64,000 bases of DNA from a virus (lineage: Duplodnaviria; Caudoviricetes), in the IMG/VR virus record IMGVR_UViG_3300028805_000055, positions 64,001-128,000 of that record. One strand, given 5' to 3'. Under the pieces are notes generated by a model that worked only from the letters and a program-made list of their open reading frames with translations, ran no database searches and was not told where the DNA came from. This document shows positions 1-64,000 of the stretch, piece after piece. The translations under genes were made by a program, and so were the position numbers. Position 1 is the first letter of the stretch. Every line of letters starts with the position of its first letter.

Positions 1-239
1 CAGAGCACTCTTTTATGCCAATCAGAGAGTACGCAACACTGGGTAAAGCTAAACAGGGCTACGTCATGCTGTGCCTCGCTCACCTGCCCCATGAACATTG
101 TAAGAGCCTTAAACTCATTCTCATTAAGTCGCAGGTTAACCACTATCGGCTCACCATAACTACCTCCAATGGCAGTGCCATCGTCAAACTCCCGATGGAA
201 GCAGTTGTTGTCTGTAATTCTAACTCTAAATCTTTTCAT
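1..239 (-). CDS. hypothetical protein (3' end runs off the window)
   Basis: ATG at 239 just downstream of promoter 262-295; frame MKRFRVRITDNN... is open to the window edge. Confidence 0.7.
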   Translation of the reverse strand, partial: MKRFRVRITDNNCFHREFDDGTAIGGSYGEPIVVNLRLNENEFKALTMFMGQVSEAQHDVALFSFTQCCVLSDWHKRVL

Positions 240-261
240 ACTCTTATATATTTGTTTACGT

Positions 262-295
262 GGCAAAATTAGATAAAAAAAATGAGGCTACCAAA
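262..295 (-). promoter_or_regulatory. Bacteroidota sigma promoter fused to a terminator hairpin
   Basis: minus strand TTTGG...TAATTTTGCC; inverted repeat AAAAATGAGGCTA/TAGTCTCATTTTT around the -33 box. Confidence 0.85.
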
Positions 296-326
296 TAATA
301 GTCTCATTTTTAATACTTTTTAACAG

Positions 327-418
327 TGAGCGAGAGGGGAATCGAACCCCCATAGGACTTATTTTTATGCCCATTGGTTTTTAAGACCAACTTGTCTAAC
401 CAGTTGCAACACTCGCTC
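327..418 (-). tRNA. tRNA-Leu(TAA)
   Basis: acceptor GAGCGAG/CTCGCTC, anticodon arm TTGGT-CT TAA AA-ACCAA, long variable arm, T-loop TTCGATT, A73, no encoded CCA. Confidence 0.9.
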
Positions 419-438
419 ATATATGTTTCACGTGAAAC

Positions 439-502
439 AAAAAAGCCAACCTATCTTCTCAGACTGGATGGCTTAGATGAATATGAATACATAATTTAAA
501 AC
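439..502 (-). terminator. intrinsic terminator preceded by a U-rich CAU tract (sRNA candidate)
   Basis: AAGCCATCCAGTCT-GAGA-AGATAGGTTGGCTT followed by a T run. Confidence 0.65.
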
Positions 503-778
503 CTAATTCTCTTCTACGTCGAAATGGAATAAGTAGTGCAAACCATTGCTCGTCTTAGTCCACGTGACAATACCATCCAGTGTGCCGTTACTGAATGTTA
601 AGGATAATCGGTCATGAGTGTCGTCGATACGACTCATCTTAATATCCTGTGGATTCTCTGAGAATACATCGTGCTCAGCGATTCTGTCGCTCAGTATCTT
701 AACAACCTTTTCAGTGTCCTTGTTGAGGAACACGCAGTTGTCGAATCCGTTCTTGATAGCTTTTGCTCTCTGTGCCAT
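503..778 (-). CDS. hypothetical protein
   Basis: 91-aa ORF below promoter 802-835. Confidence 0.75.
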   Translation of the reverse strand: MAQRAKAIKNGFDNCVFLNKDTEKVVKILSDRIAEHDVFSENPQDIKMSRIDDTHDRLSLTFSNGTLDGIVTWTKTSNGLHYLFHFDVEEN

Positions 779-801
779 GTTGTTATAAATATTAATTCTT
801 G

Positions 802-835
802 TGCAAAGATATAAATTTTTTCTGTAAAAAACAAA
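802..835 (-). promoter_or_regulatory. Bacteroidota sigma promoter
   Basis: TTTG...TATCTTTGCA. Confidence 0.8.
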
Positions 836-1073
836 TTTTTAGCGATGTTTTTTTGCTTTCTGCCATCCTTTTAGCTTGCGATGCTTCGGATGGTACTCAA
901 CGCTGCCGAATGGGTCAACCAGAACTGGCATATACATGGCTGGGTCTGGTTTCATATAAAATTGCATTACCATAACTATTCCTCCACCTTTTTGAGTTTT
1001 TCCTTAATCTCTGGGTCGGTCACTATATCGTAGACCAGAATACCCAGAGAAACTATTAGAAATATCCAGAACA

Positions 1074-1550
1074 TTATCCAAGGGGCTTAAAGTAATCAAC
1101 ACTCTCTTCCACGACGTTCACAAAGAAATGCTCGTAGAACTCTTGATACTCTTTACATCTGGTGATATACAACAGGACGTAGGGAATAAGAATATCCAGA
1201 GAGTTTAACAGCAGTTCTGAGATATTAATAATCTCTTTCATACCGCAGTTTTTTTCACCATCAAACGTGAAACGACCATTGGGGAACTTGTTGGGGTTGT
1301 TCACGACGAACGCCACACCATGAGCATCCATCATACCATGAGAGATAAGGTGATTCATGTCAGTGTTGTTGTAGATGTCAAAGATGTAGTCAACGCCACC
1401 ACGCTCATCATCCTGCATCCTGTTGTACGCTGCCAGAACAATACCCATGCTCTTTTTGTAGTTCTCTCGGAACTCTTTCTTTACCTGTTCGGTAATGAAC
1501 TCCTCAATCAGTTTGAGGCTCTTACCTAATGTTTGATTAATCTTCTCCAT
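1074..1550 (-). CDS. hypothetical protein
   Basis: 158-aa ORF with an AT-rich leader. Confidence 0.8.
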   Translation of the reverse strand: MEKINQTLGKSLKLIEEFITEQVKKEFRENYKKSMGIVLAAYNRMQDDERGGVDYIFDIYNNTDMNHLISHGMMDAHGVAFVVNNPNKFPNGRFTFDGEKNCGMKEIINISELLLNSLDILIPYVLLYITRCKEYQEFYEHFFVNVVEESVDYFKPLG

Positions 1551-1724
1551 AACCTTATACTATTAATTGTTTAACGTACTGGTGAATAATACACCTTGCT
1601 CTGTCGCTCAATCAGACTGGTGTAGTCTGGCACTGGCGTTGCCAGAAACCATGATGTAACCAGAGAGGTGTTAGTTCTGTTTTTCTTATCTTTCTTACCC
1701 ATAGTTGTATTATTTTAATTCTGG

Positions 1725-1758
1725 TGCAAAATTAGATAAAAAAAATGAGACTACCAAA
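1725..1758 (-). promoter_or_regulatory. Bacteroidota sigma promoter fused to a terminator hairpin
   Basis: ATGAGGCTAC-ATTTG-GTAGTCTCAT then T8 then TAATTTTGCA. Confidence 0.85.
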
Positions 1759-1782
1759 TGTAGCCTCATCTTTTAACACTTT

Positions 1783-2004
1783 TTAGATAAAATCCTTAAA
1801 CTCAATCTCTAATGGGTCTGGGTCTCCCTCTGGGAAATATTGTGTGTCTGTAATCCAGTCCCACGAATAATCACCCTCAAAGGTGTAATTATCGTCGATA
1901 TACGCCTGTTCGTCACCACCATACTTCTCCTGTAGTTCCCGTTCGTTAATGTCCTCAACCATCAATTCATGGCTAAAATGGTCAATGATAGCTATTCTTC
2001 TCAT
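1783..2004 (-). CDS. hypothetical acidic protein
   Basis: 73-aa ORF, tightly packed. Confidence 0.75.
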   Translation of the reverse strand: MRRIAIIDHFSHELMVEDINERELQEKYGGDEQAYIDDNYTFEGDYSWDWITDTQYFPEGDPDPLEIEFKDFI

Positions 2005-2008
2005 ATTC

Positions 2009-2431
2009 TTATCTATCTAAAAGTTCCCACTTAATTCCTCTACTCTTGGCAGTATAGTGATTATCTGGCTCTGTGCCATCCTCGAAATCACCAGTGTTGT
2101 ACCATTCATCCAGAGAGACCAGATTACCGTCGAGGTCTACGCTCACTTCATACACATGACCATGATGTGTAAACGACGTTGAGAAGATTGTGTCCTTGAA
2201 ACACTCACCCTCTGGCTCACCTGTGTAGCTGTGTCTGTCGATGGTGAACGTCACCTTATCACCGTCGATGGTCTTAAACACTATTATGATGCCATGCTTG
2301 GGCGATACAAGCCCTGTGTAGCGTTCGTTAATGATGGTCTGGGTAGTTGTACTCCTAACCTCATAATTGCCGTAGAAAGGGTTGTTTTTGACCTTTCTGA
2401 TGCACTCAATTTTCAATTCTCCTATTACCAT
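2009..2431 (-). CDS. hypothetical protein
   Basis: 140-aa ORF, tightly packed. Confidence 0.75.
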   Translation of the reverse strand: MVIGELKIECIRKVKNNPFYGNYEVRSTTTQTIINERYTGLVSPKHGIIIVFKTIDGDKVTFTIDRHSYTGEPEGECFKDTIFSTSFTHHGHVYEVSVDLDGNLVSLDEWYNTGDFEDGTEPDNHYTAKSRGIKWELLDR

Positions 2432-2444
2432 AATACCTGTTAGT

Positions 2445-2909
2445 TTAAATTAAGTTCTGAATAATATCCATAGCAGTGCTAATTTCTTCCATAGCAGGCT
2501 CATTACCCTCTGCATAGTTGTAAGCCAGTTGCAGGTTATTGTAGGCTGTTTCCAGATAACTCTTAGCATTTTCGCTAAGTTCACCATTCTGCATTGGAAC
2601 ACGCTGTACGCTAACCTCACCTATTGGCTGAGGAAACTCACCTAAGTGGTCTGTAAGAGTTAACACATCTAAATCGTTCAGTTGTGCCTCTGCAAGAAAC
2701 TCTGCATACTCTGTTCTGCCCTCTTGGTTGGCATCGTCAATCCAGATGTCAATGGTGTCAGCATCGGCTCTTTCAAGGGTATAGTTCCCATCGACAAACT
2801 TGTCTCGCCTAACCATGTTTACAACCATTTCGTGCTGCTCTTGTGACAACTCGAAAGTTTTGATAACGTAACCGCATCCTGCGGTCTGTAAAAGTCCTAA
2901 ATTCTCCAT
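2445..2909 (-). CDS. hypothetical protein
   Basis: start moved to MENLGLL, downstream of promoter 2938-2971. Confidence 0.75.
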   Translation of the reverse strand: MENLGLLQTAGCGYVIKTFELSQEQHEMVVNMVRRDKFVDGNYTLERADADTIDIWIDDANQEGRTEYAEFLAEAQLNDLDVLTLTDHLGEFPQPIGEVSVQRVPMQNGELSENAKSYLETAYNNLQLAYNYAEGNEPAMEEISTAMDIIQNLI

Positions 2910-2937
2910 ATCTCTTATATTTAATGTTGTTTGACGC

Positions 2938-2971
2938 TGCAAAATTAGGTAAAATAATCGAAACTACCAAA
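2938..2971 (-). promoter_or_regulatory. Bacteroidota sigma promoter
   Basis: TTTGG...TAATTTTGCA. Confidence 0.8.
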
Positions 2972-2992
2972 TTTTTTATGTTAAAACTTCTA

Positions 2993-3027
2993 AAAACAAG
3001 GGGAGCACCCCAATCTGGAGTGCTCCC
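2993..3027 (-). terminator. intrinsic terminator
   Basis: GGGAGCACTCCA-GAT-TGGGGTGCTCCC then CTTGTTTTT. Confidence 0.75.
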
Positions 3028-3079
3028 ATCAACCTAACAATCATTATGGAAAACAAACAGCGTTATCACAACGCAACGA

Positions 3080-3153
3080 TGGTGTATCCAGAGGGACTTG
3101 AACCCCCGACCCCCACATCAAATGTGGTGCTCTACCAACTGAGCTATAGACAC
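3080..3153 (-). tRNA. tRNA-Ala-like gene with a 5-nt anticodon loop (74 nt, encoded CCA)
   Basis: GTGTCTA/TGGATAC acceptor with G3:U70, A73-CCA, canonical D and T arms, anticodon arm CCACA-TTTGA-TGTGG. Confidence 0.8.
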
Positions 3154-3159
3154 TTAAAA

Positions 3160-3940
3160 AAATGAGCGGGGTGGGACACCAACACCTTGATGGCAAAGGC
3201 GAGTGCGTTAAGCAGCGCAGTTCGGCATCTGTGTGGGTCTCTCCCACCTCACTCTCTAATGGGGCATGGCAAGCGCATAATATACTCGGCTAAATTGGCT
3301 CGCTCGCCTAACATCGCCCCTCTCTGTTGAAAAATGGGCATCCTATAACTAACATCCGCATTGCTTGGCAGTAGAATTGTGCGCACGTTACCCCTTATGC
3401 GGTATTGTCTCAACTTCGGTATGCCCTAATCTCCCTTGGCAGTGGTTTAATAGCCAATACGGATGCGTCCAAATGCGGCTCTCTTATGGCTCTCTTGTAG
3501 CGGCGGTGGGCGCAATGTGCCTCGGAAATGGCGGCTCTCTGGATATTAGTCGCTCATTGACACTTACGGCTCGCGGGACTATCTCATGTGTCCCAAACTC
3601 ACTTGCCCTTTGGCATTAAAGTTTACTCATGTGGCGGCATTGTAACGTTACACGAACTTTACCCTATCTCCACCTTGTTGGGGTTTTTTATTTTATTAAA
3701 ATCGTCTATCATCTAAGTATCATTCCTTAGTTGGGTCGGTCTCTAATCATACTCTATGATGTGGGGATTTTTCCATGCACCCCTTTACATTTTTAAATTC
3801 ATGCTCGATTATATAATACTCCGAAATTATCTAACTATGTACAAGCCCTTTAGGGCGGGGGTCGTTCATTACTATTCATCACTGCATACTTTTAATATTA
3901 ATACTACTTGGTCTGGGGGACTGGCGTCAGCCCGTGCGTG
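3160..3940 (-). ncRNA. candidate large structured ncRNA (~780 nt)
   Basis: no credible ORF; nested long helices (3164-3176/3242-3254, 3261-3275/3301-3320, 3336-3343/3418-3426); lies between a promoter-driven small ORF and a tRNA-like gene. Confidence 0.6.
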
Positions 3941-3942
3941 AC

Positions 3943-4065
3943 CTAACGCATTGGACGGATTTTGTAGAGCTGTGTCTTAGTACCGTCCCCGTTTTCTCTT
4001 ACTTTGCTTGGCATCGCCACGACTCTGATGTTAGCAATGGAGCGTAGAAATCTCTTTTTACTCAT
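3943..4065 (-). CDS. small basic protein (40 aa, MSKKRFLRSIAN...)
   Basis: ORF directly below promoter 4087-4120; too short for the ORF track. Confidence 0.55.
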   Translation of the reverse strand: MSKKRFLRSIANIRVVAMPSKVRENGDGTKTQLYKIRPMR

Positions 4066-4086
4066 AACTCATATCTGTTTTAGTAG

Positions 4087-4120
4087 TGCAAAGATATAAG
4101 TTTTTTTTGAGAAATCCAAA
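4087..4120 (-). promoter_or_regulatory. Bacteroidota sigma promoter
   Basis: TTTGG...TATCTTTGCA. Confidence 0.8.
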
Positions 4121-4144
4121 TTTCACGTCACATTTTTGTCATCT

Positions 4145-4363
4145 TTAACAATATTCTGCTTGGTAATCCAGAAACTCCTGCGCATCCAATGTATCACGGA
4201 TTTCTTCTTCTAACTGGTCGTCATTGATGTTACCATCTTCATCTTCGAAGCGTGATAGGGATAATCCCTGCAACTCCACGACGAAATTACCGTCAGCATC
4301 ATGTATGTCAATACCGCTCAATGTATCGGTGGCTACATAGCCTGTTTCACTCTTATACTCCAT
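4145..4363 (-). CDS. hypothetical acidic protein
   Basis: 72-aa ORF. Confidence 0.75.
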   Translation of the reverse strand: MEYKSETGYVATDTLSGIDIHDADGNFVVELQGLSLSRFEDEDGNINDDQLEEEIRDTLDAQEFLDYQAEYC

Positions 4364-4385
4364 GATTAAATCTCCTTTTAAAAGT

Positions 4386-4489
4386 GGGCTGTGGGTGGCA
4401 GGACAATCTGCCGCTTGGTGGGTAGGGGGGTAGTATCGGTTAGGGGGTTTCCCGACCCACTTGCTCCGCTGTCCGTCGCACCCAAGCCC
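4386..4489 (-). ncRNA. GC-rich intergenic rod-like hairpin RNA candidate
   Basis: nested pairs GGGCT/AGCCC, TGGGTG/CACCCA, GGACA/TGTCC, GTGGGT/ACCCAC with a C/A-rich apical loop. Confidence 0.5.
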
Positions 4490-4514
4490 TGTTGATTATG
4501 ACTAAGAAAAGAAA

Positions 4515-4871
4515 CTAAAGAGAGTTATCAATGTTCTCGTGAATGAATGCAGCCACGTCGTAGACTTCATCCCAATTGATGTTTTCTAAGGGATATTCGC
4601 TGCAATCTTCAACCTGTAAGGCAATATCACCGTCCTTGTCGAGAAACACGCCCTCAACCATTGAGAATGCGTTACTGGCGTACTCTGGGTGATTACCTCC
4701 ATCGTAGGTGACTGAAACCATGTTGTCAACTTCTGTAAAGTCGATGCTGCCACCATGTGCTTCCAGAACCTTTTTGATGTATGTCTCGCACTTCTGGCGT
4801 ACCTTTCTCTGTGCTGGCAGGATGGTGTCATATAGAGCATCAGCCTGCTTGAAATACGTTGCCCTTTTCAT
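4515..4871 (-). CDS. hypothetical protein
   Basis: 118-aa ORF. Confidence 0.8.
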   Translation of the reverse strand: MKRATYFKQADALYDTILPAQRKVRQKCETYIKKVLEAHGGSIDFTEVDNMVSVTYDGGNHPEYASNAFSMVEGVFLDKDGDIALQVEDCSEYPLENINWDEVYDVAAFIHENIDNSL

Positions 4872-4874
4872 GCC

Positions 4875-5405
4875 TTAATACTTTTTAAATCCAGACTTAG
4901 ACCAGCCGATTTCCTTGTGCAGCCAACCACCACGAGCCTCGTCAAAAAGATAGATGTGCTGGCAGTCGATACGATTGTAAACGTCTTTCTGGGTCTTACC
5001 TTGAATGGGCTTAATGTTATTCCAACGTTCGTACACCCACTTCTGGTCTTCTCTGCCTCTGTTGGCATAGTGGCGAACTATATCATCGTCTATGACGCTG
5101 CAAAAGCCACCTACAACCAGATTTCGTGCAGTCTCGTAATCGTTGAACTTCGCTTTGAGAGAATCACCTACACCACCATTAATGTAACCATCGTTGTGGC
5201 AGTAGATACCGATATATACCTCTTTCAGTTCCACTGGTTCACTGCGCTCTTCTCCCCCTTCATCCCGCCAGACCTTACCATCAAGGTCTTTGTAGAGCCA
5301 ATTGTCTAACTTCACTCCATTTGGCAGTTTGTTGGTATCGAACTTGAACGTTTTACCGATGTCCTCTGGACGAACCTTAATAATTACACAACTTCTTGTA
5401 GCCAT
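4875..5405 (-). CDS. conserved phage early protein (MATRS...IYCHxDGY family)
   Basis: IYCHNDGYINGGVG motif; start corrected to MATRS, downstream of the promoter. Confidence 0.75.
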   Translation of the reverse strand: MATRSCVIIKVRPEDIGKTFKFDTNKLPNGVKLDNWLYKDLDGKVWRDEGGEERSEPVELKEVYIGIYCHNDGYINGGVGDSLKAKFNDYETARNLVVGGFCSVIDDDIVRHYANRGREDQKWVYERWNNIKPIQGKTQKDVYNRIDCQHIYLFDEARGGWLHKEIGWSKSGFKKY

Positions 5406-5493
5406 AATGATTTTGTTGTTAAGTTCCCCAGATGGACTATCCAATCTGGGGGTGAATCGGGGTAGTCTTTTATAACTTGTTTCCCTATCACGC

Positions 5494-5527
5494 TGCAAAA
5501 GTAAGCAAAATATTTGAGATAACCAAA
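5494..5527 (-). promoter_or_regulatory. Bacteroidota sigma promoter
   Basis: TTTGG...TACTTTTGCA. Confidence 0.8.
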
Positions 5528-5578
5528 TAATTTCCAAACTTTTTTTTCATACATATAAAAAATTTCTGGTTTCTTTAC

Positions 5579-5672
5579 AAAAAGAGGGAGGCACAGCATC
5601 CTGTACCTCCCAAATACAACCAATAATTAACCAATAACTAAAACAACAAAAAACCTATGAACAAAACTAAAA
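5579..5672 (-). terminator. intrinsic terminator preceded by a U-rich CAU tract (sRNA candidate)
   Basis: GGGAGGTACAG-GATG-CTGTGCCTCCC then TCTTTTT. Confidence 0.65.
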
Positions 5673-5843
5673 TCACTCCTGTCTTAATATCTGGCTCTCC
5701 CTCTCACCACAGATGGTAAACTCCTTAATGTCTGCTTCCTCTGCCAAGTTACGGGCATTATCCAGAGCCTCGCCCTCATCGTTACCAGTTACATCTACGA
5801 TGATGGAGGCGTTATAATTCAATTGAATAGTATATTTCCTCAT
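5673..5843 (-). CDS. small hypothetical protein (56 aa)
   Basis: MRKYTIQLNYNAS... read by eye; fills the gap between gene and terminator. Confidence 0.65.
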   Translation of the reverse strand: MRKYTIQLNYNASIIVDVTGNDEGEALDNARNLAEEADIKEFTICGERESQILRQE

Positions 5844-5877
5844 GATGTTTAAATGTTTAAGTTTCCATAATAAATGA

Positions 5878-6204
5878 TTATCCTACCTCTTTTGGCTTAA
5901 TCTCAACACCATCCTTATACAGCGTGTTAAACGCAATAAGAATGTGTAGTACGGTAATCTCGTCGGCACACTCAATCCCACCAACAGACTCGATGATGGC
6001 ATCAGCCATTTCCTTGCTATCCTTGATAGCTTTCATCTGTGGGTAGAACATATCAAACCTGTGACCCCTGTAGTTTTCACAAACAGCATGACCGTCGTAG
6101 ATGTCAAACTCAATGGGCTTCTTAAAACCCTCAATGTTTAGTTTCTCCGTGCAAATCTTTTTGCCGTAGAACTTTTCCCAAATTTTGCTTTCGTTCTGTT
6201 CCAT
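5878..6204 (-). CDS. hypothetical protein
   Basis: 108-aa ORF below a promoter. Confidence 0.75.
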   Translation of the reverse strand: MEQNESKIWEKFYGKKICTEKLNIEGFKKPIEFDIYDGHAVCENYRGHRFDMFYPQMKAIKDSKEMADAIIESVGGIECADEITVLHILIAFNTLYKDGVEIKPKEVG

Positions 6205-6230
6205 TATATTTTAATGTTTCAATTAACTGG

Positions 6231-6264
6231 TGCAAAGATATAAAAAAAAAATTAGAATCACAAG
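6231..6264 (-). promoter_or_regulatory. Bacteroidota sigma promoter fused to a terminator hairpin
   Basis: CTTG...TATCTTTGCA; inverted repeat ATTAGAATCAC/GTGACTCTAAT. Confidence 0.8.
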
Positions 6265-6302
6265 TTTTCGTGACTCTAATTTCTTAAAAAAGCTTAATAT
6301 GG

Positions 6303-6689
6303 TTATGGAAGAACTTTCTTGATAACGTCTACCGTCCTGTGACCCAGTATAACAAAAACCCTGTCACCATGTTTTAAGAATCTAACGTGATGCCTCTCCT
6401 TGAACTCCCTGCCTGTGGTTAAGTCTACTACCGTCTCTTCCAAATTACACTCACTGAAATCATTCTTGGTGTATCTCAGACTATAGGCATGGATGCCGCA
6501 ACCACTTCCAGCGCAATCTATATAGAGGCTGTCACCTGTAAACGTGTAGAAAGCCTCAGAATCGTCTGTTATATACTTCCCTTGCAGTTGTGAAGGCTTA
6601 ACCTTTTCAACGTCCTGTGACAGCCCGTAGGAGGCTATAGAGAGCGTCAACAGCAGGACTACCATTGCGAATACACTAAAACGTCTCAT
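6303..6689 (-). CDS. exported or membrane-anchored protein
   Basis: N-terminal signal-peptide-like stretch MRRFSVFAMVVLLLTLSIASYG. Confidence 0.7.
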   Translation of the reverse strand: MRRFSVFAMVVLLLTLSIASYGLSQDVEKVKPSQLQGKYITDDSEAFYTFTGDSLYIDCAGSGCGIHAYSLRYTKNDFSECNLEETVVDLTTGREFKERHHVRFLKHGDRVFVILGHRTVDVIKKVLP

Positions 6690-6695
6690 ACTCTA

Positions 6696-6863
6696 TTACT
6701 TTGAATCTGCCACCTCGAAATGGTCTACCTCACAATCCAGAACTTCTACCACTTCATCCTCTGGGGTCGGGGTGAAATCCAGATGGTCAATAATATCTTC
6801 TGCACTTGTAACGTCTGTGTCAACTATAATTTTTAAGTTGACGTTTAAATAAATCTTACTCAT
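6696..6863 (-). CDS. small acidic protein (55 aa)
   Basis: MSKIYLNVNLKII... read by eye; fills the gap. Confidence 0.65.
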   Translation of the reverse strand: MSKIYLNVNLKIIVDTDVTSAEDIIDHLDFTPTPEDEVVEVLDCEVDHFEVADSK

Positions 6864-6885
6864 AATCTTATAAATTTATATGTTA

Positions 6886-7311
6886 TTACTTTAAATCTTC
6901 GTCATTGTCGCCCTTGTAGCCACAGGTAAGATACTCCCAGACTGCTTCGTACACACTGCTGAGTCCTGCACATGGTATCAGTCGCTCGAAATCGTTGGCA
7001 TCAACGTCTGTGTAGAGGTCGCCAATATCATCATTCTCATTGGGGCACTGCTCCAGATATTCATCGCTGTCGATATTCCAATTAATATCAAACTTAATCT
7101 TACCGTCCTCCAGAATCACTTTCAGAACTTCTGCCTCCATGTAGTCAACGTCCCAATCGAAATCTGGTACGCCGATAATAAAGGCATGAGGGGCTTGGCT
7201 ACCTGCAAGGTCAACCACTGCCTTTTTGTGATTAACCATGAGGGCTAAAATCTCTGCAACAATCTGCTTGTGCAGGTTCTTTGTCTCACCGTAGAAATTT
7301 TTCTTTTCCAT
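6886..7311 (-). CDS. hypothetical acidic protein
   Basis: 141-aa ORF below a promoter. Confidence 0.8.
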   Translation of the reverse strand: MEKKNFYGETKNLHKQIVAEILALMVNHKKAVVDLAGSQAPHAFIIGVPDFDWDVDYMEAEVLKVILEDGKIKFDINWNIDSDEYLEQCPNENDDIGDLYTDVDANDFERLIPCAGLSSVYEAVWEYLTCGYKGDNDEDLK

Positions 7312-7341
7312 AACTCTTATTATTTAATTGTTGTTTGATGG

Positions 7342-7375
7342 TGCAAAATTAGACAAAATATCTGAGATAACCAAA
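7342..7375 (-). promoter_or_regulatory. Bacteroidota sigma promoter
   Basis: TTTGG...TAATTTTGCA. Confidence 0.8.
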
Positions 7376-7403
7376 TTTTCAGTGTTAAAGAGTGTAAACT
7401 GGG

Positions 7404-8258
7404 TCAAAATACCCAGTCTACAAACTCATTGTTCACCTTAACCACAAATGGTGTATCTGGCACTCTAAACTTGCGCTTACCGTCCTTTTCGTCAATGTAG
7501 TAGTCATTGGCAGTCTTGTGATAGTGCAAACCCACAATATGCTTTGCAGGGTCGAGATAACGCATATCATAGGTGTTACCGTCACAGATAGGGTAGCCAT
7601 GAAAACTCTTAGGCAACTTGTCGCTAAAGAACACTACAGCCACCTTACCGCCAGCGTTCAAGAACTTCTCGCAATCATCCCAATTATAGCCATTGTAGCT
7701 AAGAGTAAGGTCATAGTTGCTATACTGCTGCATCAGCTTAATGCGAGAGGGCACTTTGGTATAGTCATAGAATTGAACATTGGGAAACAACTCTAAGAGA
7801 TTAAGTCCTGTCTCTGGGTCTTTAAAAAGCACTGGTGACAGGTCGCTTGTTCCGTTGAGACGTACAGAAAACTCCATGCCGAGACGGTTGGCTCTGTTCT
7901 GATAACGTCTAAGTTCGTGAATCAGCAGGGACATGAACAATGCCCTATCATCATAGAATAACTTGGTTTTCTTGATGCGTGAACGGTTAACAAACGAATC
8001 CAACACATCACCTCCCTTATCCACTTGTTCAAGTTGAGAAGCCTTATTGTGACCAGAACCATTAAGACAGAATGCCTTGCAATACTGGCTGTTAGGGCAA
8101 ACATTGTGCCCAGACATATCCGCAGGGGCGAGATAAAGGCAGTACGTCATAGTACCGTTCTTATAAGATAACTTCATCTTAGCACTCTGGGCTACACTAC
8201 CTAAGTAGGAGATACCCAAGTTTCTCAGTTCCTTACCATAAGAAAATTTCTGTTCCAT
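7404..8258 (-). CDS. GP88-like phage protein (Cys-motif, radical-SAM-like)
   Basis: LAPA...VCPNSQYCKAFCLNGSG, VRLNGTSDL, FYDYTK, D-x-R-YLDP motifs. Confidence 0.75.
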   Translation of the reverse strand: MEQKFSYGKELRNLGISYLGSVAQSAKMKLSYKNGTMTYCLYLAPADMSGHNVCPNSQYCKAFCLNGSGHNKASQLEQVDKGGDVLDSFVNRSRIKKTKLFYDDRALFMSLLIHELRRYQNRANRLGMEFSVRLNGTSDLSPVLFKDPETGLNLLELFPNVQFYDYTKVPSRIKLMQQYSNYDLTLSYNGYNWDDCEKFLNAGGKVAVVFFSDKLPKSFHGYPICDGNTYDMRYLDPAKHIVGLHYHKTANDYYIDEKDGKRKFRVPDTPFVVKVNNEFVDWVF

Positions 8259-8294
8259 AATCTAAATGTTTAAGTTGTTATTAATGTTTGACGG

Positions 8295-8328
8295 TGCAAA
8301 ATTAGACAAAAAAATCGAAACTACCAAA
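8295..8328 (-). promoter_or_regulatory. Bacteroidota sigma promoter (identical to 10117-10150)
   Basis: plus-strand tgcaaaattagacaaaaaaatcgaaactaccaaa. Confidence 0.85.
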
Positions 8329-8436
8329 TTTTTTTGGAAAAATCTTATTGTCCTATATAAACTTTTCTGGTTTCTTTACAAAAGATAATAAAAACAGGGT
8401 GAAGCCAAATTGATATCACCCTGTATCTTTATGAAA

Positions 8437-8510
8437 AAGGGGTGTGGCTATGGAAAGCCAGCGCCAGCTAAAATAGGAATCGAACCTATACATACACCTT
8501 TGCACCCCTT
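8437..8510 (-). ncRNA. small structured element containing a tRNA T-arm
   Basis: closing AAGGGGTG/CACCCCTT, ATAGG-TTCGATT-CCTAT, TGGCT/AGCCA; followed by terminator 8391-8424. Confidence 0.45.
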
Positions 8511-8514
8511 ATAC

Positions 8515-8904
8515 CTATTCCTGTGGATTAAACTCTACCTGTGCCATCTGTGTACCACAATCATCCCTACCACAGCAGATATTGTAACCAGACAATAGGT
8601 TTTCGTCGTAGGTGGTAAGAATCATATCATCATCAATTCTTTCACCGCAATTGGGACAGGCGATAACAAAGTCCCCATAGTTATCAAGTGGGAAATACTT
8701 AACGCCCATCCCAGATAGTTCTAAAATCGCCTGTGAGCTGCAAATAACGTCGTAGATGGCTAGTATACCATTCTTACCGTCGAATGAGTTCTGGAGGCGT
8801 AAAACGCCCAATCTGATAAGTATATTAATGAAATTGCTAATAGGCTTCTCATACCAGTCAGTGACGTAGATGCGAATCTTATATTTCTTCTTATTCTTTG
8901 CCAT
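8515..8904 (-). CDS. zinc-ribbon protein
   Basis: CPNCG...CCGRDDCG. Confidence 0.65.
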   Translation of the reverse strand: MAKNKKKYKIRIYVTDWYEKPISNFINILIRLGVLRLQNSFDGKNGILAIYDVICSSQAILELSGMGVKYFPLDNYGDFVIACPNCGERIDDDMILTTYDENLLSGYNICCGRDDCGTQMAQVEFNPQE

Positions 8905-8970
8905 AGAGCGTTTATTTTATGTTAGTGGATAAGAGGAAGCCCCACTATCTGTGAGGCTTCCAGAGAGGGT

Positions 8971-10065
8971 TTATGCAACCGACAGAAGCATTTCCTGTGC
9001 TTTCTGGATTTTGTTGTAGGCGTTACCACCCATGAGGCTATCGAACTTGATTTCCTCATTCGAGAAATTAGCCTCGTTCTGGAAATAGGTGGTGAGACCG
9101 TTGATGAACCACATACCTGTGCCTGCCTCTTGAATGTCCTGCCCGATGCCAGACTCCATAGCGTTCTTCACGTTGAGGAACAGGTTACGTCCACGAGTCT
9201 TGATGCCCTCAGACTCAATATCGCCTGTCTCATGGAACACCTTTGCAGCCTCTGGAGAGAGAAGCACATCAGCCAAGATGTTATCCAACTCCTTTTCAGA
9301 GAGGCGAATGTTACGCAGATGCTCAAACTGCTCTTTCAGACCAGATGCGTACACCTCGTAGAGATTGAGGGTCTTGTATGCGAACTCCGCATTTTCCTCC
9401 TGCAACAAGTCGAGGCGAGACATCACGTTACGACTGTGACGGAAAGAGATACGCCCGATATTGTTGTGCATAGCGAGATTGAGAGTGTTGTTGCACACCA
9501 CACGAATCGGGGTGATAACACATCGTACAGAACCTGTACCGTCATGAGAGGTGGTGAAGCAGGCGTACATATCTACCAAATCATCACGTCTGGCATCTAA
9601 GACTATCTGCTTTGGGAACTTAGCGGTAACGAACACACGCTCACCACGACCTAAGACACCAGCGGTTTCGATAACAGGTGTATTGTCCCTGTCTGTGTTC
9701 TTACCAGAGACCAACAGGTCTACGAACTTGAAAGCATCGCTATTCTGGACAATGCCGTAGGAATCAGATACCACGCCCAGAGACTGATTGAGGTCAGTGC
9801 GTACCGTAGCCATAGTGTTGGGGATAACCAGAGAGAGCAATGTATCAGCATCAATGCCACCATTCAAAATCTTGTCTTGCACCTCTGGGGTCAGAACCAT
9901 GACGGGCTGCATCATCACGTTATAGTCTGCATGAGAGAGTTTTAACGCCTCATCAACGTGCATTGCGCCATCTACCTGCTGTCCGAGGCTGTGCCATGCC
10001 AGACCGCTTTTCTTGTTCTCTACAAAGGAGTAAACTCCGTTTCTGTTTTCAATATTTGCTGCCAT
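8971..10065 (-). CDS. DUF932/DUF945 family phage/plasmid protein
   Basis: AWHSLG, YGIVQNSDAF, ETAGVLGRGERVF, TSHDGTGS, TPIRVVCNNTL motifs. Confidence 0.9.
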   Translation of the reverse strand: MAANIENRNGVYSFVENKKSGLAWHSLGQQVDGAMHVDEALKLSHADYNVMMQPVMVLTPEVQDKILNGGIDADTLLSLVIPNTMATVRTDLNQSLGVVSDSYGIVQNSDAFKFVDLLVSGKNTDRDNTPVIETAGVLGRGERVFVTAKFPKQIVLDARRDDLVDMYACFTTSHDGTGSVRCVITPIRVVCNNTLNLAMHNNIGRISFRHSRNVMSRLDLLQEENAEFAYKTLNLYEVYASGLKEQFEHLRNIRLSEKELDNILADVLLSPEAAKVFHETGDIESEGIKTRGRNLFLNVKNAMESGIGQDIQEAGTGMWFINGLTTYFQNEANFSNEEIKFDSLMGGNAYNKIQKAQEMLLSVA

Positions 10066-10116
10066 AATCTTAATGTTTTTGTTAGGCTACCGCAGGACTA
10101 TCCTTTGGTTTCACGC

Positions 10117-10150
10117 TGCAAAATTAGACAAAAAAATCGAAACTACCAAA
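10117..10150 (-). promoter_or_regulatory. Bacteroidota sigma promoter
   Basis: TTTGG...TAATTTTGCA. Confidence 0.85.
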
Positions 10151-10201
10151 TATTTTCGTAAAAACTTATAGGACAATATAAAGATTTAACGTTTGTTCAC
10201 A

Positions 10202-10271
10202 CAAATGGGGCACATTTTCACAAATGCACCCCATCCAAAAAACAAATCATTTAATATGGAAACAAAAACAT
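10202..10271 (-). terminator. hairpin with GTGA loop preceded by a U-rich CAU tract (sRNA candidate)
   Basis: TGGGGTGCATTT-GTGA-AAATGTGCCCCA. Confidence 0.6.
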
Positions 10272-10496
10272 CTAAGTCAAAAATACATAGTCTGATGGGT
10301 CACTGGTAGAGCAGTTACACATCTGATTATAGCAAATGAAGCCTATTAACTCTGAGCCATCCTGCAAACCGTTCCATGCTTGGTGATACTCATTGCCCTC
10401 GTCATCAGATGACATGATAATCTTTTTCTTACCTAATCCTGCTGCACTCATTTTGAGACACATTGCAGCTAATTGGTCAATCGTAATTCCTTCCAT
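10272..10496 (-). CDS. hypothetical protein
   Basis: 74-aa ORF with SSDDEGNEYH motif. Confidence 0.75.
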   Translation of the reverse strand: MEGITIDQLAAMCLKMSAAGLGKKKIIMSSDDEGNEYHQAWNGLQDGSELIGFICYNQMCNCSTSDPSDYVFLT

Positions 10497-10499
10497 AGT

Positions 10500-10952
10500 C
10501 TAATAGGGATAATTGGTTTCTTTGAACATATCAATAATCTTCTTACTGGTCTCTGCCGCATATCTGTTGCGGGGGTCGTAATATCCTTTAGAGGCATTAT
10601 CTGCAAGAATCTTGATGTACTCTAAGCAGACGTGAAACATTTCGTTCTGCAAGTAACGATGCTCACAGGACATCTTTGCTGCCACAGCCTTAGCACTGCC
10701 CATCTTACCATTGACAAAGTTGCCAAACTGCCGAGCAAATAACTCGTCCTTAGACTCACCTGCCTTTTGACAGGAATCGTATTCAAACCTGTTGAGAATG
10801 TAGTGCAGAATCTCTTTGGCATCCGCATCCCTGCCCTCTTCCAGTGCTTTCTTATAAGAGTCCATTAAGACCCTGTTAGACTGGTAATATAACTTGTCAG
10901 CCTCGACACATTCGCCTGTAGCCAACATGATTTTTTCTTTCTCCATAATCAA
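10500..10952 (-). CDS. hypothetical protein
   Basis: 150-aa ORF with HRYLQ and YYDPRN motifs. Confidence 0.8.
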   Translation of the reverse strand: MIMEKEKIMLATGECVEADKLYYQSNRVLMDSYKKALEEGRDADAKEILHYILNRFEYDSCQKAGESKDELFARQFGNFVNGKMGSAKAVAAKMSCEHRYLQNEMFHVCLEYIKILADNASKGYYDPRNRYAAETSKKIIDMFKETNYPY

Positions 10953-10959
10953 TTGCTAT

Positions 10960-11265
10960 TTAAATTGTGGCAAAATCTTGAAACTGGGTGTTCACCTCTC
11001 TTACATCCACTCTGCCAATGGTATAGGTATCGCTTTGACCATTATCAAACCACTTGAATGATTTTTCATCCCACTCACAGGCTTGAAGGTCATTATTCAA
11101 TTCTGATGCTGCATCAGTAAGATTTGTCCATTTACCATCAAAATCCATATTGATGATATTTAGGATAATTTCCTTAGCTGCATTGATAGAAGAACACACC
11201 ATAACACTGATGTTCATAGACGCATCCTTATCGTCATTCTGATAAACTCTAATTATTTGTACCAT
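10960..11265 (-). CDS. hypothetical protein
   Basis: 101-aa ORF. Confidence 0.75.
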   Translation of the reverse strand: MVQIIRVYQNDDKDASMNISVMVCSSINAAKEIILNIINMDFDGKWTNLTDAASELNNDLQACEWDEKSFKWFDNGQSDTYTIGRVDVREVNTQFQDFATI

Positions 11266-11278
11266 AATGATGCCAAAG

Positions 11279-11605
11279 CTAAATTATTTCTGAAAGAATG
11301 TCCATTAACTTATCGACCATGCAAATGTCGTCGAGAGAGATTTCACCCGCACCATCAAAATCTTCGTCATTGTGACGGATTGTAATGTCACCAAAGCGAT
11401 TAATGATGGTGAAACTACGAGTGATAAGTTCTGTGGATGTTCGTCTCTGATAGAGGCGTTCCATCACGCCCTCAATGCTTTCTCTGATGCTTGATGCAAT
11501 ATCGTTAAGAGCATCTTCGGCATCATCGTGCGCTTGGCTAAGGATTGCATATTCCTCATCGGTCAGCACCTTGTTGCCATCTTTGTAAAAATCTTCTCTA
11601 TTCAT
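11279..11605 (-). CDS. hypothetical acidic protein
   Basis: 108-aa ORF below promoter 11632-11665. Confidence 0.75.
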   Translation of the reverse strand: MNREDFYKDGNKVLTDEEYAILSQAHDDAEDALNDIASSIRESIEGVMERLYQRRTSTELITRSFTIINRFGDITIRHNDEDFDGAGEISLDDICMVDKLMDILSEII

Positions 11606-11631
11606 ATTTCCTAAATGTTTTTGTTAGACGC

Positions 11632-11665
11632 TGCAAAATTAGACAAAATAAATGATACTACCAAA
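11632..11665 (-). promoter_or_regulatory. Bacteroidota sigma promoter (left half of a divergent pair)
   Basis: TTTGG...TAATTTTGCA. Confidence 0.8.
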
Positions 11666-11760
11666 TAAATTAATACTTTTTAACTAAAATTTTTATCATC
11701 ATGCGCACACGCATATATAATAAGGTGAAATAAAATAATTGAAAAATAAACATCCAAAAA

Positions 11761-11794
11761 TTTGGTTATTCCAGATTTTTTGCTTACTTTTGCA
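11761..11794 (+). promoter_or_regulatory. Bacteroidota sigma promoter (right half of a divergent pair)
   Basis: TTTGGTTATTCCAGATTTTTTGCTTACTTTTGCA. Confidence 0.85.
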
Positions 11795-11819
11795 CCCAGA
11801 TAACAAATATATAAGGCGT

Positions 11820-12050
11820 ATGATAATACCTATTAGAGATTTGAAAGTAATGGTTCTGTCTTTCCCTGTTGATGATTATCGCAGGAGAGAGCTAATAAAC
11901 AAGACGGATGAGGAGTTAATTGAAATTGCCACCAAGAGTCCCAAGTGTAAGGTCTGGGAAGACTTGGAGGTATTTCAGAATTGCCTCAACAATGAACTCG
12001 TAGACACGGAGAACAACTGGATATTCTTTGCCAGTCAACAGGTTAAGTAA
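11820..12050 (+). CDS. hypothetical protein
   Basis: start corrected to MIIPIRD, downstream of the promoter. Confidence 0.7.
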   Translation: MIIPIRDLKVMVLSFPVDDYRRRELINKTDEELIEIATKSPKCKVWEDLEVFQNCLNNELVDTENNWIFFASQQVK

Positions 12051-12103
12051 GAGCCTTCTGGAGCTTGTGGATAACCTCCAGCATATCTTTGGATACAGTT
12101 TAA

Positions 12104-12142
12104 AGGCGTGTGGGATAGACGATGCAACTATCTCATGCGCCT
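12104..12142 (+). terminator. GC-rich hairpin
   Basis: AGGCGTGTGGGATAG/CTATCTCATGCGCCT. Confidence 0.5.
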
Positions 12143-12312
12143 CACTGTGCGCCTAAGGTAGACATGTGATTAATAATAACCCAAGTGTACTTTTTTAAGT
12201 ACTATAAAGCAATATAAACTATGGATGTTATAACGGTATTAAAATGTATAGGTCTCGCCATACTGATTGTTGCAGTATACAACATGTGGCGTAATAGAGG
12301 AGGAGGGCGTAC

Positions 12313-12558
12313 ATGGGCACAGTAACGTTAGCTCTCGTGTGCGTCGTCATCGCCCTGCTACTGTCCGTCGCCTTGGTCTTCATGGAGCTGAAGCGAAAAA
12401 AAGATACCAAGCTCAATAGGATGTGGGCTAGACTCAATGGCGTTGACCCAGATGACACAGAGAAATGGTGGTTCCAGGAGTGGTGCAACCTATACAGGAG
12501 CTATTTGCCACGACCAGGACTGCTCCAACGACTGTGGAGACTCCTGGGAGTCGAGTGA
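12313..12558 (+). CDS. small membrane protein
   Basis: N-terminal TM helix followed by a basic patch. Confidence 0.6.
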   Translation: MGTVTLALVCVVIALLLSVALVFMELKRKKDTKLNRMWARLNGVDPDDTEKWWFQEWCNLYRSYLPRPGLLQRLWRLLGVE

Positions 12559-12610
12559 AAATGCTATAGCACCCAGTGTACTTTTTTAAGTCTAATCGAT
12601 ATCAAACCAT

Positions 12611-12829
12611 ATGATTGCATTATTACTAGCACAGAAGATTGTAGAAGCTGCCAGGGAGTCTGGCACAGTAACTGAAGAGGAGCTGGATGCTGCCGCATTC
12701 AAGATGGTCGCATACCTGCTTATAGCTCTAGTGGTGTTCTTCCTGGTGATGGTCTTCACCGACCCACAGTTCTGCTTCAGACACGACATCCAGGAATTCA
12801 TAAAGACTGTTAAAAATTTGGTATTCTGA
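12611..12829 (+). CDS. small membrane protein
   Basis: TM helix VAYLLIALVVFFLVMVF. Confidence 0.65.
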   Translation: MIALLLAQKIVEAARESGTVTEEELDAAAFKMVAYLLIALVVFFLVMVFTDPQFCFRHDIQEFIKTVKNLVF

Positions 12830-12850
12830 AAAAAAATGTATATCTTTGCA
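12817..12850 (+). promoter_or_regulatory. Bacteroidota sigma promoter
   Basis: TTTGG...TATCTTTGCA. Confidence 0.8.
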
Positions 12851-12888
12851 CTGTTTAGTATTAATCAACTAGTAAAGTAAAATAGAAT

Positions 12889-13113
12889 ATGCCAAGAATT
12901 ATCATTAAACAGCCTGGTAAACCCGACATGTGGGTCAAGAACATTGACAAACTCACGGGTGAGGTGACATTTACCACCAACAGGAACGAAGCCTATGTGA
13001 GGGATGGAGGCTTCTACTGTAATTCAGAAGTGAAGACCCTCAAGAATCCTATGATGTACGACCACGAGAAGTATCCAGAGCTATTGTATGCTCAGACAGA
13101 TGGTAGTTATTAA
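12889..13113 (+). CDS. hypothetical protein (paralogue of the next two ORFs)
   Basis: shared D-x-x-TGEV-x-x-T-x-x-x-x-x-A pattern. Confidence 0.75.
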   Translation: MPRIIIKQPGKPDMWVKNIDKLTGEVTFTTNRNEAYVRDGGFYCNSEVKTLKNPMMYDHEKYPELLYAQTDGSY

Positions 13114-13173
13114 TCCAGGGCTATAATAGTCCTGGTTGTACTTATTTAAGTCTAACTGTAAAAGTATTATAGT

Positions 13174-13371
13174 ATGGCAGTAATTTTAAAGCATAGGGAT
13201 GAGAACAAGTTCCTGGAGTCCTACGACGGTGTAACAGGTGAGGTCAAGCTCACAGACAAGATGGGCAACGCAAAGTGCTATAGCAACGACTGGTTCGCCA
13301 AGGCTGAGCTGGAACACCTTCAGTTCCACTTCCCAGAAGAAACTAAGGAATTGATAGTATACTTCACATGA
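13174..13371 (+). CDS. hypothetical protein
   Basis: DGVTGEVKLT, similar to 12889..13113. Confidence 0.75.
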   Translation: MAVILKHRDENKFLESYDGVTGEVKLTDKMGNAKCYSNDWFAKAELEHLQFHFPEETKELIVYFT

Positions 13372-13580
13372 AGAAGGTCATCTTAGAGTTTACCCTCAAC
13401 GGGCATAAACACACCTACTATAGGCGTACAGATATCTATGGTAGTCCTGTGACGACCACCAACGTCAACAGTGCTCGTAAGCTGAAGGAAAGTGAAGTCC
13501 CTGGTATAGTGAAGCTCCTCATCAAGGAGTACGGTAAAGACAATGTAATAGACATTAAACCCATAAGTGGTGACGACTAG
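13368..13580 (+). CDS. hypothetical protein
   Basis: ATGA overlap with the previous ORF; weak similarity to it. Confidence 0.7.
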   Translation: MKKVILEFTLNGHKHTYYRRTDIYGSPVTTTNVNSARKLKESEVPGIVKLLIKEYGKDNVIDIKPISGDD

Positions 13581-13692
13581 TAATCGTCACCATTTTTTTT
13601 ATATCCATACACAATCTCATACATATAAAAAAAAAATGGGACTCGAATTAACGAATCCCAACTGGTATAGTATCCATTGTACTTTTTTAAGT

Positions 13693-14229
13693 CTAACCTA
13701 TCCACTCTTCTGGATTGCCATGATAGTTATACATCGGTGGCACTCTGCTTGCGCTGGGTGGGTATGTGCATGCTACTGGATAAGGAAGCCTCAGCTGTCC
13801 ATCCTTCTCTGGTAATGGAGGTAAGTCATGCACCGACACTCCAGGAGCATCCTCCCTTACCAACGCCTCCAACAATCCAGGACGTGTGCCTCTAATCAAT
13901 AGCTCACTCTTGCCCTTCTTACACGTTACATACGCATGGTCAAGATTTCTAATCATGTCCCTCTGGAATGGAGGCATAAAGATATTACACCTCTTCATGT
14001 AGTCATCAAATGCTGTCACACTATAGAACATAATTGGTGCTCTGTTCATGTCACTCCACTCGTAGAAGTAGATAATACCATTGTACGTGCCATAATCCGA
14101 CTTAGTACCAATACCTCCACACCTAAACCCACAATAACTAGGAGGAGTATAAGAATGCTCTTCCTCTTCCTTCCTAATCAAGTAGAGTCTAAATAATGCC
14201 CACAGTTTCTCCTTACTAATATTTCCCAT
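13693..14229 (-). CDS. hypothetical protein (IYFY...F-x-S...FD-x-Y family)
   Basis: domain shared with the next two ORFs. Confidence 0.75.
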   Translation of the reverse strand: MGNISKEKLWALFRLYLIRKEEEEHSYTPPSYCGFRCGGIGTKSDYGTYNGIIYFYEWSDMNRAPIMFYSVTAFDDYMKRCNIFMPPFQRDMIRNLDHAYVTCKKGKSELLIRGTRPGLLEALVREDAPGVSVHDLPPLPEKDGQLRLPYPVACTYPPSASRVPPMYNYHGNPEEWIG

Positions 14230-14234
14230 ATACT

Positions 14235-14981
14235 TTAAATCTCTGTTACACTTCCACTTGTTTCATCAGCCGCCTCAAATAACATGTCGGCATAACTCTC
14301 TTCAGCCATAATCTCTAAGACACCATGCTCCTTGGCATAAGGATTCAAGCAACAGTGACTAACTGGCTTATAGGCAATCACCTCACCAACATATGGGGGC
14401 ACAAGATATCCTTCCTCCTGGCAATACTTATCGAACTCTATCAGAGAATCAAATTCAATCCTGTCATACTTGTCCTCATAGTTCGGATAGAAGTAAATCT
14501 TACCAGTACCAATCTCAGACTCATCCATGAATGGGTCATCCTCATTACCACTGTATGGTGTGTTAATGTCAATCACCTTGGCTTTTTTACCACCACGATG
14601 CCCACGATTCTTCCTGTGCTTATACTTGCCCTTGCTGTTGAGCTTGTTCAAGTTACGGAAATACTCGTCTTCGTCATACTCAGTTGCACTGTGACTCCTA
14701 GAAGGAGGATATACAATACAACCATCATCATCAACATAGTAGTCATCTTCATCCGACATACCATTGTAATACTGACGAAGCTTCTCCATTTCAGCATCAT
14801 AGTCATCATCCTCATCCAAGTCCATTAGATAAGCTAAGCTGTGCCTGCCACCAAGACAACGACCAACACTTGCCCAATAAGCACGCTCTTCATTTACCCT
14901 CCTGGTCACATACTGCTTGAACAAGGAGACTAAATTACCTCTGGCAATACCTGGGGCTATTACATTTATTTTCTTCGACAT
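14235..14981 (-). CDS. hypothetical protein with Asp/Tyr-rich linker
   Basis: 248-aa ORF with the shared C-terminal domain. Confidence 0.8.
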   Translation of the reverse strand: MSKKINVIAPGIARGNLVSLFKQYVTRRVNEERAYWASVGRCLGGRHSLAYLMDLDEDDDYDAEMEKLRQYYNGMSDEDDYYVDDDGCIVYPPSRSHSATEYDEDEYFRNLNKLNSKGKYKHRKNRGHRGGKKAKVIDINTPYSGNEDDPFMDESEIGTGKIYFYPNYEDKYDRIEFDSLIEFDKYCQEEGYLVPPYVGEVIAYKPVSHCCLNPYAKEHGVLEIMAEESYADMLFEAADETSGSVTEI

Positions 14982-15004
14982 CTAATACAATATTATAATA
15001 TATG

Positions 15005-15038
15005 TGCAAAGATATAAAAAAAATCTCAGAATTCCAAA
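15005..15038 (-). promoter_or_regulatory. Bacteroidota sigma promoter
   Basis: TTTGG...TATCTTTGCA. Confidence 0.8.
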
Positions 15039-15614
15039 TTATTCTGGCTTTTTTTCACCCTCATAATGCACATAGAATTTATCACTCACAATCACAGACG
15101 TTGGCTTCTTACCATCCCTAGTCAATAACACCTTGTCCTTGAAGATGTGAATCTTATATACCATAGCATTAGTGTCCTCTGGGTCATACCAATACCTAAC
15201 AACTATGTTGTTGCCCTCCTGCTTGAAACTCCAGTTGTGACTAAGCACAGTCTTGATGTAACCCTCGTTAACCTTGTCACTAGCCTCCTTGTAAGCACAC
15301 AACTTCTCCATTACACCAGTACCATATGTGCAAACAAATAATTCTTCACCACAAAGACAACAATGAACTTGAGTAATCTTCTTTGACTCATCATAATTCT
15401 CATCGTCAGTCAAAGCCATAAGCTCATCATACTTCTTGGCAAACAACTCCCTCACCTTGTCACATGAGATACCAGGATGACACTCCTCCATGTAAGACTG
15501 GAACTTAGAACTGTCATCAAACTCAATCCAATGTCTCTCACTGAAACATAGATAATGATACACAACGGTCAAATTATATACCAACCTATCATTGTTCCTA
15601 AATTTCAATTTCAT
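15039..15614 (-). CDS. hypothetical protein
   Basis: 191-aa ORF; WIEFDD...HCCLC resembles 14235..14981. Confidence 0.75.
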   Translation of the reverse strand: MKLKFRNNDRLVYNLTVVYHYLCFSERHWIEFDDSSKFQSYMEECHPGISCDKVRELFAKKYDELMALTDDENYDESKKITQVHCCLCGEELFVCTYGTGVMEKLCAYKEASDKVNEGYIKTVLSHNWSFKQEGNNIVVRYWYDPEDTNAMVYKIHIFKDKVLLTRDGKKPTSVIVSDKFYVHYEGEKKPE

Positions 15615-15955
15615 ATTTTATTTTGTTTAAAATTTTTCAACGATACACTGAAGACACAGTTTTTTCACACTTATTTCTAATTTTTTTTACGTCTATTTAC
15701 TAGTTCTTTCACTGTCCATTATTATAGTGTTGAGTGAGGTTGTTACCAACACCCTAACTTTCTCTTCCCTTCCCAGAATTTTTCACGCACACACTCTAAG
15801 AGATATGCATAGGAACACACCGAGAAATACCAAAAAAATTCAAGAATTCTCACTATCTCTAACCCATTCATAATCAAGCACTTACAACTAAATAATTCTC
15901 AAAAATTTTGTATATATTTGGCTTTACGTTACGTGTATTTGTAACTGTCTATTAA
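15615..15955. other. AT-rich non-coding region at a strand-skew flip (candidate replication origin or genome junction)
   Basis: ~340 bp without an ORF; plus strand is A/C-rich to the left and G/T-rich to the right although genes on both sides are minus-strand. Confidence 0.4.
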
Positions 15956-16282
15956 TCAGTTATTTACGTAGGTATTTGGATGTTTATGTATTTGGATTTG
16001 TCTCCATGTATTTCCATTTTCTTGTATGAATCTTTTCCATATTTCCATTGTTCTTACGAATTCTATTTCGGTTTGTGTAGACTGATAGAAATTATGTATG
16101 ACATCATTGATGGAGGGTTGGAGTCCGTCTTTGACTCTTATTTCCATCATGAGGTATGTAGCTATTTTAAATGTATGTAATTTACCATTTCTTTTCGCCC
16201 AGGTCATTAATAGTTTAGCAGTTTCTTCTTTATCTGCTGGTACTATTCTTGGCTTTTGTATTGGTGGTAGTTTAGTGTCCAT
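15956..16282 (-). CDS. hypothetical protein
   Basis: probable start MDTKLPP, coupled to the upstream stop. Confidence 0.65.
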   Translation of the reverse strand: MDTKLPPIQKPRIVPADKEETAKLLMTWAKRNGKLHTFKIATYLMMEIRVKDGLQPSINDVIHNFYQSTQTEIEFVRTMEIWKRFIQENGNTWRQIQIHKHPNTYVNN

Positions 16283-16580
16283 ATTGTCTTTCTTTTTGTT
16301 TTTCTTCTTCTTGTACAATATCAAAGAGCAGTTGGTCTATGATTGGTTTTGCTTTTTCCACTGCATCTTTTGAGTGTAGGACTCCGTATTTTCTTACATA
16401 GTTATAAGCCTTATCTTGTTGTTCCAGTGCTTCATCGAGTGTGCATTTTCTATCCAGCATAATTTCGGAAGGTGATTGGAACACCAGTTTCATTAGTATG
16501 GATAGGTTTCTTAGTCTTGTCATAGCTTCTTTAGCTTTTATGACATCGACTTTCTGGTAGTTAGCTGAATTTACTTCCAT
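16272..16580 (-). CDS. hypothetical protein
   Basis: 102-aa ORF. Confidence 0.7.
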   Translation of the reverse strand: MEVNSANYQKVDVIKAKEAMTRLRNLSILMKLVFQSPSEIMLDRKCTLDEALEQQDKAYNYVRKYGVLHSKDAVEKAKPIIDQLLFDIVQEEEKQKERQYGH

Positions 16581-16599
16581 ATTGTATAGTATGATATGT

Positions 16600-17232
16600 T
16601 TATGTTTCTTCCAGTGCTGATTCTGCGAATTCCAGGTCAGTCATTTTATGTTCGAGTCGTAGTTGTTGTAGTTGTACGTCTTTTCCAACTGATGTGAACT
16701 TGAACTTGCAGGGTATTTTTTTTCTGAATGCTATTGCGTCCTTACAGGCTTGTCTCTTATCTGCGTATACTGTAGCATCTGTTACTGTTTTATATTCTCC
16801 TCTTACTGTTTTATTGTAGATTAGTTCTAGCAGTTCTAGTTTTTTAGCTTCACGCAGTTGTGCATAGAGTTTATCCATGCCTTGCATGAGCATTTCGGCA
16901 TCTAGTGTTGTTCCGTTGACCCAGATGTCCATATCTGGAGTGAGTAGTACCTTTTCTTTCTTATTGGTGAACGAGTCTGGCACTTCAATATGTTTAATAT
17001 GTTTGACATGTATCATGGGTTGTGCGTCTTCGATTTTGAGACCAGTGATATAGAGTCTATATCCCATTTCTTCTGGTTTCATTTCGATTGCCTCTATTCC
17101 GTCAACGCCAGTGATATATGCTGCATAGTCAAGTATTTCTATTATGTGCAGTAGTATGATATCCCTATCCAGTGAATTATGTCCATTTGGATTTTTATTG
17201 GATATCTTTTCCATTAATGTTTCCTCATTCAT
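16600..17232 (-). CDS. hypothetical protein
   Basis: 210-aa ORF. Confidence 0.75.
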   Translation of the reverse strand: MNEETLMEKISNKNPNGHNSLDRDIILLHIIEILDYAAYITGVDGIEAIEMKPEEMGYRLYITGLKIEDAQPMIHVKHIKHIEVPDSFTNKKEKVLLTPDMDIWVNGTTLDAEMLMQGMDKLYAQLREAKKLELLELIYNKTVRGEYKTVTDATVYADKRQACKDAIAFRKKIPCKFKFTSVGKDVQLQQLRLEHKMTDLEFAESALEET

Positions 17233-17243
17233 ATATTGTTATT

Positions 17244-17528
17244 TTATCTTTGTTTCTTTTTCTCTTCGTTGATGATTCTTTTCCACGCTGTGAAGTATCC
17301 TCTCAGTCTGGGTTCGTTCATGGAGCATATTGCCATTAATACCATGTCGTATGGTGACACTTGGTTACTTATGGCATAGGCTTTATCCCAGGGGTTGATT
17401 CTAATTCTTTCCTCTATCTTGGCTAGAATCTTGTATAGTGTTGTCATTTCCCCTAGTTTCTTGACCTTTATGATGGTATCTTTTTTTCTTTGTCTTACTG
17501 CTTCCTTTAGGGTATTATATTCTGCCAT
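17244..17528 (-). CDS. hypothetical basic protein
   Basis: 94-aa ORF. Confidence 0.7.
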   Translation of the reverse strand: MAEYNTLKEAVRQRKKDTIIKVKKLGEMTTLYKILAKIEERIRINPWDKAYAISNQVSPYDMVLMAICSMNEPRLRGYFTAWKRIINEEKKKQR

Positions 17529-17532
17529 GATG

Positions 17533-17964
17533 TTACGTTGTTCTCACCCATTGGAGTTTATCCTCTATGGGCATATGTAGCATATCCTCAGCACGTTTAA
17601 CGCATTCTTCCAGTGTTGTAGCATAGATAACGAGGTATGCTGATTTCTTCTGTAATTTTTTTGACTTAATGACGCTTGTTCTATTCTTATCGACCTGTAT
17701 GCCTCTTCTTTGGAATACTGGTCTTGGGTCATCGAAGTAGAGGTTATAGAGTCTTGCCTTGGAGCTGGATGTCTGTCTTGCTTGTTCCAGTCCCTTAGCA
17801 TGGAACTCATACTTGGAGAAGAAGCAATGCCATCTTTCGAGAGATACAACCACAGCGTACACGCTATCGTCATATTTCAGCTCATAGAATTTCCTTGGAG
17901 CGTTCTGTGCAAGGATTTCGTCAATGTGTTCAAGGTCGCATGATGCGAATTCGATATCAGTCAT
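17533..17964 (-). CDS. hypothetical protein
   Basis: 143-aa ORF. Confidence 0.7.
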   Translation of the reverse strand: MTDIEFASCDLEHIDEILAQNAPRKFYELKYDDSVYAVVVSLERWHCFFSKYEFHAKGLEQARQTSSSKARLYNLYFDDPRPVFQRRGIQVDKNRTSVIKSKKLQKKSAYLVIYATTLEECVKRAEDMLHMPIEDKLQWVRTT

Positions 17965-18439
17965 AATTGTCTGGTTTATCTGTTAATCTTATTCTTCCTA
18001 CAATTTGTAGTTTATCTGTTACAATCTCCCCGTAGTCGTTCCTATAGTAGGTTGCTCCTGCTGGGATGATGCAATGCACCAGTATTGGGTATCTCTGTAC
18101 CATTCTATCGTACCAGAAATACATTGGGCTGGCATAGTTGATTAGTCTGGCAATGAATGCCTTTCCGTCCACTGTGCTTTGTTCGAATTCAACGTCCCAG
18201 TCGAAGCAGTGTATTCCCTTGTCTATGGTACAGTGTTGTAAGTTATCGGAGTGCATGCGGATATTCTTAACCTCTATGTCAGAGGTATAGGTTTCTCCGA
18301 ACTCATACTTCTTTATATCCTTATGTCTTACATAGTAGGGGCAATAATACTCATGAGAGGGATTATACGCTATAACTTTCTTACAGTGTATATCATCCTC
18401 TGCTACTTGTTTTGACAAGAGTTTTCCGTACCAACACAT
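17957..18439 (-). CDS. MCW-family paralogue 1 (putative ART-like fold)
   Basis: MCWYG...DDIHCKK...GIHCF...IIPAGATYYRNDYGEIVT. Confidence 0.8.
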   Translation of the reverse strand: MCWYGKLLSKQVAEDDIHCKKVIAYNPSHEYYCPYYVRHKDIKKYEFGETYTSDIEVKNIRMHSDNLQHCTIDKGIHCFDWDVEFEQSTVDGKAFIARLINYASPMYFWYDRMVQRYPILVHCIIPAGATYYRNDYGEIVTDKLQIVGRIRLTDKPDNYD

Positions 18440-18440
18440 A

Positions 18441-18944
18441 TTACTCCTGTGTATTATAGGGTTTTAAATCTCTGAATGGTTTAAAATCGAAATAGGGTAC
18501 ATCCAGTCTATGAAGGATTTTAAGCCCCTCTGAGACTATTTCACCATGTTCATTCTCATAGTATACCGTACCCTTTGGGATAACGCCTCTAAAGACCGCC
18601 ACGATTCTGTTATCAGTATCACCCCTAAATGACTCGTAGTACCCTCTGAAGTGTCGTTTCGTGTCTACGATGATATATTTATCGTTGATATATTTATCGT
18701 TGTAGGCATTTTTCATCTTCACCGTACAAGAGCCGCTATAGCAATGCAGTCCTGCCTCTATTCTGATTTCGTCGTCCATACCAATTTCGGGTTTAATATC
18801 CTTGGTATAGAGCATATTCTCAATGTATGGCATATCCCTATATGGAGATAATAGGTCATTGCCATTAATGAGGATAACCTTATAGACTGGCATGTCTCCT
18901 GCTGTTGCAATATGTTTATCAGTTATCTTTCCTGTCCAACACAT
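18441..18944 (-). CDS. MCW-family paralogue 2 (putative ART-like fold)
   Basis: MCWTG...GDMPVYK...GLHCYS...VIPKGTVYYENEHGEIVS. Confidence 0.8.
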   Translation of the reverse strand: MCWTGKITDKHIATAGDMPVYKVILINGNDLLSPYRDMPYIENMLYTKDIKPEIGMDDEIRIEAGLHCYSGSCTVKMKNAYNDKYINDKYIIVDTKRHFRGYYESFRGDTDNRIVAVFRGVIPKGTVYYENEHGEIVSEGLKILHRLDVPYFDFKPFRDLKPYNTQE

Positions 18945-18948
18945 AGTC

Positions 18949-19239
18949 TTAACTGTATTTCACTTTAATACAAGGTATTTTTGGTATAGGGCATGTTTGT
19001 ACCCTCATAAGGTTATTTACACGCTCCACAAACTCAGCATCGCTCATACAGAAATTCAGATTACAGATAAGTTTCCTAAGTGCAAAGTCCTGTGCTGCTC
19101 CATTTTCAACGCTATGCCATCCACAGAGTTTGATATATGTGCATTCATATCCTGCAAATACAAAGTAGAGTTTGGGCATGATTCCGAGTCTCTTAGCTCT
19201 TACAACTACCTGTTTATCCTTATCATTTAGAACTAGCAT
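18949..19239 (-). CDS. hypothetical protein
   Basis: 96-aa ORF, coupled. Confidence 0.65.
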   Translation of the reverse strand: MLVLNDKDKQVVVRAKRLGIMPKLYFVFAGYECTYIKLCGWHSVENGAAQDFALRKLICNLNFCMSDAEFVERVNNLMRVQTCPIPKIPCIKVKYS

Positions 19240-19559
19240 AGTACTGCTGTGGCTATTGCCTCCAGAGTTTCATCGTCAGCTTCTGTTGCCCAGATGTTGA
19301 CCCAGGTATCGTAGGTGTTCTTGGTGTTGATTCTCACATGGTTAGGTGATGCATCCATGAAGTCCTTGTCGTCACTTGTGAGGCTGACGTAGACCAGTTC
19401 CACAGAACCCATATCCTCGTTAATCTGTAGGCGTTTGGTATACACTTTGGTTTCCATCGGGTCAACGCCCATGATGTCTGCCTTTTCAGTCACCTTCCCT
19501 CTCTTCATGAGGGCATCATAGATAAGTTTAATAACTTGTTTCTTGTCTAATGTCTTCAT
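19233..19559 (-). CDS. hypothetical protein
   Basis: 108-aa ORF. Confidence 0.75.
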   Translation of the reverse strand: MKTLDKKQVIKLIYDALMKRGKVTEKADIMGVDPMETKVYTKRLQINEDMGSVELVYVSLTSDDKDFMDASPNHVRINTKNTYDTWVNIWATEADDETLEAIATAVLC

Positions 19560-19570
19560 ATGTTATAATG

Positions 19571-20059
19571 TTATAATTTATTATCGATTTCTTTTACAAT
19601 TAATTTCTCTGATACAATCTCACCACTATCGTTCTCATAATAGGTCGTACCCTTTGGTATGATGGCTTTCATAAGCACAGGATAGTGATACATATCGGCT
19701 GGGAAGCAGATTGTATTTCTGGCTTGGACTGCGAGGTTTTTGATTTCACTGTATAGGTAAACAGTGATTAGACTTGTTTCTCCTTGGAAGTTTTCACGTT
19801 TCGAAAACCTGCACTTACTTGGGCTATAGCAATGTAGTCCTGCATTTATCGTTATATATGATTGACCAGATGGTGGAAAAGCATGAAGAGGGTTTATTTT
19901 GGTTACGTAACCAATACCAATTCCATACTTCATGAACTGGTATGGTGATACAAAGGAGGGATTATCAAACAATTCCTTTCTTTCTTTAAGGAGTATCTTG
20001 CGAACCTCGATGTTTTCCTTTGCTACGTGTTTATGTTCTACTTTTCCTATCCAACACAT
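19571..20059 (-). CDS. MCW-family paralogue 3 (putative ART-like fold)
   Basis: MCWIG...ENIEVRK...GLHCYS...IIPKGTTYYENDSGEIVS. Confidence 0.8.
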   Translation of the reverse strand: MCWIGKVEHKHVAKENIEVRKILLKERKELFDNPSFVSPYQFMKYGIGIGYVTKINPLHAFPPSGQSYITINAGLHCYSPSKCRFSKRENFQGETSLITVYLYSEIKNLAVQARNTICFPADMYHYPVLMKAIIPKGTTYYENDSGEIVSEKLIVKEIDNKL

Positions 20060-20061
20060 GG

Positions 20062-20544
20062 TTATAATATCTTATTTGTAATGATTAATTTATCTGATAC
20101 AATCTCTCCCTTGCTATTTTCGTAGTAGGTTGTACCCTTCGGTATGATGGCTTTCACCATGACTGGCATTCTACGCAAACTGTATATAATACGTTCAGAG
20201 TATGTGTGTGTGTTACCGAATAGCTTACTTTGATAGTTGTAATTCTTAGGGTACACTATGAGGTAGTTTGTCTGGAGGGCCTTTGGTATTGGTTTACGCA
20301 TCTTACACTTCCTGGAATACGAATGCAGCCCGATGTCTATGCGTATGGGTTCTTCTTTCGATTCGTCAACGATGTCATCCCTTACCACTATGGCATGTTT
20401 TTTTTCTTCATTGGCGGTATAGACCTCATATCTATATGGTGACAAGAATCTATCAACGTCCTTATCACACATCATCAAGACCTTTTGAACTTCAATATTA
20501 GTCTTGGCAACTTTCTTATCACTTCGCTTTCCGTACCAACACAT
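20062..20544 (-). CDS. MCW-family paralogue 4 (putative ART-like fold)
   Basis: MCWYG...TNIEVQK...GLHSYS...IIPKGTTYYENSKGEIVS. Confidence 0.8.
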   Translation of the reverse strand: MCWYGKRSDKKVAKTNIEVQKVLMMCDKDVDRFLSPYRYEVYTANEEKKHAIVVRDDIVDESKEEPIRIDIGLHSYSRKCKMRKPIPKALQTNYLIVYPKNYNYQSKLFGNTHTYSERIIYSLRRMPVMVKAIIPKGTTYYENSKGEIVSDKLIITNKIL

Positions 20545-20561
20545 AGTATACAATATTTTGC

Positions 20562-20595
20562 TGCAAAGATAACTAAAAAATCTGAGATAACCAAA
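20562..20595 (-). promoter_or_regulatory. Bacteroidota sigma promoter
   Basis: TTTGG...TATCTTTGCA; drives the MCW cluster. Confidence 0.8.
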
Positions 20596-20621
20596 TTATT
20601 TAATTATCTTTAACTCTTTTT

Positions 20622-21056
20622 TTAATGCAGCCATTGAGCCTCCCTAACCTGTCTATCAATCTTATAGTCTGGTATCTTAGAGATTACACTCTGTATTTGC
20701 TTTGTGTCAATGTTAATTAATGCCATCACTGGTACTTTGAACAGCATACATTTATTTAATATCCTTATGTCATCTTTTGTTAGCCCATCAACTGTTTCTC
20801 CATCCAGACTATAGCCGAATCCTATCTTAAGCATCTTCACGAAGTTATCGCTTGCTTCTTCCACGAAGCCAAGTGTTAATCCATATGAGACATACCCAAG
20901 TTTGGCATTTCCTATAATGTTTGCCAGTTTGAGGAAATATTTCATTCTCACATATTCTTTGAGGTCTCCTTTTCTTTTCAACCTTCTTAGAATGTCCTTA
21001 GTCCTTATCTTCTCGCCATATTTATAGCTTGGCTTTTGGTTTGTTTGCTTTCTCAT
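20622..21056 (-). CDS. hypothetical basic protein
   Basis: probable start MRKQTNQK. Confidence 0.65.
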   Translation of the reverse strand: MRKQTNQKPSYKYGEKIRTKDILRRLKRKGDLKEYVRMKYFLKLANIIGNAKLGYVSYGLTLGFVEEASDNFVKMLKIGFGYSLDGETVDGLTKDDIRILNKCMLFKVPVMALINIDTKQIQSVISKIPDYKIDRQVREAQWLH

Positions 21057-21465
21057 TCTTCTTTTTCTTCTTCTTGTTAATGTCGATGCCATGTTTAAGG
21101 AGACCCAATATCCTGTTAAGGTCTGTGAACTCCCAGTCGAATTCATCCATGAGGTCATGTGCAAATGACTTTAGGACGAACTCTGGTGTATGGTCTTCCT
21201 GTATGTTATTGGGCTGGAATGTCAGCAGGACGAACTTGCTCTTAACGAAGTCGTAATAGCCTCGTATAAGCATCTTGCCTGCATACTTATAGACACAGAA
21301 CAATCTGTCACCATCTGGTGACGAGCCAACTATACCAATCTTGAATTTTGGTTTAGGCTGGGGTTTATGCTGTTCTTGTTTCTTATCTGTCGGTGTCTTC
21401 ATCGTCTCCGATGAGGTCTCTTGGATTCCAGTTTCTCCATCCATCATTGTAGTCTTCTTCGTCAT
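21022..21465 (-). CDS. hypothetical protein
   Basis: 147-aa ORF with a Lys-rich tail. Confidence 0.7.
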   Translation of the reverse strand: MTKKTTMMDGETGIQETSSETMKTPTDKKQEQHKPQPKPKFKIGIVGSSPDGDRLFCVYKYAGKMLIRGYYDFVKSKFVLLTFQPNNIQEDHTPEFVLKSFAHDLMDEFDWEFTDLNRILGLLKHGIDINKKKKKKNEKANKPKAKL

Positions 21466-21474
21466 CTATAACCA

Positions 21475-21717
21475 TTATTCTCCTTTCATATAGTTTTTAA
21501 AGTCCTTTTCCCAATGACCAAAGCAGACAACGCCATCCTTGTCTGTATTGACATATTCTATCCAATTATTTTTAAACCACTCGCAAGCCTTCTCAATAAA
21601 GGCATCAGTTCTAGTGTACTCAACACTATCTTGGTTTGCTCTTCTTTTCAACCAAGGTCTAATAAACTCTCTACCACTAATATCGGGGTGTAGAAAAATC
21701 TTCTCTGGTGCTTCCAT
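21475..21717 (-). CDS. hypothetical protein (EAP-x-KI...EYTRTDAFIEKACEW family)
   Basis: 80-aa ORF in a low-GC cassette. Confidence 0.75.
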   Translation of the reverse strand: MEAPEKIFLHPDISGREFIRPWLKRRANQDSVEYTRTDAFIEKACEWFKNNWIEYVNTDKDGVVCFGHWEKDFKNYMKGE

Positions 21718-21729
21718 ATTTGTATAGCT

Positions 21730-22248
21730 TTATACATTATACATTCCTTCTGGGGCTTCAAGAGCAAGCCCTTTTTCGATTAATCCTCTATAATCAAAGT
21801 GATGTTTGTTAAGCCAATCAAAGATTTTGATTGATGAAATTATCTCATCATACCAAATCATTCTTATCTCAGTACTACAAAAACCATCATCAACTACAAC
21901 TTCTATATATTCGTCAGTTATTTTTATTGATAAAATATCTTTAATATCATGTAAAATAGCAATCTCCTTTGCCTCTTCCTCTGTCATAGAAGACATTGGA
22001 CGGAGAAAAGGTTTAATAAAATCAACACACCCAGTGTAATGTCTTTTGTTAAAGAAACCGAAGTCATCGCCATCAACGCCAACACTAGTATAGGTTTCTT
22101 CCATCAAAAACACATCGCTAGATGCTTTTCCATATAGTGTCATTATTGTTGGCTCTTTAAATGTCGTATTATATACTTTCACCCCACACTGCAACCTTGC
22201 ACAGAGGTCTTTGAGTAGTAATTCTTTATCTTCTTTTTTCATAATCAC
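21730..22248 (-). CDS. hypothetical protein (DKELLLKDL...LRPMSSMTEEE...HFDYRGLIEKGLA family)
   Basis: paralogue of 28929..29315. Confidence 0.8.
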   Translation of the reverse strand: MIMKKEDKELLLKDLCARLQCGVKVYNTTFKEPTIMTLYGKASSDVFLMEETYTSVGVDGDDFGFFNKRHYTGCVDFIKPFLRPMSSMTEEEAKEIAILHDIKDILSIKITDEYIEVVVDDGFCSTEIRMIWYDEIISSIKIFDWLNKHHFDYRGLIEKGLALEAPEGMYNV

Positions 22249-22409
22249 AATAAATTTAATTAGTGTAATTTAATAAGGAGGTAATCTGTCAAAGCCTCCA
22301 TATTTTAACTCTTCTCTTGCGCCAATACATATGACAACAAAAAATAATATACTTAGACTAATAGCACCGATGCCTATAATCGCATCTTCTGTAAAATATT
22401 CAAACATAT

Positions 22410-22805
22410 TTATAATAATTTTTGTTCGTGTAATTTAATAATCATAGCCACACAAGCATCAACAGGATTGTCTGCTGACACTGTAAAATCTTCACTGTGA
22501 CTATCATCTTCGTACTCGCACCACCAATTATCAATATATTCAATTGGCTCTATTCTCCAACCTCCTCTTGACAAAGTTGTTGATTCTTTTTCGTTATTAG
22601 GTAAAATGCTGTACAACGCTGCAAGACTCCAACAAGGAATTGTCTTAATCCCTAGCATAATTTCAGCAATCTGCATATCGGCCAAATTTCCAAATGCCTC
22701 CTTGTAGTTGTCTCCTATTCCCTTCTCAAAATACATATCCGCACTTTCAAGAGGAAGGAACTCTGCCAACTTCTTGCTTTGTTCTAAATCGGTGAATGCT
22801 TTCAT
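22410..22805 (-). CDS. hypothetical protein (EQS...ADM...PxWSL family)
   Basis: paralogue of the next ORF. Confidence 0.8.
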   Translation of the reverse strand: MKAFTDLEQSKKLAEFLPLESADMYFEKGIGDNYKEAFGNLADMQIAEIMLGIKTIPCWSLAALYSILPNNEKESTTLSRGGWRIEPIEYIDNWWCEYEDDSHSEDFTVSADNPVDACVAMIIKLHEQKLL

Positions 22806-23125
22806 AATTTCTTATTTTCTAGTAACCAACAAACCATTTCAAATGCAGCATCAATTGGCTCACAGGCTTTATCTATTGAATGATTAGTAGTTTCTATTTT
22901 ATATTCAATTGTTCGTTTAAATATATTAAAATTTGGCATTAATTTTAATAATGCTACAAGACTCCAGGCTGGACTACAATTAGGTGCAGTCATAGGCTGA
23001 GATATACAGTACCTACATTCATTGCTACCAAAATAAGGTACATTATACATATCCGCAGTATTAACATCCAATCCTAGCTCTATCAATCTCTCGGACTGTT
23101 CTATTGATGTACAAATATTTGTCAT
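22802..23125 (-). CDS. hypothetical protein (EQS...ADM...PxWSL family)
   Basis: probable start MTNICTS. Confidence 0.75.
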   Translation of the reverse strand: MTNICTSIEQSERLIELGLDVNTADMYNVPYFGSNECRYCISQPMTAPNCSPAWSLVALLKLMPNFNIFKRTIEYKIETTNHSIDKACEPIDAAFEMVCWLLENKKL

Positions 23126-23136
23126 AGTGAATTGTA

Positions 23137-23601
23137 TTACATTTCTATTAAATTGCCAAGCCACACCTCACATAATTCACTTTGGTACATGGCATGTCCT
23201 ATCGGATTCTCGCCAATACCATCTGAAATACAGCCTTCTAGGAAATCAACGACGGCTTCCTTAAGTGTTATTTTCCTTACATCGCTTGAGTAGTAGGGAT
23301 GGTTTACTACAATGGTGCTGAATGGCTTCTCACTAACCAGTGTAACCATGTAGTTGCCCTTGTCATAGACAACTTCCATAAGTATATCCTTGTTATTGAA
23401 TCCACCCATTTTCTTGTCATAGTCAGTATCCCTCCAGGCATCTATCCAGTCATATTGACCATCCAGTCTATCAATGTCTATTGGCAATATGGAGTTGAAG
23501 TCAAGCTCATCCATATTGACATCGTATGTTGAATATGAATTCTTTATGATTGGTCTGGGTAGCATAACGACCAATGGTATTCTAAATTTCAGTATGTCCA
23601 T
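23137..23601 (-). CDS. hypothetical protein
   Basis: 154-aa ORF with SDGIGEN motif. Confidence 0.75.
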   Translation of the reverse strand: MDILKFRIPLVVMLPRPIIKNSYSTYDVNMDELDFNSILPIDIDRLDGQYDWIDAWRDTDYDKKMGGFNNKDILMEVVYDKGNYMVTLVSEKPFSTIVVNHPYYSSDVRKITLKEAVVDFLEGCISDGIGENPIGHAMYQSELCEVWLGNLIEM

Positions 23602-23693
23602 ATATCAATTAATTTAAATCCAATCCTGGTGGTGCGCCATCCTTGAGTGGTGTTGTCACCTCGCTTGGGTCTAAGAATCTTTGTAATCATATA

Positions 23694-24002
23694 TTAGAAA
23701 ATTACATTTTCGTTTCTTTCTTGTATCCTTTGAAGGTTGGCTTCATAAATCGAAAGCACCATATCTGGTATTGTTTTATCTGGGTTTGTCAAACGATATG
23801 AATCTGCCCAATAAGACTTAAGTGATGAAGCATACTGCGACAAATGACACCACCCACCGTCTTGACATCTGACAAGTGCAAGCGTCAATGTTCTGAAAGC
23901 CTTGAAGTATTTATAGCCAGCTTTCTTGCATTGTTTATATGCTAACTGGTAGAACACCCTGTCACTTTGGTTTTCTATGAGGTCAAATACAGTATTATTC
24001 AT
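23694..24002 (-). CDS. hypothetical protein (probably leaderless)
   Basis: ATG lies 4 nt after TATCTTTG. Confidence 0.7.
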   Translation of the reverse strand: MNNTVFDLIENQSDRVFYQLAYKQCKKAGYKYFKAFRTLTLALVRCQDGGWCHLSQYASSLKSYWADSYRLTNPDKTIPDMVLSIYEANLQRIQERNENVIF

Positions 24003-24004
24003 AT

Positions 24005-24038
24005 GGCAAAGATATATAAAAAAAATGAGGATAACAAG
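24005..24038 (-). promoter_or_regulatory. Bacteroidota sigma promoter fused to a terminator hairpin
   Basis: inverted repeat TGAGGATAA/TTATCCTCA. Confidence 0.8.
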
Positions 24039-24062
24039 TATTATCCTCACTTTTAACGTTTT

Positions 24063-24488
24063 TTATCTGTTGCACCACTTGTCATACTTCTCAGAGTAGT
24101 TGCAACGTCCACTACCTTTCAGCTCCCAAGGAACAACAATATCCTTGCCACTTGGCTTGATGCGTTTGTTCTTGCTAGCCTTTCCGAATCCAAGCTTGCA
24201 GCCCCATCTGTCACCAGGAAATGCGTCGTTGACGTAGACACCCTCATTCTTATTGATGAAGGGGATAAGCAGGGCGTAGCCTGCATTCATCTTATCACAG
24301 AGGGTAGGACCTTCCCTACCAGTGAAATACTTGAACCAGATGTCGTTGACAGCATCCTTAATTTTCTCTGGAGTCCAGATGTCAGCATCAAACAGCAACT
24401 GTCCTGGGCTTGACTGCCACTCATCACCATTGGAGAAACGCCATCCAGCGTCACCTCCACACGTTACGATAAACGAAATAAATTTCAT
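24063..24488 (-). CDS. hypothetical protein
   Basis: 141-aa ORF. Confidence 0.8.
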   Translation of the reverse strand: MKFISFIVTCGGDAGWRFSNGDEWQSSPGQLLFDADIWTPEKIKDAVNDIWFKYFTGREGPTLCDKMNAGYALLIPFINKNEGVYVNDAFPGDRWGCKLGFGKASKNKRIKPSGKDIVVPWELKGSGRCNYSEKYDKWCNR

Positions 24489-24514
24489 GTTGTTTTAATT
24501 ATTTTATGTTTGTG

Positions 24515-25000
24515 CTATTTCTTATATACTTTTAAATCCTTGAAACGTCTATCATCACTCCATGTTGCATATTCTGCCTTCATTCTGCATACGAGAGTCA
24601 GTTTTTCGGTTACAATCTCTCCACGTGAATTGATGTAGTAGATTGTTACCTTCGGGATTATGCATCTTACTATGATAGGTATGATGGCATCACCGAAACG
24701 ACCATACCTAGTACCTCCAATGACCGTAATATCTCCATCATTACTCACAACGATTTGATTATCCTCGCTGTAGCAATGCAGACCTATGCCTATTGAACAG
24801 CTATCATTTTTATAATCGTACTGTGGTCTAACGGCAAAATTAGGTTCATATGTTTCACCAATCTCGTATTTCACACGACGCACAGGAGAGAATAAACCGT
24901 CGAAATGGTCTCCATGACTATATCTCTTTTCTAGTATCTTATAGACAGTGACATCCTCTAAGGCACATCTTCTGTCTTTCATATATCCAACCCAACACAT
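24515..25000 (-). CDS. MCW-family paralogue 5 (putative ART-like fold)
   Basis: MCWVG...EDVTVYK...GLHCYS...IIPKVTIYYINSRGEIVT. Confidence 0.8.
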   Translation of the reverse strand: MCWVGYMKDRRCALEDVTVYKILEKRYSHGDHFDGLFSPVRRVKYEIGETYEPNFAVRPQYDYKNDSCSIGIGLHCYSEDNQIVVSNDGDITVIGGTRYGRFGDAIIPIIVRCIIPKVTIYYINSRGEIVTEKLTLVCRMKAEYATWSDDRRFKDLKVYKK

Positions 25001-25003
25001 AGT

Positions 25004-25537
25004 TTATTCCAATGCTTCGTTTGCAAATTCCTCATCAGTCTTTACGGAAGAGTGTGCAGGGAGTCCTAATCTCTCTGCTGGTGTCTCGTGTCTTGGAGGT
25101 AGTTCTGTGAAGAGTTCAATAATTTTCTGGAACACCTCAGCAACGTCCATAATGTCGGTATCTATTCCGTAGGACTCTCTTGGTATTGCTACAGTCTTGG
25201 TGGTTACGTGACCGTCGTTGACAGTGACCCAGATTTGTTCTGTGGGCTTGTCATCTAGTCCGTTAAAGTGGTAGATACATCTTACCTTCTCAACTGTAAC
25301 ATATTGCCAGCAGTGCTTACCTTCCTTGACATAGCAATTGACCTTATCACCGATATAGACAATGTTGTTGCCCACTAGTCTTACCATAGTGGCATATATA
25401 TTATCCCACGTATTACGTTTATCTTGCATATTGATAGAAATCTCTTGCTTAATATCCATGAACAGCATAATGGCATTAAGGAGCAGGTTTCTTACTCCGT
25501 TGCACAGTTTGCTACCCAGGGAAATGAAGATGTTCAT
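25004..25537 (-). CDS. hypothetical protein
   Basis: 177-aa ORF; start uncertain. Confidence 0.7.
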   Translation of the reverse strand: MNIFISLGSKLCNGVRNLLLNAIMLFMDIKQEISINMQDKRNTWDNIYATMVRLVGNNIVYIGDKVNCYVKEGKHCWQYVTVEKVRCIYHFNGLDDKPTEQIWVTVNDGHVTTKTVAIPRESYGIDTDIMDVAEVFQKIIELFTELPPRHETPAERLGLPAHSSVKTDEEFANEALE

Positions 25538-25568
25538 TACATTGCTATCATTAATAATTGGAAAAAAT

Positions 25569-25695
25569 AGGGTTGTCAGATAGGGATTACGGCCCCTGCT
25601 TTCGTATTTGTATCCTACCGTGTCTGTCTTGTGACAGGGAATGCGGCTCTACTTGCTTTTGGGTTTTTGGTTCTACCGTTACTGTCTGACACCCT
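25569..25695 (-). ncRNA. structured intergenic RNA candidate (~127 nt)
   Basis: closing AGGGTGTCAGA/TCTGACAACCCT, inner ACGG/CCGT and CCCTG/CAGGG, followed by a T6 tract. Confidence 0.55.
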
Positions 25696-25702
25696 TGTTC
25701 GT

Positions 25703-26419
25703 TTACTCTTCCTCTGGGTCAACAGGATTGTCCTCATCAGTCTCCTCAGCAGCCTCCTCGAAGTCTTCCTCAGTGAGCAGTGCAGCAGCCTCAGCACGTG
25801 CAGCAGCCTCTGCCTCAGCCTTTGCCTTCTTCTCAGCCTCACGCTGTGGTTTGATTATGGTCTCCTGGATAATCTTGGTCTCTTCCTCATTGGCGAGGCG
25901 CAAGTCCTTGGGATTGATACACCACTGTTTCTTACCATCGGAGATACAGTGTGAGCCATCGTCGTAGCTATGCTGATAGATACCCAGGACTGTTTCACCG
26001 TTGAATTTCTTGGCACTCACCAGAGTACCCTTCTTGTGGTAGTTTACCTTTGCCATACTTTTACTAATCATTTGGTTGTTATTAAATAATGAAATTAAAA
26101 AATCGAATAACTGTTCAATCTCACGCACATCCCCGAATGCCTTTGCCTCGAATGCCCTTGACACCAGGACGTTTAAAACCTTGTCTGGGCTGTCTTCATT
26201 GATGAAGTGGAGTACTATGTCATCAGTAAGCCATGAGTGCGATACTGAGAGGTATAGGAGTCTCATTGGCTTTCTTACGAATGGTTCAGTCCTAACCATC
26301 GTGGAGATATACACATCTGGTTTGAAGATGTTGTCTCCGATGAGTTCTTTCAGTTTATCGAAGCTGTCTGTCCATCGTTTTACAGCCTTATCAAGCTCCT
26401 GTAGTTCTTTATAATTCAT
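25703..26419 (-). CDS. hypothetical protein with Ala/Glu-rich acidic tail
   Basis: start corrected to MNYKEL below the promoter; an internal start at MAKVNY is possible. Confidence 0.7.
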   Translation of the reverse strand: MNYKELQELDKAVKRWTDSFDKLKELIGDNIFKPDVYISTMVRTEPFVRKPMRLLYLSVSHSWLTDDIVLHFINEDSPDKVLNVLVSRAFEAKAFGDVREIEQLFDFLISLFNNNQMISKSMAKVNYHKKGTLVSAKKFNGETVLGIYQHSYDDGSHCISDGKKQWCINPKDLRLANEEETKIIQETIIKPQREAEKKAKAEAEAAARAEAAALLTEEDFEEAAEETDEDNPVDPEEE

Positions 26420-26438
26420 ACTGTATTTAAATTTCTGC

Positions 26439-26472
26439 TGCAAAGATAAATAAAAAATTTGAGATATCCAAA
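26439..26472 (-). promoter_or_regulatory. Bacteroidota sigma promoter fused to a terminator hairpin
   Basis: inverted repeat AAAATTTGAGATAT/ATACCTCAAATTTT. Confidence 0.8.
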
Positions 26473-26503
26473 GAATACCTCAAATTTTAACAAATATTAG
26501 TAA

Positions 26504-27412
26504 TTATCTTTTTACTCTATAATAATCTGGAATGGGTTTCTGGGTATTCAGAAGCTCTTCGTTACCCTCGTATGGCACACACTGTAGATAATCAACATGT
26601 CTTGTGTCTATCATGCGGAAGGGCGAAAGGTTCTGCGGATGGAATGACTCGAAGAAGTGTGGAAACCATGTGTTATGCTCTCCGTCTCTTGCAAGCACAG
26701 GAGTGAATGCCTTCATCTTGGTAAAGTCATATCTCTCACCATCGTCAGTGTTTGAGGCATGATTGAACCTGTCAATGAATTCAAACCAATTCATGACCTT
26801 AGAACATCCATTTCCTTGGTCAATGTATATAACTCTTTGAACCTGGTCGATTAATCCGACGTTGTAGATATCACCTAGAACAAAACCCCAAGTACCTTTA
26901 TTGTTGACGCACACAACTTTGTCATTATACTTGAAATCGAAGTTCCAGTCCTCGTCATCATCATATGTCCAGTTGCCCCTATTCTTCAGCTCCTCATGGA
27001 GTTCAAACAGATACTTGGGGACAATATCATTGACAAAGTGGCAGGAGTTTTCATAGTAGGATTTCGATTCATCCTCCATATAGCCGTATTTCTTCCACAG
27101 ACACCTCTGGTCAGTCATTCTCATAACGGAATACTTAACCCTATAGAGCCTGTCTGGAAGCTCAGTATAATGTACATGGAGACCATTATTATGTGATACG
27201 TCTGATGGTGGTATATGAACTCTACCATCGTTGGTAATCTCTATGACTGTTTCTGGATTTGCCCACGAATCCGTCTTCATTAGACCTAGGATGGGAAACT
27301 CGCCTACTCTGTCCCAGCAGATAATTCTAACTGGTGAGTCATTGAAGAAAACCTTGGCATTACCCTTCATGATTTTCTCCTTGAATTTGATGTTAAATTT
27401 CACTTTCTTCAT
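26504..27412 (-). CDS. multidomain hypothetical phage protein
   Basis: N-terminal VRIICWDR-x-GEFPILGL and C-terminal VLARD...QCVPYEGNEELL motifs. Confidence 0.8.
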   Translation of the reverse strand: MKKVKFNIKFKEKIMKGNAKVFFNDSPVRIICWDRVGEFPILGLMKTDSWANPETVIEITNDGRVHIPPSDVSHNNGLHVHYTELPDRLYRVKYSVMRMTDQRCLWKKYGYMEDESKSYYENSCHFVNDIVPKYLFELHEELKNRGNWTYDDDEDWNFDFKYNDKVVCVNNKGTWGFVLGDIYNVGLIDQVQRVIYIDQGNGCSKVMNWFEFIDRFNHASNTDDGERYDFTKMKAFTPVLARDGEHNTWFPHFFESFHPQNLSPFRMIDTRHVDYLQCVPYEGNEELLNTQKPIPDYYRVKR

Positions 27413-27956
27413 ATAGCTTTGTTGGATTAAGATTTTTATATACTTCAGTATTAATAAAGCACTCTATTACCTTATCATAACTAGCCTCGATAATAGGAAT
27501 TGCTAAGTCGGTAGTATCTTCATAATGGTAATTACATGAATCATGGAAGAGATAGAAATTATCCCCTGTATAATTGTCCTTAAACATGTGCTGTGTCATG
27601 CGGCATCGTCTTACATTCAGCCAGCATGTAAACTCCCACATCTTATCATTCACGTAATCCACCCTGGATGTTATCATGGATGATTTCTTGAAGTAGAATG
27701 TCTTTAAGTCACCCCACCCATAGAAGTTTTGGCTGAAATAGGCATCCCACAGGTGGCGTTCTCTAGTGACGCAATGATAGAAGAAATTCTCAAATACAGC
27801 AAGAATTTCGAACTTGAATGGGCAGAATGCGATGTATTCTCCCAGGTCAACCTCTATGTAGTCCTTACCGAACTTATAGTTTCTTAACTTAATACTGTCG
27901 TGTAGATTCTCCACGAACGTTTTATTCCTGTCGTAATATTGGTTATATGTGTTCAT
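27393..27956 (-). CDS. hypothetical protein
   Basis: 187-aa ORF. Confidence 0.7.
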   Translation of the reverse strand: MNTYNQYYDRNKTFVENLHDSIKLRNYKFGKDYIEVDLGEYIAFCPFKFEILAVFENFFYHCVTRERHLWDAYFSQNFYGWGDLKTFYFKKSSMITSRVDYVNDKMWEFTCWLNVRRCRMTQHMFKDNYTGDNFYLFHDSCNYHYEDTTDLAIPIIEASYDKVIECFINTEVYKNLNPTKLYEESEI

Positions 27957-27958
27957 GA

Positions 27959-28315
27959 TTAAAATGGCATTTCTGGTCTTTCAGCTTCTATTACCACTAT
28001 AGGTCTGGTGTCTTCCAGACACCTCGTCTCTGGATTCCACCTCATATGTTTTCTTTCCAATGCATCAAAGAGTAATTTCTTCTCCCTGTTGTTGGCAAGT
28101 TTAAAATCTCTACCCTCAACATATCCTATACCAGTCCTGGTGATAGTGGTTACATCATATAAATTGTGCCTGTTTATCAAGGCATGATACACTATAGCAT
28201 GTCTGACTTCACGTCCAAACTCAGATGTTACGAGTCTGGCATAGATGAATATCCAGTTTCTTGTAACTATGACATCACCTTCCTTGTATGTTGCTAAAAA
28301 ATCATCCTTCTCCAT
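27959..28315 (-). CDS. hypothetical protein (KEGD...A-x-x-x-EK-x-x-LF...W-N domain)
   Basis: domain also seen at 29445 and 37233. Confidence 0.75.
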   Translation of the reverse strand: MEKDDFLATYKEGDVIVTRNWIFIYARLVTSEFGREVRHAIVYHALINRHNLYDVTTITRTGIGYVEGRDFKLANNREKKLLFDALERKHMRWNPETRCLEDTRPIVVIEAERPEMPF

Positions 28316-28582
28316 GTTCTATATGAATTAATTGTTTGTTCTCTGCATCCCACCTAAGCCCCTTCTTCTCCAGTGTATCAAAAAACAACTTTCTTCTACT
28401 GTTAGGAGCTTGGGCTATATTGGTATAATCCTCAATACATCCAAGACCAGGGCGAGGTGGCATGTTAATTTTTATAAACTCTGTAACTCAGAATTATGTA
28501 TAAACAAAAAATTTCCACTTTGGTTATGTGGTACTGCATTTGGATTAAGATAAATCTTCATTGGTGCTTCATTTGCTTTCAT
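28302..28582 (-). pseudogene. two gene fragments at a cassette junction
   Basis: 36-codon MKANEAPMKIYLNP...stop (truncated relative of 21475..21717), then ...RPGLGCIEDY...KLFFDTLEKKGLRWDAE (C-terminal half of a 27959-type gene). Confidence 0.5.
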
Positions 28583-28584
28583 AG

Positions 28585-28932
28585 TCAAATCAAATTTTTA
28601 AGTGTATGCAAAATGCCTGCCTCAACTGCTTGTTCATAAGAAGTGTACAGTATTTTATCTACATAAGGATTACGCGCAGTTCTGGGAGTAATAACAAAAA
28701 CTTGATAAAGCCAATGAATAACATCCCAAATAGAACAGATGTCGATATGAATATTATGCACTTCCCTCAACCAGCGCATAGCCCTTTGTTGAGTACAAGT
28801 GGTTACTGCTTCAGATGTCCCGTCACCGTTGTTCTTTTGGATATAATGTGTGAAGCACTCTTTATCCATTCCTTTTTCCTTTAGTAATTCTGCAATTTCA
28901 GGGTTGCAGTATGCTTCTTTTATCATAATCAA
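28585..28932 (-). CDS. hypothetical protein (EAYC...AELLKEKG...AMRWLREVHNIHI family)
   Basis: 115-aa ORF in a low-GC cassette. Confidence 0.8.
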   Translation of the reverse strand: MIMIKEAYCNPEIAELLKEKGMDKECFTHYIQKNNGDGTSEAVTTCTQQRAMRWLREVHNIHIDICSIWDVIHWLYQVFVITPRTARNPYVDKILYTSYEQAVEAGILHTLKNLI

Positions 28933-29315
28933 TCAATTTTATACATTCCTTCTGGTGCTTCAAGAGCAAGACCTTTCTCAATTAATCCGCGATAGTCAAA
29001 ATGATGGGCATTGAGCCAATCTAAAGTGTCATAGGAAGGTATCAACGGTCCTTTAAATAAATGTATACCAACTCCCAATACAGAAAATTCCTTTAGTTCT
29101 TCCTCAGTCATACTTGACATTGGACGGAGATATGGTTTAATGTCTTTAATATTATTGTAATAAAATGCATTAAGTAGCACATCCGCATAATTATGCTTTA
29201 AATCTAACAATCCTTCTTCAGTTGTTCCATCTTTAAGCCATATCTTACACTTTACATGATAAGACAATCTTGCACTTAAATCCTTTAAAAGGAGTTCTTT
29301 ATCTTCTTGTGACAT
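28929..29315 (-). CDS. hypothetical protein, paralogue of 21730..22248
   Basis: near-identical N-terminal, middle and C-terminal blocks. Confidence 0.8.
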   Translation of the reverse strand: MSQEDKELLLKDLSARLSYHVKCKIWLKDGTTEEGLLDLKHNYADVLLNAFYYNNIKDIKPYLRPMSSMTEEELKEFSVLGVGIHLFKGPLIPSYDTLDWLNAHHFDYRGLIEKGLALEAPEGMYKID

Positions 29316-29444
29316 AAATCTTATTTGTTTACTTTGTTTTGTCATTAATACCAATGTATTATCCTAATAGAATACCTATTATAAATCCGATAAATGTAAA
29401 AGTTTGAACAAATCCTAATCCTACCATAATTTTACTTATTTACT

Positions 29445-31250
29445 TTAATATGTATTTCTCTTTTTTAAATACCCTATTGCAGCACTCCAGCCATCATCAA
29501 ATGTAGGCTCGCTACTATGATATTCAATTTTGTCAAGAGCATCATTATAAGCATCCTTTTTCGCTTGAGCAAGCTCTTCATCAGTAATATTGGTTTGAGG
29601 CTGAATACGTTCTTTGAGCCAATTAATTAATTTATCCGCATTTCGCCCATCACCTCTCATTGTATGAATCATAGCTTCAATATCAGAAAAATTGTATTTA
29701 TCTTCTTCACTCCATTCTTTACTTGGTACAAGTTCTAAGAGAATGTTTGCTTGCTTTTTTATTGTATTTGTATCATTTGGGTCTAATCCTGCATATTGGC
29801 CAAAGAAAGAGCCACCTATGTACATCATTGCATTTTCAAAGTCAGTTAATTCGCCTGTATTTTCTTGCTTCCACTCTTGCTTTGGCTGTACCAGACCTTT
29901 GAGGGATTCGAGCCAATCAGAAAATTCCTTTCTTGAATTACAATATGGAGTAGAATAAATTAAATTATGTATTCCTCTATACATTCTTTCATCCTCTTCA
30001 CTCCATTCTTGCTTTGGTTGTGGCTGTACTCTGTCTTTGAGCCAATTAATATCTTTATCATATTCTTTTTTGCAAGGATATTGTTCCGAACAATATTCTA
30101 TTGAAGAAAGAATTGAGTTGTACCTTCTTATATCCTCGTCATTCAAAGCATGGTTCTGCTCATCCATAGCGGACTTTTGTTCAATCTTCTTCAATTCTTT
30201 CTTCTCAGCATCCCACTCATATCCTGCTTCTTTCATTTTCTGAAATAAGAGGTCACGCTGTTCTTTGGTGGCTGGATAAGGCTCTTTATATGTAAAATAA
30301 TTACCGATAGCACATTCAGTAAAGCGTAATCCATCATGAGTTTTGTAGATTCCACAATATGCACAAACTCTACCTCTTAAATCAAGTTTCCCATTATATA
30401 TAAAAATCTTATCTTTATCTTCAGCTGCAAGCACATCACCAGCCTTTGCATCTGCAATACTCCAAAGATGATAGTTGTTCTCGATGGCAGTATGTGCTAT
30501 TGTATGGTGATACCCTAAAATATCAACAACTTTATAATCAAGAGGGCTGGGTTTAGCAACTTTAATAATATTTCTTCTTTCATTGTGAACAAGCCAATCT
30601 CCAACTTTTGGTTCAACCTTATCAGTAGACTTCTGCTCAATCTTCCTCAACTCTTTTTTCTCAAAGTCAAAGATATATCCAGCATCAGCCATTGCTTTCA
30701 TCAGAGTATCGCGCTGTTCTTTGGTGGCAGGATGCAACAGTGGTACGTCGTTTGTTTTTCCCCAGTAAAAATCTTTTTCTTGTATTTTAAATTTTCCACT
30801 ATCAGCAACACAATGATAATCAACTACATCTTCATACTTTTTATTTCCTATCTTTCTAAACAATATTACACTAGCATCATCTGCAAGCACATCGCCATCC
30901 TTTGCATCTTGGATTGTCCAAAGTCTTGCATCATTTTCCAACGAATAATGCGTACAAGAATACTCTTTACCTTCATTTGTCTTATAGGCATAAGTATTAT
31001 CTAATACTTTCATTATTTGAAATATAGTGCCATCTTCATTATCTATGCACCAGTCGCCAACATTGAACTTTATCCTCTCGTCATCTGACTCTACAAGTTC
31101 GGGAAAAAGTTTTGCATACATGCCTCTTATGCCATCTTTTGTAAGATGATTGCAGATATAGTCATCAGCCAAGCAATCAAGTGCTAATTTTGCGCAATCC
31201 AAAGCCTCGTCATATCTTTGGGCTTTTTCTTCTATTGTAAGTTCTTTCAT
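29445..31250 (-). CDS. modular repeat protein
   Basis: two copies of KVGDW...LW-x-I-x-DAK-x-GDVLA...PATKEQRD...GY and repeated WSEED...WLK units. Confidence 0.8.
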   Translation of the reverse strand: MKELTIEEKAQRYDEALDCAKLALDCLADDYICNHLTKDGIRGMYAKLFPELVESDDERIKFNVGDWCIDNEDGTIFQIMKVLDNTYAYKTNEGKEYSCTHYSLENDARLWTIQDAKDGDVLADDASVILFRKIGNKKYEDVVDYHCVADSGKFKIQEKDFYWGKTNDVPLLHPATKEQRDTLMKAMADAGYIFDFEKKELRKIEQKSTDKVEPKVGDWLVHNERRNIIKVAKPSPLDYKVVDILGYHHTIAHTAIENNYHLWSIADAKAGDVLAAEDKDKIFIYNGKLDLRGRVCAYCGIYKTHDGLRFTECAIGNYFTYKEPYPATKEQRDLLFQKMKEAGYEWDAEKKELKKIEQKSAMDEQNHALNDEDIRRYNSILSSIEYCSEQYPCKKEYDKDINWLKDRVQPQPKQEWSEEDERMYRGIHNLIYSTPYCNSRKEFSDWLESLKGLVQPKQEWKQENTGELTDFENAMMYIGGSFFGQYAGLDPNDTNTIKKQANILLELVPSKEWSEEDKYNFSDIEAMIHTMRGDGRNADKLINWLKERIQPQTNITDEELAQAKKDAYNDALDKIEYHSSEPTFDDGWSAAIGYLKKRNTY

Positions 31251-31274
31251 ATGCATTTAATTTATAATTTCAGT

Positions 31275-31308
31275 TGCAAAGTTATACAAAAAAAATGGGA
31301 TAACCAAA
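31275..31308 (-). promoter_or_regulatory. Bacteroidota sigma promoter fused to a terminator hairpin
   Basis: inverted repeat ATGGGATAA/TTATCCCAT; -7 box TAACTTTG. Confidence 0.8.
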
Positions 31309-31510
31309 TATTATCCCATCTTTTAAGATTTATTAACTACTGACCCTTGATTATGGGTCGTACTATTGGCTGATTCTTTTTCTTATTGCCGTGCTTCTTT
31401 TCAAACCACTTTGCTACCTTCATCATCGTCTCGTAGGTGGTGTATACAGTTCCTGCTACCGCAACAACCGTATTGATTTTCTTAATGAGTCCTAGCATAC
31501 TGATTATTGT

Positions 31511-31870
31511 TTACTCTATCGGTAATTGTCTTTGAATATTATACAGGGTGTCGTAGAAATATGACTTATTATCACTTACAATATCACACCATTCCAGATA
31601 CTCGTCATATAGGATGCTGGTAGCACCAAGGAAATCCTCTGGGTCTGAGGGACGCATCCATGCACCCTCATAGCTGGAGGTACTGCATATACCAGCCTTG
31701 TAGATATTCCATTTGCCTTTCTTCTTCATCCATTTCATGAACAAAGACCTTGTTACGGCAATCTGGTAGCTATCGCTGTTTACCTTTCTGTTTTTTGGCA
31801 GCTTCATGAGATTTTCCAAGTTCTTCAACTCTCTTTCGGAAATCCCCAATTCCTTCAACATCTTCTCCAT
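31511..31870 (-). CDS. hypothetical protein
   Basis: 119-aa ORF. Confidence 0.65.
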   Translation of the reverse strand: MEKMLKELGISERELKNLENLMKLPKNRKVNSDSYQIAVTRSLFMKWMKKKGKWNIYKAGICSTSSYEGAWMRPSDPEDFLGATSILYDEYLEWCDIVSDNKSYFYDTLYNIQRQLPIE

Positions 31871-32087
31871 TGAATTTAATTCCTATTACGATTTTTTCTG
31901 ATAATGGTTTACCTGGCTCTAGCTTCAGTACCGTCACACTAATGTTCGTCCTGTACCATTTCACACTCTTGAAATGATATGTAATTCTCCTACCCTCGTC
32001 CTCACGCTTAGCAGTGAAGCCGAAGAAACTGGCATCCTCCAGGATTTCCTTTACTGTGTCGTATTTAATGAATCCGCTATCTTCCAT
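31770..32087 (-). CDS. hypothetical protein (probably leaderless)
   Basis: TATCTTTGCAGC-ATG. Confidence 0.7.
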   Translation of the reverse strand: MEDSGFIKYDTVKEILEDASFFGFTAKREDEGRRITYHFKSVKWYRTNISVTVLKLEPGKPLSEKIVIGIKFNGEDVEGIGDFRKRVEELGKSHEAAKKQKGKQR

Positions 32088-32089
32088 GC

Positions 32090-32123
32090 TGCAAAGATAT
32101 ACAAAATATTCCTAATAACCAAA
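32090..32123 (-). promoter_or_regulatory. Bacteroidota sigma promoter
   Basis: TTTGG...TATCTTTGCA. Confidence 0.8.
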
Positions 32124-32137
32124 GAAATTAAGGATTT

Positions 32138-32392
32138 TTAAGAAGTTTTTGGTGTAATCTCCTCAATCATCATGGTAACAGCATAACGTTTTGCTTGTTC
32201 TCCTGTTTTCTTAGGCTTTAGTGAATTGAACATAGGACCAGTGATGTTGATTAAATCACTCGGCTCTCCTTGGAAGTATGACTTTGCAATCACCTTCTTG
32301 GGTTCTTCCTCCAGGGCTTCTTTCACCTGTTGGTTCTTCTCCATTTTTTCTCTTAAGCCTTCAATAGCTTTCATTACATCAGCCTCAGCCAT
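32138..32392 (-). CDS. hypothetical protein
   Basis: 84-aa ORF. Confidence 0.7.
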   Translation of the reverse strand: MAEADVMKAIEGLREKMEKNQQVKEALEEEPKKVIAKSYFQGEPSDLINITGPMFNSLKPKKTGEQAKRYAVTMMIEEITPKTS

Positions 32393-32397
32393 AGTTG

Positions 32398-32925
32398 TTA
32401 CATTTTACTGTTTAATACTTCAGAAACGATATTTCCCTTAACGTTAGGGAACTTAGCCTTTACCACAGGCATAATCTTGCCCATGTCCTTTATTGAGAGT
32501 TTGTAGCCCTCTGGTTGCTCTGAGAGATACTTGTCAATTGTTTCGCTTACAAACGCCTTGATGTCGTCCTCTGTAGGCTGCGCTGGTGTGAATTCCTTGA
32601 TAACATCAAGCTCGCCCTGTTCAATAGCAGCAAGGTCTTCTCTCTTTGCCTCCTTATATTTCTCTATAGTCTTATTCCTCTGCTCAGCCATTTCAAGCAG
32701 AATGCCAGTCTCCTGGTCTTCGGTAAGAACATACTTAGCCTTGGGGTTCTTATTGATGAACTCCGACTTTATTAGTTTGAGAGTCTTTATTCTCTCATTA
32801 ACCTCTTTAACTACACCTTCCTCCTCTGCTGTTTTCTCCTTTTTGGTAAGCAGTGGTGCGTTCTCTTCCATAAGTTTCTGCAAGGCTTTCTCCACCTTGG
32901 CAAGAATTGTAACATTTGTGTCCAT
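32398..32925 (-). CDS. GatB/YqeY domain protein
   Basis: LKLIKSEF, QR...Y-x-x-A-x-REDLA-x-x-E-x-x-EL-x-VI-x-x-F-x-P, KDMGKIM. Confidence 0.85.
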   Translation of the reverse strand: MDTNVTILAKVEKALQKLMEENAPLLTKKEKTAEEEGVVKEVNERIKTLKLIKSEFINKNPKAKYVLTEDQETGILLEMAEQRNKTIEKYKEAKREDLAAIEQGELDVIKEFTPAQPTEDDIKAFVSETIDKYLSEQPEGYKLSIKDMGKIMPVVKAKFPNVKGNIVSEVLNSKM

Positions 32926-32937
32926 ATAATTTACTAA

Positions 32938-33630
32938 TTAGTTTTCGTTAAAAGACCAGAGGAATCCCTTATACTGGTCGCTCCTACCGCTGCAACACCT
33001 TGATACACAGGAGGGTGAGAAACCTCCGTCAGATGTTGCCATAATGCTTTCCCATGTATTCACGAGATTTCCCTCTGTGTCATATTGATATACTTTCTTC
33101 TTCTCCCTTCCTCCCTTTGTCCTAGGGTACAAATCTTGACTTCTCTTGAAGTGTTCGATTGTAAGTGGTTTATTAAGGTTCTCTTTATGCGTCATTACAC
33201 ACAGGTTATCAAGGTTGTTATTCTCTCTGTTTGTGTCCTTATGGCAGACTATTAATCCTTCTGGGACTTCACCCCTAAAGGTTATCCATACAAGATAGTG
33301 TATATACATATGTTTGCCCTTAACCTGGTCGTTTGAGAGTGACACATGCATATACCCACTAGCGGGAAGCTTCCCTGGCTTGAGGAGTTTTCCGAACTTG
33401 TTCATGACCTCTCCCTTCTCGTTTATCCTATACGATTCAAAGCCTGGTATCGGCTTCCATTCTTCGTCGGATATAGAGGCAGAGACCTCTTCTATTCGTC
33501 TAAGGGTGACAGACTCGTAATACTTCTGCTTTACGGTCTGCCTTACCCTCTCCTTATTTTCCCTATACCAATCCTTTCGGTAATGCGGGTGAGTTTCACG
33601 CCATTTTCTTGCCTGTTCTGGTTTAGCCAT
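32938..33630 (-). CDS. NUMOD4-HNH homing endonuclease with NUMOD1 tail
   Basis: EEWKPIPGFESY, IH-x-LV-x-x-TF, HKDTNRENNNLDNL, KKVYQYD. Confidence 0.9.
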   Translation of the reverse strand: MAKPEQARKWRETHPHYRKDWYRENKERVRQTVKQKYYESVTLRRIEEVSASISDEEWKPIPGFESYRINEKGEVMNKFGKLLKPGKLPASGYMHVSLSNDQVKGKHMYIHYLVWITFRGEVPEGLIVCHKDTNRENNNLDNLCVMTHKENLNKPLTIEHFKRSQDLYPRTKGGREKKKVYQYDTEGNLVNTWESIMATSDGGFSPSCVSRCCSGRSDQYKGFLWSFNEN

Positions 33631-33632
33631 AA

Positions 33633-34697
33633 TTAACGTGGATATCCACCATGATTCTCCATATCCAGGGCTACAACCGTCTTCGCTGTCATATTGATAA
33701 GCGATTCAAGGTCTCTGTAGTCACAGACCTCAGCCTGGGTGTGCATATTCCTGTTAGGAATTGACAGGAGCTGTGTGATACAGTTTGATGATGCCTGTCT
33801 GATATACACTGTGTTAGTGCCCCAAGCAGGTGCTATAAACTCCTGGTATGGAATGTTATTTTTATTGCAAACAGCCTTGATGAACTTGGTGAAATACGGA
33901 TGGTTGTTTACACCATGAGCGATACATCCACCCTTACCAAGCTTGATGTCACCCCACTCATTAGCATCAGCGTGACCGTCATCTGTAGAGAATGTCACAT
34001 CAAAGTCGATGGAGTAGTCTGGGTCAATACCAGCAGCAGCAACTATTGCTCCAGTGGCTGTGGTCTCCTCCTGTGTACATGCAACGAAATACACGCACAG
34101 GTTATCAAGTGATGATTCCTTAGACAGAATTTCTGCTACCTCTGCAATGATGAAGATACCTGCCTTGTCATCAAGACCACGACCAGCCACTCTGTTGACA
34201 CCGATATCAAACGGTTCTCCATGAACAAGGGCAATGTCACCAATGTTCACGATTGCAGCAGCTTCTTCCTTGGTCTCAGCACCGATATCAATCTTCAAAT
34301 CCTTGATTTCCAGCACCTTATTCTTCTCCTCACCCTTCTCGATGTGGATTGCTGCCTTACCAATGACACCATCGATGATGCCAGTTGAAGTGAGAACCTT
34401 CACACGAGAACCAGGAAGCACCTTCTTGTCAATGCCTCCATCAGCCACGAAGTGAAGAAATCCCTTATCATCAATATTCTGAATTTGGAGAGCAATCTCG
34501 TCAATGTGTGCCGAAAGCATCAGCTTGGCTTCTGCCTCTGGATTACCCATCATGTAGATTGTGTTACCAGCATTGTCACGCTTAACAAGTGTGGCAAACT
34601 TGTTCATGTGGTCAGCAAACACATTGGATGCACTGCCCTCGTAACCACTTGGACTTGATGCACTCAAGAGTGCATGTAAAAATTCTCTGTTAATCAT
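33633..34697 (-). CDS. M42 family metallo-aminopeptidase
   Basis: SPSGYE, SAHIDEI, GRGLDDKAG, TQEE, RNMHT. Confidence 0.9.
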   Translation of the reverse strand: MINREFLHALLSASSPSGYEGSASNVFADHMNKFATLVKRDNAGNTIYMMGNPEAEAKLMLSAHIDEIALQIQNIDDKGFLHFVADGGIDKKVLPGSRVKVLTSTGIIDGVIGKAAIHIEKGEEKNKVLEIKDLKIDIGAETKEEAAAIVNIGDIALVHGEPFDIGVNRVAGRGLDDKAGIFIIAEVAEILSKESSLDNLCVYFVACTQEETTATGAIVAAAGIDPDYSIDFDVTFSTDDGHADANEWGDIKLGKGGCIAHGVNNHPYFTKFIKAVCNKNNIPYQEFIAPAWGTNTVYIRQASSNCITQLLSIPNRNMHTQAEVCDYRDLESLINMTAKTVVALDMENHGGYPR

Positions 34698-35157
34698 TAC
34701 CTAATAAATCTTTATATTTTTCAAAATACTCCTTTACTTCTTCACTACCTCTAATACCATTTGTCTTAATGGCATCAATAATATTGAAGCGTGTAATGTC
34801 TTTAATACAATCATTTGCAAAATCTATGGAATCCATGTTGTCTAACAGATAGAATCTCCATAGCTGCGATAGTTGTAAGTTCCTTTTGTATTGTTCGCTT
34901 TTCCTGTTTTCTTCCTTATACATGAAGTCATCGTCATCATAGACTATATATGGACTCCAGGTAAGCCAGAAATCTCCTAACGTAGTATACTTCCCTTTTT
35001 TTATGTCCTTATGGGTTGGAACATGAGCGATTGCACGTTTAGTGTATAGCTTATGAAACAACCCATGTTTCTTCAAGAAACTGTAGAAGATTTTGAAGAA
35101 TGGAGTACTATCGTTGAAAGCGTTATCTATGGCTATTATGCGTCTTACCTTTGCCAT
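34690..35157 (-). CDS. hypothetical protein
   Basis: 155-aa ORF. Confidence 0.7.
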   Translation of the reverse strand: MAKVRRIIAIDNAFNDSTPFFKIFYSFLKKHGLFHKLYTKRAIAHVPTHKDIKKGKYTTLGDFWLTWSPYIVYDDDDFMYKEENRKSEQYKRNLQLSQLWRFYLLDNMDSIDFANDCIKDITRFNIIDAIKTNGIRGSEEVKEYFEKYKDLLGND

Positions 35158-35177
35158 ACGCCTCCTTCTCCTCCTTA

Positions 35178-36032
35178 TTAACTAAACTCCCTCTTGAAGG
35201 GCTTGAAGTTACCCTCTGGGTTATGTGCTCCGTTCGTTGATGGCAGGTTGATAATGGCGAATACAATCTCCTTGAACAGGTTCTTGTATTCCTCACTATC
35301 AATCACCTCATGGAACAGCTTGGCTACAATCTTCGGTGGAGTGCCATAAGCACCACAGCCGAATGCGCTAAGCACGATGGAGTCATTACCATTCTCTAGA
35401 GCTATGTCAAATATCTGCTTTATCTTTCCCCTTAGGGTATCCTTTACCCAGTCAGCAACGTCTCCAGTCTCATCAACAGTAGGTTTCCTTACTGCTGGAA
35501 GTGTGATAACGTCAATCTTGAACGGGTCATCCATTATACGGCAGTTCTCGTCCTCTGACTTCCTAAACACAGTCACGTTAGGGGTATAGATACCGCCATA
35601 GTGCATTTCAAGCGGGTATCTCTCCTCACGCTGTGGAATGTGATAGTTAGTACCTACCTCATGGAACTGATAGAGTGACATAAAGATATTGGTACGTCTG
35701 AAGATGCTCTCTTCCTGTGCGGCAGAGCCTTTCTCTACACCACCTCCAGGAGTGTGGAATGATGCCATGTTAAGCACTGCTGGCTTCAGACCAAGCTTCA
35801 CCATAGCCTGTGCTGCATCAAGGCAGTCGCTGTCCATGATGGCTATATGGGTCTCATACTTAGGCAGGAGGTCATGATGAAGATTCACCTTAGTACTATA
35901 GAACTTGGTGTTGTTCTTCATATCCTCCATATCATCAAACTTTACGTCGATGTTTCTGATAGAATATCCCTTAGCCTTTACCAGTCTAACGGTATTTCTA
36001 AAAATGTTGACTCTTTCTTCCTTTGTCATCAT
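35178..36032 (-). CDS. bacterial-type PARG macrodomain (TIGR02452/DUF2263)
   Basis: VLNMAS-x-x-x-PGGG-x-x-x-G-x-x-AQEESIFRRT and LSAFGCGAY motifs. Confidence 0.9.
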   Translation of the reverse strand: MMTKEERVNIFRNTVRLVKAKGYSIRNIDVKFDDMEDMKNNTKFYSTKVNLHHDLLPKYETHIAIMDSDCLDAAQAMVKLGLKPAVLNMASFHTPGGGVEKGSAAQEESIFRRTNIFMSLYQFHEVGTNYHIPQREERYPLEMHYGGIYTPNVTVFRKSEDENCRIMDDPFKIDVITLPAVRKPTVDETGDVADWVKDTLRGKIKQIFDIALENGNDSIVLSAFGCGAYGTPPKIVAKLFHEVIDSEEYKNLFKEIVFAIINLPSTNGAHNPEGNFKPFKREFS

Positions 36033-36517
36033 ATCGTTCCCTCCTCAATTATAGTTTTCTTTTCCTCTTCTGAATAATCGTAGTCATCAATGTGAGCCAC
36101 AAGATAGTTCCACGATTTTCCAGTTATGTCAAGCCTTCCACTAGAGAAATAATCCCTGCTGAATGAAAACCATCCTCCCTGCTTTGTCCTAACGAAAACC
36201 TGTGATGGACGGTCAACAGCATTAGAGTCTTTTATCACAACAAACTTGTCTGTGCTCCTAGCGTAGAGCCAATAGCATCTTTTAGTCTCTTCAAGCCACT
36301 GTTTAAAATCGTTCGGATATCTTTTCTTGAAAGCCATCTGTCCAAGCACCTCATATACACTGACGATATAATGCCTTGAGAAAGATATCTTACCATCATC
36401 AAAGCAATGGTACATTTTACCTTCCTCTGGTATAGGCATTATATGCTTTTTTCTGCTATAGATAACAGTCCTATCTGGCAGTGGATACCTATTAGGCTTG
36501 TTTCTTTTTCTAATCAT
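36029..36517 (-). CDS. hypothetical protein
   Basis: FDDGKI-x-x-SR and FVRTKQGGWFS motifs. Confidence 0.75.
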   Translation of the reverse strand: MIRKRNKPNRYPLPDRTVIYSRKKHIMPIPEEGKMYHCFDDGKISFSRHYIVSVYEVLGQMAFKKRYPNDFKQWLEETKRCYWLYARSTDKFVVIKDSNAVDRPSQVFVRTKQGGWFSFSRDYFSSGRLDITGKSWNYLVAHIDDYDYSEEEKKTIIEEGTI

Positions 36518-36694
36518 TCCTTATTATTTTTTAGTCTGAACTCATAGTCTAGAATCATACTATCGTTTCTTGCTATCTCATTGAGTATCTTATCCTTATC
36601 AGCCTTTGGAGCATCGGATAGTTTCTCCCTAAGAACCATGTTGGCGTGTTCAAGTTTCTTGACCGCCTCTGTCAATACGCCCTTTGTTGCCATA

Positions 36695-37057
36695 CTATAC
36701 TAATCCATGTGCTACAGCATTTAGAGTGGAAATGTTACGATTGACATTATCCATCTTTGCTGACAGTTGCCCAACTTTTGTCTCCAGCATTTCCTTGAGT
36801 ACCATGTTATCCTTTAAGAGTTTCTGGTTCTCTTGGAATAGCTGTATGTTATCCCTCAGCAGGGTGTCTGGTGAGAGGTTTGCAACGGGGTTTCTCTGGT
36901 TCACAGACTGGGCTTGCTCAACGCTTGTAACAACGTCAAGTTCCTGCTTAAGAACGTATCCTATTTCCAGTGCCATCTGTCTGACATTGGGAGAACCTGT
37001 GGCATTGATTTGTGCAAGCAGGTCAATGCACCTGTTTAAACTTCTTGATGAAATCAT
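36695..37057 (-). CDS. coiled-coil hypothetical protein
   Basis: 120-aa ORF. Confidence 0.65.
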   Translation of the reverse strand: MISSRSLNRCIDLLAQINATGSPNVRQMALEIGYVLKQELDVVTSVEQAQSVNQRNPVANLSPDTLLRDNIQLFQENQKLLKDNMVLKEMLETKVGQLSAKMDNVNRNISTLNAVAHGLV

Positions 37058-37065
37058 AGTTCAAG

Positions 37066-37248
37066 TTATTTATATATTCCTGCATCAATCAGATGCCTCA
37101 TTTCACTTTCAAAATACATCATCTGAGTGGTGGTGACAGAGTTTATCCACTCGTCACGATATTGCTGGTATTGTGTCCTGTTATTGACACGAAACCTCCA
37201 CTCCAGATAACGCCTTAATGATTCATTCATAGTTAATCGTAGTAACAA
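37066..37248 (-). CDS. hypothetical protein
   Basis: 60-aa ORF; true start probably MNESL. Confidence 0.6.
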   Translation of the reverse strand: MLLRLTMNESLRRYLEWRFRVNNRTQYQQYRDEWINSVTTTQMMYFESEMRHLIDAGIYK

Positions 37249-37805
37249 CCGTATTCATCATCGTACCCATCCCAGCCGTATCTACCATAGCCTTCGTAGC
37301 CACCACTATTCTGGTATGAATACTTCTTTCTATTTGTCTCTATGCAGAACATCCTAAGAAGCTTCTTAAACTTCTCGGTGATGGGTCTGATAATCTCACC
37401 ATGATATTCCACCTTTGGAGTTACAACCTTTCTGACAATCTCGCCAGTGGCAATATTGATGATAGCCATAAGCTCTTCGTTCCAAGCATAACCATACTCT
37501 TCGAGTGTTCTTAAAGCCCTTGCTTTCTCCACGTCTGTACAGAGTCTTACCCAGTATGTCTCCTTATCATCGTCAAGGGTCTTCTCACACCTAGTGTCCT
37601 TGGTAGCCACTTCGAGGAATGGGGAATTACGGTATGTACCATCATCATGCTGACGATATTTACTTGGGTCGTAGTTTGCAATAACTGACAACTTCTTGTA
37701 GGAGGTTGTTGAATTATCAATACCCTCGAAGATGACGAATGAACCTGGCTTATTGTTGTAGGTTACGAAGTCACCTTGTTTGAAAGTTCTCTTCTCTTCT
37801 TCCAT
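37233..37805 (-). CDS. hypothetical protein
   Basis: FKQGD...EK...L-x-x-YGY-x-WN domain; Gly/Tyr/Asp tail. Confidence 0.75.
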   Translation of the reverse strand: MEEEKRTFKQGDFVTYNNKPGSFVIFEGIDNSTTSYKKLSVIANYDPSKYRQHDDGTYRNSPFLEVATKDTRCEKTLDDDKETYWVRLCTDVEKARALRTLEEYGYAWNEELMAIINIATGEIVRKVVTPKVEYHGEIIRPITEKFKKLLRMFCIETNRKKYSYQNSGGYEGYGRYGWDGYDDEYGCYYD

Positions 37806-38426
37806 TTATCTGTAAAGATTATATTCGTTTATAATTTTTAATGTTTCCATCGTCACGTAAGGATATGGATTCATACCATTCTTAATCATGCTTCTAACAA
37901 GCGTAGATGATATGTCCACCCTCTGGGTCTTGATAGTCCAGAACTCCTTGTTGGTGAGACTGCTTCTGCTACCCTCCCTCACAATGAAAGGGATATGTGG
38001 GTTCTCGAATTCAGTGCCATCACCCCTCTTAATCTCGATGAACGACACCTTATTCATTATCTCACTCTCGAACTTCTTCCATTGTGGAATGCGTTCTATA
38101 GTATCAGTACCAGCAATGATATATATTTCATCCTCTGGGTACGTCTCCAGTGCTTTACCTATTGGGAGATATGAGTATACTGGAGGCTCAAATTCTTCCT
38201 CGAACCTGCATACCTCATACTTTCCCTTAATTAGGTCTATGGAGTCATTAATCATTCTGCACCTTAAATCATATGGTGCTGGTTCTTCTCCCTTCCAAGG
38301 GTTATGTCTTGCAACAACGAACAACACCTTGTCACACAGCCCACTGTTCAACACGGCTGATGCCATGTGGAGGTGAGCAACCGTAACTGGGTTAAACGAG
38401 CCAAGAAGCAATCCTATCTTCTTCAT
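37806..38426 (-). CDS. nadD: nicotinate/nicotinamide mononucleotide adenylyltransferase
   Basis: GSFNPVTVAH (HxGH-like), NPWK, IAGTD, ISSTLVR. Confidence 0.85.
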   Translation of the reverse strand: MKKIGLLLGSFNPVTVAHLHMASAVLNSGLCDKVLFVVARHNPWKGEEPAPYDLRCRMINDSIDLIKGKYEVCRFEEEFEPPVYSYLPIGKALETYPEDEIYIIAGTDTIERIPQWKKFESEIMNKVSFIEIKRGDGTEFENPHIPFIVREGSRSSLTNKEFWTIKTQRVDISSTLVRSMIKNGMNPYPYVTMETLKIINEYNLYR

Positions 38427-38718
38427 TTCCGTTGTAGATTAAAGCAAAATAGAGATAGTGTCCTAGGTCTAGTGAGAGAAAAAACACAATGGTAATCGGC
38501 CATACCATGCCGAAAAACGTTCCTATCTCCCTACTATACAATTTTATCAGTCTCGTATTCATGTCCAGGGTAATATCGTCCAACTCGTCAGATGTGGAAG
38601 TTGGTGGTGAGTATTGTTCAAGCTCACTGTTAGCTTTCATACCTATTAAGATTCCTACTGCAATATACAGGAGGAAGAACACGAAACACATGCCAGTGTT
38701 GTAAAATTCTGCATTCAT
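38392..38718 (-). CDS. membrane protein
   Basis: two hydrophobic helices. Confidence 0.65.
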   Translation of the reverse strand: MNAEFYNTGMCFVFFLLYIAVGILIGMKANSELEQYSPPTSTSDELDDITLDMNTRLIKLYSREIGTFFGMVWPITIVFFLSLDLGHYLYFALIYNGNEEDRIASWLV

Positions 38719-38732
38719 TGATATTAATTTTC

Positions 38733-38766
38733 TGCAAAGATATAAAAAATATTCGAGAAAACCAAA
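38733..38766 (-). promoter_or_regulatory. Bacteroidota sigma promoter
   Basis: TTTGG...TATCTTTGCA; heads the nadD-PARG-M42-YqeY gene run. Confidence 0.8.
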
Positions 38767-38780
38767 CTTTTTAATGTTTT

Positions 38781-39134
38781 TTAAACGAAATCGTTGTCAT
38801 CATCCATGATAACTGAATGAATCTTGCTGTCCACGACTCTATCCAAGCTACCCTTAAGCGACTCCTCCAGATATGACCCAATGACAGCTTCCACGTCAAC
38901 GGTGTTACGGTAAGGACCTATCCAGATTCCCTTACCCCATTCCTTATGTCTGACGTAGTATCTGCCATTCTTAGCAATTTTGAACATAAACTCCGACCTG
39001 CTCAATGGTCTCCTGTACCAGGGTATTTGAGCAGGAGCAGCACCAACCTTGGGAGTCTTTATCTCAAGGCTGGTGGGCTTCCTTCTGTTCTTTATGAACT
39101 GAATAAGCGGAGCTTTATCCTCTATCTCACTCAT
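38781..39134 (-). CDS. hypothetical protein
   Basis: 117-aa ORF. Confidence 0.7.
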   Translation of the reverse strand: MSEIEDKAPLIQFIKNRRKPTSLEIKTPKVGAAPAQIPWYRRPLSRSEFMFKIAKNGRYYVRHKEWGKGIWIGPYRNTVDVEAVIGSYLEESLKGSLDRVVDSKIHSVIMDDDNDFV

Positions 39135-39136
39135 GA

Positions 39137-39490
39137 TTAGTTCTCGTTAGATTCCAGAGTCTTGGCGAGTTTGTCGGCAAACTCTTCAAGGATAACTGGG
39201 TAGTAAGTGTTGTACCAATACTTGATGGTAGGAAGGGTGTAGTCCTTCTGCATCTGACGGAAGATGGACTTAGCCTCCATAATCATAATCTTCTGGATGT
39301 AGGTCTCTGGAATCTTACCATCACACCACTCCACTGCAAGCTTGTTAAACCTGCTAACATAGCCAAGATACTCGGCAAAGATAATGAAAATAGGAGCTTC
39401 AATGACATTTTCCTTGTCACTTTCCTCAGCAAGTTCAGCGAAGTTGCCTTTCCACTGCTGGGTCTCTTTTACAGTCTCAGTATTCTCCAT
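39137..39490 (-). CDS. hypothetical protein
   Basis: 117-aa ORF. Confidence 0.75.
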   Translation of the reverse strand: MENTETVKETQQWKGNFAELAEESDKENVIEAPIFIIFAEYLGYVSRFNKLAVEWCDGKIPETYIQKIMIMEAKSIFRQMQKDYTLPTIKYWYNTYYPVILEEFADKLAKTLESNEN

Positions 39491-39650
39491 TTGAATTCAA
39501 TATTTAAAAAGTTAATAATCTTAGAAATACAACTCTGGAATAACCTCACAGTCGTAAGCAGCCATTTTCTCAACCTCTTCATCAGAGAGTTCTGCTGCCT
39601 TTAACAGTTCCTCTTCTTCCAAATCTACTATTGTAGATGCAGTAAAAAAA

Positions 39651-40037
39651 TCATTTTTCATTCTTGTTTATTTTATCAATTGTTACTTTAAAATTCTTTC
39701 TGCACCTCTTCACTATTTTCTTGTACTCTGGGTCTGGTGTAGTAATCCTGATGACGTGGGTAGTACGAGTATTGGAATGGTATTGCCTCTGACCACTATC
39801 GTAATACTCATAGTTGTAATATCCCTCATCCTCTGGGAAGAACCATGAATGGCTGTTAGGATTGATGTTATTCCTTCTCATATATTCCTTGTCGTCTTCG
39901 TCAAAGAACGAGAAGATAGCCCATACAAACATGGCTATTGGGAATAGCACATATTTGTAGTCATCCAATGTCATCATGGTAATGAATCCCATGATTGACA
40001 TGAATATCATCATAGCCCTAAAAAACAGATACGTCAT
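39651..40037 (-). CDS. membrane protein
   Basis: two N-terminal TM helices. Confidence 0.7.
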   Translation of the reverse strand: MTYLFFRAMMIFMSIMGFITMMTLDDYKYVLFPIAMFVWAIFSFFDEDDKEYMRRNNINPNSHSWFFPEDEGYYNYEYYDSGQRQYHSNTRTTHVIRITTPDPEYKKIVKRCRKNFKVTIDKINKNEK

Positions 40038-40055
40038 CTTTTATATCCAAAGTAA

Positions 40056-40313
40056 TTAGAATTTCTTCTTCTTAATCAAAAACCTTGCGAATACACTTGT
40101 CCTGTGCATCTTACCCTCGGTTTCGTCGCCACCGTCAACACGCTTATAGATACCCTCGTTCTCTCCCTTTGACAGGAAGACAATCTCTCTTCTCTCCAAT
40201 GAGATAATTGGTGGGATGTGATAAACTGTGTTCACCTCAACCTGGTCCCAAGGCGTAATGCTCTTAATCTTCTGGAGCTGTTCCTTAAGCTCCTGTACTG
40301 AACGTTTTGCCAT
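40056..40313 (-). CDS. hypothetical protein, paralogue of the C-terminal domain of the next ORF
   Basis: W...Y-x-IP-x-II...ARF-x-x-x-x-x-KF. Confidence 0.75.
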   Translation of the reverse strand: MAKRSVQELKEQLQKIKSITPWDQVEVNTVYHIPPIISLERREIVFLSKGENEGIYKRVDGGDETEGKMHRTSVFARFLIKKKKF

Positions 40314-40322
40314 ATTGTCTAA

Positions 40323-40976
40323 TTAAAATTTATGATATTCTACAATGAATCTAGCGTCTAAATCTTGACGGTATACGTTATGATAGTAAGATGTCTCCTT
40401 AAGGTCTTTGTCCAAGGTAACACATCTGAGAGTGTATTCGGTCTTTGCTACAGCCAGTACCACCTTTCCATTCTGTCGGATAATGGTTGGAATGACATAA
40501 ATCTTTCCTTCCTGTATATCTTCCCACTGTACATGGATTGGGAGAGCTTCGTATTTCTTACGCTTCTCCTGGTAAATCTCGTAAGCAGTCTTCTCTTCTG
40601 ACTGGTGGGTTATATTACTCACGTGAGTAACGACATTTGGTACACGAGACGTAGGACTATCCAAGAGCTTAGGACACCAATCTGGGACAGGAATATCCAC
40701 AGGGTCTTCCAGTCTAAATGATATAGTCCTGGGTCTTGTAGTACCTTCACTCTGTATAAGATGCTTACCACAGCAGGCGTTATACTTTTTATCACCATGG
40801 TCCTTGTAATTCTTTATAAGATAACCACAGTAATTACAATTGCCATCCACCGTCACTGGTGTTTCATCTTTCTTAGGGGGTTCATACACAGGAATTGGTT
40901 CATCGAACTTGCACACTGTGCATTCTCGACAATCCCTTCCATCGCATGGATGATTCAATACATGTGCCATTGCCAT
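40323..40976 (-). CDS. Cys-rich metal-binding protein
   Basis: CDGRDCRECTVC, CNYC, CC, WCP. Confidence 0.75.
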   Translation of the reverse strand: MAMAHVLNHPCDGRDCRECTVCKFDEPIPVYEPPKKDETPVTVDGNCNYCGYLIKNYKDHGDKKYNACCGKHLIQSEGTTRPRTISFRLEDPVDIPVPDWCPKLLDSPTSRVPNVVTHVSNITHQSEEKTAYEIYQEKRKKYEALPIHVQWEDIQEGKIYVIPTIIRQNGKVVLAVAKTEYTLRCVTLDKDLKETSYYHNVYRQDLDARFIVEYHKF

Positions 40977-40988
40977 ATACTATTACAA

Positions 40989-41720
40989 TTAGAATCCAGG
41001 GGCTTCATCAACAGCCTCTTCATCAGCCCACTCTTCGTCTCTGTCCTCGTCGTAGTCTTCGTCGTAGTAAGCGTCCTCATCATCGTAGTACTCGTCCTCC
41101 ATGTCTTCCATGAATCCGTCACCGTACATACCATGATTCTCTTCCATCATACGATTAATCTGCTCTGCCATGTTTGGAGGAAGCTCTGGCAGCTTACCAG
41201 CCTTGATAAGCTCGTGAATCTGCTTCATCTTCTCCATTTCCTCTGGTCTTGGCTGAGTCATGTCAACGAAGCCTACACCGAAGATTTCCTCACAAGTGCT
41301 GTTGAATATCTCACCACCAATCTCAGACAGGAAAGCGAAATCGTTGTTGTATCGCTCCACAAACACATGAATGAGCATATTGGTGCAATTGGCAATGTGA
41401 CGCTGAAGCATACCGTCCTGGTTGTTTTGGAAGTCAGAGCCGCACTTACCACCAAAGGTCTTCACCATAATACGCAGGAAGCTACCGATGTTCTCAGCCT
41501 TAACAAAAGCATTCTCCTTGGAACGATTCTGGATGACAGGTTGAAAACAATGCATCTTCTTGTACATGGTAGATACACAGTTGTTGGTCTCGATACCAAC
41601 GGTACTCCTAAACTTCGAATACATACCATGTCTCTTAATGGCAGCAATGAAGTTCTTCAAGACTAGGAACTCAACGTAGTAGTTCTTGTCTGGACAATTT
41701 TCAATATTCAAATCTTTCAT
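40989..41720 (-). CDS. hypothetical protein with acidic tail
   Basis: 243-aa ORF below a promoter. Confidence 0.8.
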   Translation of the reverse strand: MKDLNIENCPDKNYYVEFLVLKNFIAAIKRHGMYSKFRSTVGIETNNCVSTMYKKMHCFQPVIQNRSKENAFVKAENIGSFLRIMVKTFGGKCGSDFQNNQDGMLQRHIANCTNMLIHVFVERYNNDFAFLSEIGGEIFNSTCEEIFGVGFVDMTQPRPEEMEKMKQIHELIKAGKLPELPPNMAEQINRMMEENHGMYGDGFMEDMEDEYYDDEDAYYDEDYDEDRDEEWADEEAVDEAPGF

Positions 41721-41740
41721 TTGCTATTTTATAAAGTTGG

Positions 41741-41774
41741 TGCAAAGATATTGATTTTTTTGGGGAAAACAAAA
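41741..41774 (-). promoter_or_regulatory. Bacteroidota sigma promoter
   Basis: TTTTG...TATCTTTGCA. Confidence 0.75.
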
Positions 41775-41793
41775 TTTCTGCACTTAAAAAAAG

Positions 41794-41976
41794 TTAATTG
41801 TCTCCTTGAATGTGTAAATTATGACAGTTAGGACAATAGAATCCCTGTTTCCAACCTGTTTCCTGGCTGGTAATACCGAATGCCCTCCAAGGAAGGAACT
41901 CGTGTCCGCAGTGGCTGCATACTACCAAGAACTTCCTGTGAGCAGCCTTCTCCATGTCCATTTCAGCTTCTGTCAT
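41794..41976 (-). CDS. zinc-ribbon protein
   Basis: CSHC...CPNC. Confidence 0.7.
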   Translation of the reverse strand: MTEAEMDMEKAAHRKFLVVCSHCGHEFLPWRAFGITSQETGWKQGFYCPNCHNLHIQGDN

Positions 41977-41978
41977 TC

Positions 41979-42653
41979 TTATAACTCTATGTCAATATAG
42001 CATGGTGGGTACACCAGCTTATAGTTCTCATTCACTACCGATACATTCCTAATCTCGGTCTCTCCACGCTTTTCCATTTCGTGGTTGCACGAATGAAGGT
42101 GTCCACAGAAGTGATACCTCGGCATCTTATTATCCACAGCGTCACCAAGGGGGTGACAACCTATGTGGTCTCCTGTCTTCCAAGGACAATCCTCTTGCAG
42201 CAGCACATCATTGTTACCATAAGGACAATCATGTGTAAGCAGGATGTCAACCTTATATGGAATCTTATTGTATATCTTGGCAAGCTGAACGTCGGATGTC
42301 ATAAATGCCCAGTTGTAGAACTGGTGACACCAGGGAGTGCCATAGATTCTGAAGCCCTCATACTCAGCCTCTTTATCACAGAGATATGTAATTTTGGTGT
42401 TCTCAAACATTGCTTCCCAGTCGTCTGGATGCTCCATAGCAATCCAATCATGGTTTCCAGCAATGAGGAAAACCTGCTTACAAGGCTGTTTCTCACACCA
42501 GGGTACAAACTCCTTGGCAAGCCACTTCAAAGTCCCCTGGTGATATGTCTGTACCCTCAGCGGGACAATATCGCCACATATGCACAGAATGTCGCACGGC
42601 TCTATGTCAAAATTAAGGATACCGTGCATATCCGATATAGCACAAACTTTCAT
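41979..42653 (-). CDS. calcineurin-like metallophosphoesterase
   Basis: SDMHG, CGD, AGNHD, LTH, CGHLH all intact. Confidence 0.9.
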   Translation of the reverse strand: MKVCAISDMHGILNFDIEPCDILCICGDIVPLRVQTYHQGTLKWLAKEFVPWCEKQPCKQVFLIAGNHDWIAMEHPDDWEAMFENTKITYLCDKEAEYEGFRIYGTPWCHQFYNWAFMTSDVQLAKIYNKIPYKVDILLTHDCPYGNNDVLLQEDCPWKTGDHIGCHPLGDAVDNKMPRYHFCGHLHSCNHEMEKRGETEIRNVSVVNENYKLVYPPCYIDIEL

Positions 42654-42654
42654 A

Positions 42655-43029
42655 TTATTTTAATCTTATTGAATCACAATGATATTTGTCAGATAGATAC
42701 TTGTTCCACCCAGTTTCAAGATATTTTCTCCAGTAGTCAGAACCCTTCTTACTTTCAGACCAGTCGAATGAGCCACTGAATGAAATAAAGAGCTGTCTTA
42801 AAGACCTGTTATACGCATATGCTACGTAAGAATATCCCTTTATATTGGCTACAATTATGGCTTTGGCATTATCTCTTCCGAAAGGCTCTGAAACACCAGG
42901 AAGATTACCCCTCACCTTGTGATAATCATAGCTGGCTATGACAAACTCACCTAGAATGCGATTTCTCTTGAGGAAATCACATACCAGATGCGTGGCATCT
43001 TCATTACTTACTGTTACCTTATCTACCAT
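42655..43029 (-). CDS. hypothetical protein
   Basis: FDWS-x-S-x-x-G-x-DYW motif. Confidence 0.7.
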   Translation of the reverse strand: MVDKVTVSNEDATHLVCDFLKRNRILGEFVIASYDYHKVRGNLPGVSEPFGRDNAKAIIVANIKGYSYVAYAYNRSLRQLFISFSGSFDWSESKKGSDYWRKYLETGWNKYLSDKYHCDSIRLK

Positions 43030-43042
43030 TTCTGCAATTTTT

Positions 43043-43077
43043 TGGCAAAGATATAAAAAAAATTCGAGAATTCCAAA
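43043..43077 (-). promoter_or_regulatory. Bacteroidota sigma promoter fused to a terminator hairpin
   Basis: perfect inverted repeat AAAATTCGAGAAT/ATTCTCGAATTTT with the -33 box in the loop. Confidence 0.85.
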
Positions 43078-43218
43078 TATATTCTCGAATTTTAATATTT
43101 TTTAAATTAAAACGTCATCGTCTCCTTTACATTTTGTCCATGCCCAGGCAAACAGGCAGGAAAAGGCAAATACTATTACCAACTGAATTAATTTCTCCTC
43201 CATAACACTATCTATTTG

Positions 43219-43301
43219 AGACACGGGTGAGATTCGAACTCACGTACCTTTCGGTCAAAGCTTTTGCAGAGCCAGGCGATTGACCACTCCGCCACCGTGT
43301 C
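43219..43301 (-). tRNA. tRNA-Cys(GCA) with a long variable arm
   Basis: acceptor GACACGG/CCGTGTC, U73, loop CT GCA AA, variable arm ACC-GAAA-GGT, T-arm GTGAG-TTCGAAT-CTCAC. Confidence 0.85.
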
Positions 43302-43305
43302 TTGT

Positions 43306-43375
43306 AAGTCCCGACACGTATTTCACAATAGACATCGGGACAATTAAAAGTAATAAAGATGAAAATTAAAAATGT
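43306..43375 (-). ncRNA. U-rich CAU tract plus hairpin with GTGA loop (sRNA candidate)
   Basis: TTTTCATCTTTATTACTTTTAATT then GTCCCGATG...TTGTGAAA...TGTCGGGAC. Confidence 0.45.
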
Positions 43376-43957
43376 TTACTCGCCAGCTTTTGCGAAGCGT
43401 CCGTTGGCTGCTCTTTTAGGCTTTGGTTTCGCAGCCGTAGCTGGTCTCCTCGGACTAAGACGCTTTTTCGCAGGCTTGGGGGCAGCGTCAGCCTCCTTCT
43501 CCTTTACTTCGCCTGGAGCGATGACCTTGGGGATACCAATCGTAGCTGTCTTAGCAACAGTGTTGATGGTTTTCGTCACCTTGGTCACATCACAGTTTGC
43601 TGGAATAATAACAGTTGTCTCGTTGCTACGAGAACTCGTCTCGTCATTATAAGTTACGACAACCTTCAGTTTGTTACCATCGATGGTGTAATCAAGCTTT
43701 TCACCTATTGACTCGTCGAATGGTACTGTAACGGAGAAATCATTGAAGCTATCCTTAACTTGCTTCAGAAGCTCTCCGAAGTCCTTCAGAAGTGAGTTAC
43801 CTCTCTCAATGATGGAGTCTCTTTTCTCTGCAAAGAAATCGAGCTGGGCATCCCAGTCGAAATTGTCGATAGACTCACCTATGCCGTTCACCAGGTCTCT
43901 GGCTTTCTTGGCACTAGAGTCAATCACACTAAGTAATGTGTCTCTAAAACCTCTCAT
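43376..43957 (-). CDS. small heat-shock (Hsp20/alpha-crystallin-like) protein with a basic tail
   Basis: beta-sandwich pattern ending IP-x-x-x-D...TIGIPK; Lys/Ala/Pro-rich C-terminus. Confidence 0.65.
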   Translation of the reverse strand: MRGFRDTLLSVIDSSAKKARDLVNGIGESIDNFDWDAQLDFFAEKRDSIIERGNSLLKDFGELLKQVKDSFNDFSVTVPFDESIGEKLDYTIDGNKLKVVVTYNDETSSRSNETTVIIPANCDVTKVTKTINTVAKTATIGIPKVIAPGEVKEKEADAAPKPAKKRLSPRRPATAAKPKPKRAANGRFAKAGE

Positions 43958-43969
43958 ATCTTTTATATT

Positions 43970-44074
43970 TTAACCAATTAAAAACTTCACAACAACAAGC
44001 AGGACGATGGCAACTCCTAAGAAGCATGCCATAGCAATCTTGCCCAATGTTATCATATCAATTACATTTTTCAT
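43970..44074 (-). CDS. small membrane peptide (probably leaderless)
   Basis: TATCTTTGCAGC-ATG; MKNVIDMITLGKIAMACFLG... Confidence 0.55.
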   Translation of the reverse strand: MKNVIDMITLGKIAMACFLGVAIVLLVVVKFLIG

Positions 44075-44076
44075 GC

Positions 44077-44110
44077 TGCAAAGATATATATTTTTTTTCG
44101 TAATTCCAAA
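44077..44110 (-). promoter_or_regulatory. Bacteroidota sigma promoter
   Basis: TTTGG...TATCTTTGCA. Confidence 0.8.
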
Positions 44111-44114
44111 TATT

Positions 44115-44657
44115 TTAGGAATTTTTTTTCTTATCGTATACAAAATGCTTGCTTCTCTCCACAGTAGTATGAGTTGTAACCTCAATTTGTCCACCAGAAA
44201 GCTTAGTCACCTTGTCTGCTATGTTATGGAACTCCTTACCATGACCCCTTGCTGGCTTAGTGCCATTCATGTATGTGTAATAGTGACACATTTCATGAAC
44301 AAGAGTCACCATGAAAGCCCACTCACTACCACGCTTATTACCATTCAACTCAATTCTTGGCTGGGCTAGAAGATAAAAATTATCGTGGTTGATGTGGGTA
44401 ATAATTGTTGCAAGACCAAGCGGCGTATGCTTGATGAGACCGCCACCGTTTGTAACATTAACCCCACCAGTTAGTCTGAACCACCCATTAGTTGCTCCTC
44501 TGCTTCCTCTTCCAGTTGTGAATACTTTAAAGTCACACTTTCCAAGAGCACCGCCAAACAGCTTCTCGTTGGCTTCATCATATCTCCTGGACATCCACTC
44601 TACCGTAGGTCTGAAATCCCTGGTATTGTAATCCAATTCAAAACTAACTGTCTTCAT
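44115..44657 (-). CDS. SprT-like zinc metalloprotease
   Basis: N-x-x-LF-x-G-x-L, TLVHEMCH, GHGKEF. Confidence 0.85.
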   Translation of the reverse strand: MKTVSFELDYNTRDFRPTVEWMSRRYDEANEKLFGGALGKCDFKVFTTGRGSRGATNGWFRLTGGVNVTNGGGLIKHTPLGLATIITHINHDNFYLLAQPRIELNGNKRGSEWAFMVTLVHEMCHYYTYMNGTKPARGHGKEFHNIADKVTKLSGGQIEVTTHTTVERSKHFVYDKKKNS

Positions 44658-44680
44658 TTCTTTATCTTTTAAAATTATGC

Positions 44681-44714
44681 TGCAAAGGTAGATAAAAAAT
44701 CCGAAATAGCAAAA
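44681..44714 (-). promoter_or_regulatory. Bacteroidota sigma promoter
   Basis: TTTTG...TACCTTTGCA. Confidence 0.7.
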
Positions 44715-44751
44715 TTTTCGAAAAGAAATTTATATATTTTAACTCATCCAA

Positions 44752-45165
44752 CTATGGTATTTCTCTATTTGTGGTGTCAATTACCATCACATTTTGGAGT
44801 CTGTCAACCATACCAACCAATCTCAAAAATCTATCCCTATATTTCTTGAGGTCATCCATATTGTGATATTCCTCCTCAATAGAGTCACCACGCTCAAGTA
44901 TCCTTTTCTGGCATACTTCTGGCTCAGCATCGACAATCACAAACAAAGTATTTCCATCAGTACCTTCCTCATAGAAGTAGTAAGGACCACAGTAGTACGA
45001 ATCACGTCCGATTTTCCTCAGTTTTTCTTCGTTATCTGGGGTATGTATCAGCTTGTTCACATCGCCACCAAGGATTCCAACCCTGTAATCGTTTGCGATT
45101 TTGTCTACAGAGTAATCCTTATACTGGAACTCAAAGTTTCCTCCACAATAGATTATCTTCTTCAT
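44752..45165 (-). CDS. probable deletion chimera (unknown N-terminus plus NMP-kinase C-terminal fragment)
   Basis: C-terminal LFVIVDAEPEVCQKRILERG...VIDTT resembles a kinase lid region, but there is no P-loop. Confidence 0.5.
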   Translation of the reverse strand: MKKIIYCGGNFEFQYKDYSVDKIANDYRVGILGGDVNKLIHTPDNEEKLRKIGRDSYYCGPYYFYEEGTDGNTLFVIVDAEPEVCQKRILERGDSIEEEYHNMDDLKKYRDRFLRLVGMVDRLQNVMVIDTTNREIP

Positions 45166-45512
45166 TACTCACAGCCTTCTACAAAATTGAACTGTTCCTT
45201 CTCACCGTCCCATTCGATAATGTCCTTCGTATATTGCTTCCAGTGTTCAACGTTGTTGATACTAGTGAACATACCACGAAGGTTAATCTCATAGCAAGCG
45301 TCATCACCCCACTCAGACTCAGCGTTTTCCCTAAGTTTCTCATTTGTCAGCCCTGGAGGTATTGGGAAAATACTCTTCTCGTTGAGTATATCTATCAATT
45401 TGTCAGTCTCAGTGCTGTTAAGTGGATGAACAACGAATCTCACACCATTGTCTATTGATGCGTCGATTATCCTTAATAATTCACTTCTAAATGTTTTCAT
45501 ACTTATATTCAA
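45165..45512 (-). CDS. hypothetical protein
   Basis: 115-aa ORF. Confidence 0.7.
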   Translation of the reverse strand: MNISMKTFRSELLRIIDASIDNGVRFVVHPLNSTETDKLIDILNEKSIFPIPPGLTNEKLRENAESEWGDDACYEINLRGMFTSINNVEHWKQYTKDIIEWDGEKEQFNFVEGCE

Positions 45513-46199
45513 TTACTCCAGTCTTTTACATTCTTCTTCACTAAACGTCGAATGAAGCTTCTCAAGCCACCATTTAGTCTTGACCTTGGACATTGGAAGC
45601 CTCTGTCCTGGAAGCCTCGTAGAACGCTTTAAAACCACTCCCTCCTTGACGTTAGGATACCTACAGCCTTCCTTAGTCCAGTCATTTTCCTGTATTGACT
45701 GTACGAAGTCAGCGGTGAGCTTACCGACATACACAACGTCTGGTGTCTCAACCCTAGCATCCTCACAGAAGATGTCAATGAAGTCATTCGGTTCTACAAA
45801 TCCTTTCTTCTTGATGAATACGTCAAACAATCCCAGGTGCATTTCATCACCAGGCTGGTGAAATCCAGCAAAGCTATGCTCTCCGTACCACTCAAAGAAC
45901 AGGGTCAACTCCTCAGCACCATTGAAGATGCCATGTTTTCCAGAGTTATTGACAATGATATCCCTAAGAGCTGTTTCGTAGTTCTGTTTGAAGAATCTCA
46001 CAGCGTCACCGAACTGCTCATTGGTCTCGTCCACAAGTTGAGTCCTTGACCCAAATGTGGTAAACTGTTTCTTTGTTAGACCCTTGGGAGTGTATTTCAC
46101 CCTAAAGTTCTGACCGTCCAGCTTGTTGAATGCCACTACCTGTTCACCTTTAAGCGTACCGTCATCCAATAGCCTTGGTATACTTGCATATTCTTTCAT
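45513..46199 (-). CDS. RNA ligase (Rnl2-like nucleotidyltransferase)
   Basis: KLDGQN, FFEWYG, LFDV, EGVVLK, KVK. Confidence 0.8.
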   Translation of the reverse strand: MKEYASIPRLLDDGTLKGEQVVAFNKLDGQNFRVKYTPKGLTKKQFTTFGSRTQLVDETNEQFGDAVRFFKQNYETALRDIIVNNSGKHGIFNGAEELTLFFEWYGEHSFAGFHQPGDEMHLGLFDVFIKKKGFVEPNDFIDIFCEDARVETPDVVYVGKLTADFVQSIQENDWTKEGCRYPNVKEGVVLKRSTRLPGQRLPMSKVKTKWWLEKLHSTFSEEECKRLE

Positions 46200-46211
46200 A
46201 TTATCTAATAG

Positions 46212-46736
46212 TTATAAACCACCCAGAAACTTTCCTCTCATCCTGGCATATCCAGACAAAGCCCTTTTCAACCTATGTATTCCAGGAGAGTTTCTTACAA
46301 GACGCTTCATGGCATATATGATAGCTTCTCTCTGAGTAAGCCCAACTCCACTGCCATAGGAAAAGAAAGGGAATTTCATATATTCACCATCATGAAGGGG
46401 ATAGGCACATGCCTCATAGCCAATAATAGGTTCTTTATCGTCTGAAAACCTTATACCTTTTGGCTCAAGGACAACCCTCACTCCCTTAGATTGAAGTTTA
46501 TCAATAAGTTCCTTGACAGAATCATCTATTGTGAAGTCTACCTTTTTGAAACAATTAACAGCTTCATTTTGAATATAGAGAAGATTATTCCTGTCATCGT
46601 AGAGACGTTCAGCACATACACCACATTTATACACTTTACCACGTGTGAACTTAGCATCACATGGTACATACCAACTATCAATATACATTATACCAGTATT
46701 CTCATCGGTACAAACGTAATACTCTCCTACTTTCAT
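46212..46736 (-). CDS. hypothetical protein, paralogue of the next ORF
   Basis: shared L-x-D...F...ID-x-x-x-x-KG-x-x-V-x-x-x-P pattern. Confidence 0.7.
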   Translation of the reverse strand: MKVGEYYVCTDENTGIMYIDSWYVPCDAKFTRGKVYKCGVCAERLYDDRNNLLYIQNEAVNCFKKVDFTIDDSVKELIDKLQSKGVRVVLEPKGIRFSDDKEPIIGYEACAYPLHDGEYMKFPFFSYGSGVGLTQREAIIYAMKRLVRNSPGIHRLKRALSGYARMRGKFLGGL

Positions 46737-46772
46737 ACGTTATCCGAATCTGTAATAATACATTCCGTCAGC

Positions 46773-47429
46773 TCACATACTAATCCTGCTGGCATCGAAA
46801 GCACCGAAATACATGCGCTTCGGTCTTATTACACAGCTCCTTACTCTGCATGCAAGACTACTCTTGAGTCTAAGCTTTTTCCACGCTTTGACTATTCCAT
46901 CCTCCTGGGTCTCCACCTCATTAACTGTTGCATTGGCATAGATTGACCTATCACCTAGTTTTAGTAAGGTCATACATACATTCCATTTGATGATGAAGTC
47001 ATCAAGCGAATATGTAGGAGTTTTTTTAGCCTCTTCTTTCATTACAGCAACAGGACTTATTGACACAGTGATACCCTTTCCTCTCATAATGTCAATTCTC
47101 CTTTGTGCCTCAGCAGTTATCTCATAGTTGAACTCCACGAAGTTATGGTAATTCTCCTCAGTTATTCCTATCGGATTAGAAAGAGCATCTGTGAGATAAT
47201 TGTCAGCCTGGGACATGTAGTACTGTCCAATAAAGAATATAGGGTCTGGTTTCCACTCAGCATAACTAGGAGTTAAAACATTTCCATCCATAGTCATACG
47301 ATAATAACAATTAGTAACAGAGTGGTAATACGTATCTATGAACTGGTTACGTAGTTTTTCCTTCTCTATCTCTTCCTGTGTTTTTACGTAAGCTCCGACA
47401 CACAGATAAAGTTTGTTTTTCTCAATCAT
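46773..47429 (-). CDS. hypothetical protein
   Basis: 218-aa ORF. Confidence 0.7.
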   Translation of the reverse strand: MIEKNKLYLCVGAYVKTQEEIEKEKLRNQFIDTYYHSVTNCYYRMTMDGNVLTPSYAEWKPDPIFFIGQYYMSQADNYLTDALSNPIGITEENYHNFVEFNYEITAEAQRRIDIMRGKGITVSISPVAVMKEEAKKTPTYSLDDFIIKWNVCMTLLKLGDRSIYANATVNEVETQEDGIVKAWKKLRLKSSLACRVRSCVIRPKRMYFGAFDASRISM

Positions 47430-47443
47430 ATCTATTTAACTAT

Positions 47444-47911
47444 TTAGCATCCAGCAGCCCTTCTCTTGGTGATGGTATACTTACCGAAAGAATCCCTTAC
47501 ATATAGCTCTGGATATATGAATCCACTTATAGTGAAAATTATAGTCCTGTTGCTACGTGAGAACCTTAACGTGTTGCCATCATACAGGTATTCAAATGTA
47601 TACACCCTGGAGTCAACACTACCAACAGCCTTGAATGTGATGTCACACTTCCTGGCATTGATGAATGAAATCCACTGCATCTGGTATACAACATTTGGCT
47701 GTCCGTCAAGTATCTCGCCTATTCCTCTGATGTTCATGTCATAGGAACACTGCCAGCCTCCAATAAGCATATCTGCATAGAAGGCATCATTCTTTGAGTT
47801 ATAGGAGCTGTTGTAGTAGCCCTTCTCAAACTTTCTCTCATTGAACTCGTTGTATGGACAGTCACATGCCCACAATGCAACAAGTGATATGAGTAATAAA
47901 ATCTTCTTCAT
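47444..47911 (-). CDS. lipoprotein (lipocalin-like)
   Basis: MKKILLLISLVALWA-C lipobox, LIGGW motif. Confidence 0.7.
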   Translation of the reverse strand: MKKILLLISLVALWACDCPYNEFNERKFEKGYYNSSYNSKNDAFYADMLIGGWQCSYDMNIRGIGEILDGQPNVVYQMQWISFINARKCDITFKAVGSVDSRVYTFEYLYDGNTLRFSRSNRTIIFTISGFIYPELYVRDSFGKYTITKRRAAGC

Positions 47912-47915
47912 GTCT

Positions 47916-48272
47916 TTACCACGTTAATAGTTTAATCTCTTTGTTCCTAACAGGAATCTTACTGCCTCTCTTGTATATAAGCTTTGTCTTCTTGTTATAA
48001 ACATAACCATGAAACTTGAGTATGTCGCTTATCTTGCGATATTCCCTCTCAGTAATTTTGGTCACGTCAATAGCATCCCTAGCAAATATCCAGCCATTGA
48101 TAACTGGAAAGTCAGATAAGCCTATGAAGAAGCTACAGAACATTCTTGGGGCAATACCTGTGTTGTCACTGTCATACTCTAATGGAGCAGTAGCAATGAT
48201 GTGTCTTCCACCATAACGTAATTTCACAAACGCCATGCCCTGTGTGGCTTCCTTTAATTCAGCTAATCTCAT
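47916..48272 (-). CDS. hypothetical protein
   Basis: C-terminal L-x-x-HG-x-x-YN-x-K shared with 48779..49138. Confidence 0.7.
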   Translation of the reverse strand: MRLAELKEATQGMAFVKLRYGGRHIIATAPLEYDSDNTGIAPRMFCSFFIGLSDFPVINGWIFARDAIDVTKITEREYRKISDILKFHGYVYNKKTKLIYKRGSKIPVRNKEIKLLTW

Positions 48273-48288
48273 TATCTGGTTATGGTAT

Positions 48289-48795
48289 TCAAATCTGGTT
48301 TATTTCCTTAAGTCTCTTCCTGGTCTCGTCAAGAACCTTACCAAGCAAGTTCTGTCCCCTCCAGTTTGACTCGTCATCCAGGGCAGTAACTTCGTCACAG
48401 CCAATACCCCATAGTTGGTCCGTTGGGCTGGCTTCAACAAAGCCCTTGCCATCAAACTCCTCGCTGAGGATGGTCTTCTTAAGTTCCTCGTTCTGCGTGA
48501 ACTTCAACAGGTTGGCATCAAGCATGATGCCAAACCTCTTCTCGTTCCACACCTTATCGTCGTAACCCTGTACCTTCCTACCCATAGCCTTAGCTGTACG
48601 AGGGTTAGAACCGAACTTGACAATCTGTTCAGCCATCTTGGTGTCACCGAAGGTAACAGCCTTCATGAACATGAAATACTGCTCGGAGTTATAGAACTTA
48701 TACTCCTGTCCGTTTACTGTGGTGGTAAATGTGGCTGAATACCAATTGGAAGGCCACTCACCCCAAAAGAATACGTGCTTATCTGTTACTCTCAT
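48289..48795 (-). CDS. NADAR (YbiA-like) family protein
   Basis: SNWY, SEQYFMFMKA, KFTQN, VEASPTDQLWGIG, GQNLLG. Confidence 0.92.
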   Translation of the reverse strand: MRVTDKHVFFWGEWPSNWYSATFTTTVNGQEYKFYNSEQYFMFMKAVTFGDTKMAEQIVKFGSNPRTAKAMGRKVQGYDDKVWNEKRFGIMLDANLLKFTQNEELKKTILSEEFDGKGFVEASPTDQLWGIGCDEVTALDDESNWRGQNLLGKVLDETRKRLKEINQI

Positions 48796-49138
48796 AATCT
48801 TTTACTTTTATTATTTGTTTCTTTTTTCTGTTATATCTTAATCCATGATTTAATAGAATTCTGGAGAATTCAAGTATATCATTTATATTTGGTCTCATAA
48901 GTGCATCATACTGCGTATTGAAACCAAAGGAATTATAATAATCGTTATACTCGCCATTAAAGTCTACTAAGAAGTCTACACCAATAACGGCAGCATACCC
49001 AGAAGAATTTAAAATAATATTATTTTCATTAGGCCATATGACAAGCATATAGTTTCTTTCGTAGTCGCAATATGGTGTAACTATCTTGACGATATCGCCT
49101 TCTTTTGGTATGAATTCCTTAATCATATCTTCTATCAT
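48779..49138 (-). CDS. hypothetical protein (probably leaderless)
   Basis: TACCTTTGCACT-ATG. Confidence 0.7.
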   Translation of the reverse strand: MIEDMIKEFIPKEGDIVKIVTPYCDYERNYMLVIWPNENNIILNSSGYAAVIGVDFLVDFNGEYNDYYNSFGFNTQYDALMRPNINDILEFSRILLNHGLRYNRKKKQIIKVKDYESNR

Positions 49139-49140
49139 AG

Positions 49141-49174
49141 TGCAAAGGTATAAAAAAAACGTGAGATAACCAAA
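49141..49174 (-). promoter_or_regulatory. Bacteroidota sigma promoter
   Basis: TTTGG...TACCTTTGCA. Confidence 0.8.
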
Positions 49175-49258
49175 TATAAAATATTAATTTATGTTTTTTA
49201 AAAGTTAAATATTGTTATTTTTTGAAATGTTGTACTATTTATAATAAAAAGGTTTAGT

Positions 49259-50362
49259 ATGAAAAAAAGGAAATTAACCTATGAATTTTGTGAAAAGATA
49301 GCAAAACAATTCACAAGAAAAGTAGATTTCGAGAAATTTGATATGTCTGCTTATGTGACATCAGTTAGAAATGGATGGATTAACAATTGGTTTGATAGGA
49401 AAATTAAACCAAAAAATTACTGGACATATGAGAAATGTGAAGAGTGTTCTAAACAGTTTAAATATTATACTGAATTTAGAGACTCAGAATATTTGTCAGT
49501 TTATTTAAAATCCAAAAAAAATAAATGGATTTATGACTGGGATTGGCTTATTAATGACCTTGCTGAATTTGATAAAGACGCAAAAATACATTTAATTTAC
49601 ATCTATATTTTCAAAGATACAAACTATTTCTATGTTGGGAGAACTATGCAGTTAAAACAAAGAGATTATGCCCATAGGCATAAAATAAGAAAAAGGCATG
49701 GAGAAATATATTTAGATGCTGTTCAAAAACATTCAAAAGAAAATAATATAGATATACCTCAACCAATTGTTCTAGAAGAACATTTAACAGTTTCTGAGTC
49801 AAAAGAACAAGAGCATTTTTGGCTTGAACATTTTAAAAAGAAGGGTATGATTCCATTAAATACAGCTAAAACAGGAAAAAAATATAGTTCAATTGGAGGC
49901 GGCAGGCAAAAATGGACATATAATAGAGTATATGAAGAAGCTAAAAAATACCAGCATAGAGGGGAGTTTTATAATGGTTCTACACAAGCATATAGAGTTG
50001 CATTAAAATACAACTGGATAAATGATTATGATTGGATGACTTTAAATGGTACACCTCCAGGAACTTGGACATATGAAAAAGTTTATAGTGAAGCAATTAA
50101 ATACAAACATAAAACTGATTTTAAGAAAAATTCTACACTAGCTTATTCAGCAGCTATAAGACATGATTTTATGAAGAATTTTACTTGGTTTAAACGCCCT
50201 AAAAAAGAAAAAAAATATGATTTTAAAGAAGATGAAATGCTTTTAATTTTTAAAGAATATGTAACGAAAAAAGATTTTTATACTAAGAATGATGCTTTAT
50301 ACAGATATGCATTAAAAGAACATAGAGAACTTTTAAATAAATATTATAAAAATAGGGGGTAA
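49259..50362 (+). mobile_element. free-standing GIY-YIG-like homing endonuclease with helical repeats
   Basis: LIYIY...YVGRT-x-x-x-x-x-R-x-x-x-H...E-x-x-W...LN; repeated WTYE-x-x-x-x-x-AK units; very AT-rich; only plus-strand gene in its region. Confidence 0.75.
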
Positions 50363-50376
50363 TCAGCCCCCTATTT
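50350..50376. terminator. bidirectional hairpin terminator at the endonuclease/pncB junction
   Basis: AAATAGGGGG-TAATCAG-CCCCCTATTT. Confidence 0.7.
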
Positions 50377-51595
50377 GTTTAAGAAGATATTCACATTTTT
50401 CTTTATTACCAAGAGTTTTACCTTTGTCGTTTGAAAGTTTAACACAGTCATGCCACTCACGAAGTTCGGTGATTCGCATTCCAACGAGTTTAATGACGAT
50501 ATTAGAATATGGGAACTTCTCCCCAGTTTCAGAATTGGTCACGTCAGCACAAAGGTGCGTTCCAATTCCATAGGAATCCTTCATACGCCCATTAAGCCAC
50601 TCATGAAGTTCAATTGCCTTGTCAATGGTAAGAGCATTAGAGTAGACGATAGATTTTGTTGCTGGGTCAATGCCAAGCGACTGATACTTTTCAATCATCT
50701 TTTCAGTCTCTTCTCTCTCGTCACCGCTATCAATGCGGATACCATCGAACATCTTAGCCATCTTCTTGGAGAAATTAGATAAGAATACCTTAGAGCCGAA
50801 ACAATCTGGAAGGAAAATACCAAGGTCTCCATCGTAAACGTCAGACCACTTCTTCATCACTTGATAGTTACACTCAAAAATACCACTTACACATTCCTCA
50901 AAAGAACAAATCTGATGAGACATAGTTCCAATTGGAACAAGACCAAATTCTTTAGCAAACCAAACATTAGATGTACCAACAATTTTTCCAGGATAGTCTT
51001 TTTCTTCTCCGTATTTTTTTGCTTCGGCTAATGCTTTCACCACATCATAGTGGTTTTGGAAATCAAACCTTCTTCTAGTTCCCATGTCACTAAGCAAAAG
51101 TCCATTCCTTAATGCTTTAATGCTTTTTTCCAATGTTTTTTTATATTCATTGTCCCTGTTAACCTTCTCAATATCGCCATTGAGAATATGCATCAATTCA
51201 GAAATGGTAGAAAGAATTGGCATTTCCCACATGATGGTGGAATACCATTTACCTTCAATCATAATTGATAAATAGCCACTTTGGTCTTGCAAGATATGTA
51301 CATCAGATGGATTAAATCTGAAACCACGAAGGAAATTGTAATACCATTCTGGCAAGAAATAAACCTTTTTCTTCATGAACTCAATTTCTTCTTCTGTGAT
51401 AACAACATCCTTCATGGCGTTAATTTGTTCTTGGAGTAATTTACCAAACCCTTCTGGATAACGAGTATGGTTGCGGTCAAAGAATGAATACCTTACTTCC
51501 GCACGTGGATACGTCTGTAAGATGTAATACTGACAAGTAAATGTATAAAGGTCGTTGTCAGTAAAATGATTAATAATTCTTCTTATTTCTTTCAT
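50363..51595 (-). CDS. pncB: nicotinate phosphoribosyltransferase
   Basis: DNDLY-x-FT, DMGTRRRF, GTSNV, GTMSH (phospho-His), DGIRIDSGD, YGIGTHL, KLSND-x-GK. Confidence 0.92.
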   Translation of the reverse strand: MKEIRRIINHFTDNDLYTFTCQYYILQTYPRAEVRYSFFDRNHTRYPEGFGKLLQEQINAMKDVVITEEEIEFMKKKVYFLPEWYYNFLRGFRFNPSDVHILQDQSGYLSIMIEGKWYSTIMWEMPILSTISELMHILNGDIEKVNRDNEYKKTLEKSIKALRNGLLLSDMGTRRRFDFQNHYDVVKALAEAKKYGEEKDYPGKIVGTSNVWFAKEFGLVPIGTMSHQICSFEECVSGIFECNYQVMKKWSDVYDGDLGIFLPDCFGSKVFLSNFSKKMAKMFDGIRIDSGDEREETEKMIEKYQSLGIDPATKSIVYSNALTIDKAIELHEWLNGRMKDSYGIGTHLCADVTNSETGEKFPYSNIVIKLVGMRITELREWHDCVKLSNDKGKTLGNKEKCEYLLKQIGG

Positions 51596-51618
51596 GTTAT
51601 TTAATGTTTAATGATAGC

Positions 51619-52026
51619 TTATTTTAAGCCTAGTTTCTTGATTTCAACAGTGGTTGTTTCACCTTTTAGTTTTCTGAGGGGGTAAACCTTGACTGGTTTT
51701 AGCCCATTAATACCTATAACGAAGTTATGACCCTGCATTGACCTCACATGACATATGATATTTCCCTTATATTGGTAGTGTTCCAAGGCAGCAACGAATT
51801 TAAACACATGTGGTCTGTTTACTGCCATAGCTTGTCTGTTAGTATTAAAACCATGTGACTTCTGTTTGCCAAAACCGAAAGCATTGAATGCAGTTGTGAA
51901 ATTACTATAGTGTTCACCCCAGTCAGCCACTTCTACAAGGTCTCCTGGTCTAAAGGGAAATGTTTTGTAAAGTTTCTCGCCATTTTCAAGCTTATAGGTG
52001 AATTCAAGCTTACCATCGTTCATCAT
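51619..52026 (-). CDS. hypothetical protein
   Basis: 135-aa ORF. Confidence 0.7.
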   Translation of the reverse strand: MMNDGKLEFTYKLENGEKLYKTFPFRPGDLVEVADWGEHYSNFTTAFNAFGFGKQKSHGFNTNRQAMAVNRPHVFKFVAALEHYQYKGNIICHVRSMQGHNFVIGINGLKPVKVYPLRKLKGETTTVEIKKLGLK

Positions 52027-52258
52027 AATAATCCTCCTGTGGCTCTTCTACAACCTGTTGTGCGGGTTGGGTGTTATACCTATCATACACAGCAGGTGCT
52101 ACTTTTCTCTTATAATGAGACTGTGATGCTTCGCCAATCCAAGTTACGCTCTGGGTGCATCCAGCAACAGAGAGAACAACGAGGATTACCTTGAATAGTG
52201 TCCTCGTTAAATCTCTCATAATCTCCTGGTCTAGAGACCTATCGTTTCTTTGTACCAT
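52010..52258 (-). CDS. small lipoprotein-like protein
   Basis: VILVVLSVAG-C lipobox-like sequence. Confidence 0.55.
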   Translation of the reverse strand: MVQRNDRSLDQEIMRDLTRTLFKVILVVLSVAGCTQSVTWIGEASQSHYKRKVAPAVYDRYNTQPAQQVVEEPQEDYYDERW

Positions 52259-53136
52259 GTGTTAAACTCTTCAAATTCATCATCAGTGAACTCACTACGC
52301 ACACGCTGGTATTCAATATAGTCAACGTATTTAACCTTGACTATGATGCGATTACCACGTCCATCACACATAGGGATAACAGGACGAGCCACAATACCTT
52401 CCTCAATAAGGGTTGGGTCAGCAGCCCTGTCAAACTTGGTTTTGAAGCCCTTCATAACCATCTGCTCAATGTCACGCAGGGTCATATTGCCGATATAAGG
52501 CACGGTCTCCAGCTTGAGTGTCTTGCACATTTCGTCACGCATATCCTTTGGCAACCACCAGCCCTGCTGACGAATGTCGAATACAAGGAAGCCATTGCCA
52601 TTCTGTATATAGCGTCCACCACCCTTCTGAACACCAGAGCCGAAGTACTCGCCATAGATGTAGATGGGGACTTCCTCAAGGCCGACGATATATTGTCCGT
52701 CCTTTGATGGGTTAACCTTTGTAATGTCAAGTGGGTCAACCATATTACAGTTCCAGTACTCTATCTTATTGGTCTCCTTGTCTTTCACCTGTGTGAAACG
52801 TGCTGTCTCTTTCGGGAACATAGCACGAAGCATAGGATGGATGCGGTCAGCAATCTCCTGGAGCATTTCGAACTGTCCATGCTGTGAGGTTGCATTGTCT
52901 GACTTACCGCCTACTTTGATGACACCAGTAGAGGGGTAGAAAGCAATCTTGGAGTTAGTACCGTCAATCTTGCTGTATGCCTCCCACAGGTTGTCAAACA
53001 GATACTTAGCCTCGATGTTTGAGAACTCACCAAGGATAATCTTGTTTCTGAACTTTAACCACTTCTGGTTGGGGCATTCATCACCCTTGAACTGATACCT
53101 CTTATACATGGTATCGATTTTTGTATATGTCTCCAT
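52231..53136 (-). CDS. RNA ligase (Rnl2-like nucleotidyltransferase)
   Basis: KIDGTN, YGEYFGSGVQKG, LVFDI, EEGIVARP, RIIVKVK. Confidence 0.85.
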   Translation of the reverse strand: METYTKIDTMYKRYQFKGDECPNQKWLKFRNKIILGEFSNIEAKYLFDNLWEAYSKIDGTNSKIAFYPSTGVIKVGGKSDNATSQHGQFEMLQEIADRIHPMLRAMFPKETARFTQVKDKETNKIEYWNCNMVDPLDITKVNPSKDGQYIVGLEEVPIYIYGEYFGSGVQKGGGRYIQNGNGFLVFDIRQQGWWLPKDMRDEMCKTLKLETVPYIGNMTLRDIEQMVMKGFKTKFDRAADPTLIEEGIVARPVIPMCDGRGNRIIVKVKYVDYIEYQRVRSEFTDDEFEEFNTWYKETIGL

Positions 53137-53140
53137 TATT

Positions 53141-53467
53141 CTAATCTTCTATTTCTAAATCTAATTCTTTTAGTAAACTCTCATAGAGACAGATAAGGTT
53201 ATAAGTGTTCTGCGAGAACTCGACGAATGTCTTATCATCCTCGTCAATCTCGAACATCTTCTTATCAGTCAGTATGAACATACCGTTCTGCTGCAAGAGC
53301 AGACCTGTTATCTTTCTGTTACCGAAACTGAACTGGTTGGCTTTCTTAAACTTTACCAGCCCACTTGTTGCCAACAAGACAGCGATGTCTCTTACGATGT
53401 TACACTTGAGCATGAAAACGCTCTGCTCGTGTAATGTTCTGTAATCTATGATATCTTTTCTGTTCAT
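53141..53467 (-). CDS. hypothetical protein (probably leaderless)
   Basis: TACTTTTGCACC-ATG. Confidence 0.7.
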   Translation of the reverse strand: MNRKDIIDYRTLHEQSVFMLKCNIVRDIAVLLATSGLVKFKKANQFSFGNRKITGLLLQQNGMFILTDKKMFEIDEDDKTFVEFSQNTYNLICLYESLLKELDLEIED

Positions 53468-53469
53468 GG

Positions 53470-53503
53470 TGCAAAAGTAAGCAGAATTTTCGAGATAACC
53501 AAA
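53470..53503 (-). promoter_or_regulatory. Bacteroidota sigma promoter
   Basis: TTTGG...TACTTTTGCA; heads the ligase-pncB gene run. Confidence 0.8.
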
Positions 53504-53512
53504 TTTAGCTAG

Positions 53513-54154
53513 TTAAAACTTGTTAAATGTTAGGTAAATCAGATAAACTGCAAACACAATACCATGTATTCCTATCATTATGAAGGTGAGCGTTGGGGAT
53601 ACGATGTACATAATCCACGCCATAAAGATATAGAACAGTGAGGTAATCGCTATAGCACCATACCAGGCAACAGTAAGTTCATTAGGTACTGGCTTATGAG
53701 TCTTCTTATACTCCTCGTAGTAGTCTTCACAGTACATACTGGTTACATCCTCTACTGATAGTTTATGCTCTCGTCTGATATCGCTGTAACGGCTATTAAG
53801 CATACTTCTCAATATAACCAACCTTCTAATGATAGGGATGTTAAGCACTGCCTTATACTCGTGACCATGTTTGGTCATGAAAGACAGTCCACAGAACTTA
53901 ATGGTTGGATTACTCTTCATCTTCTTAATGACAATAGCATCCTCACTTTTCTCGTCACGATTCCAAGGATGAAGAACATGTCCCTCCATTGGGTTGAAGC
54001 TCAACTGAAAATTGAAGAACTTCTTTCTCTTTTTAAGGACACGATAGGTCTCTTTAACAATGGATTTTGATTCCTCCGTTGCCTCCTTATCAAGACCCTT
54101 ATGCTGATATCCTATGTTGAATGGTTCTACATTAAATGGTACACTATTCTTCAT
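53513..54154 (-). CDS. membrane protein
   Basis: two C-terminal TM helices. Confidence 0.7.
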   Translation of the reverse strand: MKNSVPFNVEPFNIGYQHKGLDKEATEESKSIVKETYRVLKKRKKFFNFQLSFNPMEGHVLHPWNRDEKSEDAIVIKKMKSNPTIKFCGLSFMTKHGHEYKAVLNIPIIRRLVILRSMLNSRYSDIRREHKLSVEDVTSMYCEDYYEEYKKTHKPVPNELTVAWYGAIAITSLFYIFMAWIMYIVSPTLTFIMIGIHGIVFAVYLIYLTFNKF

Positions 54155-54371
54155 CAGTTATTTCTTTAAGCAGTTTTTTCCAACCAAACACCCTAGCAAA
54201 TAGACTAGCCTCAGTGATGTTATCGAGCATTTCCTGCAAGTTGTTTATACGCTCATTATATACCTCAATTTGTTTCTTGGAGTCAGCCCAGGACTTTTCA
54301 AGAGATTCTATCTTCTCTTTCATGCCCTTATACTCCTCCATTGGTATTTCTATCCTAGCCATACTATACAA
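54144..54371 (-). CDS. coiled-coil hypothetical protein
   Basis: 75-aa ORF. Confidence 0.65.
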   Translation of the reverse strand: MYSMARIEIPMEEYKGMKEKIESLEKSWADSKKQIEVYNERINNLQEMLDNITEASLFARVFGWKKLLKEITDEE

Positions 54372-54939
54372 GTTCTACTCTTTCACTGTTAGCAATGAAA
54401 TCGGTGAATGCCTGTGCAGTGTCCTCTGCGATAGCAGGGCAGAAATCCTTGAACACCACGAACTTCACATTAGGCAAGTAACGCAGACCATCCTTGACGG
54501 TATCAGCAACGCAGTAGTCATAGGCAATACCTCCGACATGAATCTCCTCGATGCCAAGTGCCTCAACCATTGCAAGAATCTTCTTGCGTGACTCCTCGTT
54601 CTTGAAGACTGAGTATTCCTCGTGGTCTTCGTCGCATCCCTTAGTGAATACGGTGAAGTTAGGACAGGTCTTCATAACGTCATACAGAGGCTGGTAAATA
54701 GCAGCATCCTTTGTGAACTGTTCACAGTGGTTAGGCCATATTCCACCATTCTCCTTGAATGAGCAATGGGTTGATGGATGCCAGTCTACAGTCTCTCCTA
54801 CTGCTGCATACTTATTCCCATTTTTAGAAAGGTACTCAGCCTGGAGGTCTCCACACTTAGTTCCACCTGCTACTGCAAGGTTTCCACCCTCACGAAATCC
54901 ATCCTGGTTATCAATACCAAGGTACATTATTTTACTCAT
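54364..54939 (-). CDS. pncA: nicotinamidase/pyrazinamidase
   Basis: IDNQDGF-x-x-GG-x-LAV, DWHP-x-x-H-x-SF, WP-x-HC, KG...YSVF, IAYDYCV-x-x-T. Confidence 0.9.
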   Translation of the reverse strand: MSKIMYLGIDNQDGFREGGNLAVAGGTKCGDLQAEYLSKNGNKYAAVGETVDWHPSTHCSFKENGGIWPNHCEQFTKDAAIYQPLYDVMKTCPNFTVFTKGCDEDHEEYSVFKNEESRKKILAMVEALGIEEIHVGGIAYDYCVADTVKDGLRYLPNVKFVVFKDFCPAIAEDTAQAFTDFIANSERVELV

Positions 54940-55024
54940 ACTTTTAAAACTATTTTAATATTTATTATATTTTATTTAATAATATTAATATAATATATAA
55001 CTTAATATATACTATTATAATATA

Positions 55025-56434
55025 TTACACAGTCAGAGTTCTCAGCTTAGCCTCTACGACCTCGAAACACTCATCCTTTGACATATTAGGATTCTCGATA
55101 TAAGCCTCCTTAACTGCCTCCAGGAGTATACCTACGTTAGGACCTTTCTTAATCTTGAACTCGGTCATGATGTCGTTTCCGTCGATAGGGAGCTTAAGGT
55201 TTACCAGTTTGTCAACCTCGTCCAGCTCTTCAATTCTCTTTAAGACATCAAGCACCTGGGTCTTCTTCTTGTTGAAGACTTTATGCACGTTGTTGGCATG
55301 CATCAAGTCCATAGTCACTGCAAGGTTGTCACCACAAGAGTTTATCAGCTTTCTGATTTTCTTGTCTGGTGGCAGGAATCCATCAGTATAGGTAGAGAAC
55401 CACTCATGGTGTCTGATAGCCACACACACAGACTTGATGACATCGTTAGGGAGCTTCATTTTTTTAAGGTCAGACTCAGCAACCTCAGCACTAAACTGGT
55501 TGGGTGATACAGTCCTGTCGTTGGCTGTAGCTATCCTACCAACATCGTGAAACAATGCAGCCAATCTGTGCTCCTCATAAGGTTCTACAGCGTCCAGCAC
55601 TTCCATTGTATGGTCAAACGTTGTAATAACAGGGTTCTTACACTCGAATGCATGACGCATATCACTGATGTCTGGCATAATGATATCCAAGAGGCCACAG
55701 TAGAACATCTTACGAACACCGACACTTGCATTGGCTGAGCAGATGATTTTCAGAACTTCATCCGTGATTCTCTCCTGTGATACAATCTTAATTCTGTTGG
55801 CGTTCTTAACCATACCAAGCCATGTATCCTTTTCGATTCCCCATCCATATCGACAAGAGAATCTAATGACTCTGAGGATTCTCAGTGGGTCATCACAGAA
55901 GGTAATATCTGGGTCGGCAGGAGTCCTTATAATCTGGTTGGTAATGTCGTATAAGCCAGTTCCGTTGTAGTCGTAAATCTTACCGTCTGATATGTTGTAG
56001 TACAGCGAGTTGATGGTAAGGTCACGTCTCTTGGCATCCTCCTGGATAGTACCGTAGCACGTCTCTGGATTGTGACTGTCCTTGTGGTATTGCTCCTTTC
56101 TGGTCTGCACACACTCCAGCTCCATACCCTCACACTCTGGGTCATTATAGAACTGTACCTTTGCAGTGCCGTAGGTCTCGAATACAACAGGGTTAGAACC
56201 AGACTTATAGGAATCATCCTTTATGGCTACAAAGTTAGCAAAGCTAAGACCACCATTCTTCTCTTCAACAACAATGTCGATATCCTTTACAGGCTGTCCT
56301 AGTATCAAGTCACGGACACAACCACCAACATAATACACCTTACCCTCGAAGTAGTTGCCTTTAATCATTTCTTCCAACTTCTTCGTCACTGCAATTATCT
56401 TCTTATCAGCGTTTTTAAACAGTATCTCGTTCAT
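55025..56434 (-). CDS. cca: CCA-adding tRNA nucleotidyltransferase with HD domain
   Basis: YVGGCVRD, KDIDI, DAKRRDLTINSL, DDPLRILR, SQERI, LFHDVG. Confidence 0.88.
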   Translation of the reverse strand: MNEILFKNADKKIIAVTKKLEEMIKGNYFEGKVYYVGGCVRDLILGQPVKDIDIVVEEKNGGLSFANFVAIKDDSYKSGSNPVVFETYGTAKVQFYNDPECEGMELECVQTRKEQYHKDSHNPETCYGTIQEDAKRRDLTINSLYYNISDGKIYDYNGTGLYDITNQIIRTPADPDITFCDDPLRILRVIRFSCRYGWGIEKDTWLGMVKNANRIKIVSQERITDEVLKIICSANASVGVRKMFYCGLLDIIMPDISDMRHAFECKNPVITTFDHTMEVLDAVEPYEEHRLAALFHDVGRIATANDRTVSPNQFSAEVAESDLKKMKLPNDVIKSVCVAIRHHEWFSTYTDGFLPPDKKIRKLINSCGDNLAVTMDLMHANNVHKVFNKKKTQVLDVLKRIEELDEVDKLVNLKLPIDGNDIMTEFKIKKGPNVGILLEAVKEAYIENPNMSKDECFEVVEAKLRTLTV

Positions 56435-56451
56435 TCGAAAATCATTTTTGG

Positions 56452-56485
56452 TGCAAAGATATAAAAAAAATCTGAGACTACCAAG
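56452..56485 (-). promoter_or_regulatory. Bacteroidota sigma promoter with an imperfect hairpin
   Basis: CTTGG...TATCTTTGCA. Confidence 0.8.
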
Positions 56486-56513
56486 TAACAATCCCAGATT
56501 TAATATTATTTAA

Positions 56514-57281
56514 CTAATCGTCATCATTTGTTGTACATTCGTATATTGACACGATAGCATTTTCATCTATCTTAGTGACGAATTTCTCAAAGAAGGAATT
56601 TATCCATTCGTATTCATCCTTACCAGACATGTCAGTCCATCCGTTCTCATCAACATATCCAAAGTTCCAGTATGCCGTTGAATAGTTGACATAGGATTCC
56701 TTGTCTGGGAACTTAGAGAAATAGACATCCTTATCTTTCATTGCGTTATAGATAGTCTCTTCCTCCTCAGTCTCTGGTTTTCTTCCTTCCACAACCATTT
56801 CCCAAGCTGCCCTGTATACGCCCTGGTTATTGAGGTGCATTCTGTCCCAGTCAACATCAGAGCATTTAGCAGTGTATACCTCCCTTCCATCTTTCAGTAT
56901 CAGTGGTAGTGAGAAGTTCCTTCCGATGTGAGCTGTCTTCCATTTTCCGTTTGGATTCTTATCAGACAATGCATCACCTTCCTCATTGTAATACATCCCA
57001 TCAGTGAGCTGCCTGTAGTAATCAAACGTAGAAAGCGATTTAAGCCGCTTTACGTTCTCTTCTAGGGCTGATTTCATCTGGGGGTTCATCATTGTAAGGG
57101 AGGCATCTTCTAAGAGCTTCTGGGAGACTTTTATGGCTGTCTCCTTATACTTCTCAGCCTGTAGGAACTTATACTTAACGTATGGTTCTACTTTCTTATC
57201 AATCTTATAATCCTCAAGAATGGCTGCTGGGTCTTGCCCAACAACCATTACAGAGAAAAATTTACTATTCGTCTGTCCCAT
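56514..57281 (-). CDS. conserved phage hypothetical protein
   Basis: FSVMVVG...NPNGKW...GR...GW...W...VSIYEC pattern. Confidence 0.8.
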   Translation of the reverse strand: MGQTNSKFFSVMVVGQDPAAILEDYKIDKKVEPYVKYKFLQAEKYKETAIKVSQKLLEDASLTMMNPQMKSALEENVKRLKSLSTFDYYRQLTDGMYYNEEGDALSDKNPNGKWKTAHIGRNFSLPLILKDGREVYTAKCSDVDWDRMHLNNQGVYRAAWEMVVEGRKPETEEEETIYNAMKDKDVYFSKFPDKESYVNYSTAYWNFGYVDENGWTDMSGKDEYEWINSFFEKFVTKIDENAIVSIYECTTNDDD

Positions 57282-57283
57282 AA

Positions 57284-58708
57284 TTAACCATGTCCTTCAC
57301 CATCATCGGTTGCCATTACACCAGCAACTGCATTATTTCTGAAGTCAGTGATTGTATTCACCATTTGTTCTATTCTCTCATTACGCTGTTGAATAGTCTC
57401 TAGTGGATGCCCAGGGTCAACTGGGTGTCCAAGATTTCCAGCCAACTCTGTTGGGTCGAACGTTATTCTTCTTCCGTGAATGGGTTCATAGTTAATCCCA
57501 TTGTCATCCGTAAAGATTCTTCTATCGACCCTATAGCCGTTTCCACCATTCTCTACTATTGCTATTCTAGGCTCTTCTGTAGCATCGCCTTCCTCGAACT
57601 CTGGCAGTTCCTCAAGTTCTGGTTCTCCACGCTCTTCCTCCACGTCATCAACACCCATTTCCATTTCAGCGTCACCATCCAGGTTGTTTAGGTCATCTAA
57701 AAGCTCCTGGTATGGGTCTCTCGGTGGTTGGTTACGAGGTGCTTGAATGCCATGTAGACTGCCCGTAAACCTTTTAGGGGCTTTCTTAAAAGTTTTGGAT
57801 ATGTCACCCATTTCAAGACGAAACCCAAATGCACCCTCCACTGTGTCGTTCAAGCTAAAAATGTTGTTGATATCTGTTGATGCCATGAATCTGATGTTGT
57901 TGAGGTGACAGTTATCACCTTCACCAGTGAACATCCACACATACGGTTTCACATTAGCTTTAACGAACTCTGAGTAGATTTTGTCAATCGTCAATCTCTC
58001 GTTGATTGCGTCATCGATAACCTCCTTGTCTGAGCCAGACCACTTGCTATCCGAATAGGTTGAAGTGTCAGTACCAACGAAAGAAGGTGGTACATGGGTC
58101 ACAACACAAGCAATCTTATTGTCTGCCAGTATCTCCTTGAGTTCATCCTCGTTGAATTTGGTAGACTCGCCATCCCAGTACAGGGTCTTCTTGAGCCTTC
58201 CACCCTGGGTCTGCTTCCACTTCCTGTCAAGTGAGACACCACCACCAATGCAAAGGCAGTTGAATCCATTGAACTTGATGAGTGAATAATCATCTACAGC
58301 CTTGATGTTACTATAGTTGATTTTGCCCTCAGTAAAGTAGGAAGGGTCATCACTGTTACCACGAATGAAAATGATGTGGGTATTGTTCTTCTCCAGTATT
58401 TCGTTGAGTGACTTAAAGATTTCATCGAAATGTTCGAAACTCTTAGAGCCGAATCCTGTACTACCAGAGAAAATGATAACACTGTCGTTAAACGTGCCAT
58501 CACCCTTACGCATCATTCCAAGACCACCCTTTGGTGACTTCTTTCTCCTACTAAGTCTTTCCTGCCTCTCAATCTCCTTTGGATGGAGCTGGATGCTATT
58601 ACTAGATGACAACCTTTTGGAGATTATGGGAATCAGTGACTCTTCTTTATTCAGTACGCTACCTCCCAGATAGACGTTACTAAACTTTTGATAATCGTAA
58701 ATCTTCAT
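57284..58708 (-). CDS. degenerate metallophosphoesterase with a long acidic tail
   Basis: fold motifs present (FIRGN-x-DDP-x-YF, CIGG-x-x-S-x-DR, VTH-x-PP), but metal ligands are substituted. Confidence 0.75.
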   Translation of the reverse strand: MKIYDYQKFSNVYLGGSVLNKEESLIPIISKRLSSSNSIQLHPKEIERQERLSRRKKSPKGGLGMMRKGDGTFNDSVIIFSGSTGFGSKSFEHFDEIFKSLNEILEKNNTHIIFIRGNSDDPSYFTEGKINYSNIKAVDDYSLIKFNGFNCLCIGGGVSLDRKWKQTQGGRLKKTLYWDGESTKFNEDELKEILADNKIACVVTHVPPSFVGTDTSTYSDSKWSGSDKEVIDDAINERLTIDKIYSEFVKANVKPYVWMFTGEGDNCHLNNIRFMASTDINNIFSLNDTVEGAFGFRLEMGDISKTFKKAPKRFTGSLHGIQAPRNQPPRDPYQELLDDLNNLDGDAEMEMGVDDVEEERGEPELEELPEFEEGDATEEPRIAIVENGGNGYRVDRRIFTDDNGINYEPIHGRRITFDPTELAGNLGHPVDPGHPLETIQQRNERIEQMVNTITDFRNNAVAGVMATDDGEGHG

Positions 58709-58749
58709 TTCGGTTGAATTTTAGATGTTAATGTTTCCAATATTGTTAG

Positions 58750-58783
58750 TGCAAAGATATATATTTTTTTCCTAAAAAACAAG
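58750..58783 (-). promoter_or_regulatory. Bacteroidota sigma promoter
   Basis: CTTG...TATCTTTGCA. Confidence 0.75.
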
Positions 58784-58792
58784 TTTTGAAGG

Positions 58793-58826
58793 AAAAAAAA
58801 GTGGTGTAACATCCCTGCTACACCAC
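58793..58826 (-). terminator. intrinsic terminator
   Basis: GTGGTGTAGCA-GGGA-TGTTACACCAC then T8. Confidence 0.75.
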
Positions 58827-58835
58827 CCGATGGTA

Positions 58836-60902
58836 TTACTGAGCCATCACAGTTGCAGCACTTTCAAGCTCACTGAGCAAGTCTGCCATCTGAGCCTCGC
58901 TTGACTTGAATATGCTCTCGTCTGGCTTCAAGTAGTTCTTAAGAACGATTCCACAGGTGCTAGCTGTTTTCTCGTCCTCTTCTGTAACCTTAAGGTCTGG
59001 ACGCTTGCAAAGAGCCTCAACCACGTCCATGTTGTTGTGGGTCATGGCGATAGTCAGAGGTGAGAATCCGAAGTCGTTAGGAATGTTGACATCAGTCCTC
59101 TGCTTGGAGATAAGCTCCTTTGCAACCCAATTCATCTTGGAATACTCACAGGAGATTGTGAGTGCGGTATCACCGTTCAAGTCCTTGACGTTAAGGTCGA
59201 AGTTGTCATTAGCCATGATAGCCTTAATCATCTTCACCAAGTCTTCCTCTTCCTCCTGTGATGCAGATACCTCGTCAGCACCGTAGATGTAGAGAATGCT
59301 CTCCAGAAGTGACTCACCGAATCCGTCCTCAATCTTTGCGTTGAACGTTGGGTGTGAAACCATCTTCTCGAACAGCTTGAACATCCTGTTGTTCAGAACT
59401 GTGAAGATAGGGATACGCATGTTGAACTCGTAGCTCACGTTGATGTTCTCCTTTTCCTTCTCGATAAGGGCGATTGCACCAATCTCGTCGTTCTCGTCGA
59501 TGAGCTTGTGGAGAAGAATGGATGGGTCTATAGCCTCACGGTTCAAGAAGTCGTTAGGTGAAATACCAATCTGGTTAAGGTACTTGCTATTTGTCATGTC
59601 GGCATTGAACAAGTCCCAGATGTTTCTGAGTGATACGTCACCGTACTGGTCTTTCTGATATCTCATAACAAGCAGAGCCTTGTCATCGTTGACAGGAAGG
59701 TTCATATCCAGGAGGACATATACCTTATTATTCTGGTCAACAGGAATGTTTCTGCCGTTGATGAGAGAGTGTGAGATAAGTTTGCTCAGACCATCACGTG
59801 CGAGGATGTTGATGATGAAGCGGTTATCCTTTTCCAGAGCCACTGCGAAGTAGCCTGGGTTCGCCTTGATGAACTCCAGCATGGACTTGGTGTCCCACTT
59901 GAACTCTGAGTCCTTTGGCAGGTGGATGAATGTACCCATCTTAGCACCCACTGACTGCAAAAGCGTGTGGATGTTGAAGGTCTCACGACCATTGCTAAGG
60001 TCTGCAATCATTGGCTTGTTGTCACAGCTCTGTGCCTCGACAATACCACTACCCTTCTGGATAGTGAAACCAACGTGTGCGAATGGGTCGGTCTCACGAC
60101 GATTGAAGTCGAACAGGAAGTACTGACTCCTGCTATTATCGTGAGAGTCACCATTATAGCGTCCTACGTAGTCATTCCAGTGATGGCTTTCCATAGTGAT
60201 ACACCACTGTGTACGACCACCTCCACAAAGCTTTTTACTTGTCTCGAAGTTAGGGATACGGATGATTACATAAGGACCCTGGTTGAACACAATCTCACAA
60301 CCCTTGGTGTTGTTCTCAACAAAGGCAAGAAGGTCTTCCTTGTCCCACGTATAGGTAGCTTCCAGAGCATCCTTGATAAGCTTCTGAAGCTCATTGATAT
60401 CACGCACACCAGAAGCCTTGGTGTAGAAGTTGTTCTTACGTGACGATGGCAGACGGTTGAACTTGGCAAAAATCTTGCCCCATTCTGTCACATTTGCGTC
60501 ATGAGAAGCCTCCAATCCGTTAAGCTCGTTTGGAATGATGGCTGCTGTCAACATTCTACGCTGGTCGGTGTTGAAGTGAGAGATAATGTCCTTAATGATA
60601 GACACATTATCCAGTGCCTTCATTTCACGCAGGAGCTGGGCAATCATAGTCTTGTTAGAATAAGACACAATGTTCTTCTTCTCCAAGTTCCTAATCATTG
60701 TCTGGTTGACAGTTGCCCAATCATGAATCTTAGCAAGAGTCTCGTAATCGAAGGTCTTACTAAACACACCCTTGACAGCCCAAATCTGATAGTTTGGCTG
60801 ATTATCGAACATTTCGATGATGTTGATAAAGAGCTTGTTCGTCTCTGGATTGATTTGGAACTTATCAATCAAAGGCTGCATCTGTTTCTTATTATAAGTC
60901 AT
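58836..60902 (-). CDS. large phage protein with a T-x-WCI (PcfJ-like) domain and C-terminal ankyrin repeats
   Basis: RTQWCIT...QYFLFDF; DLNVKDLNGDTALTISC, DVNIPNDFGFSPLTIA. Confidence 0.8.
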   Translation of the reverse strand: MTYNKKQMQPLIDKFQINPETNKLFINIIEMFDNQPNYQIWAVKGVFSKTFDYETLAKIHDWATVNQTMIRNLEKKNIVSYSNKTMIAQLLREMKALDNVSIIKDIISHFNTDQRRMLTAAIIPNELNGLEASHDANVTEWGKIFAKFNRLPSSRKNNFYTKASGVRDINELQKLIKDALEATYTWDKEDLLAFVENNTKGCEIVFNQGPYVIIRIPNFETSKKLCGGGRTQWCITMESHHWNDYVGRYNGDSHDNSRSQYFLFDFNRRETDPFAHVGFTIQKGSGIVEAQSCDNKPMIADLSNGRETFNIHTLLQSVGAKMGTFIHLPKDSEFKWDTKSMLEFIKANPGYFAVALEKDNRFIINILARDGLSKLISHSLINGRNIPVDQNNKVYVLLDMNLPVNDDKALLVMRYQKDQYGDVSLRNIWDLFNADMTNSKYLNQIGISPNDFLNREAIDPSILLHKLIDENDEIGAIALIEKEKENINVSYEFNMRIPIFTVLNNRMFKLFEKMVSHPTFNAKIEDGFGESLLESILYIYGADEVSASQEEEEDLVKMIKAIMANDNFDLNVKDLNGDTALTISCEYSKMNWVAKELISKQRTDVNIPNDFGFSPLTIAMTHNNMDVVEALCKRPDLKVTEEDEKTASTCGIVLKNYLKPDESIFKSSEAQMADLLSELESAATVMAQ

Positions 60903-60940
60903 CTTTTAAAAATTAAATTAATTTGTTTTCGTTTCTATGG

Positions 60941-60974
60941 TGCAAAGATATAGATTTACTTTTAGAAAAACAAA
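60941..60974 (-). promoter_or_regulatory. Bacteroidota sigma promoter
   Basis: TTTG...TATCTTTGCA. Confidence 0.75.
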
Positions 60975-60993
60975 TATCTCGTGTTAATAAACC

Positions 60994-61176
60994 TTAAAAA
61001 CATGCAAAATAAACCGTCCAAAGTATTGCTACGAGAATCATGTTTCCGAAAGATAAATAAGCATCTTTTGTAGTCTCCTCCTCACCGAAAGCAATGATTC
61101 TGACACCCTTGCTAAACTTGTAGTTCCAGAAGAACAGTGAAGATAAGATTGCTAGAAAAAGAACTATCGTTTCCAT
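60994..61176 (-). CDS. small membrane protein
   Basis: two hydrophobic helices. Confidence 0.65.
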   Translation of the reverse strand: METIVLFLAILSSLFFWNYKFSKGVRIIAFGEEETTKDAYLSFGNMILVAILWTVYFACF

Positions 61177-61195
61177 TTAAGTGATTTTTTCGAAG

Positions 61196-61217
61196 GTGGA
61201 GTGCCGAAGCACTCCAC
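61196..61217 (-). terminator. hairpin with a cUUCGg tetraloop
   Basis: GTGGAGTGC-TTCG-GCACTCCAC. Confidence 0.65.
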
Positions 61218-61222
61218 TTATT

Positions 61223-63760
61223 TTATTGCCAGTCGTCATCATCAAGCTGATATCCTGCTGGCACAACAACTGGTTGTGCTACCTCATCACCAGTTGCAAT
61301 TCTAGGAGCTTGGACTCTTGCAGTGAAAGGCTCAAATCTTACAAAGGTACGTGAAGACGACTGTCCTTCCATCTTCTTAGCCATAGCCTCCAGTCTTTCA
61401 ACCGACTGTGCTACAGCCTGGTGCTTGCTTGCAAGCTCTTCCAGAAGCTTCTTAAGGTTTTCGTTACCACTAGTGAAAGCGTAGCCAATCCAAGATGAAC
61501 AACCATCACATCTCTCGCTGAAGTTCATGAGCTTTGCTACTCTCTCCATGATATCGTCAAACACCTCACCCTTCTTATGTCCCATGAAAATGGTATTGAC
61601 CAGTCTCTTGCAGTAGTAGTTGCCGTGCTCGTCCTTTCCCTCATGGTCAAGAATGTGTACAATGGCAAGATAAGTTCCTACGTACATGGTCTTCTCGTAG
61701 GATTCAAGTTTCCTGTCATAGAATGCCTGGATATCCTCACTTGTGGGCTTGTTGTATTTACCGTCATCAACTCTTCTGCCGTTTTCAATGAGAGAGTTAA
61801 TAACCTCTTTCAGTACGGTTGATGTATTACCATTACCAATAATGTTATGCATTGCAAGACCCCTTGAATAGAACAGGTTAAGGTAGTCGAATGACATACT
61901 TCCAACGATACTTGACACAATAAAGTCCACAGTGGTCTCACAACCAAGGTAGTCGAATATCACCTCAGAAAGCATGTGACCGTCCTTGATGGTTTCGTTC
62001 AACATAGGAACGTTGTAAGACAAGAACGCATTTTTTGCTTTCTCATAAGGGTCATCAGACCTTCTGATAATGTCATAAGGAAGACCGAATTGAGCCAACT
62101 TTGTATTGAAATCGAAACCTGGGTTCTGGCTGTGCTCATTAAAGATATTCATACAATAAGCCTCATCCTGTCTCTTATCACCGTTGACGATGATTGCGAA
62201 TTGGATTCTGTTAGGGTCATACTGACTCATAGAGAAATCCATGAAGATGATATGCTGCAAGCCCCAATGGTTCTCATTGATGGTCTCTATGTATGTGTCA
62301 CCAAGGAAGTATCTGATGTTTCTGTCAGTAACAGAGATAGCTACCAGATTATCCTTGTCAACCAAAACGTCAACATTGTCTTTCTTGACGCACTCGTACA
62401 AATAGGTGTACATAGCCTCCTTGTTCCATTCATACAGAGCCTTATCGTAGTGAGCAACCAGGTTGATGTCGATTCCACATTTGTCAAGGACGCTGTAGAT
62501 ACCGTTGTTAGTCCTAAAGTTGCTGATGAACGATTCAAGAAACACTCTCTCTTCCTGGGAGTCCTGCTTCATCATGTCGTTGTTCACGAAATCATGAGCA
62601 TGTGTAATACCCCTGTTATACTGAGTGGTGAAACCGATGATGGACAACAGGTCATCCTCTTTCTTTGAAAAGTCAAACACCATGTACTGAACAGCATCAC
62701 TCTGGTTTTCAACATAGTTGTTCCAGTATGACTTGTTCTTTGAAATACACCAGTTGGTAGTCTTTGCGAGGTGCTTGATTGTCTCGTAGTCAGTAACCTT
62801 AAGGAGTACAATATCATCTTTATCATACACAACCTCATATTTCATTTCCTCGACATTCTTGATGAAGTCCATGAAGGACTCCTTATTCCAGTCGAAGTGA
62901 GTGCTGGTGATATGTCTCATCTGTCTCATAAACTCAGCGAAGTCCTCTATAGTGGACATCTTGCGGATGAAATTGGTCTTTTTAGCCTCTGAGAGACGAT
63001 AGAACTTAGCAAGGGTAGTCTTATCCTTGTCAGAGAGTTCAACGCCCTTCAGCATCCTTTTCTGGGCTGTGTTGAATGAGTTAATGACATCGTTGACACG
63101 CTTCTCTTTCCTAAGGGTTGAAATCTCCTGTGAAAGAGCGTACATATCATTGCTAGATGTGTACGCAGTAATAGTACTCTTCGAGAGCTTCTTAATGAGC
63201 TGACCATATGACTCATTCCAAGCCATAACACGCTTGATGGTTGTCAATGACGTGCCATTCTGGAAATAGTTGTTGATAGCCCACATGTAGAAGTTCTTAG
63301 AACCCTCAGTATACATATAGATTCTCTTACTTATCTGGTCTTCGGTTGAGTAACCGAACTTGTCAGTAAGTGTACGAATCATCTTGGCGTTGGTTGACAG
63401 GAAGTTATTATAATCCTTAGTGAACGTTGGGGGCAGAAGAATAATCTCGTTGATAAAAGGGAAACCAGCAAGGGTAATATCACCAAACTCCATCAGTTTC
63501 TGGAACTGATAACCCATAAATGATGCTTCCTCTCTTGGGATAATACCAGAAGCCAGGGCACTATTAATACCAATGTTTCCGTAGTTGTAATGGTTGTTGA
63601 AGATAAGAAGCCTCTCACCAATGGGTGACTTAGGTTCAGTCTTCATAACCTTACAGAACTGATATCCAATACCCTCTCTGAAGTATATTAAAGCGTCTCT
63701 AAGAGAGGTGTCAGCTACTCTAAACAGATGTCTGACACCCCTAATATTCATTCCTATCAT
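61223..63760 (-). CDS. large phage protein with a T-x-WCI (PcfJ-like) domain, paralogue of 58836..60902
   Basis: FNTAQKRML, WNKESF, TTNWCISK, QYMVFDF, IGFT align with the downstream ORF. Confidence 0.8.
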   Translation of the reverse strand: MIGMNIRGVRHLFRVADTSLRDALIYFREGIGYQFCKVMKTEPKSPIGERLLIFNNHYNYGNIGINSALASGIIPREEASFMGYQFQKLMEFGDITLAGFPFINEIILLPPTFTKDYNNFLSTNAKMIRTLTDKFGYSTEDQISKRIYMYTEGSKNFYMWAINNYFQNGTSLTTIKRVMAWNESYGQLIKKLSKSTITAYTSSNDMYALSQEISTLRKEKRVNDVINSFNTAQKRMLKGVELSDKDKTTLAKFYRLSEAKKTNFIRKMSTIEDFAEFMRQMRHITSTHFDWNKESFMDFIKNVEEMKYEVVYDKDDIVLLKVTDYETIKHLAKTTNWCISKNKSYWNNYVENQSDAVQYMVFDFSKKEDDLLSIIGFTTQYNRGITHAHDFVNNDMMKQDSQEERVFLESFISNFRTNNGIYSVLDKCGIDINLVAHYDKALYEWNKEAMYTYLYECVKKDNVDVLVDKDNLVAISVTDRNIRYFLGDTYIETINENHWGLQHIIFMDFSMSQYDPNRIQFAIIVNGDKRQDEAYCMNIFNEHSQNPGFDFNTKLAQFGLPYDIIRRSDDPYEKAKNAFLSYNVPMLNETIKDGHMLSEVIFDYLGCETTVDFIVSSIVGSMSFDYLNLFYSRGLAMHNIIGNGNTSTVLKEVINSLIENGRRVDDGKYNKPTSEDIQAFYDRKLESYEKTMYVGTYLAIVHILDHEGKDEHGNYYCKRLVNTIFMGHKKGEVFDDIMERVAKLMNFSERCDGCSSWIGYAFTSGNENLKKLLEELASKHQAVAQSVERLEAMAKKMEGQSSSRTFVRFEPFTARVQAPRIATGDEVAQPVVVPAGYQLDDDDWQ

Positions 63761-63766
63761 ATAAAC

Positions 63767-64000
63767 TTAGAATTTAATCTCGTTACTAAACTTAGCAGTA
63801 ATTACCTCCTCGAATGGCTTGTATGCCAGACCGTTAGCCTCGCAGACAGCCTTTATACCCTCAAGAACCTCCTCCTTGATAGCCTTGATGTGACCATCGT
63901 ACCTGTCAGCAATATACTTGACAGTCTCGAACTTAATCTCATCCTCCTTGCTAACAGTTGGCTTAGTAGATGAAGAGCTGCTAGAAGAGCTAGAACTGCT
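63767..64000 (-). CDS. hypothetical protein (5' end outside the window)
   Basis: open frame ...SSSSSTKPTVSKEDEIKF...NEIKF-stop. Confidence 0.65.
   Translation of the reverse strand, partial: SSSSSSSSSSSTKPTVSKEDEIKFETVKYIADRYDGHIKAIKEEVLEGIKAVCEANGLAYKPFEEVITAKFSNEIKF

Follow-up and report, generated by a model that had tools for sequence, protein, structure and literature searches.

Candidate FopS-like anti-start modules at the 3' ends of transcripts in a rumen phage

FopS is a family of small RNAs of Bacteroides (Rfam RF04319; Ruttiger et al. 2025, PMC11697453). B. thetaiotaomicron carries 14 copies, of which 13 are transcribed on their own and one, FopS-14, is derived from a 3' end (PMC11697453); the family is not mainly 3'-derived, contrary to the original prediction. 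FopS RNAs bind RbpB and repress mRNAs of the susC type at the start codon; FopS-10 has been shown experimentally to block initiation on a susC mRNA. One sentence of the same work notes a FopS sequence in a Caudovirales phage with Bacteroides as its predicted host, and the authors read this copy as a vehicle spreading sRNA genes (PMC11697453). True FopS genes are ordered as a TAnnTTTG box, a short gap, GTGTTTTTCAT(A/G)GTATTAGATTTAAGGTTAAC, a GNRA-loop hairpin and a T-run, and their conserved 5' seed is defined here as GUGUUUUUCAU(A/G)GUAUUAGAUUUAAGGUUAAC. The anti-start seed originally proposed for the family is correct, because real RF04319 RNAs begin GUGUUUUUCAUAGUAUUAGAUU, with the U-rich CAUA seed GUGUUUUUCAUA...; the R1 seed is common to FopS and GibS (RF04182). 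Against the RF04319 gathering threshold of 56 bits, true FopS genes used as positive controls score 70-78 bits.

Regulatory RNAs derived from 3' UTRs or tRNA spacers are also established in Proteobacteria, where CpxQ, SroC and 3'ETS-leuZ have been demonstrated experimentally and depend on Hfq and RNase E. To our knowledge, Hfq is absent from the phylum of FopS hosts. T4-type phages, for their part, reportedly carry cassettes of a promoter and a stem-loop, termed PeSLs.

The window analyzed here is a stretch of 64,000 nt (positions 64,001 to 128,000) of the 154-kb phage record IMGVR_UViG_3300028805_000055. Five minus-strand elements (E1–E5; Table 1) were located where they had been predicted; in each, a stop codon or a tRNA is succeeded by an unstructured, U-rich spacer that contains CAU, and this in turn by a GC hairpin. 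Four further elements lie elsewhere in the same record.

Table 1. Positions of the five elements in the window, with the originally predicted bounds where these differ.
Element	Position	Originally predicted	Strand	Description
E1	437..502	439-502	minus	decayed phage-type FopS-like element
E2	2993..3079	2993-3078	minus	trailer of a tRNA-like gene
E3	5579..5672		minus	U-rich spacer, terminator hairpin and U-tract
E4	10196..10271	10202-10271	minus	AUGUUUUUGUUUCCAUA box and hairpin, weak U-tract
E5	43302..43375	43306-43375	minus	spacer with UUUUCAUC, and hairpin

E1 is flanked upstream by the TAG stop of ORF 503..778 and downstream by tRNA-Leu 326..418; its spacer contains CAU twice (485-483 and 479-477) and is followed by a hairpin at 443-474 and a U-tract at 437-442. 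E2 directly follows the tRNA-like gene at 3080..3153 and comprises a small extra hairpin (3060-3074, GCGUU-GUGAU-AACGC), a UUUUCCAUAAU box with CAU at 3048-3046, and then the terminator hairpin (3001-3027) with its U-tract. E3 begins directly after a TGA stop (5673-5675) with a U-rich spacer of 61 nt, the sole C of which lies within UUCAUAG (CAU at 5659-5657), and ends in a terminator hairpin (5586-5611) with a U-tract next to it. Directly after a TAG stop (10272-10274), E4 places its CAU at 10258-10256 and its hairpin at 10203-10236. E5 follows the TAA stop of ORF 43376..43957, has its CAU at 43361-43359 and its hairpin at 43308-43341, and ends 6 nt short of tRNA-Cys 43218..43301. The prediction of GTGA or GAGA loops in four of the five elements holds for E1 (GAGA), E4 and E5 (both GUGA), but is true only loosely overall: E3 has GAUG, and the GUGAU of E2 belongs to the small extra hairpin. 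On folding, all five elements show the FopS-like layout of a mostly unpaired spacer and a strong, stable hairpin (z-scores of -2.7 to -3.8). At positions 3154-3720 of the window, folding z-scores were not significant on either strand. U-tracts are present after the hairpins of E1–E3, weak in E4, clear in the relatives of E4, and absent in E5. E1–E3 were recovered in a scan for intrinsic terminators (GC stem-loop plus U-tract), and E4 shows this feature through its relatives.

Membership in the FopS family proved uneven. E1 is homologous to FopS by synteny and by profile search: a phage-type FopS profile that does not include E1 detected it with nhmmer (E 3.7e-4 on window 435-506), although its seed is mostly lost. 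In contrast, E2–E5 reached significance against neither RF04319, the covariance model R1, nor either nhmmer profile, and none of E1–E5 attained the 56-bit RF04319 threshold. Their only match to RF04319 was E3, at 18.0 bits (E 3) under the most permissive settings; E2 scored a nonsignificant 10.9 bits against R1 (E 3.1), and E5 had no match in any covariance-model search. Rfam runs on the window, at the gathering threshold and at E<=10, returned tRNAs and chance matches only, and E1–E5 gave no nhmmer match to the FopS 5' profile at E up to 50. Smith-Waterman comparison of E2–E5 with the FopS 5' region, judged against shuffles, indicated marginal likeness (P 0.047, 0.13, 0.48, and 0.037, respectively). 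E1–E5 retain UUYCAUA and fragments of the seed rather than the full FopS seed. They also have no sigma-ABfr promoter of their own, starting directly after stop codons or tRNAs; relatives do not conserve the TAnnTTTG-like strings ahead of E3 and E4, whereas the box is present in all host copies. Common descent is indicated for E1 by profile and synteny, and E4 is linked to the family only through the FopS hairpin of a counterpart. Judged from sequence, E1–E5 would be loose members of a phage branch within the FopS family.

Full seeds were found outside the window. A copy at window coordinates 71739-71826, 7.7 kb past the window end and downstream of two tRNAs in the same record, reproduces the FopS 5' end exactly (GTGTTTTTCATAGTATTAGATT; 22/22 nt). 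This copy is homologous to FopS, with 27.9 bits against R1 (E 0.004), an nhmmer E of 6e-4, and 34.4 bits against RF04319, the last below the 56-bit threshold. Outside coding DNA, the record contains no match with <=5 mismatches to the FopS probe sequence, a stretch located downstream of the seed's CAUA portion. IMG/VR holds at least 57 promoter-less copies of the FopS seed. Among the 54 with enough flanking sequence for placement, 52 start 1-18 nt past the stop codon of a phage ORF; 15 distinct contexts are represented. These copies are phage-borne, as is the Caudovirales copy of PMC11697453. They form a promoter-less class of their own located after stop codons, with several probable diverged copies in one jumbo phage.

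In relatives of ~70-90% nucleotide identity, the box is kept and the hairpin stems change with compensation. TCAT is invariant in the alignment of E1 with its positional counterparts (A6), and the E1 counterparts in the relatives G003, G002, and G004 carry the FopS seed (48.3, 24.3, and 20.6 bits, respectively). E2 is identical in G001. TTCATAG of E3 is kept in G001, G002, and G003, again with compensated stems, and the whole E3 module is missing in G004, indicating that E3 is dispensable in that relative. The E4 box is retained as TTTCCATA or TTTCATA in G003 and G002, and the G003 counterpart of E4 has a FopS-type hairpin, GGCTGTCTGGGAAGATAGCC, identical at 20/20 nt to true FopS genes. No relatives of the gene preceding E5 were found in IMG/VR, and searches of the INPHARED phage genomes with megablast and blastn gave no match.

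The start sites and promoters of this phage are of the Bacteroidota type. T occupies position -1 in 57% of genes and a purine position +4 in 91%, with A-rich upstream sequence and no Shine-Dalgarno motif. UUYCAUA is the exact complement of this context. Of the 10 T-rich stop-to-hairpin spacers in the complete record, 9 contain CAT against 4.4 expected (P ~0.0014), and 8 contain CATA, the top 4-mer, against 1.37 expected (a count reached by 0 of 2000 shuffles); these statistics are partly post hoc, as half of the 10-spacer set was chosen because CAT was present. CATA is also found in four of the five spacers outside that original choice, and CAT is under-represented (0.8x) in minus-strand intergenic DNA overall. 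Complementarity to phage start regions was at most marginally above that of U-rich shuffles. When the spacers were paired with 222 such regions, duplexes were in general no stronger than those of the shuffles; E2 and E3 were marginally better than shuffles (best E2 pairing -24 kcal/mol, P ~0.05), but E1, E4, and E5 were no better.

We hold with moderate confidence that E1–E5 are 3'-end modules of a rumen phage that descend from a diverged, partly decayed and promoter-less FopS-like lineage and act as anti-start RNAs. Within the array of early genes of this giant phage, the modules would occupy the 3' ends of mRNAs or the trailers of tRNAs. Each is predicted to be an intrinsic terminator, E5 excepted, which may instead be a 3'-protecting hairpin that RNase P would leave on cleaving at the adjoining tRNA. 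A predicted single-stranded U-rich stretch with the UUYCAUA box precedes every hairpin. Termination and processing would, we infer, release free RNAs of 60-90 nt, whose unpaired 5' part may pair with uAUGraa start regions as putative targets and block initiation, as FopS-10 does on susC mRNA; any such activity of E2–E5 is itself a prediction, and titration of RbpB would be a further putative effect.

It is possible, if somewhat unlikely, that the elements are plain terminators or 3' stabilizers, in which the U-rich CAUA stretch is a decaying relic of a FopS-like insertion or of copied cassettes and has no pairing role now. Such decay is consistent with the visible loss of the seed in E1, the counterparts of which keep it, and with the failure of E2–E5 to reach any model threshold; the absence of E3 from G004, pairing with phage start regions close to that of shuffles, and the gain and loss of cassettes in the region also fit. 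However, CATA is kept in every counterpart examined though the stems and the remaining spacer change, and no other 4-mer is as enriched. Termination, moreover, needs no spacer of 23-80 nt: 21 of 44 terminator-like hairpins lie <20 nt from a stop codon.

The same complementarity could operate in cis. In read-through RNA, the CAUA stretch would pair with an A-rich leader and AUG as an insulator, such that the gene is translated only from the transcript of its own promoter. The reverse complement of E2 resembles a common early-gene leader, ...TAACAA...TCATTATGG, and such leaders are the best phage targets of E2 (-24.0, -20.4, and -20.3 kcal/mol). Metatranscriptome contigs from RNA libraries cover E1, E3, and E4, as read-through would allow, but are no proof of it, being uninformative on RNA ends, strand, and level; size selection in addition would lose RNAs of 60-90 nt. 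The adjacent downstream gene, however, is never the top target (ranks 17 to 215 of 222), E1, E4, and E5 show no surplus complementarity, and covariation of box and leader was not seen in relatives, all of which render insulation in cis improbable.

It is highly improbable that the CAU triplets reflect, on the opposite strand, the start codons of small plus-strand genes, or mark plus-strand promoters: an A-rich stretch followed by TATGRAA does occur on the plus strand, and a 97-aa ORF (43359..43652) begins at the CAU of E5, but the remaining frames have 3-38 codons (one running antisense through a tRNA), are not kept in relatives (the G002 counterpart of E3 gives 3 codons), and are accompanied by no conserved TAnnTTTG box. 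Promoters in the spacers were rejected on both strands. Mimicry of the tRNA-Met anticodon loop (CUCAUAA) was rejected because no flanking stem is present, and in-frame back-up stops, as an explanation of CATAA/CATAG, were rejected for lack of a consistent frame.

Considered as anti-start modules, E1–E5 and their relatives resemble FopS in a single-stranded U-rich CAUA 5' part followed by a GNRA-loop terminator hairpin, with an overall length of 65-90 nt; the exact 5' match of the out-of-window copy, the homology of E1, and the FopS hairpin in the E4 counterpart extend this likeness. They differ in lacking the sigma-ABfr promoter and in lying in 3' UTRs or tRNA trailers, as FopS-14 alone does among the 14 host copies; further, the seeds in the window keep UUYCAUA only, and all scores fall below the 56-bit gathering threshold. 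With CpxQ, SroC, and 3'ETS-leuZ, the elements would share a terminator common to the regulatory RNA and the mRNA or tRNA transcript and release by processing, E2 being itself a tRNA trailer, although in the phage elements processing is a prediction. PeSLs, too, are regulatory modules that recur in the intergenic DNA between early genes and vary in presence among relatives. However, PeSLs join a promoter to the stem-loop and have no anti-start seed, and their closer analogue in this phage is its set of promoter-in-hairpin cassettes rather than E1–E5.

As a tentative and rather doubtful extension, Bacteroidales phages may have captured the host FopS seed and relocated it to the 3' ends of phage genes and tRNA transcripts, and the jumbo phage may have diversified it into an anti-start battery with retargeted seeds, silencing host mRNAs (e.g., those of SusC-type outer-membrane transporters, which are possible receptors) or its own early genes. 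FopS is the central small-RNA family governing polysaccharide uptake in gut Bacteroides, where it switches off sugar-uptake genes. If the proposal is correct, promoter-less copies carried along on phage transcripts could reprogram how the host takes up nutrients, or its surface receptors, and would add no cost in transcription. Because many phage contigs contain the 22-nt seed in exact form, the idea can be tested directly in B. thetaiotaomicron using reporters already available, and the value of the five copies in the window would lie mainly in showing how such elements diversify or decay.

The five minus-strand 3'-end elements E1–E5 (see table) carry the sequences originally predicted for them, and every one begins at a stop codon or tRNA. 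Upon folding, the U-rich spacer separating stop codon or tRNA from hairpin was mostly unpaired and was followed by a stable terminal hairpin (z-scores −2.7 to −3.8). E5 has no U-tract and lies very close to tRNA-Cys, so that protection of a 3' end left by RNase P is the more likely role of its hairpin. A perfect 16-nt palindrome, TGTTTCACGTGAAACA, which we take to be the parS consensus, lies at 424–439 between the E1 terminator and tRNA-Leu, and is present with one change in G001, a related phage. The tRNA called Gln(TTG) at 3080–3153 has a 5-nt anticodon loop, the G001 copy being two bases longer there (TTTGATA). A 97-aa plus-strand ORF (43359–43652), whose start codon is complementary to the E5 CAU, is antisense to ORF 43376..43957; either of the two may be the true gene.

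Hairpin elements of the phage record, in window coordinates
Feature	Position	Strand	Description
E1	439–502	minus	loop GAGA; canonical terminator
E2	2993–3078	minus	additional GUGAU mini-hairpin; canonical terminator
E3	5579–5672	minus	loop GAUG; canonical terminator
E4	10202–10271	minus	loop GUGA; U-tract weak in this phage, clear in relatives
E5	43306–43375	minus	loop GUGA; without U-tract; ends 6 nt before tRNA-Cys
Clearest FopS-like element of the phage	71739–71826 (L157:240–327)	minus	7.7 kb past the window
Same-design elements elsewhere in the record (whole-record hairpin scan)	−1629..−1599, −9359..−9328, −12181..−12150, 71751..71777 (the last within the element of the row above)
T-rich spacer	1008		without CAT
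Second hairpin class	1740–1774, 6246–6285, 20567–20609, 26454–26488, 31287–31327, 43059–43093	minus	A-run, stem, TTTGG-containing loop, return stem, T-run, then directly a TAnnTTTG-like box

The five-element observation is real and non-random. Nine of the ten T-rich spacers of the record contain CAT, as compared to 4.4 expected from composition (P ∼0.0014); across minus-strand intergenic DNA as a whole, CAT is under-represented (0.8×) and AT follows only 8.6% of C residues. CATA ranked first in an unbiased k-mer test (8/10 spacers versus 1.37 expected, reached in 0 of 2000 shuffles) and occurs in four of the five spacers that the original prediction had not picked. Extended to TTYCATA, the box complements the phage start context uAUGraa exactly.

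The parent record (IMG/VR; 153,679 bp, of which the window is bases 64001–128000) is 52% complete by CheckV, carries nearly all genes on the minus strand and had no match in an INPHARED search; products encoded in the window include a CCA-adding enzyme, NAPRTase, an M42 peptidase and a DUF932 protein. Its start regions lack a Shine-Dalgarno sequence and are A-rich at −12 to −14, with A at −3, T at −1 (57%) and a purine at +4 (91%), and promoter-like TTTG...TAnnTTTG boxes lie upstream of genes. Both features fit a Bacteroidota host. The sequence is present in sheep and bovine gut metatranscriptome runs. In the second hairpin class, the layout places the −33 TTTG of the promoter inside the loop of a two-way terminator, and these hairpins are repeated terminator-promoter cassettes separating early genes. 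An RNA-library contig of run X1 fuses 8294 to 10117, omitting 1822 nt including the DUF932 gene, with 35 nt that match either flank of the junction, suggesting a deletion variant that arose via recombination of repeated promoter cassettes. The repeated motif ACTTAAAAAAGTACA and the palindrome GTACTTTTAAAAGTAC are present in several intergenic stretches (12050–13700 and ∼−12110), the motif also being present in relatives G002 and G005. The ORF-free, GC-richer stretch 3160–3940, between a 40-aa ORF and a tRNA-like gene, had no Rfam match at E≤10 and no significant fold z-score on either strand; metatranscriptome contigs over 3201–4000 reached word depths of 1696 and 540 (run X1) and 733 and 281 (run X2) versus ∼2–15 for flanking genes. 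The deep contigs belong to a close variant that differs by several substitutions and 1-nt indels. Contig depth is a rough guide, and other organisms may contribute to it.

The Bacteroides FopS family comprises 14 RNAs of 65–70 nt, each combining a single-stranded 5' seed with a terminator; they pair near the susC mRNA start codon, blocking translation, an effect counteracted by RbpB (PMC11697453). The original prediction took it for a 3'-derived family, but only one of the 14 RNAs comes from a 3'UTR, the other 13 having a sigma-ABfr promoter of their own (PMC11697453). A GTDB genome scan with the 18-mer of the supplement's Northern probe, which covers part of the conserved 5' region (PMC11697453), returned at least 120 Bacteroidales loci, all reading TAnnTTTG, a few nt, GTGTTTTTCAT(A/G)GTATTAGATTTAAGGTTAAC, a GNRA-loop hairpin and a T-run. 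The covariance model RF04319 (Rfam 15; gathering score 56 bits) scores 70–78 bits on B. thetaiotaomicron, B. faecis and Segatella copri copies. FopS thus does start with U-rich-CAUA, in agreement with the original prediction. The seed 18-mer reaches far past Bacteroidaceae, into Prevotellaceae, Muribaculaceae, Paludibacteraceae, Dysgonomonadaceae and Tannerellaceae.

The phage clade has FopS-derived, promoter-less 3'-end elements, of which E1 is a decayed member. The element at 71739–71826 directly follows two tRNAs, lacks a promoter box, contains GTGTTTTTCATAGTATTAGATT exactly and ends in a terminator hairpin and a run of eight T. It scored 34.4 bits with RF04319 (E 0.1, full model), below gathering score, 27.9 bits (E 0.004) with our own covariance model R1, and E 6e-4 with nhmmer. 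Seed-bearing elements in relatives scored 48.3 (G003), 24.3 (G002) and 20.6 bits (G004); they sit between the upstream gene of E1 and the same tRNA-Leu, and are therefore the positional counterparts of E1. Both E1 and the copy in G001 retain TGTAYTCATA and the hairpin core GTCTGAGAAGATA, the remaining seed being lost; only 14 columns in the alignment of these elements are invariant, TCAT among them. A phage-type profile built from 26 copies, E1 left out, matched E1 at E 3.7e-4. The hairpin of the G003 counterpart of E4, GGCTGTCTGGGAAGATAGCC, is identical to a true FopS hairpin.

Relatives, located via flanking proteins (DNA identity ∼90% for G001, ∼70–75% for G002–G004), retain CATA at E1, E2, E3 and E4, and their hairpin stems vary with compensating changes. 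G004 lacks the E3 module, its stop codon abutting the next promoter. The predicted FopS relationship is right in kind. Model matches of E2–E5 were not significant: in a 505-nt search with RF04319 E3 reached 18 bits (E 3) and the other three had no match, E2 scored 10.9 bits (E 3.1) with R1, and neither nhmmer profile matched any of the four. Similarity to the FopS 5' region versus shuffles gave P of 0.20, 0.047, 0.13, 0.48 and 0.037 for E1–E5. The FopS reading of E2–E5 draws on their common design and the conservation of the CAUA core. Scored against 222 phage start regions, E1, E4 and E5 paired no better than shuffles, and the result was marginal for E2 (best −24.0 kcal/mol, at the DUF932 gene start, P ∼0.05) and for E3; neighboring genes were not favored as targets of E1–E5. 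RNA-library contigs, uninformative on RNA ends, run across E1, E3 and E4. Any of E1–E5 may act as a small RNA or as a terminator with relic sequence.

In the searchable literature, FopS in phage was mentioned only in one sentence of PMC11697453. At least 114 IMG/VR contigs (L161–L274) contain the 22-mer GTGTTTTTCATAGTATTAGATT, and the 109 readable copies divide into 52 with a host-type promoter and 57 without. Among the at least 57 promoter-less copies, 54 had flanking sequence long enough for placement, and 52 of these begin 1–18 nt past the stop codon of a phage ORF, each such ORF having at least 127 codons; the 52 represent 15 distinct contexts. Two other copies come after tRNAs, and a GNRA-loop hairpin follows in all. 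Upstream ORFs matched PHROG families. The promoter-less copies appear to form a separate phage-type branch within the FopS family.

What the first reader, a model, noticed from the sequence alone, without database searches (positions are those of the whole stretch)
3080..3153. tRNA-Ala-like RNA with an intact body but a 2-nt deletion in the anticodon loop
Seen: a 74-nt cloverleaf with intact acceptor, D and T arms, G3:U70, A73 and encoded CCA (the only tRNA here that has it). The loop is TTTGA (5 nt), equivalent to tRNA-Ala TTTGCAA minus two bases. Established: AlaRS recognises G3:U70 and ignores the anticodon. Inference: it could be alanylated but unable to decode normally. Possible roles are a decoy for anticodon nucleases or tRNA-modifying toxins, an Ala donor, a frameshifter, or an RNase P processing tag that matures the upstream long RNA. 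The otherwise perfect structure argues against simple decay.
Basis: partly seen in the sequence, partly recalled or inferred. Interest (0 to 1): 0.7.

Follow-up and report, generated by a model that had tools for sequence, protein, structure and literature searches.

The report
Non-decoding tRNA-shaped RNA in a phage
A large phage carries a well-folded tRNA look-alike, descended from an alanine tRNA, whose anticodon loop is too short to read codons. Related phages keep a tRNA-shaped RNA at the same spot with almost any loop, so it is probably kept for its shape (for example as an RNA-cutting signal) rather than for translation.

Summary
Window 3153..3080 (- strand) is a 74-nt cloverleaf (Rfam tRNA, 58.9 bits) with intact acceptor, D and T arms. 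It has G3:U70, A73 and an encoded CCA, but its anticodon arm is 15 nt instead of 17 (5-bp stem, 5-nt loop UUUGA).

The arm with its flanks equals a common tRNA-Ala(UGC) sequence minus "CA": all 74 metagenome matches carried CA. The "tRNA-Ala minus two bases" description is therefore right.

The closest relative (L007, 93% identical over 1.1 kb) has a 7-nt loop UUUGAUA, G3-C70 and a CCC tail. Neither the 5-nt loop, nor alanine identity, nor CCA is conserved.

What is conserved is the slot. Twelve related contigs have this unit. Eleven of them carry a tRNA-shaped element, complete or (L113) partly deleted, with loops of 4-22 nt or larger inserts. In seven aligned members 142 of 147 stem positions pair, with compensatory changes. 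One variant (L113) has lost most of the element.

My best reading (about 0.5) is a non-decoding tRNA-like module. It would be used for its top half as an RNase P/Z processing or end-protection signal at the 3' end of a roughly 1.1-kb early transcript. A slowly decaying tRNA gene is the main rival.

Read support could not be tested. The scan has noted tRNA-shaped punctuation and inserts in other phage genomes, but not this family.

The parts
3080..3153 (-). tRNA-like gene, 74 nt (G1 = 3153, A73 = 3083, CCA = 3082-3080)
   Evidence: ARAGORN; Rfam tRNA 58.9 bits; parse; cloverleaf minimum-free-energy fold
3113..3127 (-). Shortened anticodon arm: stem CCACA/UGUGG with 5-nt loop UUUGA (loop = 3118-3122)
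   Evidence: Sequence. It equals the tRNA-Ala(UGC) arm minus CA. L007 has UUUGAUA here.
4087..4096 (-). Bacteroidota-type -7 promoter box TATCTTTGCA, taken as the start of the transcription unit
   Evidence: The motif TANNTTTGCA occurs 27 times in the window against 3.85 expected. No other copy lies between this one and the tRNA-like gene.
3943..4065 (-). Conserved 40-aa basic ORF, the first gene of the unit
   Evidence: 11 invariant columns over 10 relatives. No Pfam or PHROG match.
3850..3879 (-). Mini-ORF 1: MNSNERPPP-stop, a conserved leader-like peptide
   Evidence: Sequences. Arg is coded CGA, CGT, CGC or AGA, and Pro is coded CCC, CCG, CCA or CCT, across relatives.
3727..3750 (-). Mini-ORF 2: MIRDRPN-stop. 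It is identical in L016, and L009 has a paralogous form.
3164..3763 (-). Long ORF-free, GC-rich RNA. It ends in a rod (3254-3164) followed by a U7 run (3162-3156) just before the tRNA-like gene.
   Evidence: 79% identical to L016 over about 500 nt, although the neighbouring 40-aa protein is only 40% identical by tblastn. No Rfam family.
3060..3074 (-). Trailer hairpin GCGUU-GUGAU-AACGC directly after the tRNA-like gene
   Evidence: Compensatory changes between L001 and L015.
3028..3059 (-). Conserved single-stranded trailer (UGUUUGUUUUCCAUAAUGAUUGUUAGGUUGA)
   Evidence: Nearly invariant in 9 relatives. Only one exact copy in the window.
2992..3027 (-). Strong intrinsic terminator (12-bp stem plus T run), taken as the end of the unit

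Best explanation
This is a real, inherited, non-decoding tRNA-shaped RNA. It descends from a tRNA-Ala(UGC) gene and is one allele of a fast-changing family that sits at a fixed place in related rumen-type jumbo phages.

That place is the 3' part of an early transcription unit. The unit runs: promoter, 40-aa ORF, ERPPP-stop mini-ORF, variable structured RNA, tRNA-like element, conserved trailer, terminator.

Selection keeps the L-shape (acceptor stem, D arm, T arm and a closed 5-bp anticodon hairpin) but not an anticodon. The most likely use is therefore the part of a tRNA that RNase P, RNase Z and the CCA-adding enzyme recognise. On this reading the element acts as a cutting and end-protection signal. 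It would separate the upstream RNA, which ends in a rod plus U run, from the conserved trailer, which has the layout of a small RNA (hairpin, single-stranded stretch, terminator).

Shown here: the structure, its descent from tRNA-Ala, the conservation of the slot, the variable loops and the compensatory changes.

Inferred: co-transcription, cleavage by RNase P/Z, and any role of the released pieces.

In this allele only, G3:U70, A73 and CCA may also allow alanylation. I take this as a leftover of its origin rather than its function.
For: (1) Fold and score.

(2) Ala origin: 74 of 74 metagenome matches to the arm with a free gap are tRNA-Ala(UGC) genes with CA in the gap.

(3) Slot conservation: syntenic tRNA-like elements occur in L001, L002, L003, L007, L013, L015, L099, L110 and L112, and as top halves in L009/L010 and L012.

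(4) Structure is selected and the loop is not:
- 142 of 147 stem cells pair in 7 aligned members.
- The anticodon stem pairs in 35 of 35 cells, with 2-5 pair types per position.
- Loop lengths are 7, 5, 5, 6, 4, 4 and 22 nt.
- On the 9-row alignment, 96.8% of cells pair against 70% in shuffles (0 of 500 shuffles reach it), and slid controls give 38-53%.

(5) L013 and L099 are almost identical over +-150 nt but have entirely different anticodon arms. L001 and L015 cannot be aligned upstream, yet share the tRNA-like element, trailer and terminator, with compensatory changes in the T stem and trailer hairpin.

(6) All substitutions between the window and L007 that lie inside stems keep pairing.

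(7) Unit limits: the promoter box at 4096-4087 is the only one upstream, and the terminators are at 3074-3060 and 3027-3001.

(8) The phage encodes its own CCA-adding enzyme.

(9) Precedent for tRNA-like cutting signals: plant mitochondrial t-elements (PMC1920247), mascRNA (abstract of 10.64898/2026.01.19.700226) and GUT15 (PMC6152437).
Against: No RNA data were available, so co-transcription and cleavage are untested.

One natural variant (L113) has lost the 3' two thirds of the element and the trailer hairpin, so the element is dispensable at least there.

Several relatives have mismatches at the base of the acceptor stem.

L016 keeps the unit without a tRNA-like element.

Real tRNA genes of this phage sit in the same kind of position, for example tRNA-Leu after a terminator-like hairpin. 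The location alone therefore does not set this element apart from an ex-tRNA gene.

The pair alignment was fitted to the model structure, which biases the counts towards pairing.
Confidence: 0.5

Rival explanations
1. It is a decaying tRNA gene. A tRNA-Ala gene in a recombination-prone tRNA slot lost two loop bases and is drifting towards loss, with no present function.
For: The 5-nt loop is private to this strain, since L007 has 7 nt. G3:U70 and CCA are not conserved. L113 deleted most of the element. Phages with the same 118-aa neighbour carry different cassettes. Several relatives have acceptor-stem mismatches. The tRNA-like part differs about 10% between the window and L007, against about 4% in its immediate flanks.
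Against: Decay should hit all arms. Here stems stay paired through compensatory changes, and the D and T loop motifs are intact, in lineages whose flanking non-coding DNA can no longer be aligned. Eleven of the twelve related contigs carry a tRNA-shaped element, complete or partly deleted, at this spot, and none of them has a canonical anticodon loop.
Confidence: 0.25
2. The RNA is charged with alanine by AlaRS through G3:U70 and acts without decoding, as an Ala donor, a decoy for tRNA-targeting toxins, or a frameshifter.
For: G3:U70, A73 and an encoded CCA are present. G3.U70 is the major Ala determinant and works in many contexts, and AlaRS does not read the anticodon (PMC9976931). The body is of tRNA-Ala origin.
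Against: L007 has G3-C70 and a CCC tail, and no other relative has G3:U70. G3-C70 abolishes alanylation (PMC9976931). G2-C71, G4-C69 and G20 are absent. An anticodon-nuclease decoy would need a conserved loop. Loop length varies from 4 to 22 nt, which argues against any decoding or frameshifting role.
Confidence: 0.1
3. It is an arms-race element. The tRNA-shaped body docks on a host tRNA-binding defence or processing factor, and the hypervariable anticodon arm is under diversifying selection.
For: The arm is swapped between otherwise near-identical relatives, L013 and L099. Phages sharing an identical 118-aa neighbour protein (88-93% nucleotide identity in the flanks) carry different cassettes. 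The genome holds many other odd tRNAs and tRNA mimics.
Against: No partner is known. The variation looks like relaxed constraint (any closed hairpin will do) as much as positive selection. One variant lacks the element.
Confidence: 0.08
4. It is a working decoder: tRNA-Gln(UUG) with a 4-bp anticodon stem and a 7-nt loop AUUUGAU, as ARAGORN draws it.
For: ARAGORN makes this call. In that register U33 and A37 are in place.
Against: The 5- or 6-bp stem is the stable fold. Functional tRNAs keep a 5-bp stem and a 7-nt loop (PMC7609411). No relative has a UUG anticodon. The body is Ala-type, not Gln-type.
Confidence: 0.03
5. It is an assembly or sequencing error: the true sequence has a 7-nt loop.
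For: Reads could not be examined. The only second contig with the 5-nt loop is 100% identical over 20 kb and may come from the same data.
Against: The indel is not in a homopolymer. An AT/ATAT length difference from L007 is an ordinary slippage variant. Relatives show every loop length, so nothing needs explaining away.
Confidence: 0.03

Closest known systems
t-elements of plant mitochondria and mitochondrial tRNA punctuation
   Same: tRNA-like folds without a decoding role sit at the ends of longer transcripts. They are thought to guide RNase P and RNase Z cuts (PMC1920247).
   Different: This one is in a phage of probable Bacteroidota hosts. It has a complete, well-formed cloverleaf rather than a partial one. 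It sits in a unit with leader-like mini-ORFs. Cleavage has not been shown.
mascRNA from MALAT1, and the GUT15 tRNA-like RNA
   Same: A small tRNA-like RNA with a reduced anticodon region lies at the 3' end of a long non-coding RNA and is released by tRNA-processing enzymes (abstract of 10.64898/2026.01.19.700226; PMC6152437).
   Different: Those are eukaryotic nuclear transcripts. There is no sequence relation. Here a terminator follows and the trailer is conserved.
Canonical bacterial and phage tRNA-Ala(UGC)
   Same: The D arm, anticodon stem, variable loop, G3:U70, A73 and CCA match. There are 74 exact matches to the arm plus CA. The phage has its own tRNA-Ala(UGC) at genome 152019-152093.
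   Different: The loop lacks two bases, so there is no anticodon. G2-C71, G4-C69 and G20 are missing. The closest relative has lost G3:U70.
tRNA 3' external transcribed spacer small RNAs of E. coli (3'ETS-leuZ; from my own knowledge, not checked here)
   Same: The layout is a tRNA-shaped unit followed by a conserved trailer that ends in a terminator hairpin. Processing could release that trailer as a small RNA.
   Different: There the tRNA is functional. Here no target or release of the trailer has been shown.
tmRNA tRNA-like domain
   Same: An alanine-type acceptor (G3:U70) on an RNA that has no anticodon.
   Different: There is no internal tag ORF and there are no pseudoknots. ARAGORN finds the phage's tmRNA elsewhere, at genome 147886-148260. 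G3:U70 is not conserved in relatives.

Membership tests
Rfam RF00005 (tRNA fold) | Covariance-model score at or above the 29-bit gathering score | tested here: met
   58.9 bits over model positions 1-71
Decoding (elongator) tRNA | 5-bp anticodon stem with a 7-nt loop, U33 and a purine at 37 | tested here: not met
   The loop is 5 nt (UUUGA), and 3 nt in the minimum-free-energy fold. The rule is taken from PMC7609411.
Decoding (elongator) tRNA | Anticodon conserved among orthologues | tested here: not met
   Loops of 4, 4, 5, 5, 6, 7, 7 and 22 nt with unrelated sequences, or larger inserts
Decoding (elongator) tRNA | Tertiary core: U8, A14, G18G19, G15-C48, T54-A58, C56 | tested here: met
   Read from the parse (D loop AGUUGGUA, variable loop GGGUC, T loop UUCAAGU)
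tRNA-Ala | G3.U70 wobble pair | tested here: met
   G3:U70 is present in the window and in the identical contig L111. It is absent in L007 and in every other relative.
tRNA-Ala | The other bacterial determinants: A73, G2-C71, G4-C69 and G20 (PMC9976931, Table 1) | tested here: not met
   A73 is present. U2-A71, U4-A69 and U20 stand in place of the others.
tRNA-Ala | Sequence descent from tRNA-Ala(UGC) | tested here: met
   All 74 metagenome matches to the arm with a free gap are tRNA-Ala(UGC) genes
tRNA-Ala | Aminoacylation with alanine | not testable with these tools
   Needs an in vitro AlaRS assay or acid-gel northern blots
tRNA-like processing signal (t-element or mascRNA type) | tRNA-like fold without a usable anticodon | tested here: met
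tRNA-like processing signal (t-element or mascRNA type) | Lies inside or at the end of a longer transcript | tested here: inconclusive
   Promoter box at 4096-4087 and terminators at 3074-3060 and 3027-3001, with no promoter motif in between. No RNA data.
tRNA-like processing signal (t-element or mascRNA type) | Cut by RNase P at the 5' end and by RNase Z or another nuclease at the 3' end | not testable with these tools
   Needs end mapping or in vitro cleavage
tmRNA | tRNA-like domain enclosing a tag ORF and pseudoknots | tested here: not met
   ARAGORN finds a tmRNA only at genome 147886-148260. There is no internal ORF here.

The most novel reading that the evidence does not exclude
The unit is a new kind of phage regulatory or counter-defence RNA. 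Arrest-type leader peptides (ERPPP-stop and RDRP-x-stop) would sense the state of host translation and control read-through into a 3' module. In that module a tRNA-shaped body with a fast-diversifying anticodon arm docks on a host tRNA-binding factor and releases a conserved small RNA. The arm variation would then reflect an arms race rather than relaxed constraint.
Probability: 0.12. Interest if true: 0.8.

Novelty: new variant of a known kind. Interest (0 to 1): 0.5.

Why it matters
Phage tRNA genes are usually read as codon-usage helpers or as spares against host anticodon nucleases. Here a phage lineage keeps a tRNA shape at one spot while letting the anticodon arm take almost any form. 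That points to a use of the tRNA fold itself: RNA cutting, end protection, or docking on tRNA-binding proteins.

If cleavage is confirmed, this would be a phage counterpart of mitochondrial t-elements and mascRNA. It would also warn annotators, because such genes get called Gln, Ser, Arg, Leu or Lys tRNAs by software although they cannot decode.

The surrounding unit is worth study in its own right. It contains conserved polyproline-stop mini-ORFs, a 500-nt RNA better conserved than the neighbouring protein, and an invariant trailer.

Tried and rejected
- Near relatives in GenBank phages: none by megablast. The distant search found only generic tRNA hits.
- Exact search for the 5-nt-loop arm in IMG/VR: no hit. 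The T-arm pattern found only L007 and one unrelated tRNA-Thr.
- The downstream protein (as the 165-aa TTG-start frame) gave no relatives in IMG/VR and is not on record in that frame. Its true start gives 154 aa.
- Prokaryote genomes hold no relative of the 40-aa ORF.
- A wider profile of the 40-aa ORF added no new viral contigs.
- Stop-codon recoding as an explanation for the odd tRNAs: no signal in ORF-length statistics.
- Known RNA family for the upstream long RNA (including GOLLD, ROOL, RNase P RNA and YrlA): nothing in Rfam up to E = 10. My idea that it might be a diverged RNase P RNA, based on a possible P4-like pairing read by eye, has no support from the models and is dropped.
- Trailer motif elsewhere in the window, as a target or repeat: not above chance.
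- Pfam and PHROGs for the 40-aa ORF and its neighbours: no hits.
- Antisense ORF across the tRNA-like gene: the frames differ between relatives, and the hairpin changes are compensatory at the RNA level, so this was rejected (and reading of the sequences).
- Testing whether the identical contig L111 is independent of the window's record: its record is not held. 20.5 kb is 100% identical, so independence stays open.

Full report
**What is there.** The window is bases 64001-128000 of a 153,679-bp IMG/VR virus record. The record has 40% G+C and CheckV rates it about 52% complete, which suggests a jumbo phage. ARAGORN and Rfam both place a tRNA-shaped gene at 3153..3080 on the - strand, with an Rfam tRNA score of 58.9 bits against a cut-off of 29.

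Parsed base by base, the gene has:
- a 7-bp acceptor stem with G3:U70;
- a normal D arm with the GG of the elbow;
- a 5-bp stem CCACA/UGUGG closed by only five bases, UUUGA;
- variable loop GGGUC;
- a normal T arm (UUCAAGU);
- A73 and an encoded CCA.

The anticodon arm is 15 nt instead of 17. ARAGORN copes by drawing a 4-bp stem and calling the gene Gln(UUG). The free-energy fold gives the cloverleaf with a 6-bp stem and a 3-nt loop. The one exception is that CCA is unique among the window's three tRNAs only, not in the genome.

**Where the body comes from.** I searched metagenome contigs for the D-stem 3' half, anticodon arm and variable loop, leaving a free gap of 0-2 nt where the bases are missing. 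All 74 hits had a 2-nt gap filled with CA. All were ordinary tRNA-Ala(UGC) genes with GGG... acceptors and ACCA ends. No other copy of the 5-nt form turned up.

**Is the short loop an error or a private mutation?** Raw reads could not be examined.
- A 93-kb JGI contig (L111/L115) has the identical element. It is also 100% identical over 20.5 kb, so it may not be independent.
- The closest distinct relative, L007, is 93% identical over the whole 1.1-kb unit. It has the same body with loop UUUGAUA, that is the window's loop plus one more AT. It also has G26, G57, the acceptor 3' strand GCG in place of AUA (giving U2.G71, G3-C70 and U4.G69), and a CCC tail.
- The 5-nt loop is therefore specific to this strain.
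- L007's 7-nt loop is not a working one either. Its anticodon would be UGA (Ser) on an Ala-type class I body, with U37 and without G3:U70.
- If the ancestor had UUUGCAA, the shortest path is loss of CA followed by an AT duplication in L007 (two events against three). This is an inference.

**The family.** Using neighbouring proteins (the 364-aa gene, the 40-aa ORF and the 118-aa gene) and the conserved trailer, I collected twelve related contigs.

Eleven of the twelve have a tRNA-shaped element, complete or (L113) partly deleted, at the same place. The exception is L016.

| Contigs | Anticodon region |
|---|---|
| L001, L015 | 5-bp stem, 4-nt loop |
| L003 | 5-nt loop |
| L002 | 6-nt loop |
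| L007, L099 | 7-nt loops (UUUGAUA; CAUUUGC with A33) |
| L013 | 22-nt loop |
| L110, L112 | 29-nt anticodon region |
| L009/L010 | acceptor stem and T arm enclosing about 105 nt |
| L012 | acceptor stem, T arm and a small hairpin |

- In the seven members aligned to a covariance model, 142 of 147 stem cells pair. The anticodon stem pairs in 35 of 35 cells, with two to five different pair types per position.
- On the nine-row alignment, which includes two ordinary tRNA-Leu genes, 96.8% of cells pair against 70% in shuffles, and slid controls give 38-53%. That alignment was fitted to the structure, which favours pairing. The hand parse gives the same picture.
- No relative other than the window and its identical copy has G3:U70 or CCA.

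**How fast it changes.**
- L013 and L099 are nearly identical for 150 nt on either side, but their anticodon arms are completely different.
- L001 and L015 cannot be aligned upstream, yet they share the tRNA-like element, trailer and terminator. They show compensatory changes in the T stem and in the trailer hairpin.
- Phages that encode the very same 118-aa protein as the window carry a different tRNA-like cassette (L110, L112).
- In one of those phages (L113), a deletion removes everything from the anticodon arm through the trailer hairpin.
- The shape is therefore maintained across deep divergence. The anticodon arm is free to vary, and the element can be lost.

**Context.** The - strand unit runs as follows:
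- a Bacteroidota-type -7 box at 4096-4087 (27 such boxes in the window against 3.85 expected);
- a conserved 40-aa ORF at 4065-3943;
- a conserved mini-ORF MNSNERPPP-stop at 3879-3850;
- a second mini-ORF MIRDRPN-stop at 3750-3727;
- a GC-rich ORF-free RNA ending in a rod and a U7 run (3254-3156);
- the tRNA-like gene;
- a small hairpin at 3074-3060;
- a nearly invariant single-stranded stretch at 3059-3028;
- a strong terminator at 3027-3001.

No promoter box lies between 4087 and the tRNA-like gene, so co-transcription is the simplest reading. This is inferred. The long RNA is shared with L007 and, at 79% identity, with the distant 412-kb contig L016. It is absent from most relatives that keep a tRNA-like element, and L016 lacks a tRNA-like element. 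The tRNA-like element thus belongs to the unit and its 3' module, not specifically to the long RNA.

The phage encodes a class II CCA-adding enzyme with an HD domain.

**Mechanism.** Across the family the acceptor stem and T arm are retained in every member that still has the element intact. The D arm and a closed hairpin are also retained in most, though the D arm is degenerate in L012. The acceptor/T-arm stack and elbow are what RNase P, RNase Z and CCA-adding enzymes read on a tRNA (established knowledge). The part that decoding and most synthetases need is not retained.

I therefore favour a processing and end-protection module. Known counterparts are plant mitochondrial t-elements (PMC1920247), mascRNA and the GUT15 tRNA-like RNA (PMC6152437). 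A cut at G1 would leave the upstream RNA ending in a rod plus U run. A cut after A73 would free a trailer with the layout of a small RNA. All of this is inference, and I put it at about 0.5.

The main rival is a decaying ex-tRNA gene in a tRNA slot (0.25). Real tRNAs of this phage sit in similar positions, and L113 shows the element can be lost. The compensatory record argues against pure drift.

Alanine charging of this one allele remains possible, because G3.U70 is the dominant determinant (PMC9976931). It cannot be the conserved function, because G3-C70 abolishes it and only two of the five bacterial determinants are present.

**Novelty and score.** tRNA-like processing signals and pseudo-tRNAs are both known. 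What I have not seen described is a conserved phage slot that holds complete cloverleaves with interchangeable, non-decoding anticodon arms, inside a unit with polyproline-stop mini-ORFs and an invariant trailer. Two literature searches found no such description.

I rate it a new variant of a known kind, with interest 0.5. Earlier notes of this scan describe mini-tRNA punctuation and tRNA-shaped inserts in other phage genomes. They gave me the t-element lead, but they concern other DNA and were not used as evidence.

Noticed in passing
window 3850-3879 (-) and 3727-3750 (-); L001, L002, L003, L009, L012, L013, L015, L016: Two conserved mini-ORFs sit in the 'non-coding' spacer: M-x-x-x-E-R-P-P-P-stop and M-x-R-D-R-P-x-stop. 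The Arg and Pro codons vary synonymously (CGA, CGT, CGC or AGA; CCC, CCG, CCA or CCT). The Pro codons pair with a GGG just after the stop. They look like ribosome-arrest or leader peptides (polyproline at termination).
   Followed up: partly
window 3164-3763 (-); L016 3571-4069: A roughly 500-nt GC-rich ORF-free RNA is 79% identical to a 412-kb phage contig whose neighbouring 40-aa protein is only 40% identical by tblastn. Compensatory changes are visible. There is no Rfam family.
   Followed up: partly
window 3028-3074 (-) and all relatives: The trailer after the tRNA-like gene (a small hairpin plus UGUUUUCCAUAAUGA..UUGUUAGGUUGA) is more conserved than the tRNA-like gene itself. It occurs once in the window. 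It may be a small-RNA seed or a protein-binding site.
   Followed up: partly
genome 135956-153637 (outside the window) and window 43218-43301 (-): Many tRNAs of this phage have a long variable arm, which is the type II shape, but carry Trp, Thr, Lys, Cys or Met anticodons. There is also a tRNA with a CUA (amber) anticodon. ORF statistics gave no clear sign of stop-codon recoding.
   Followed up: partly
genome 147886-148260 (-): A phage-encoded tmRNA with tag GENVDSPAYAYAVAA (ARAGORN).
   Followed up: no
genome about 62925-63039 (-), roughly 960-1075 nt before the window start: A second tRNA mimic with an acceptor stem, a T arm (UUCGAAU) and a roughly 50-nt structured insert in place of the anticodon loop. 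Other first readers noted it, and I confirmed the sequence features.
   Followed up: partly
genome 145080-145200 (-): A 121-nt Rfam tRNA match (39.9 bits) carries a roughly 48-nt insert in the anticodon region. It may be an intron-like insert.
   Followed up: no
window 55025-56491 (-) and 57284-58708 (-): The phage encodes a CCA-adding enzyme (PolyA_pol head, RNA-binding and HD domains) close to (two genes from) a metallophosphoesterase-like protein. Together they may form a tRNA end-repair set.
   Followed up: partly
whole window: The Bacteroidota-type promoter box TAnnTTTGCA occurs 27 times against 3.85 expected, nearly all on the - strand in front of genes. This suggests a Bacteroidota host.
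   Followed up: partly
window about 424-439 (-), just upstream of tRNA-Leu(UAA): The palindrome TGTTTCACGTGAAACA, which matches the chromosomal parS consensus, lies between a terminator-like hairpin and tRNA-Leu.
   Followed up: no
L001 10463-10540: In one relative the syntenic tRNA with a UAA (Leu) anticodon is a 76-nt class I tRNA without the long variable arm. The window's copy is 93 nt.
   Followed up: no
window 2445-2909 (-): The gene downstream of the unit starts at the ATG at 2909 (154 aa, as called in public assemblies). It does not start at the TTG at 2942 that gives the 165-aa frame.
   Followed up: yes
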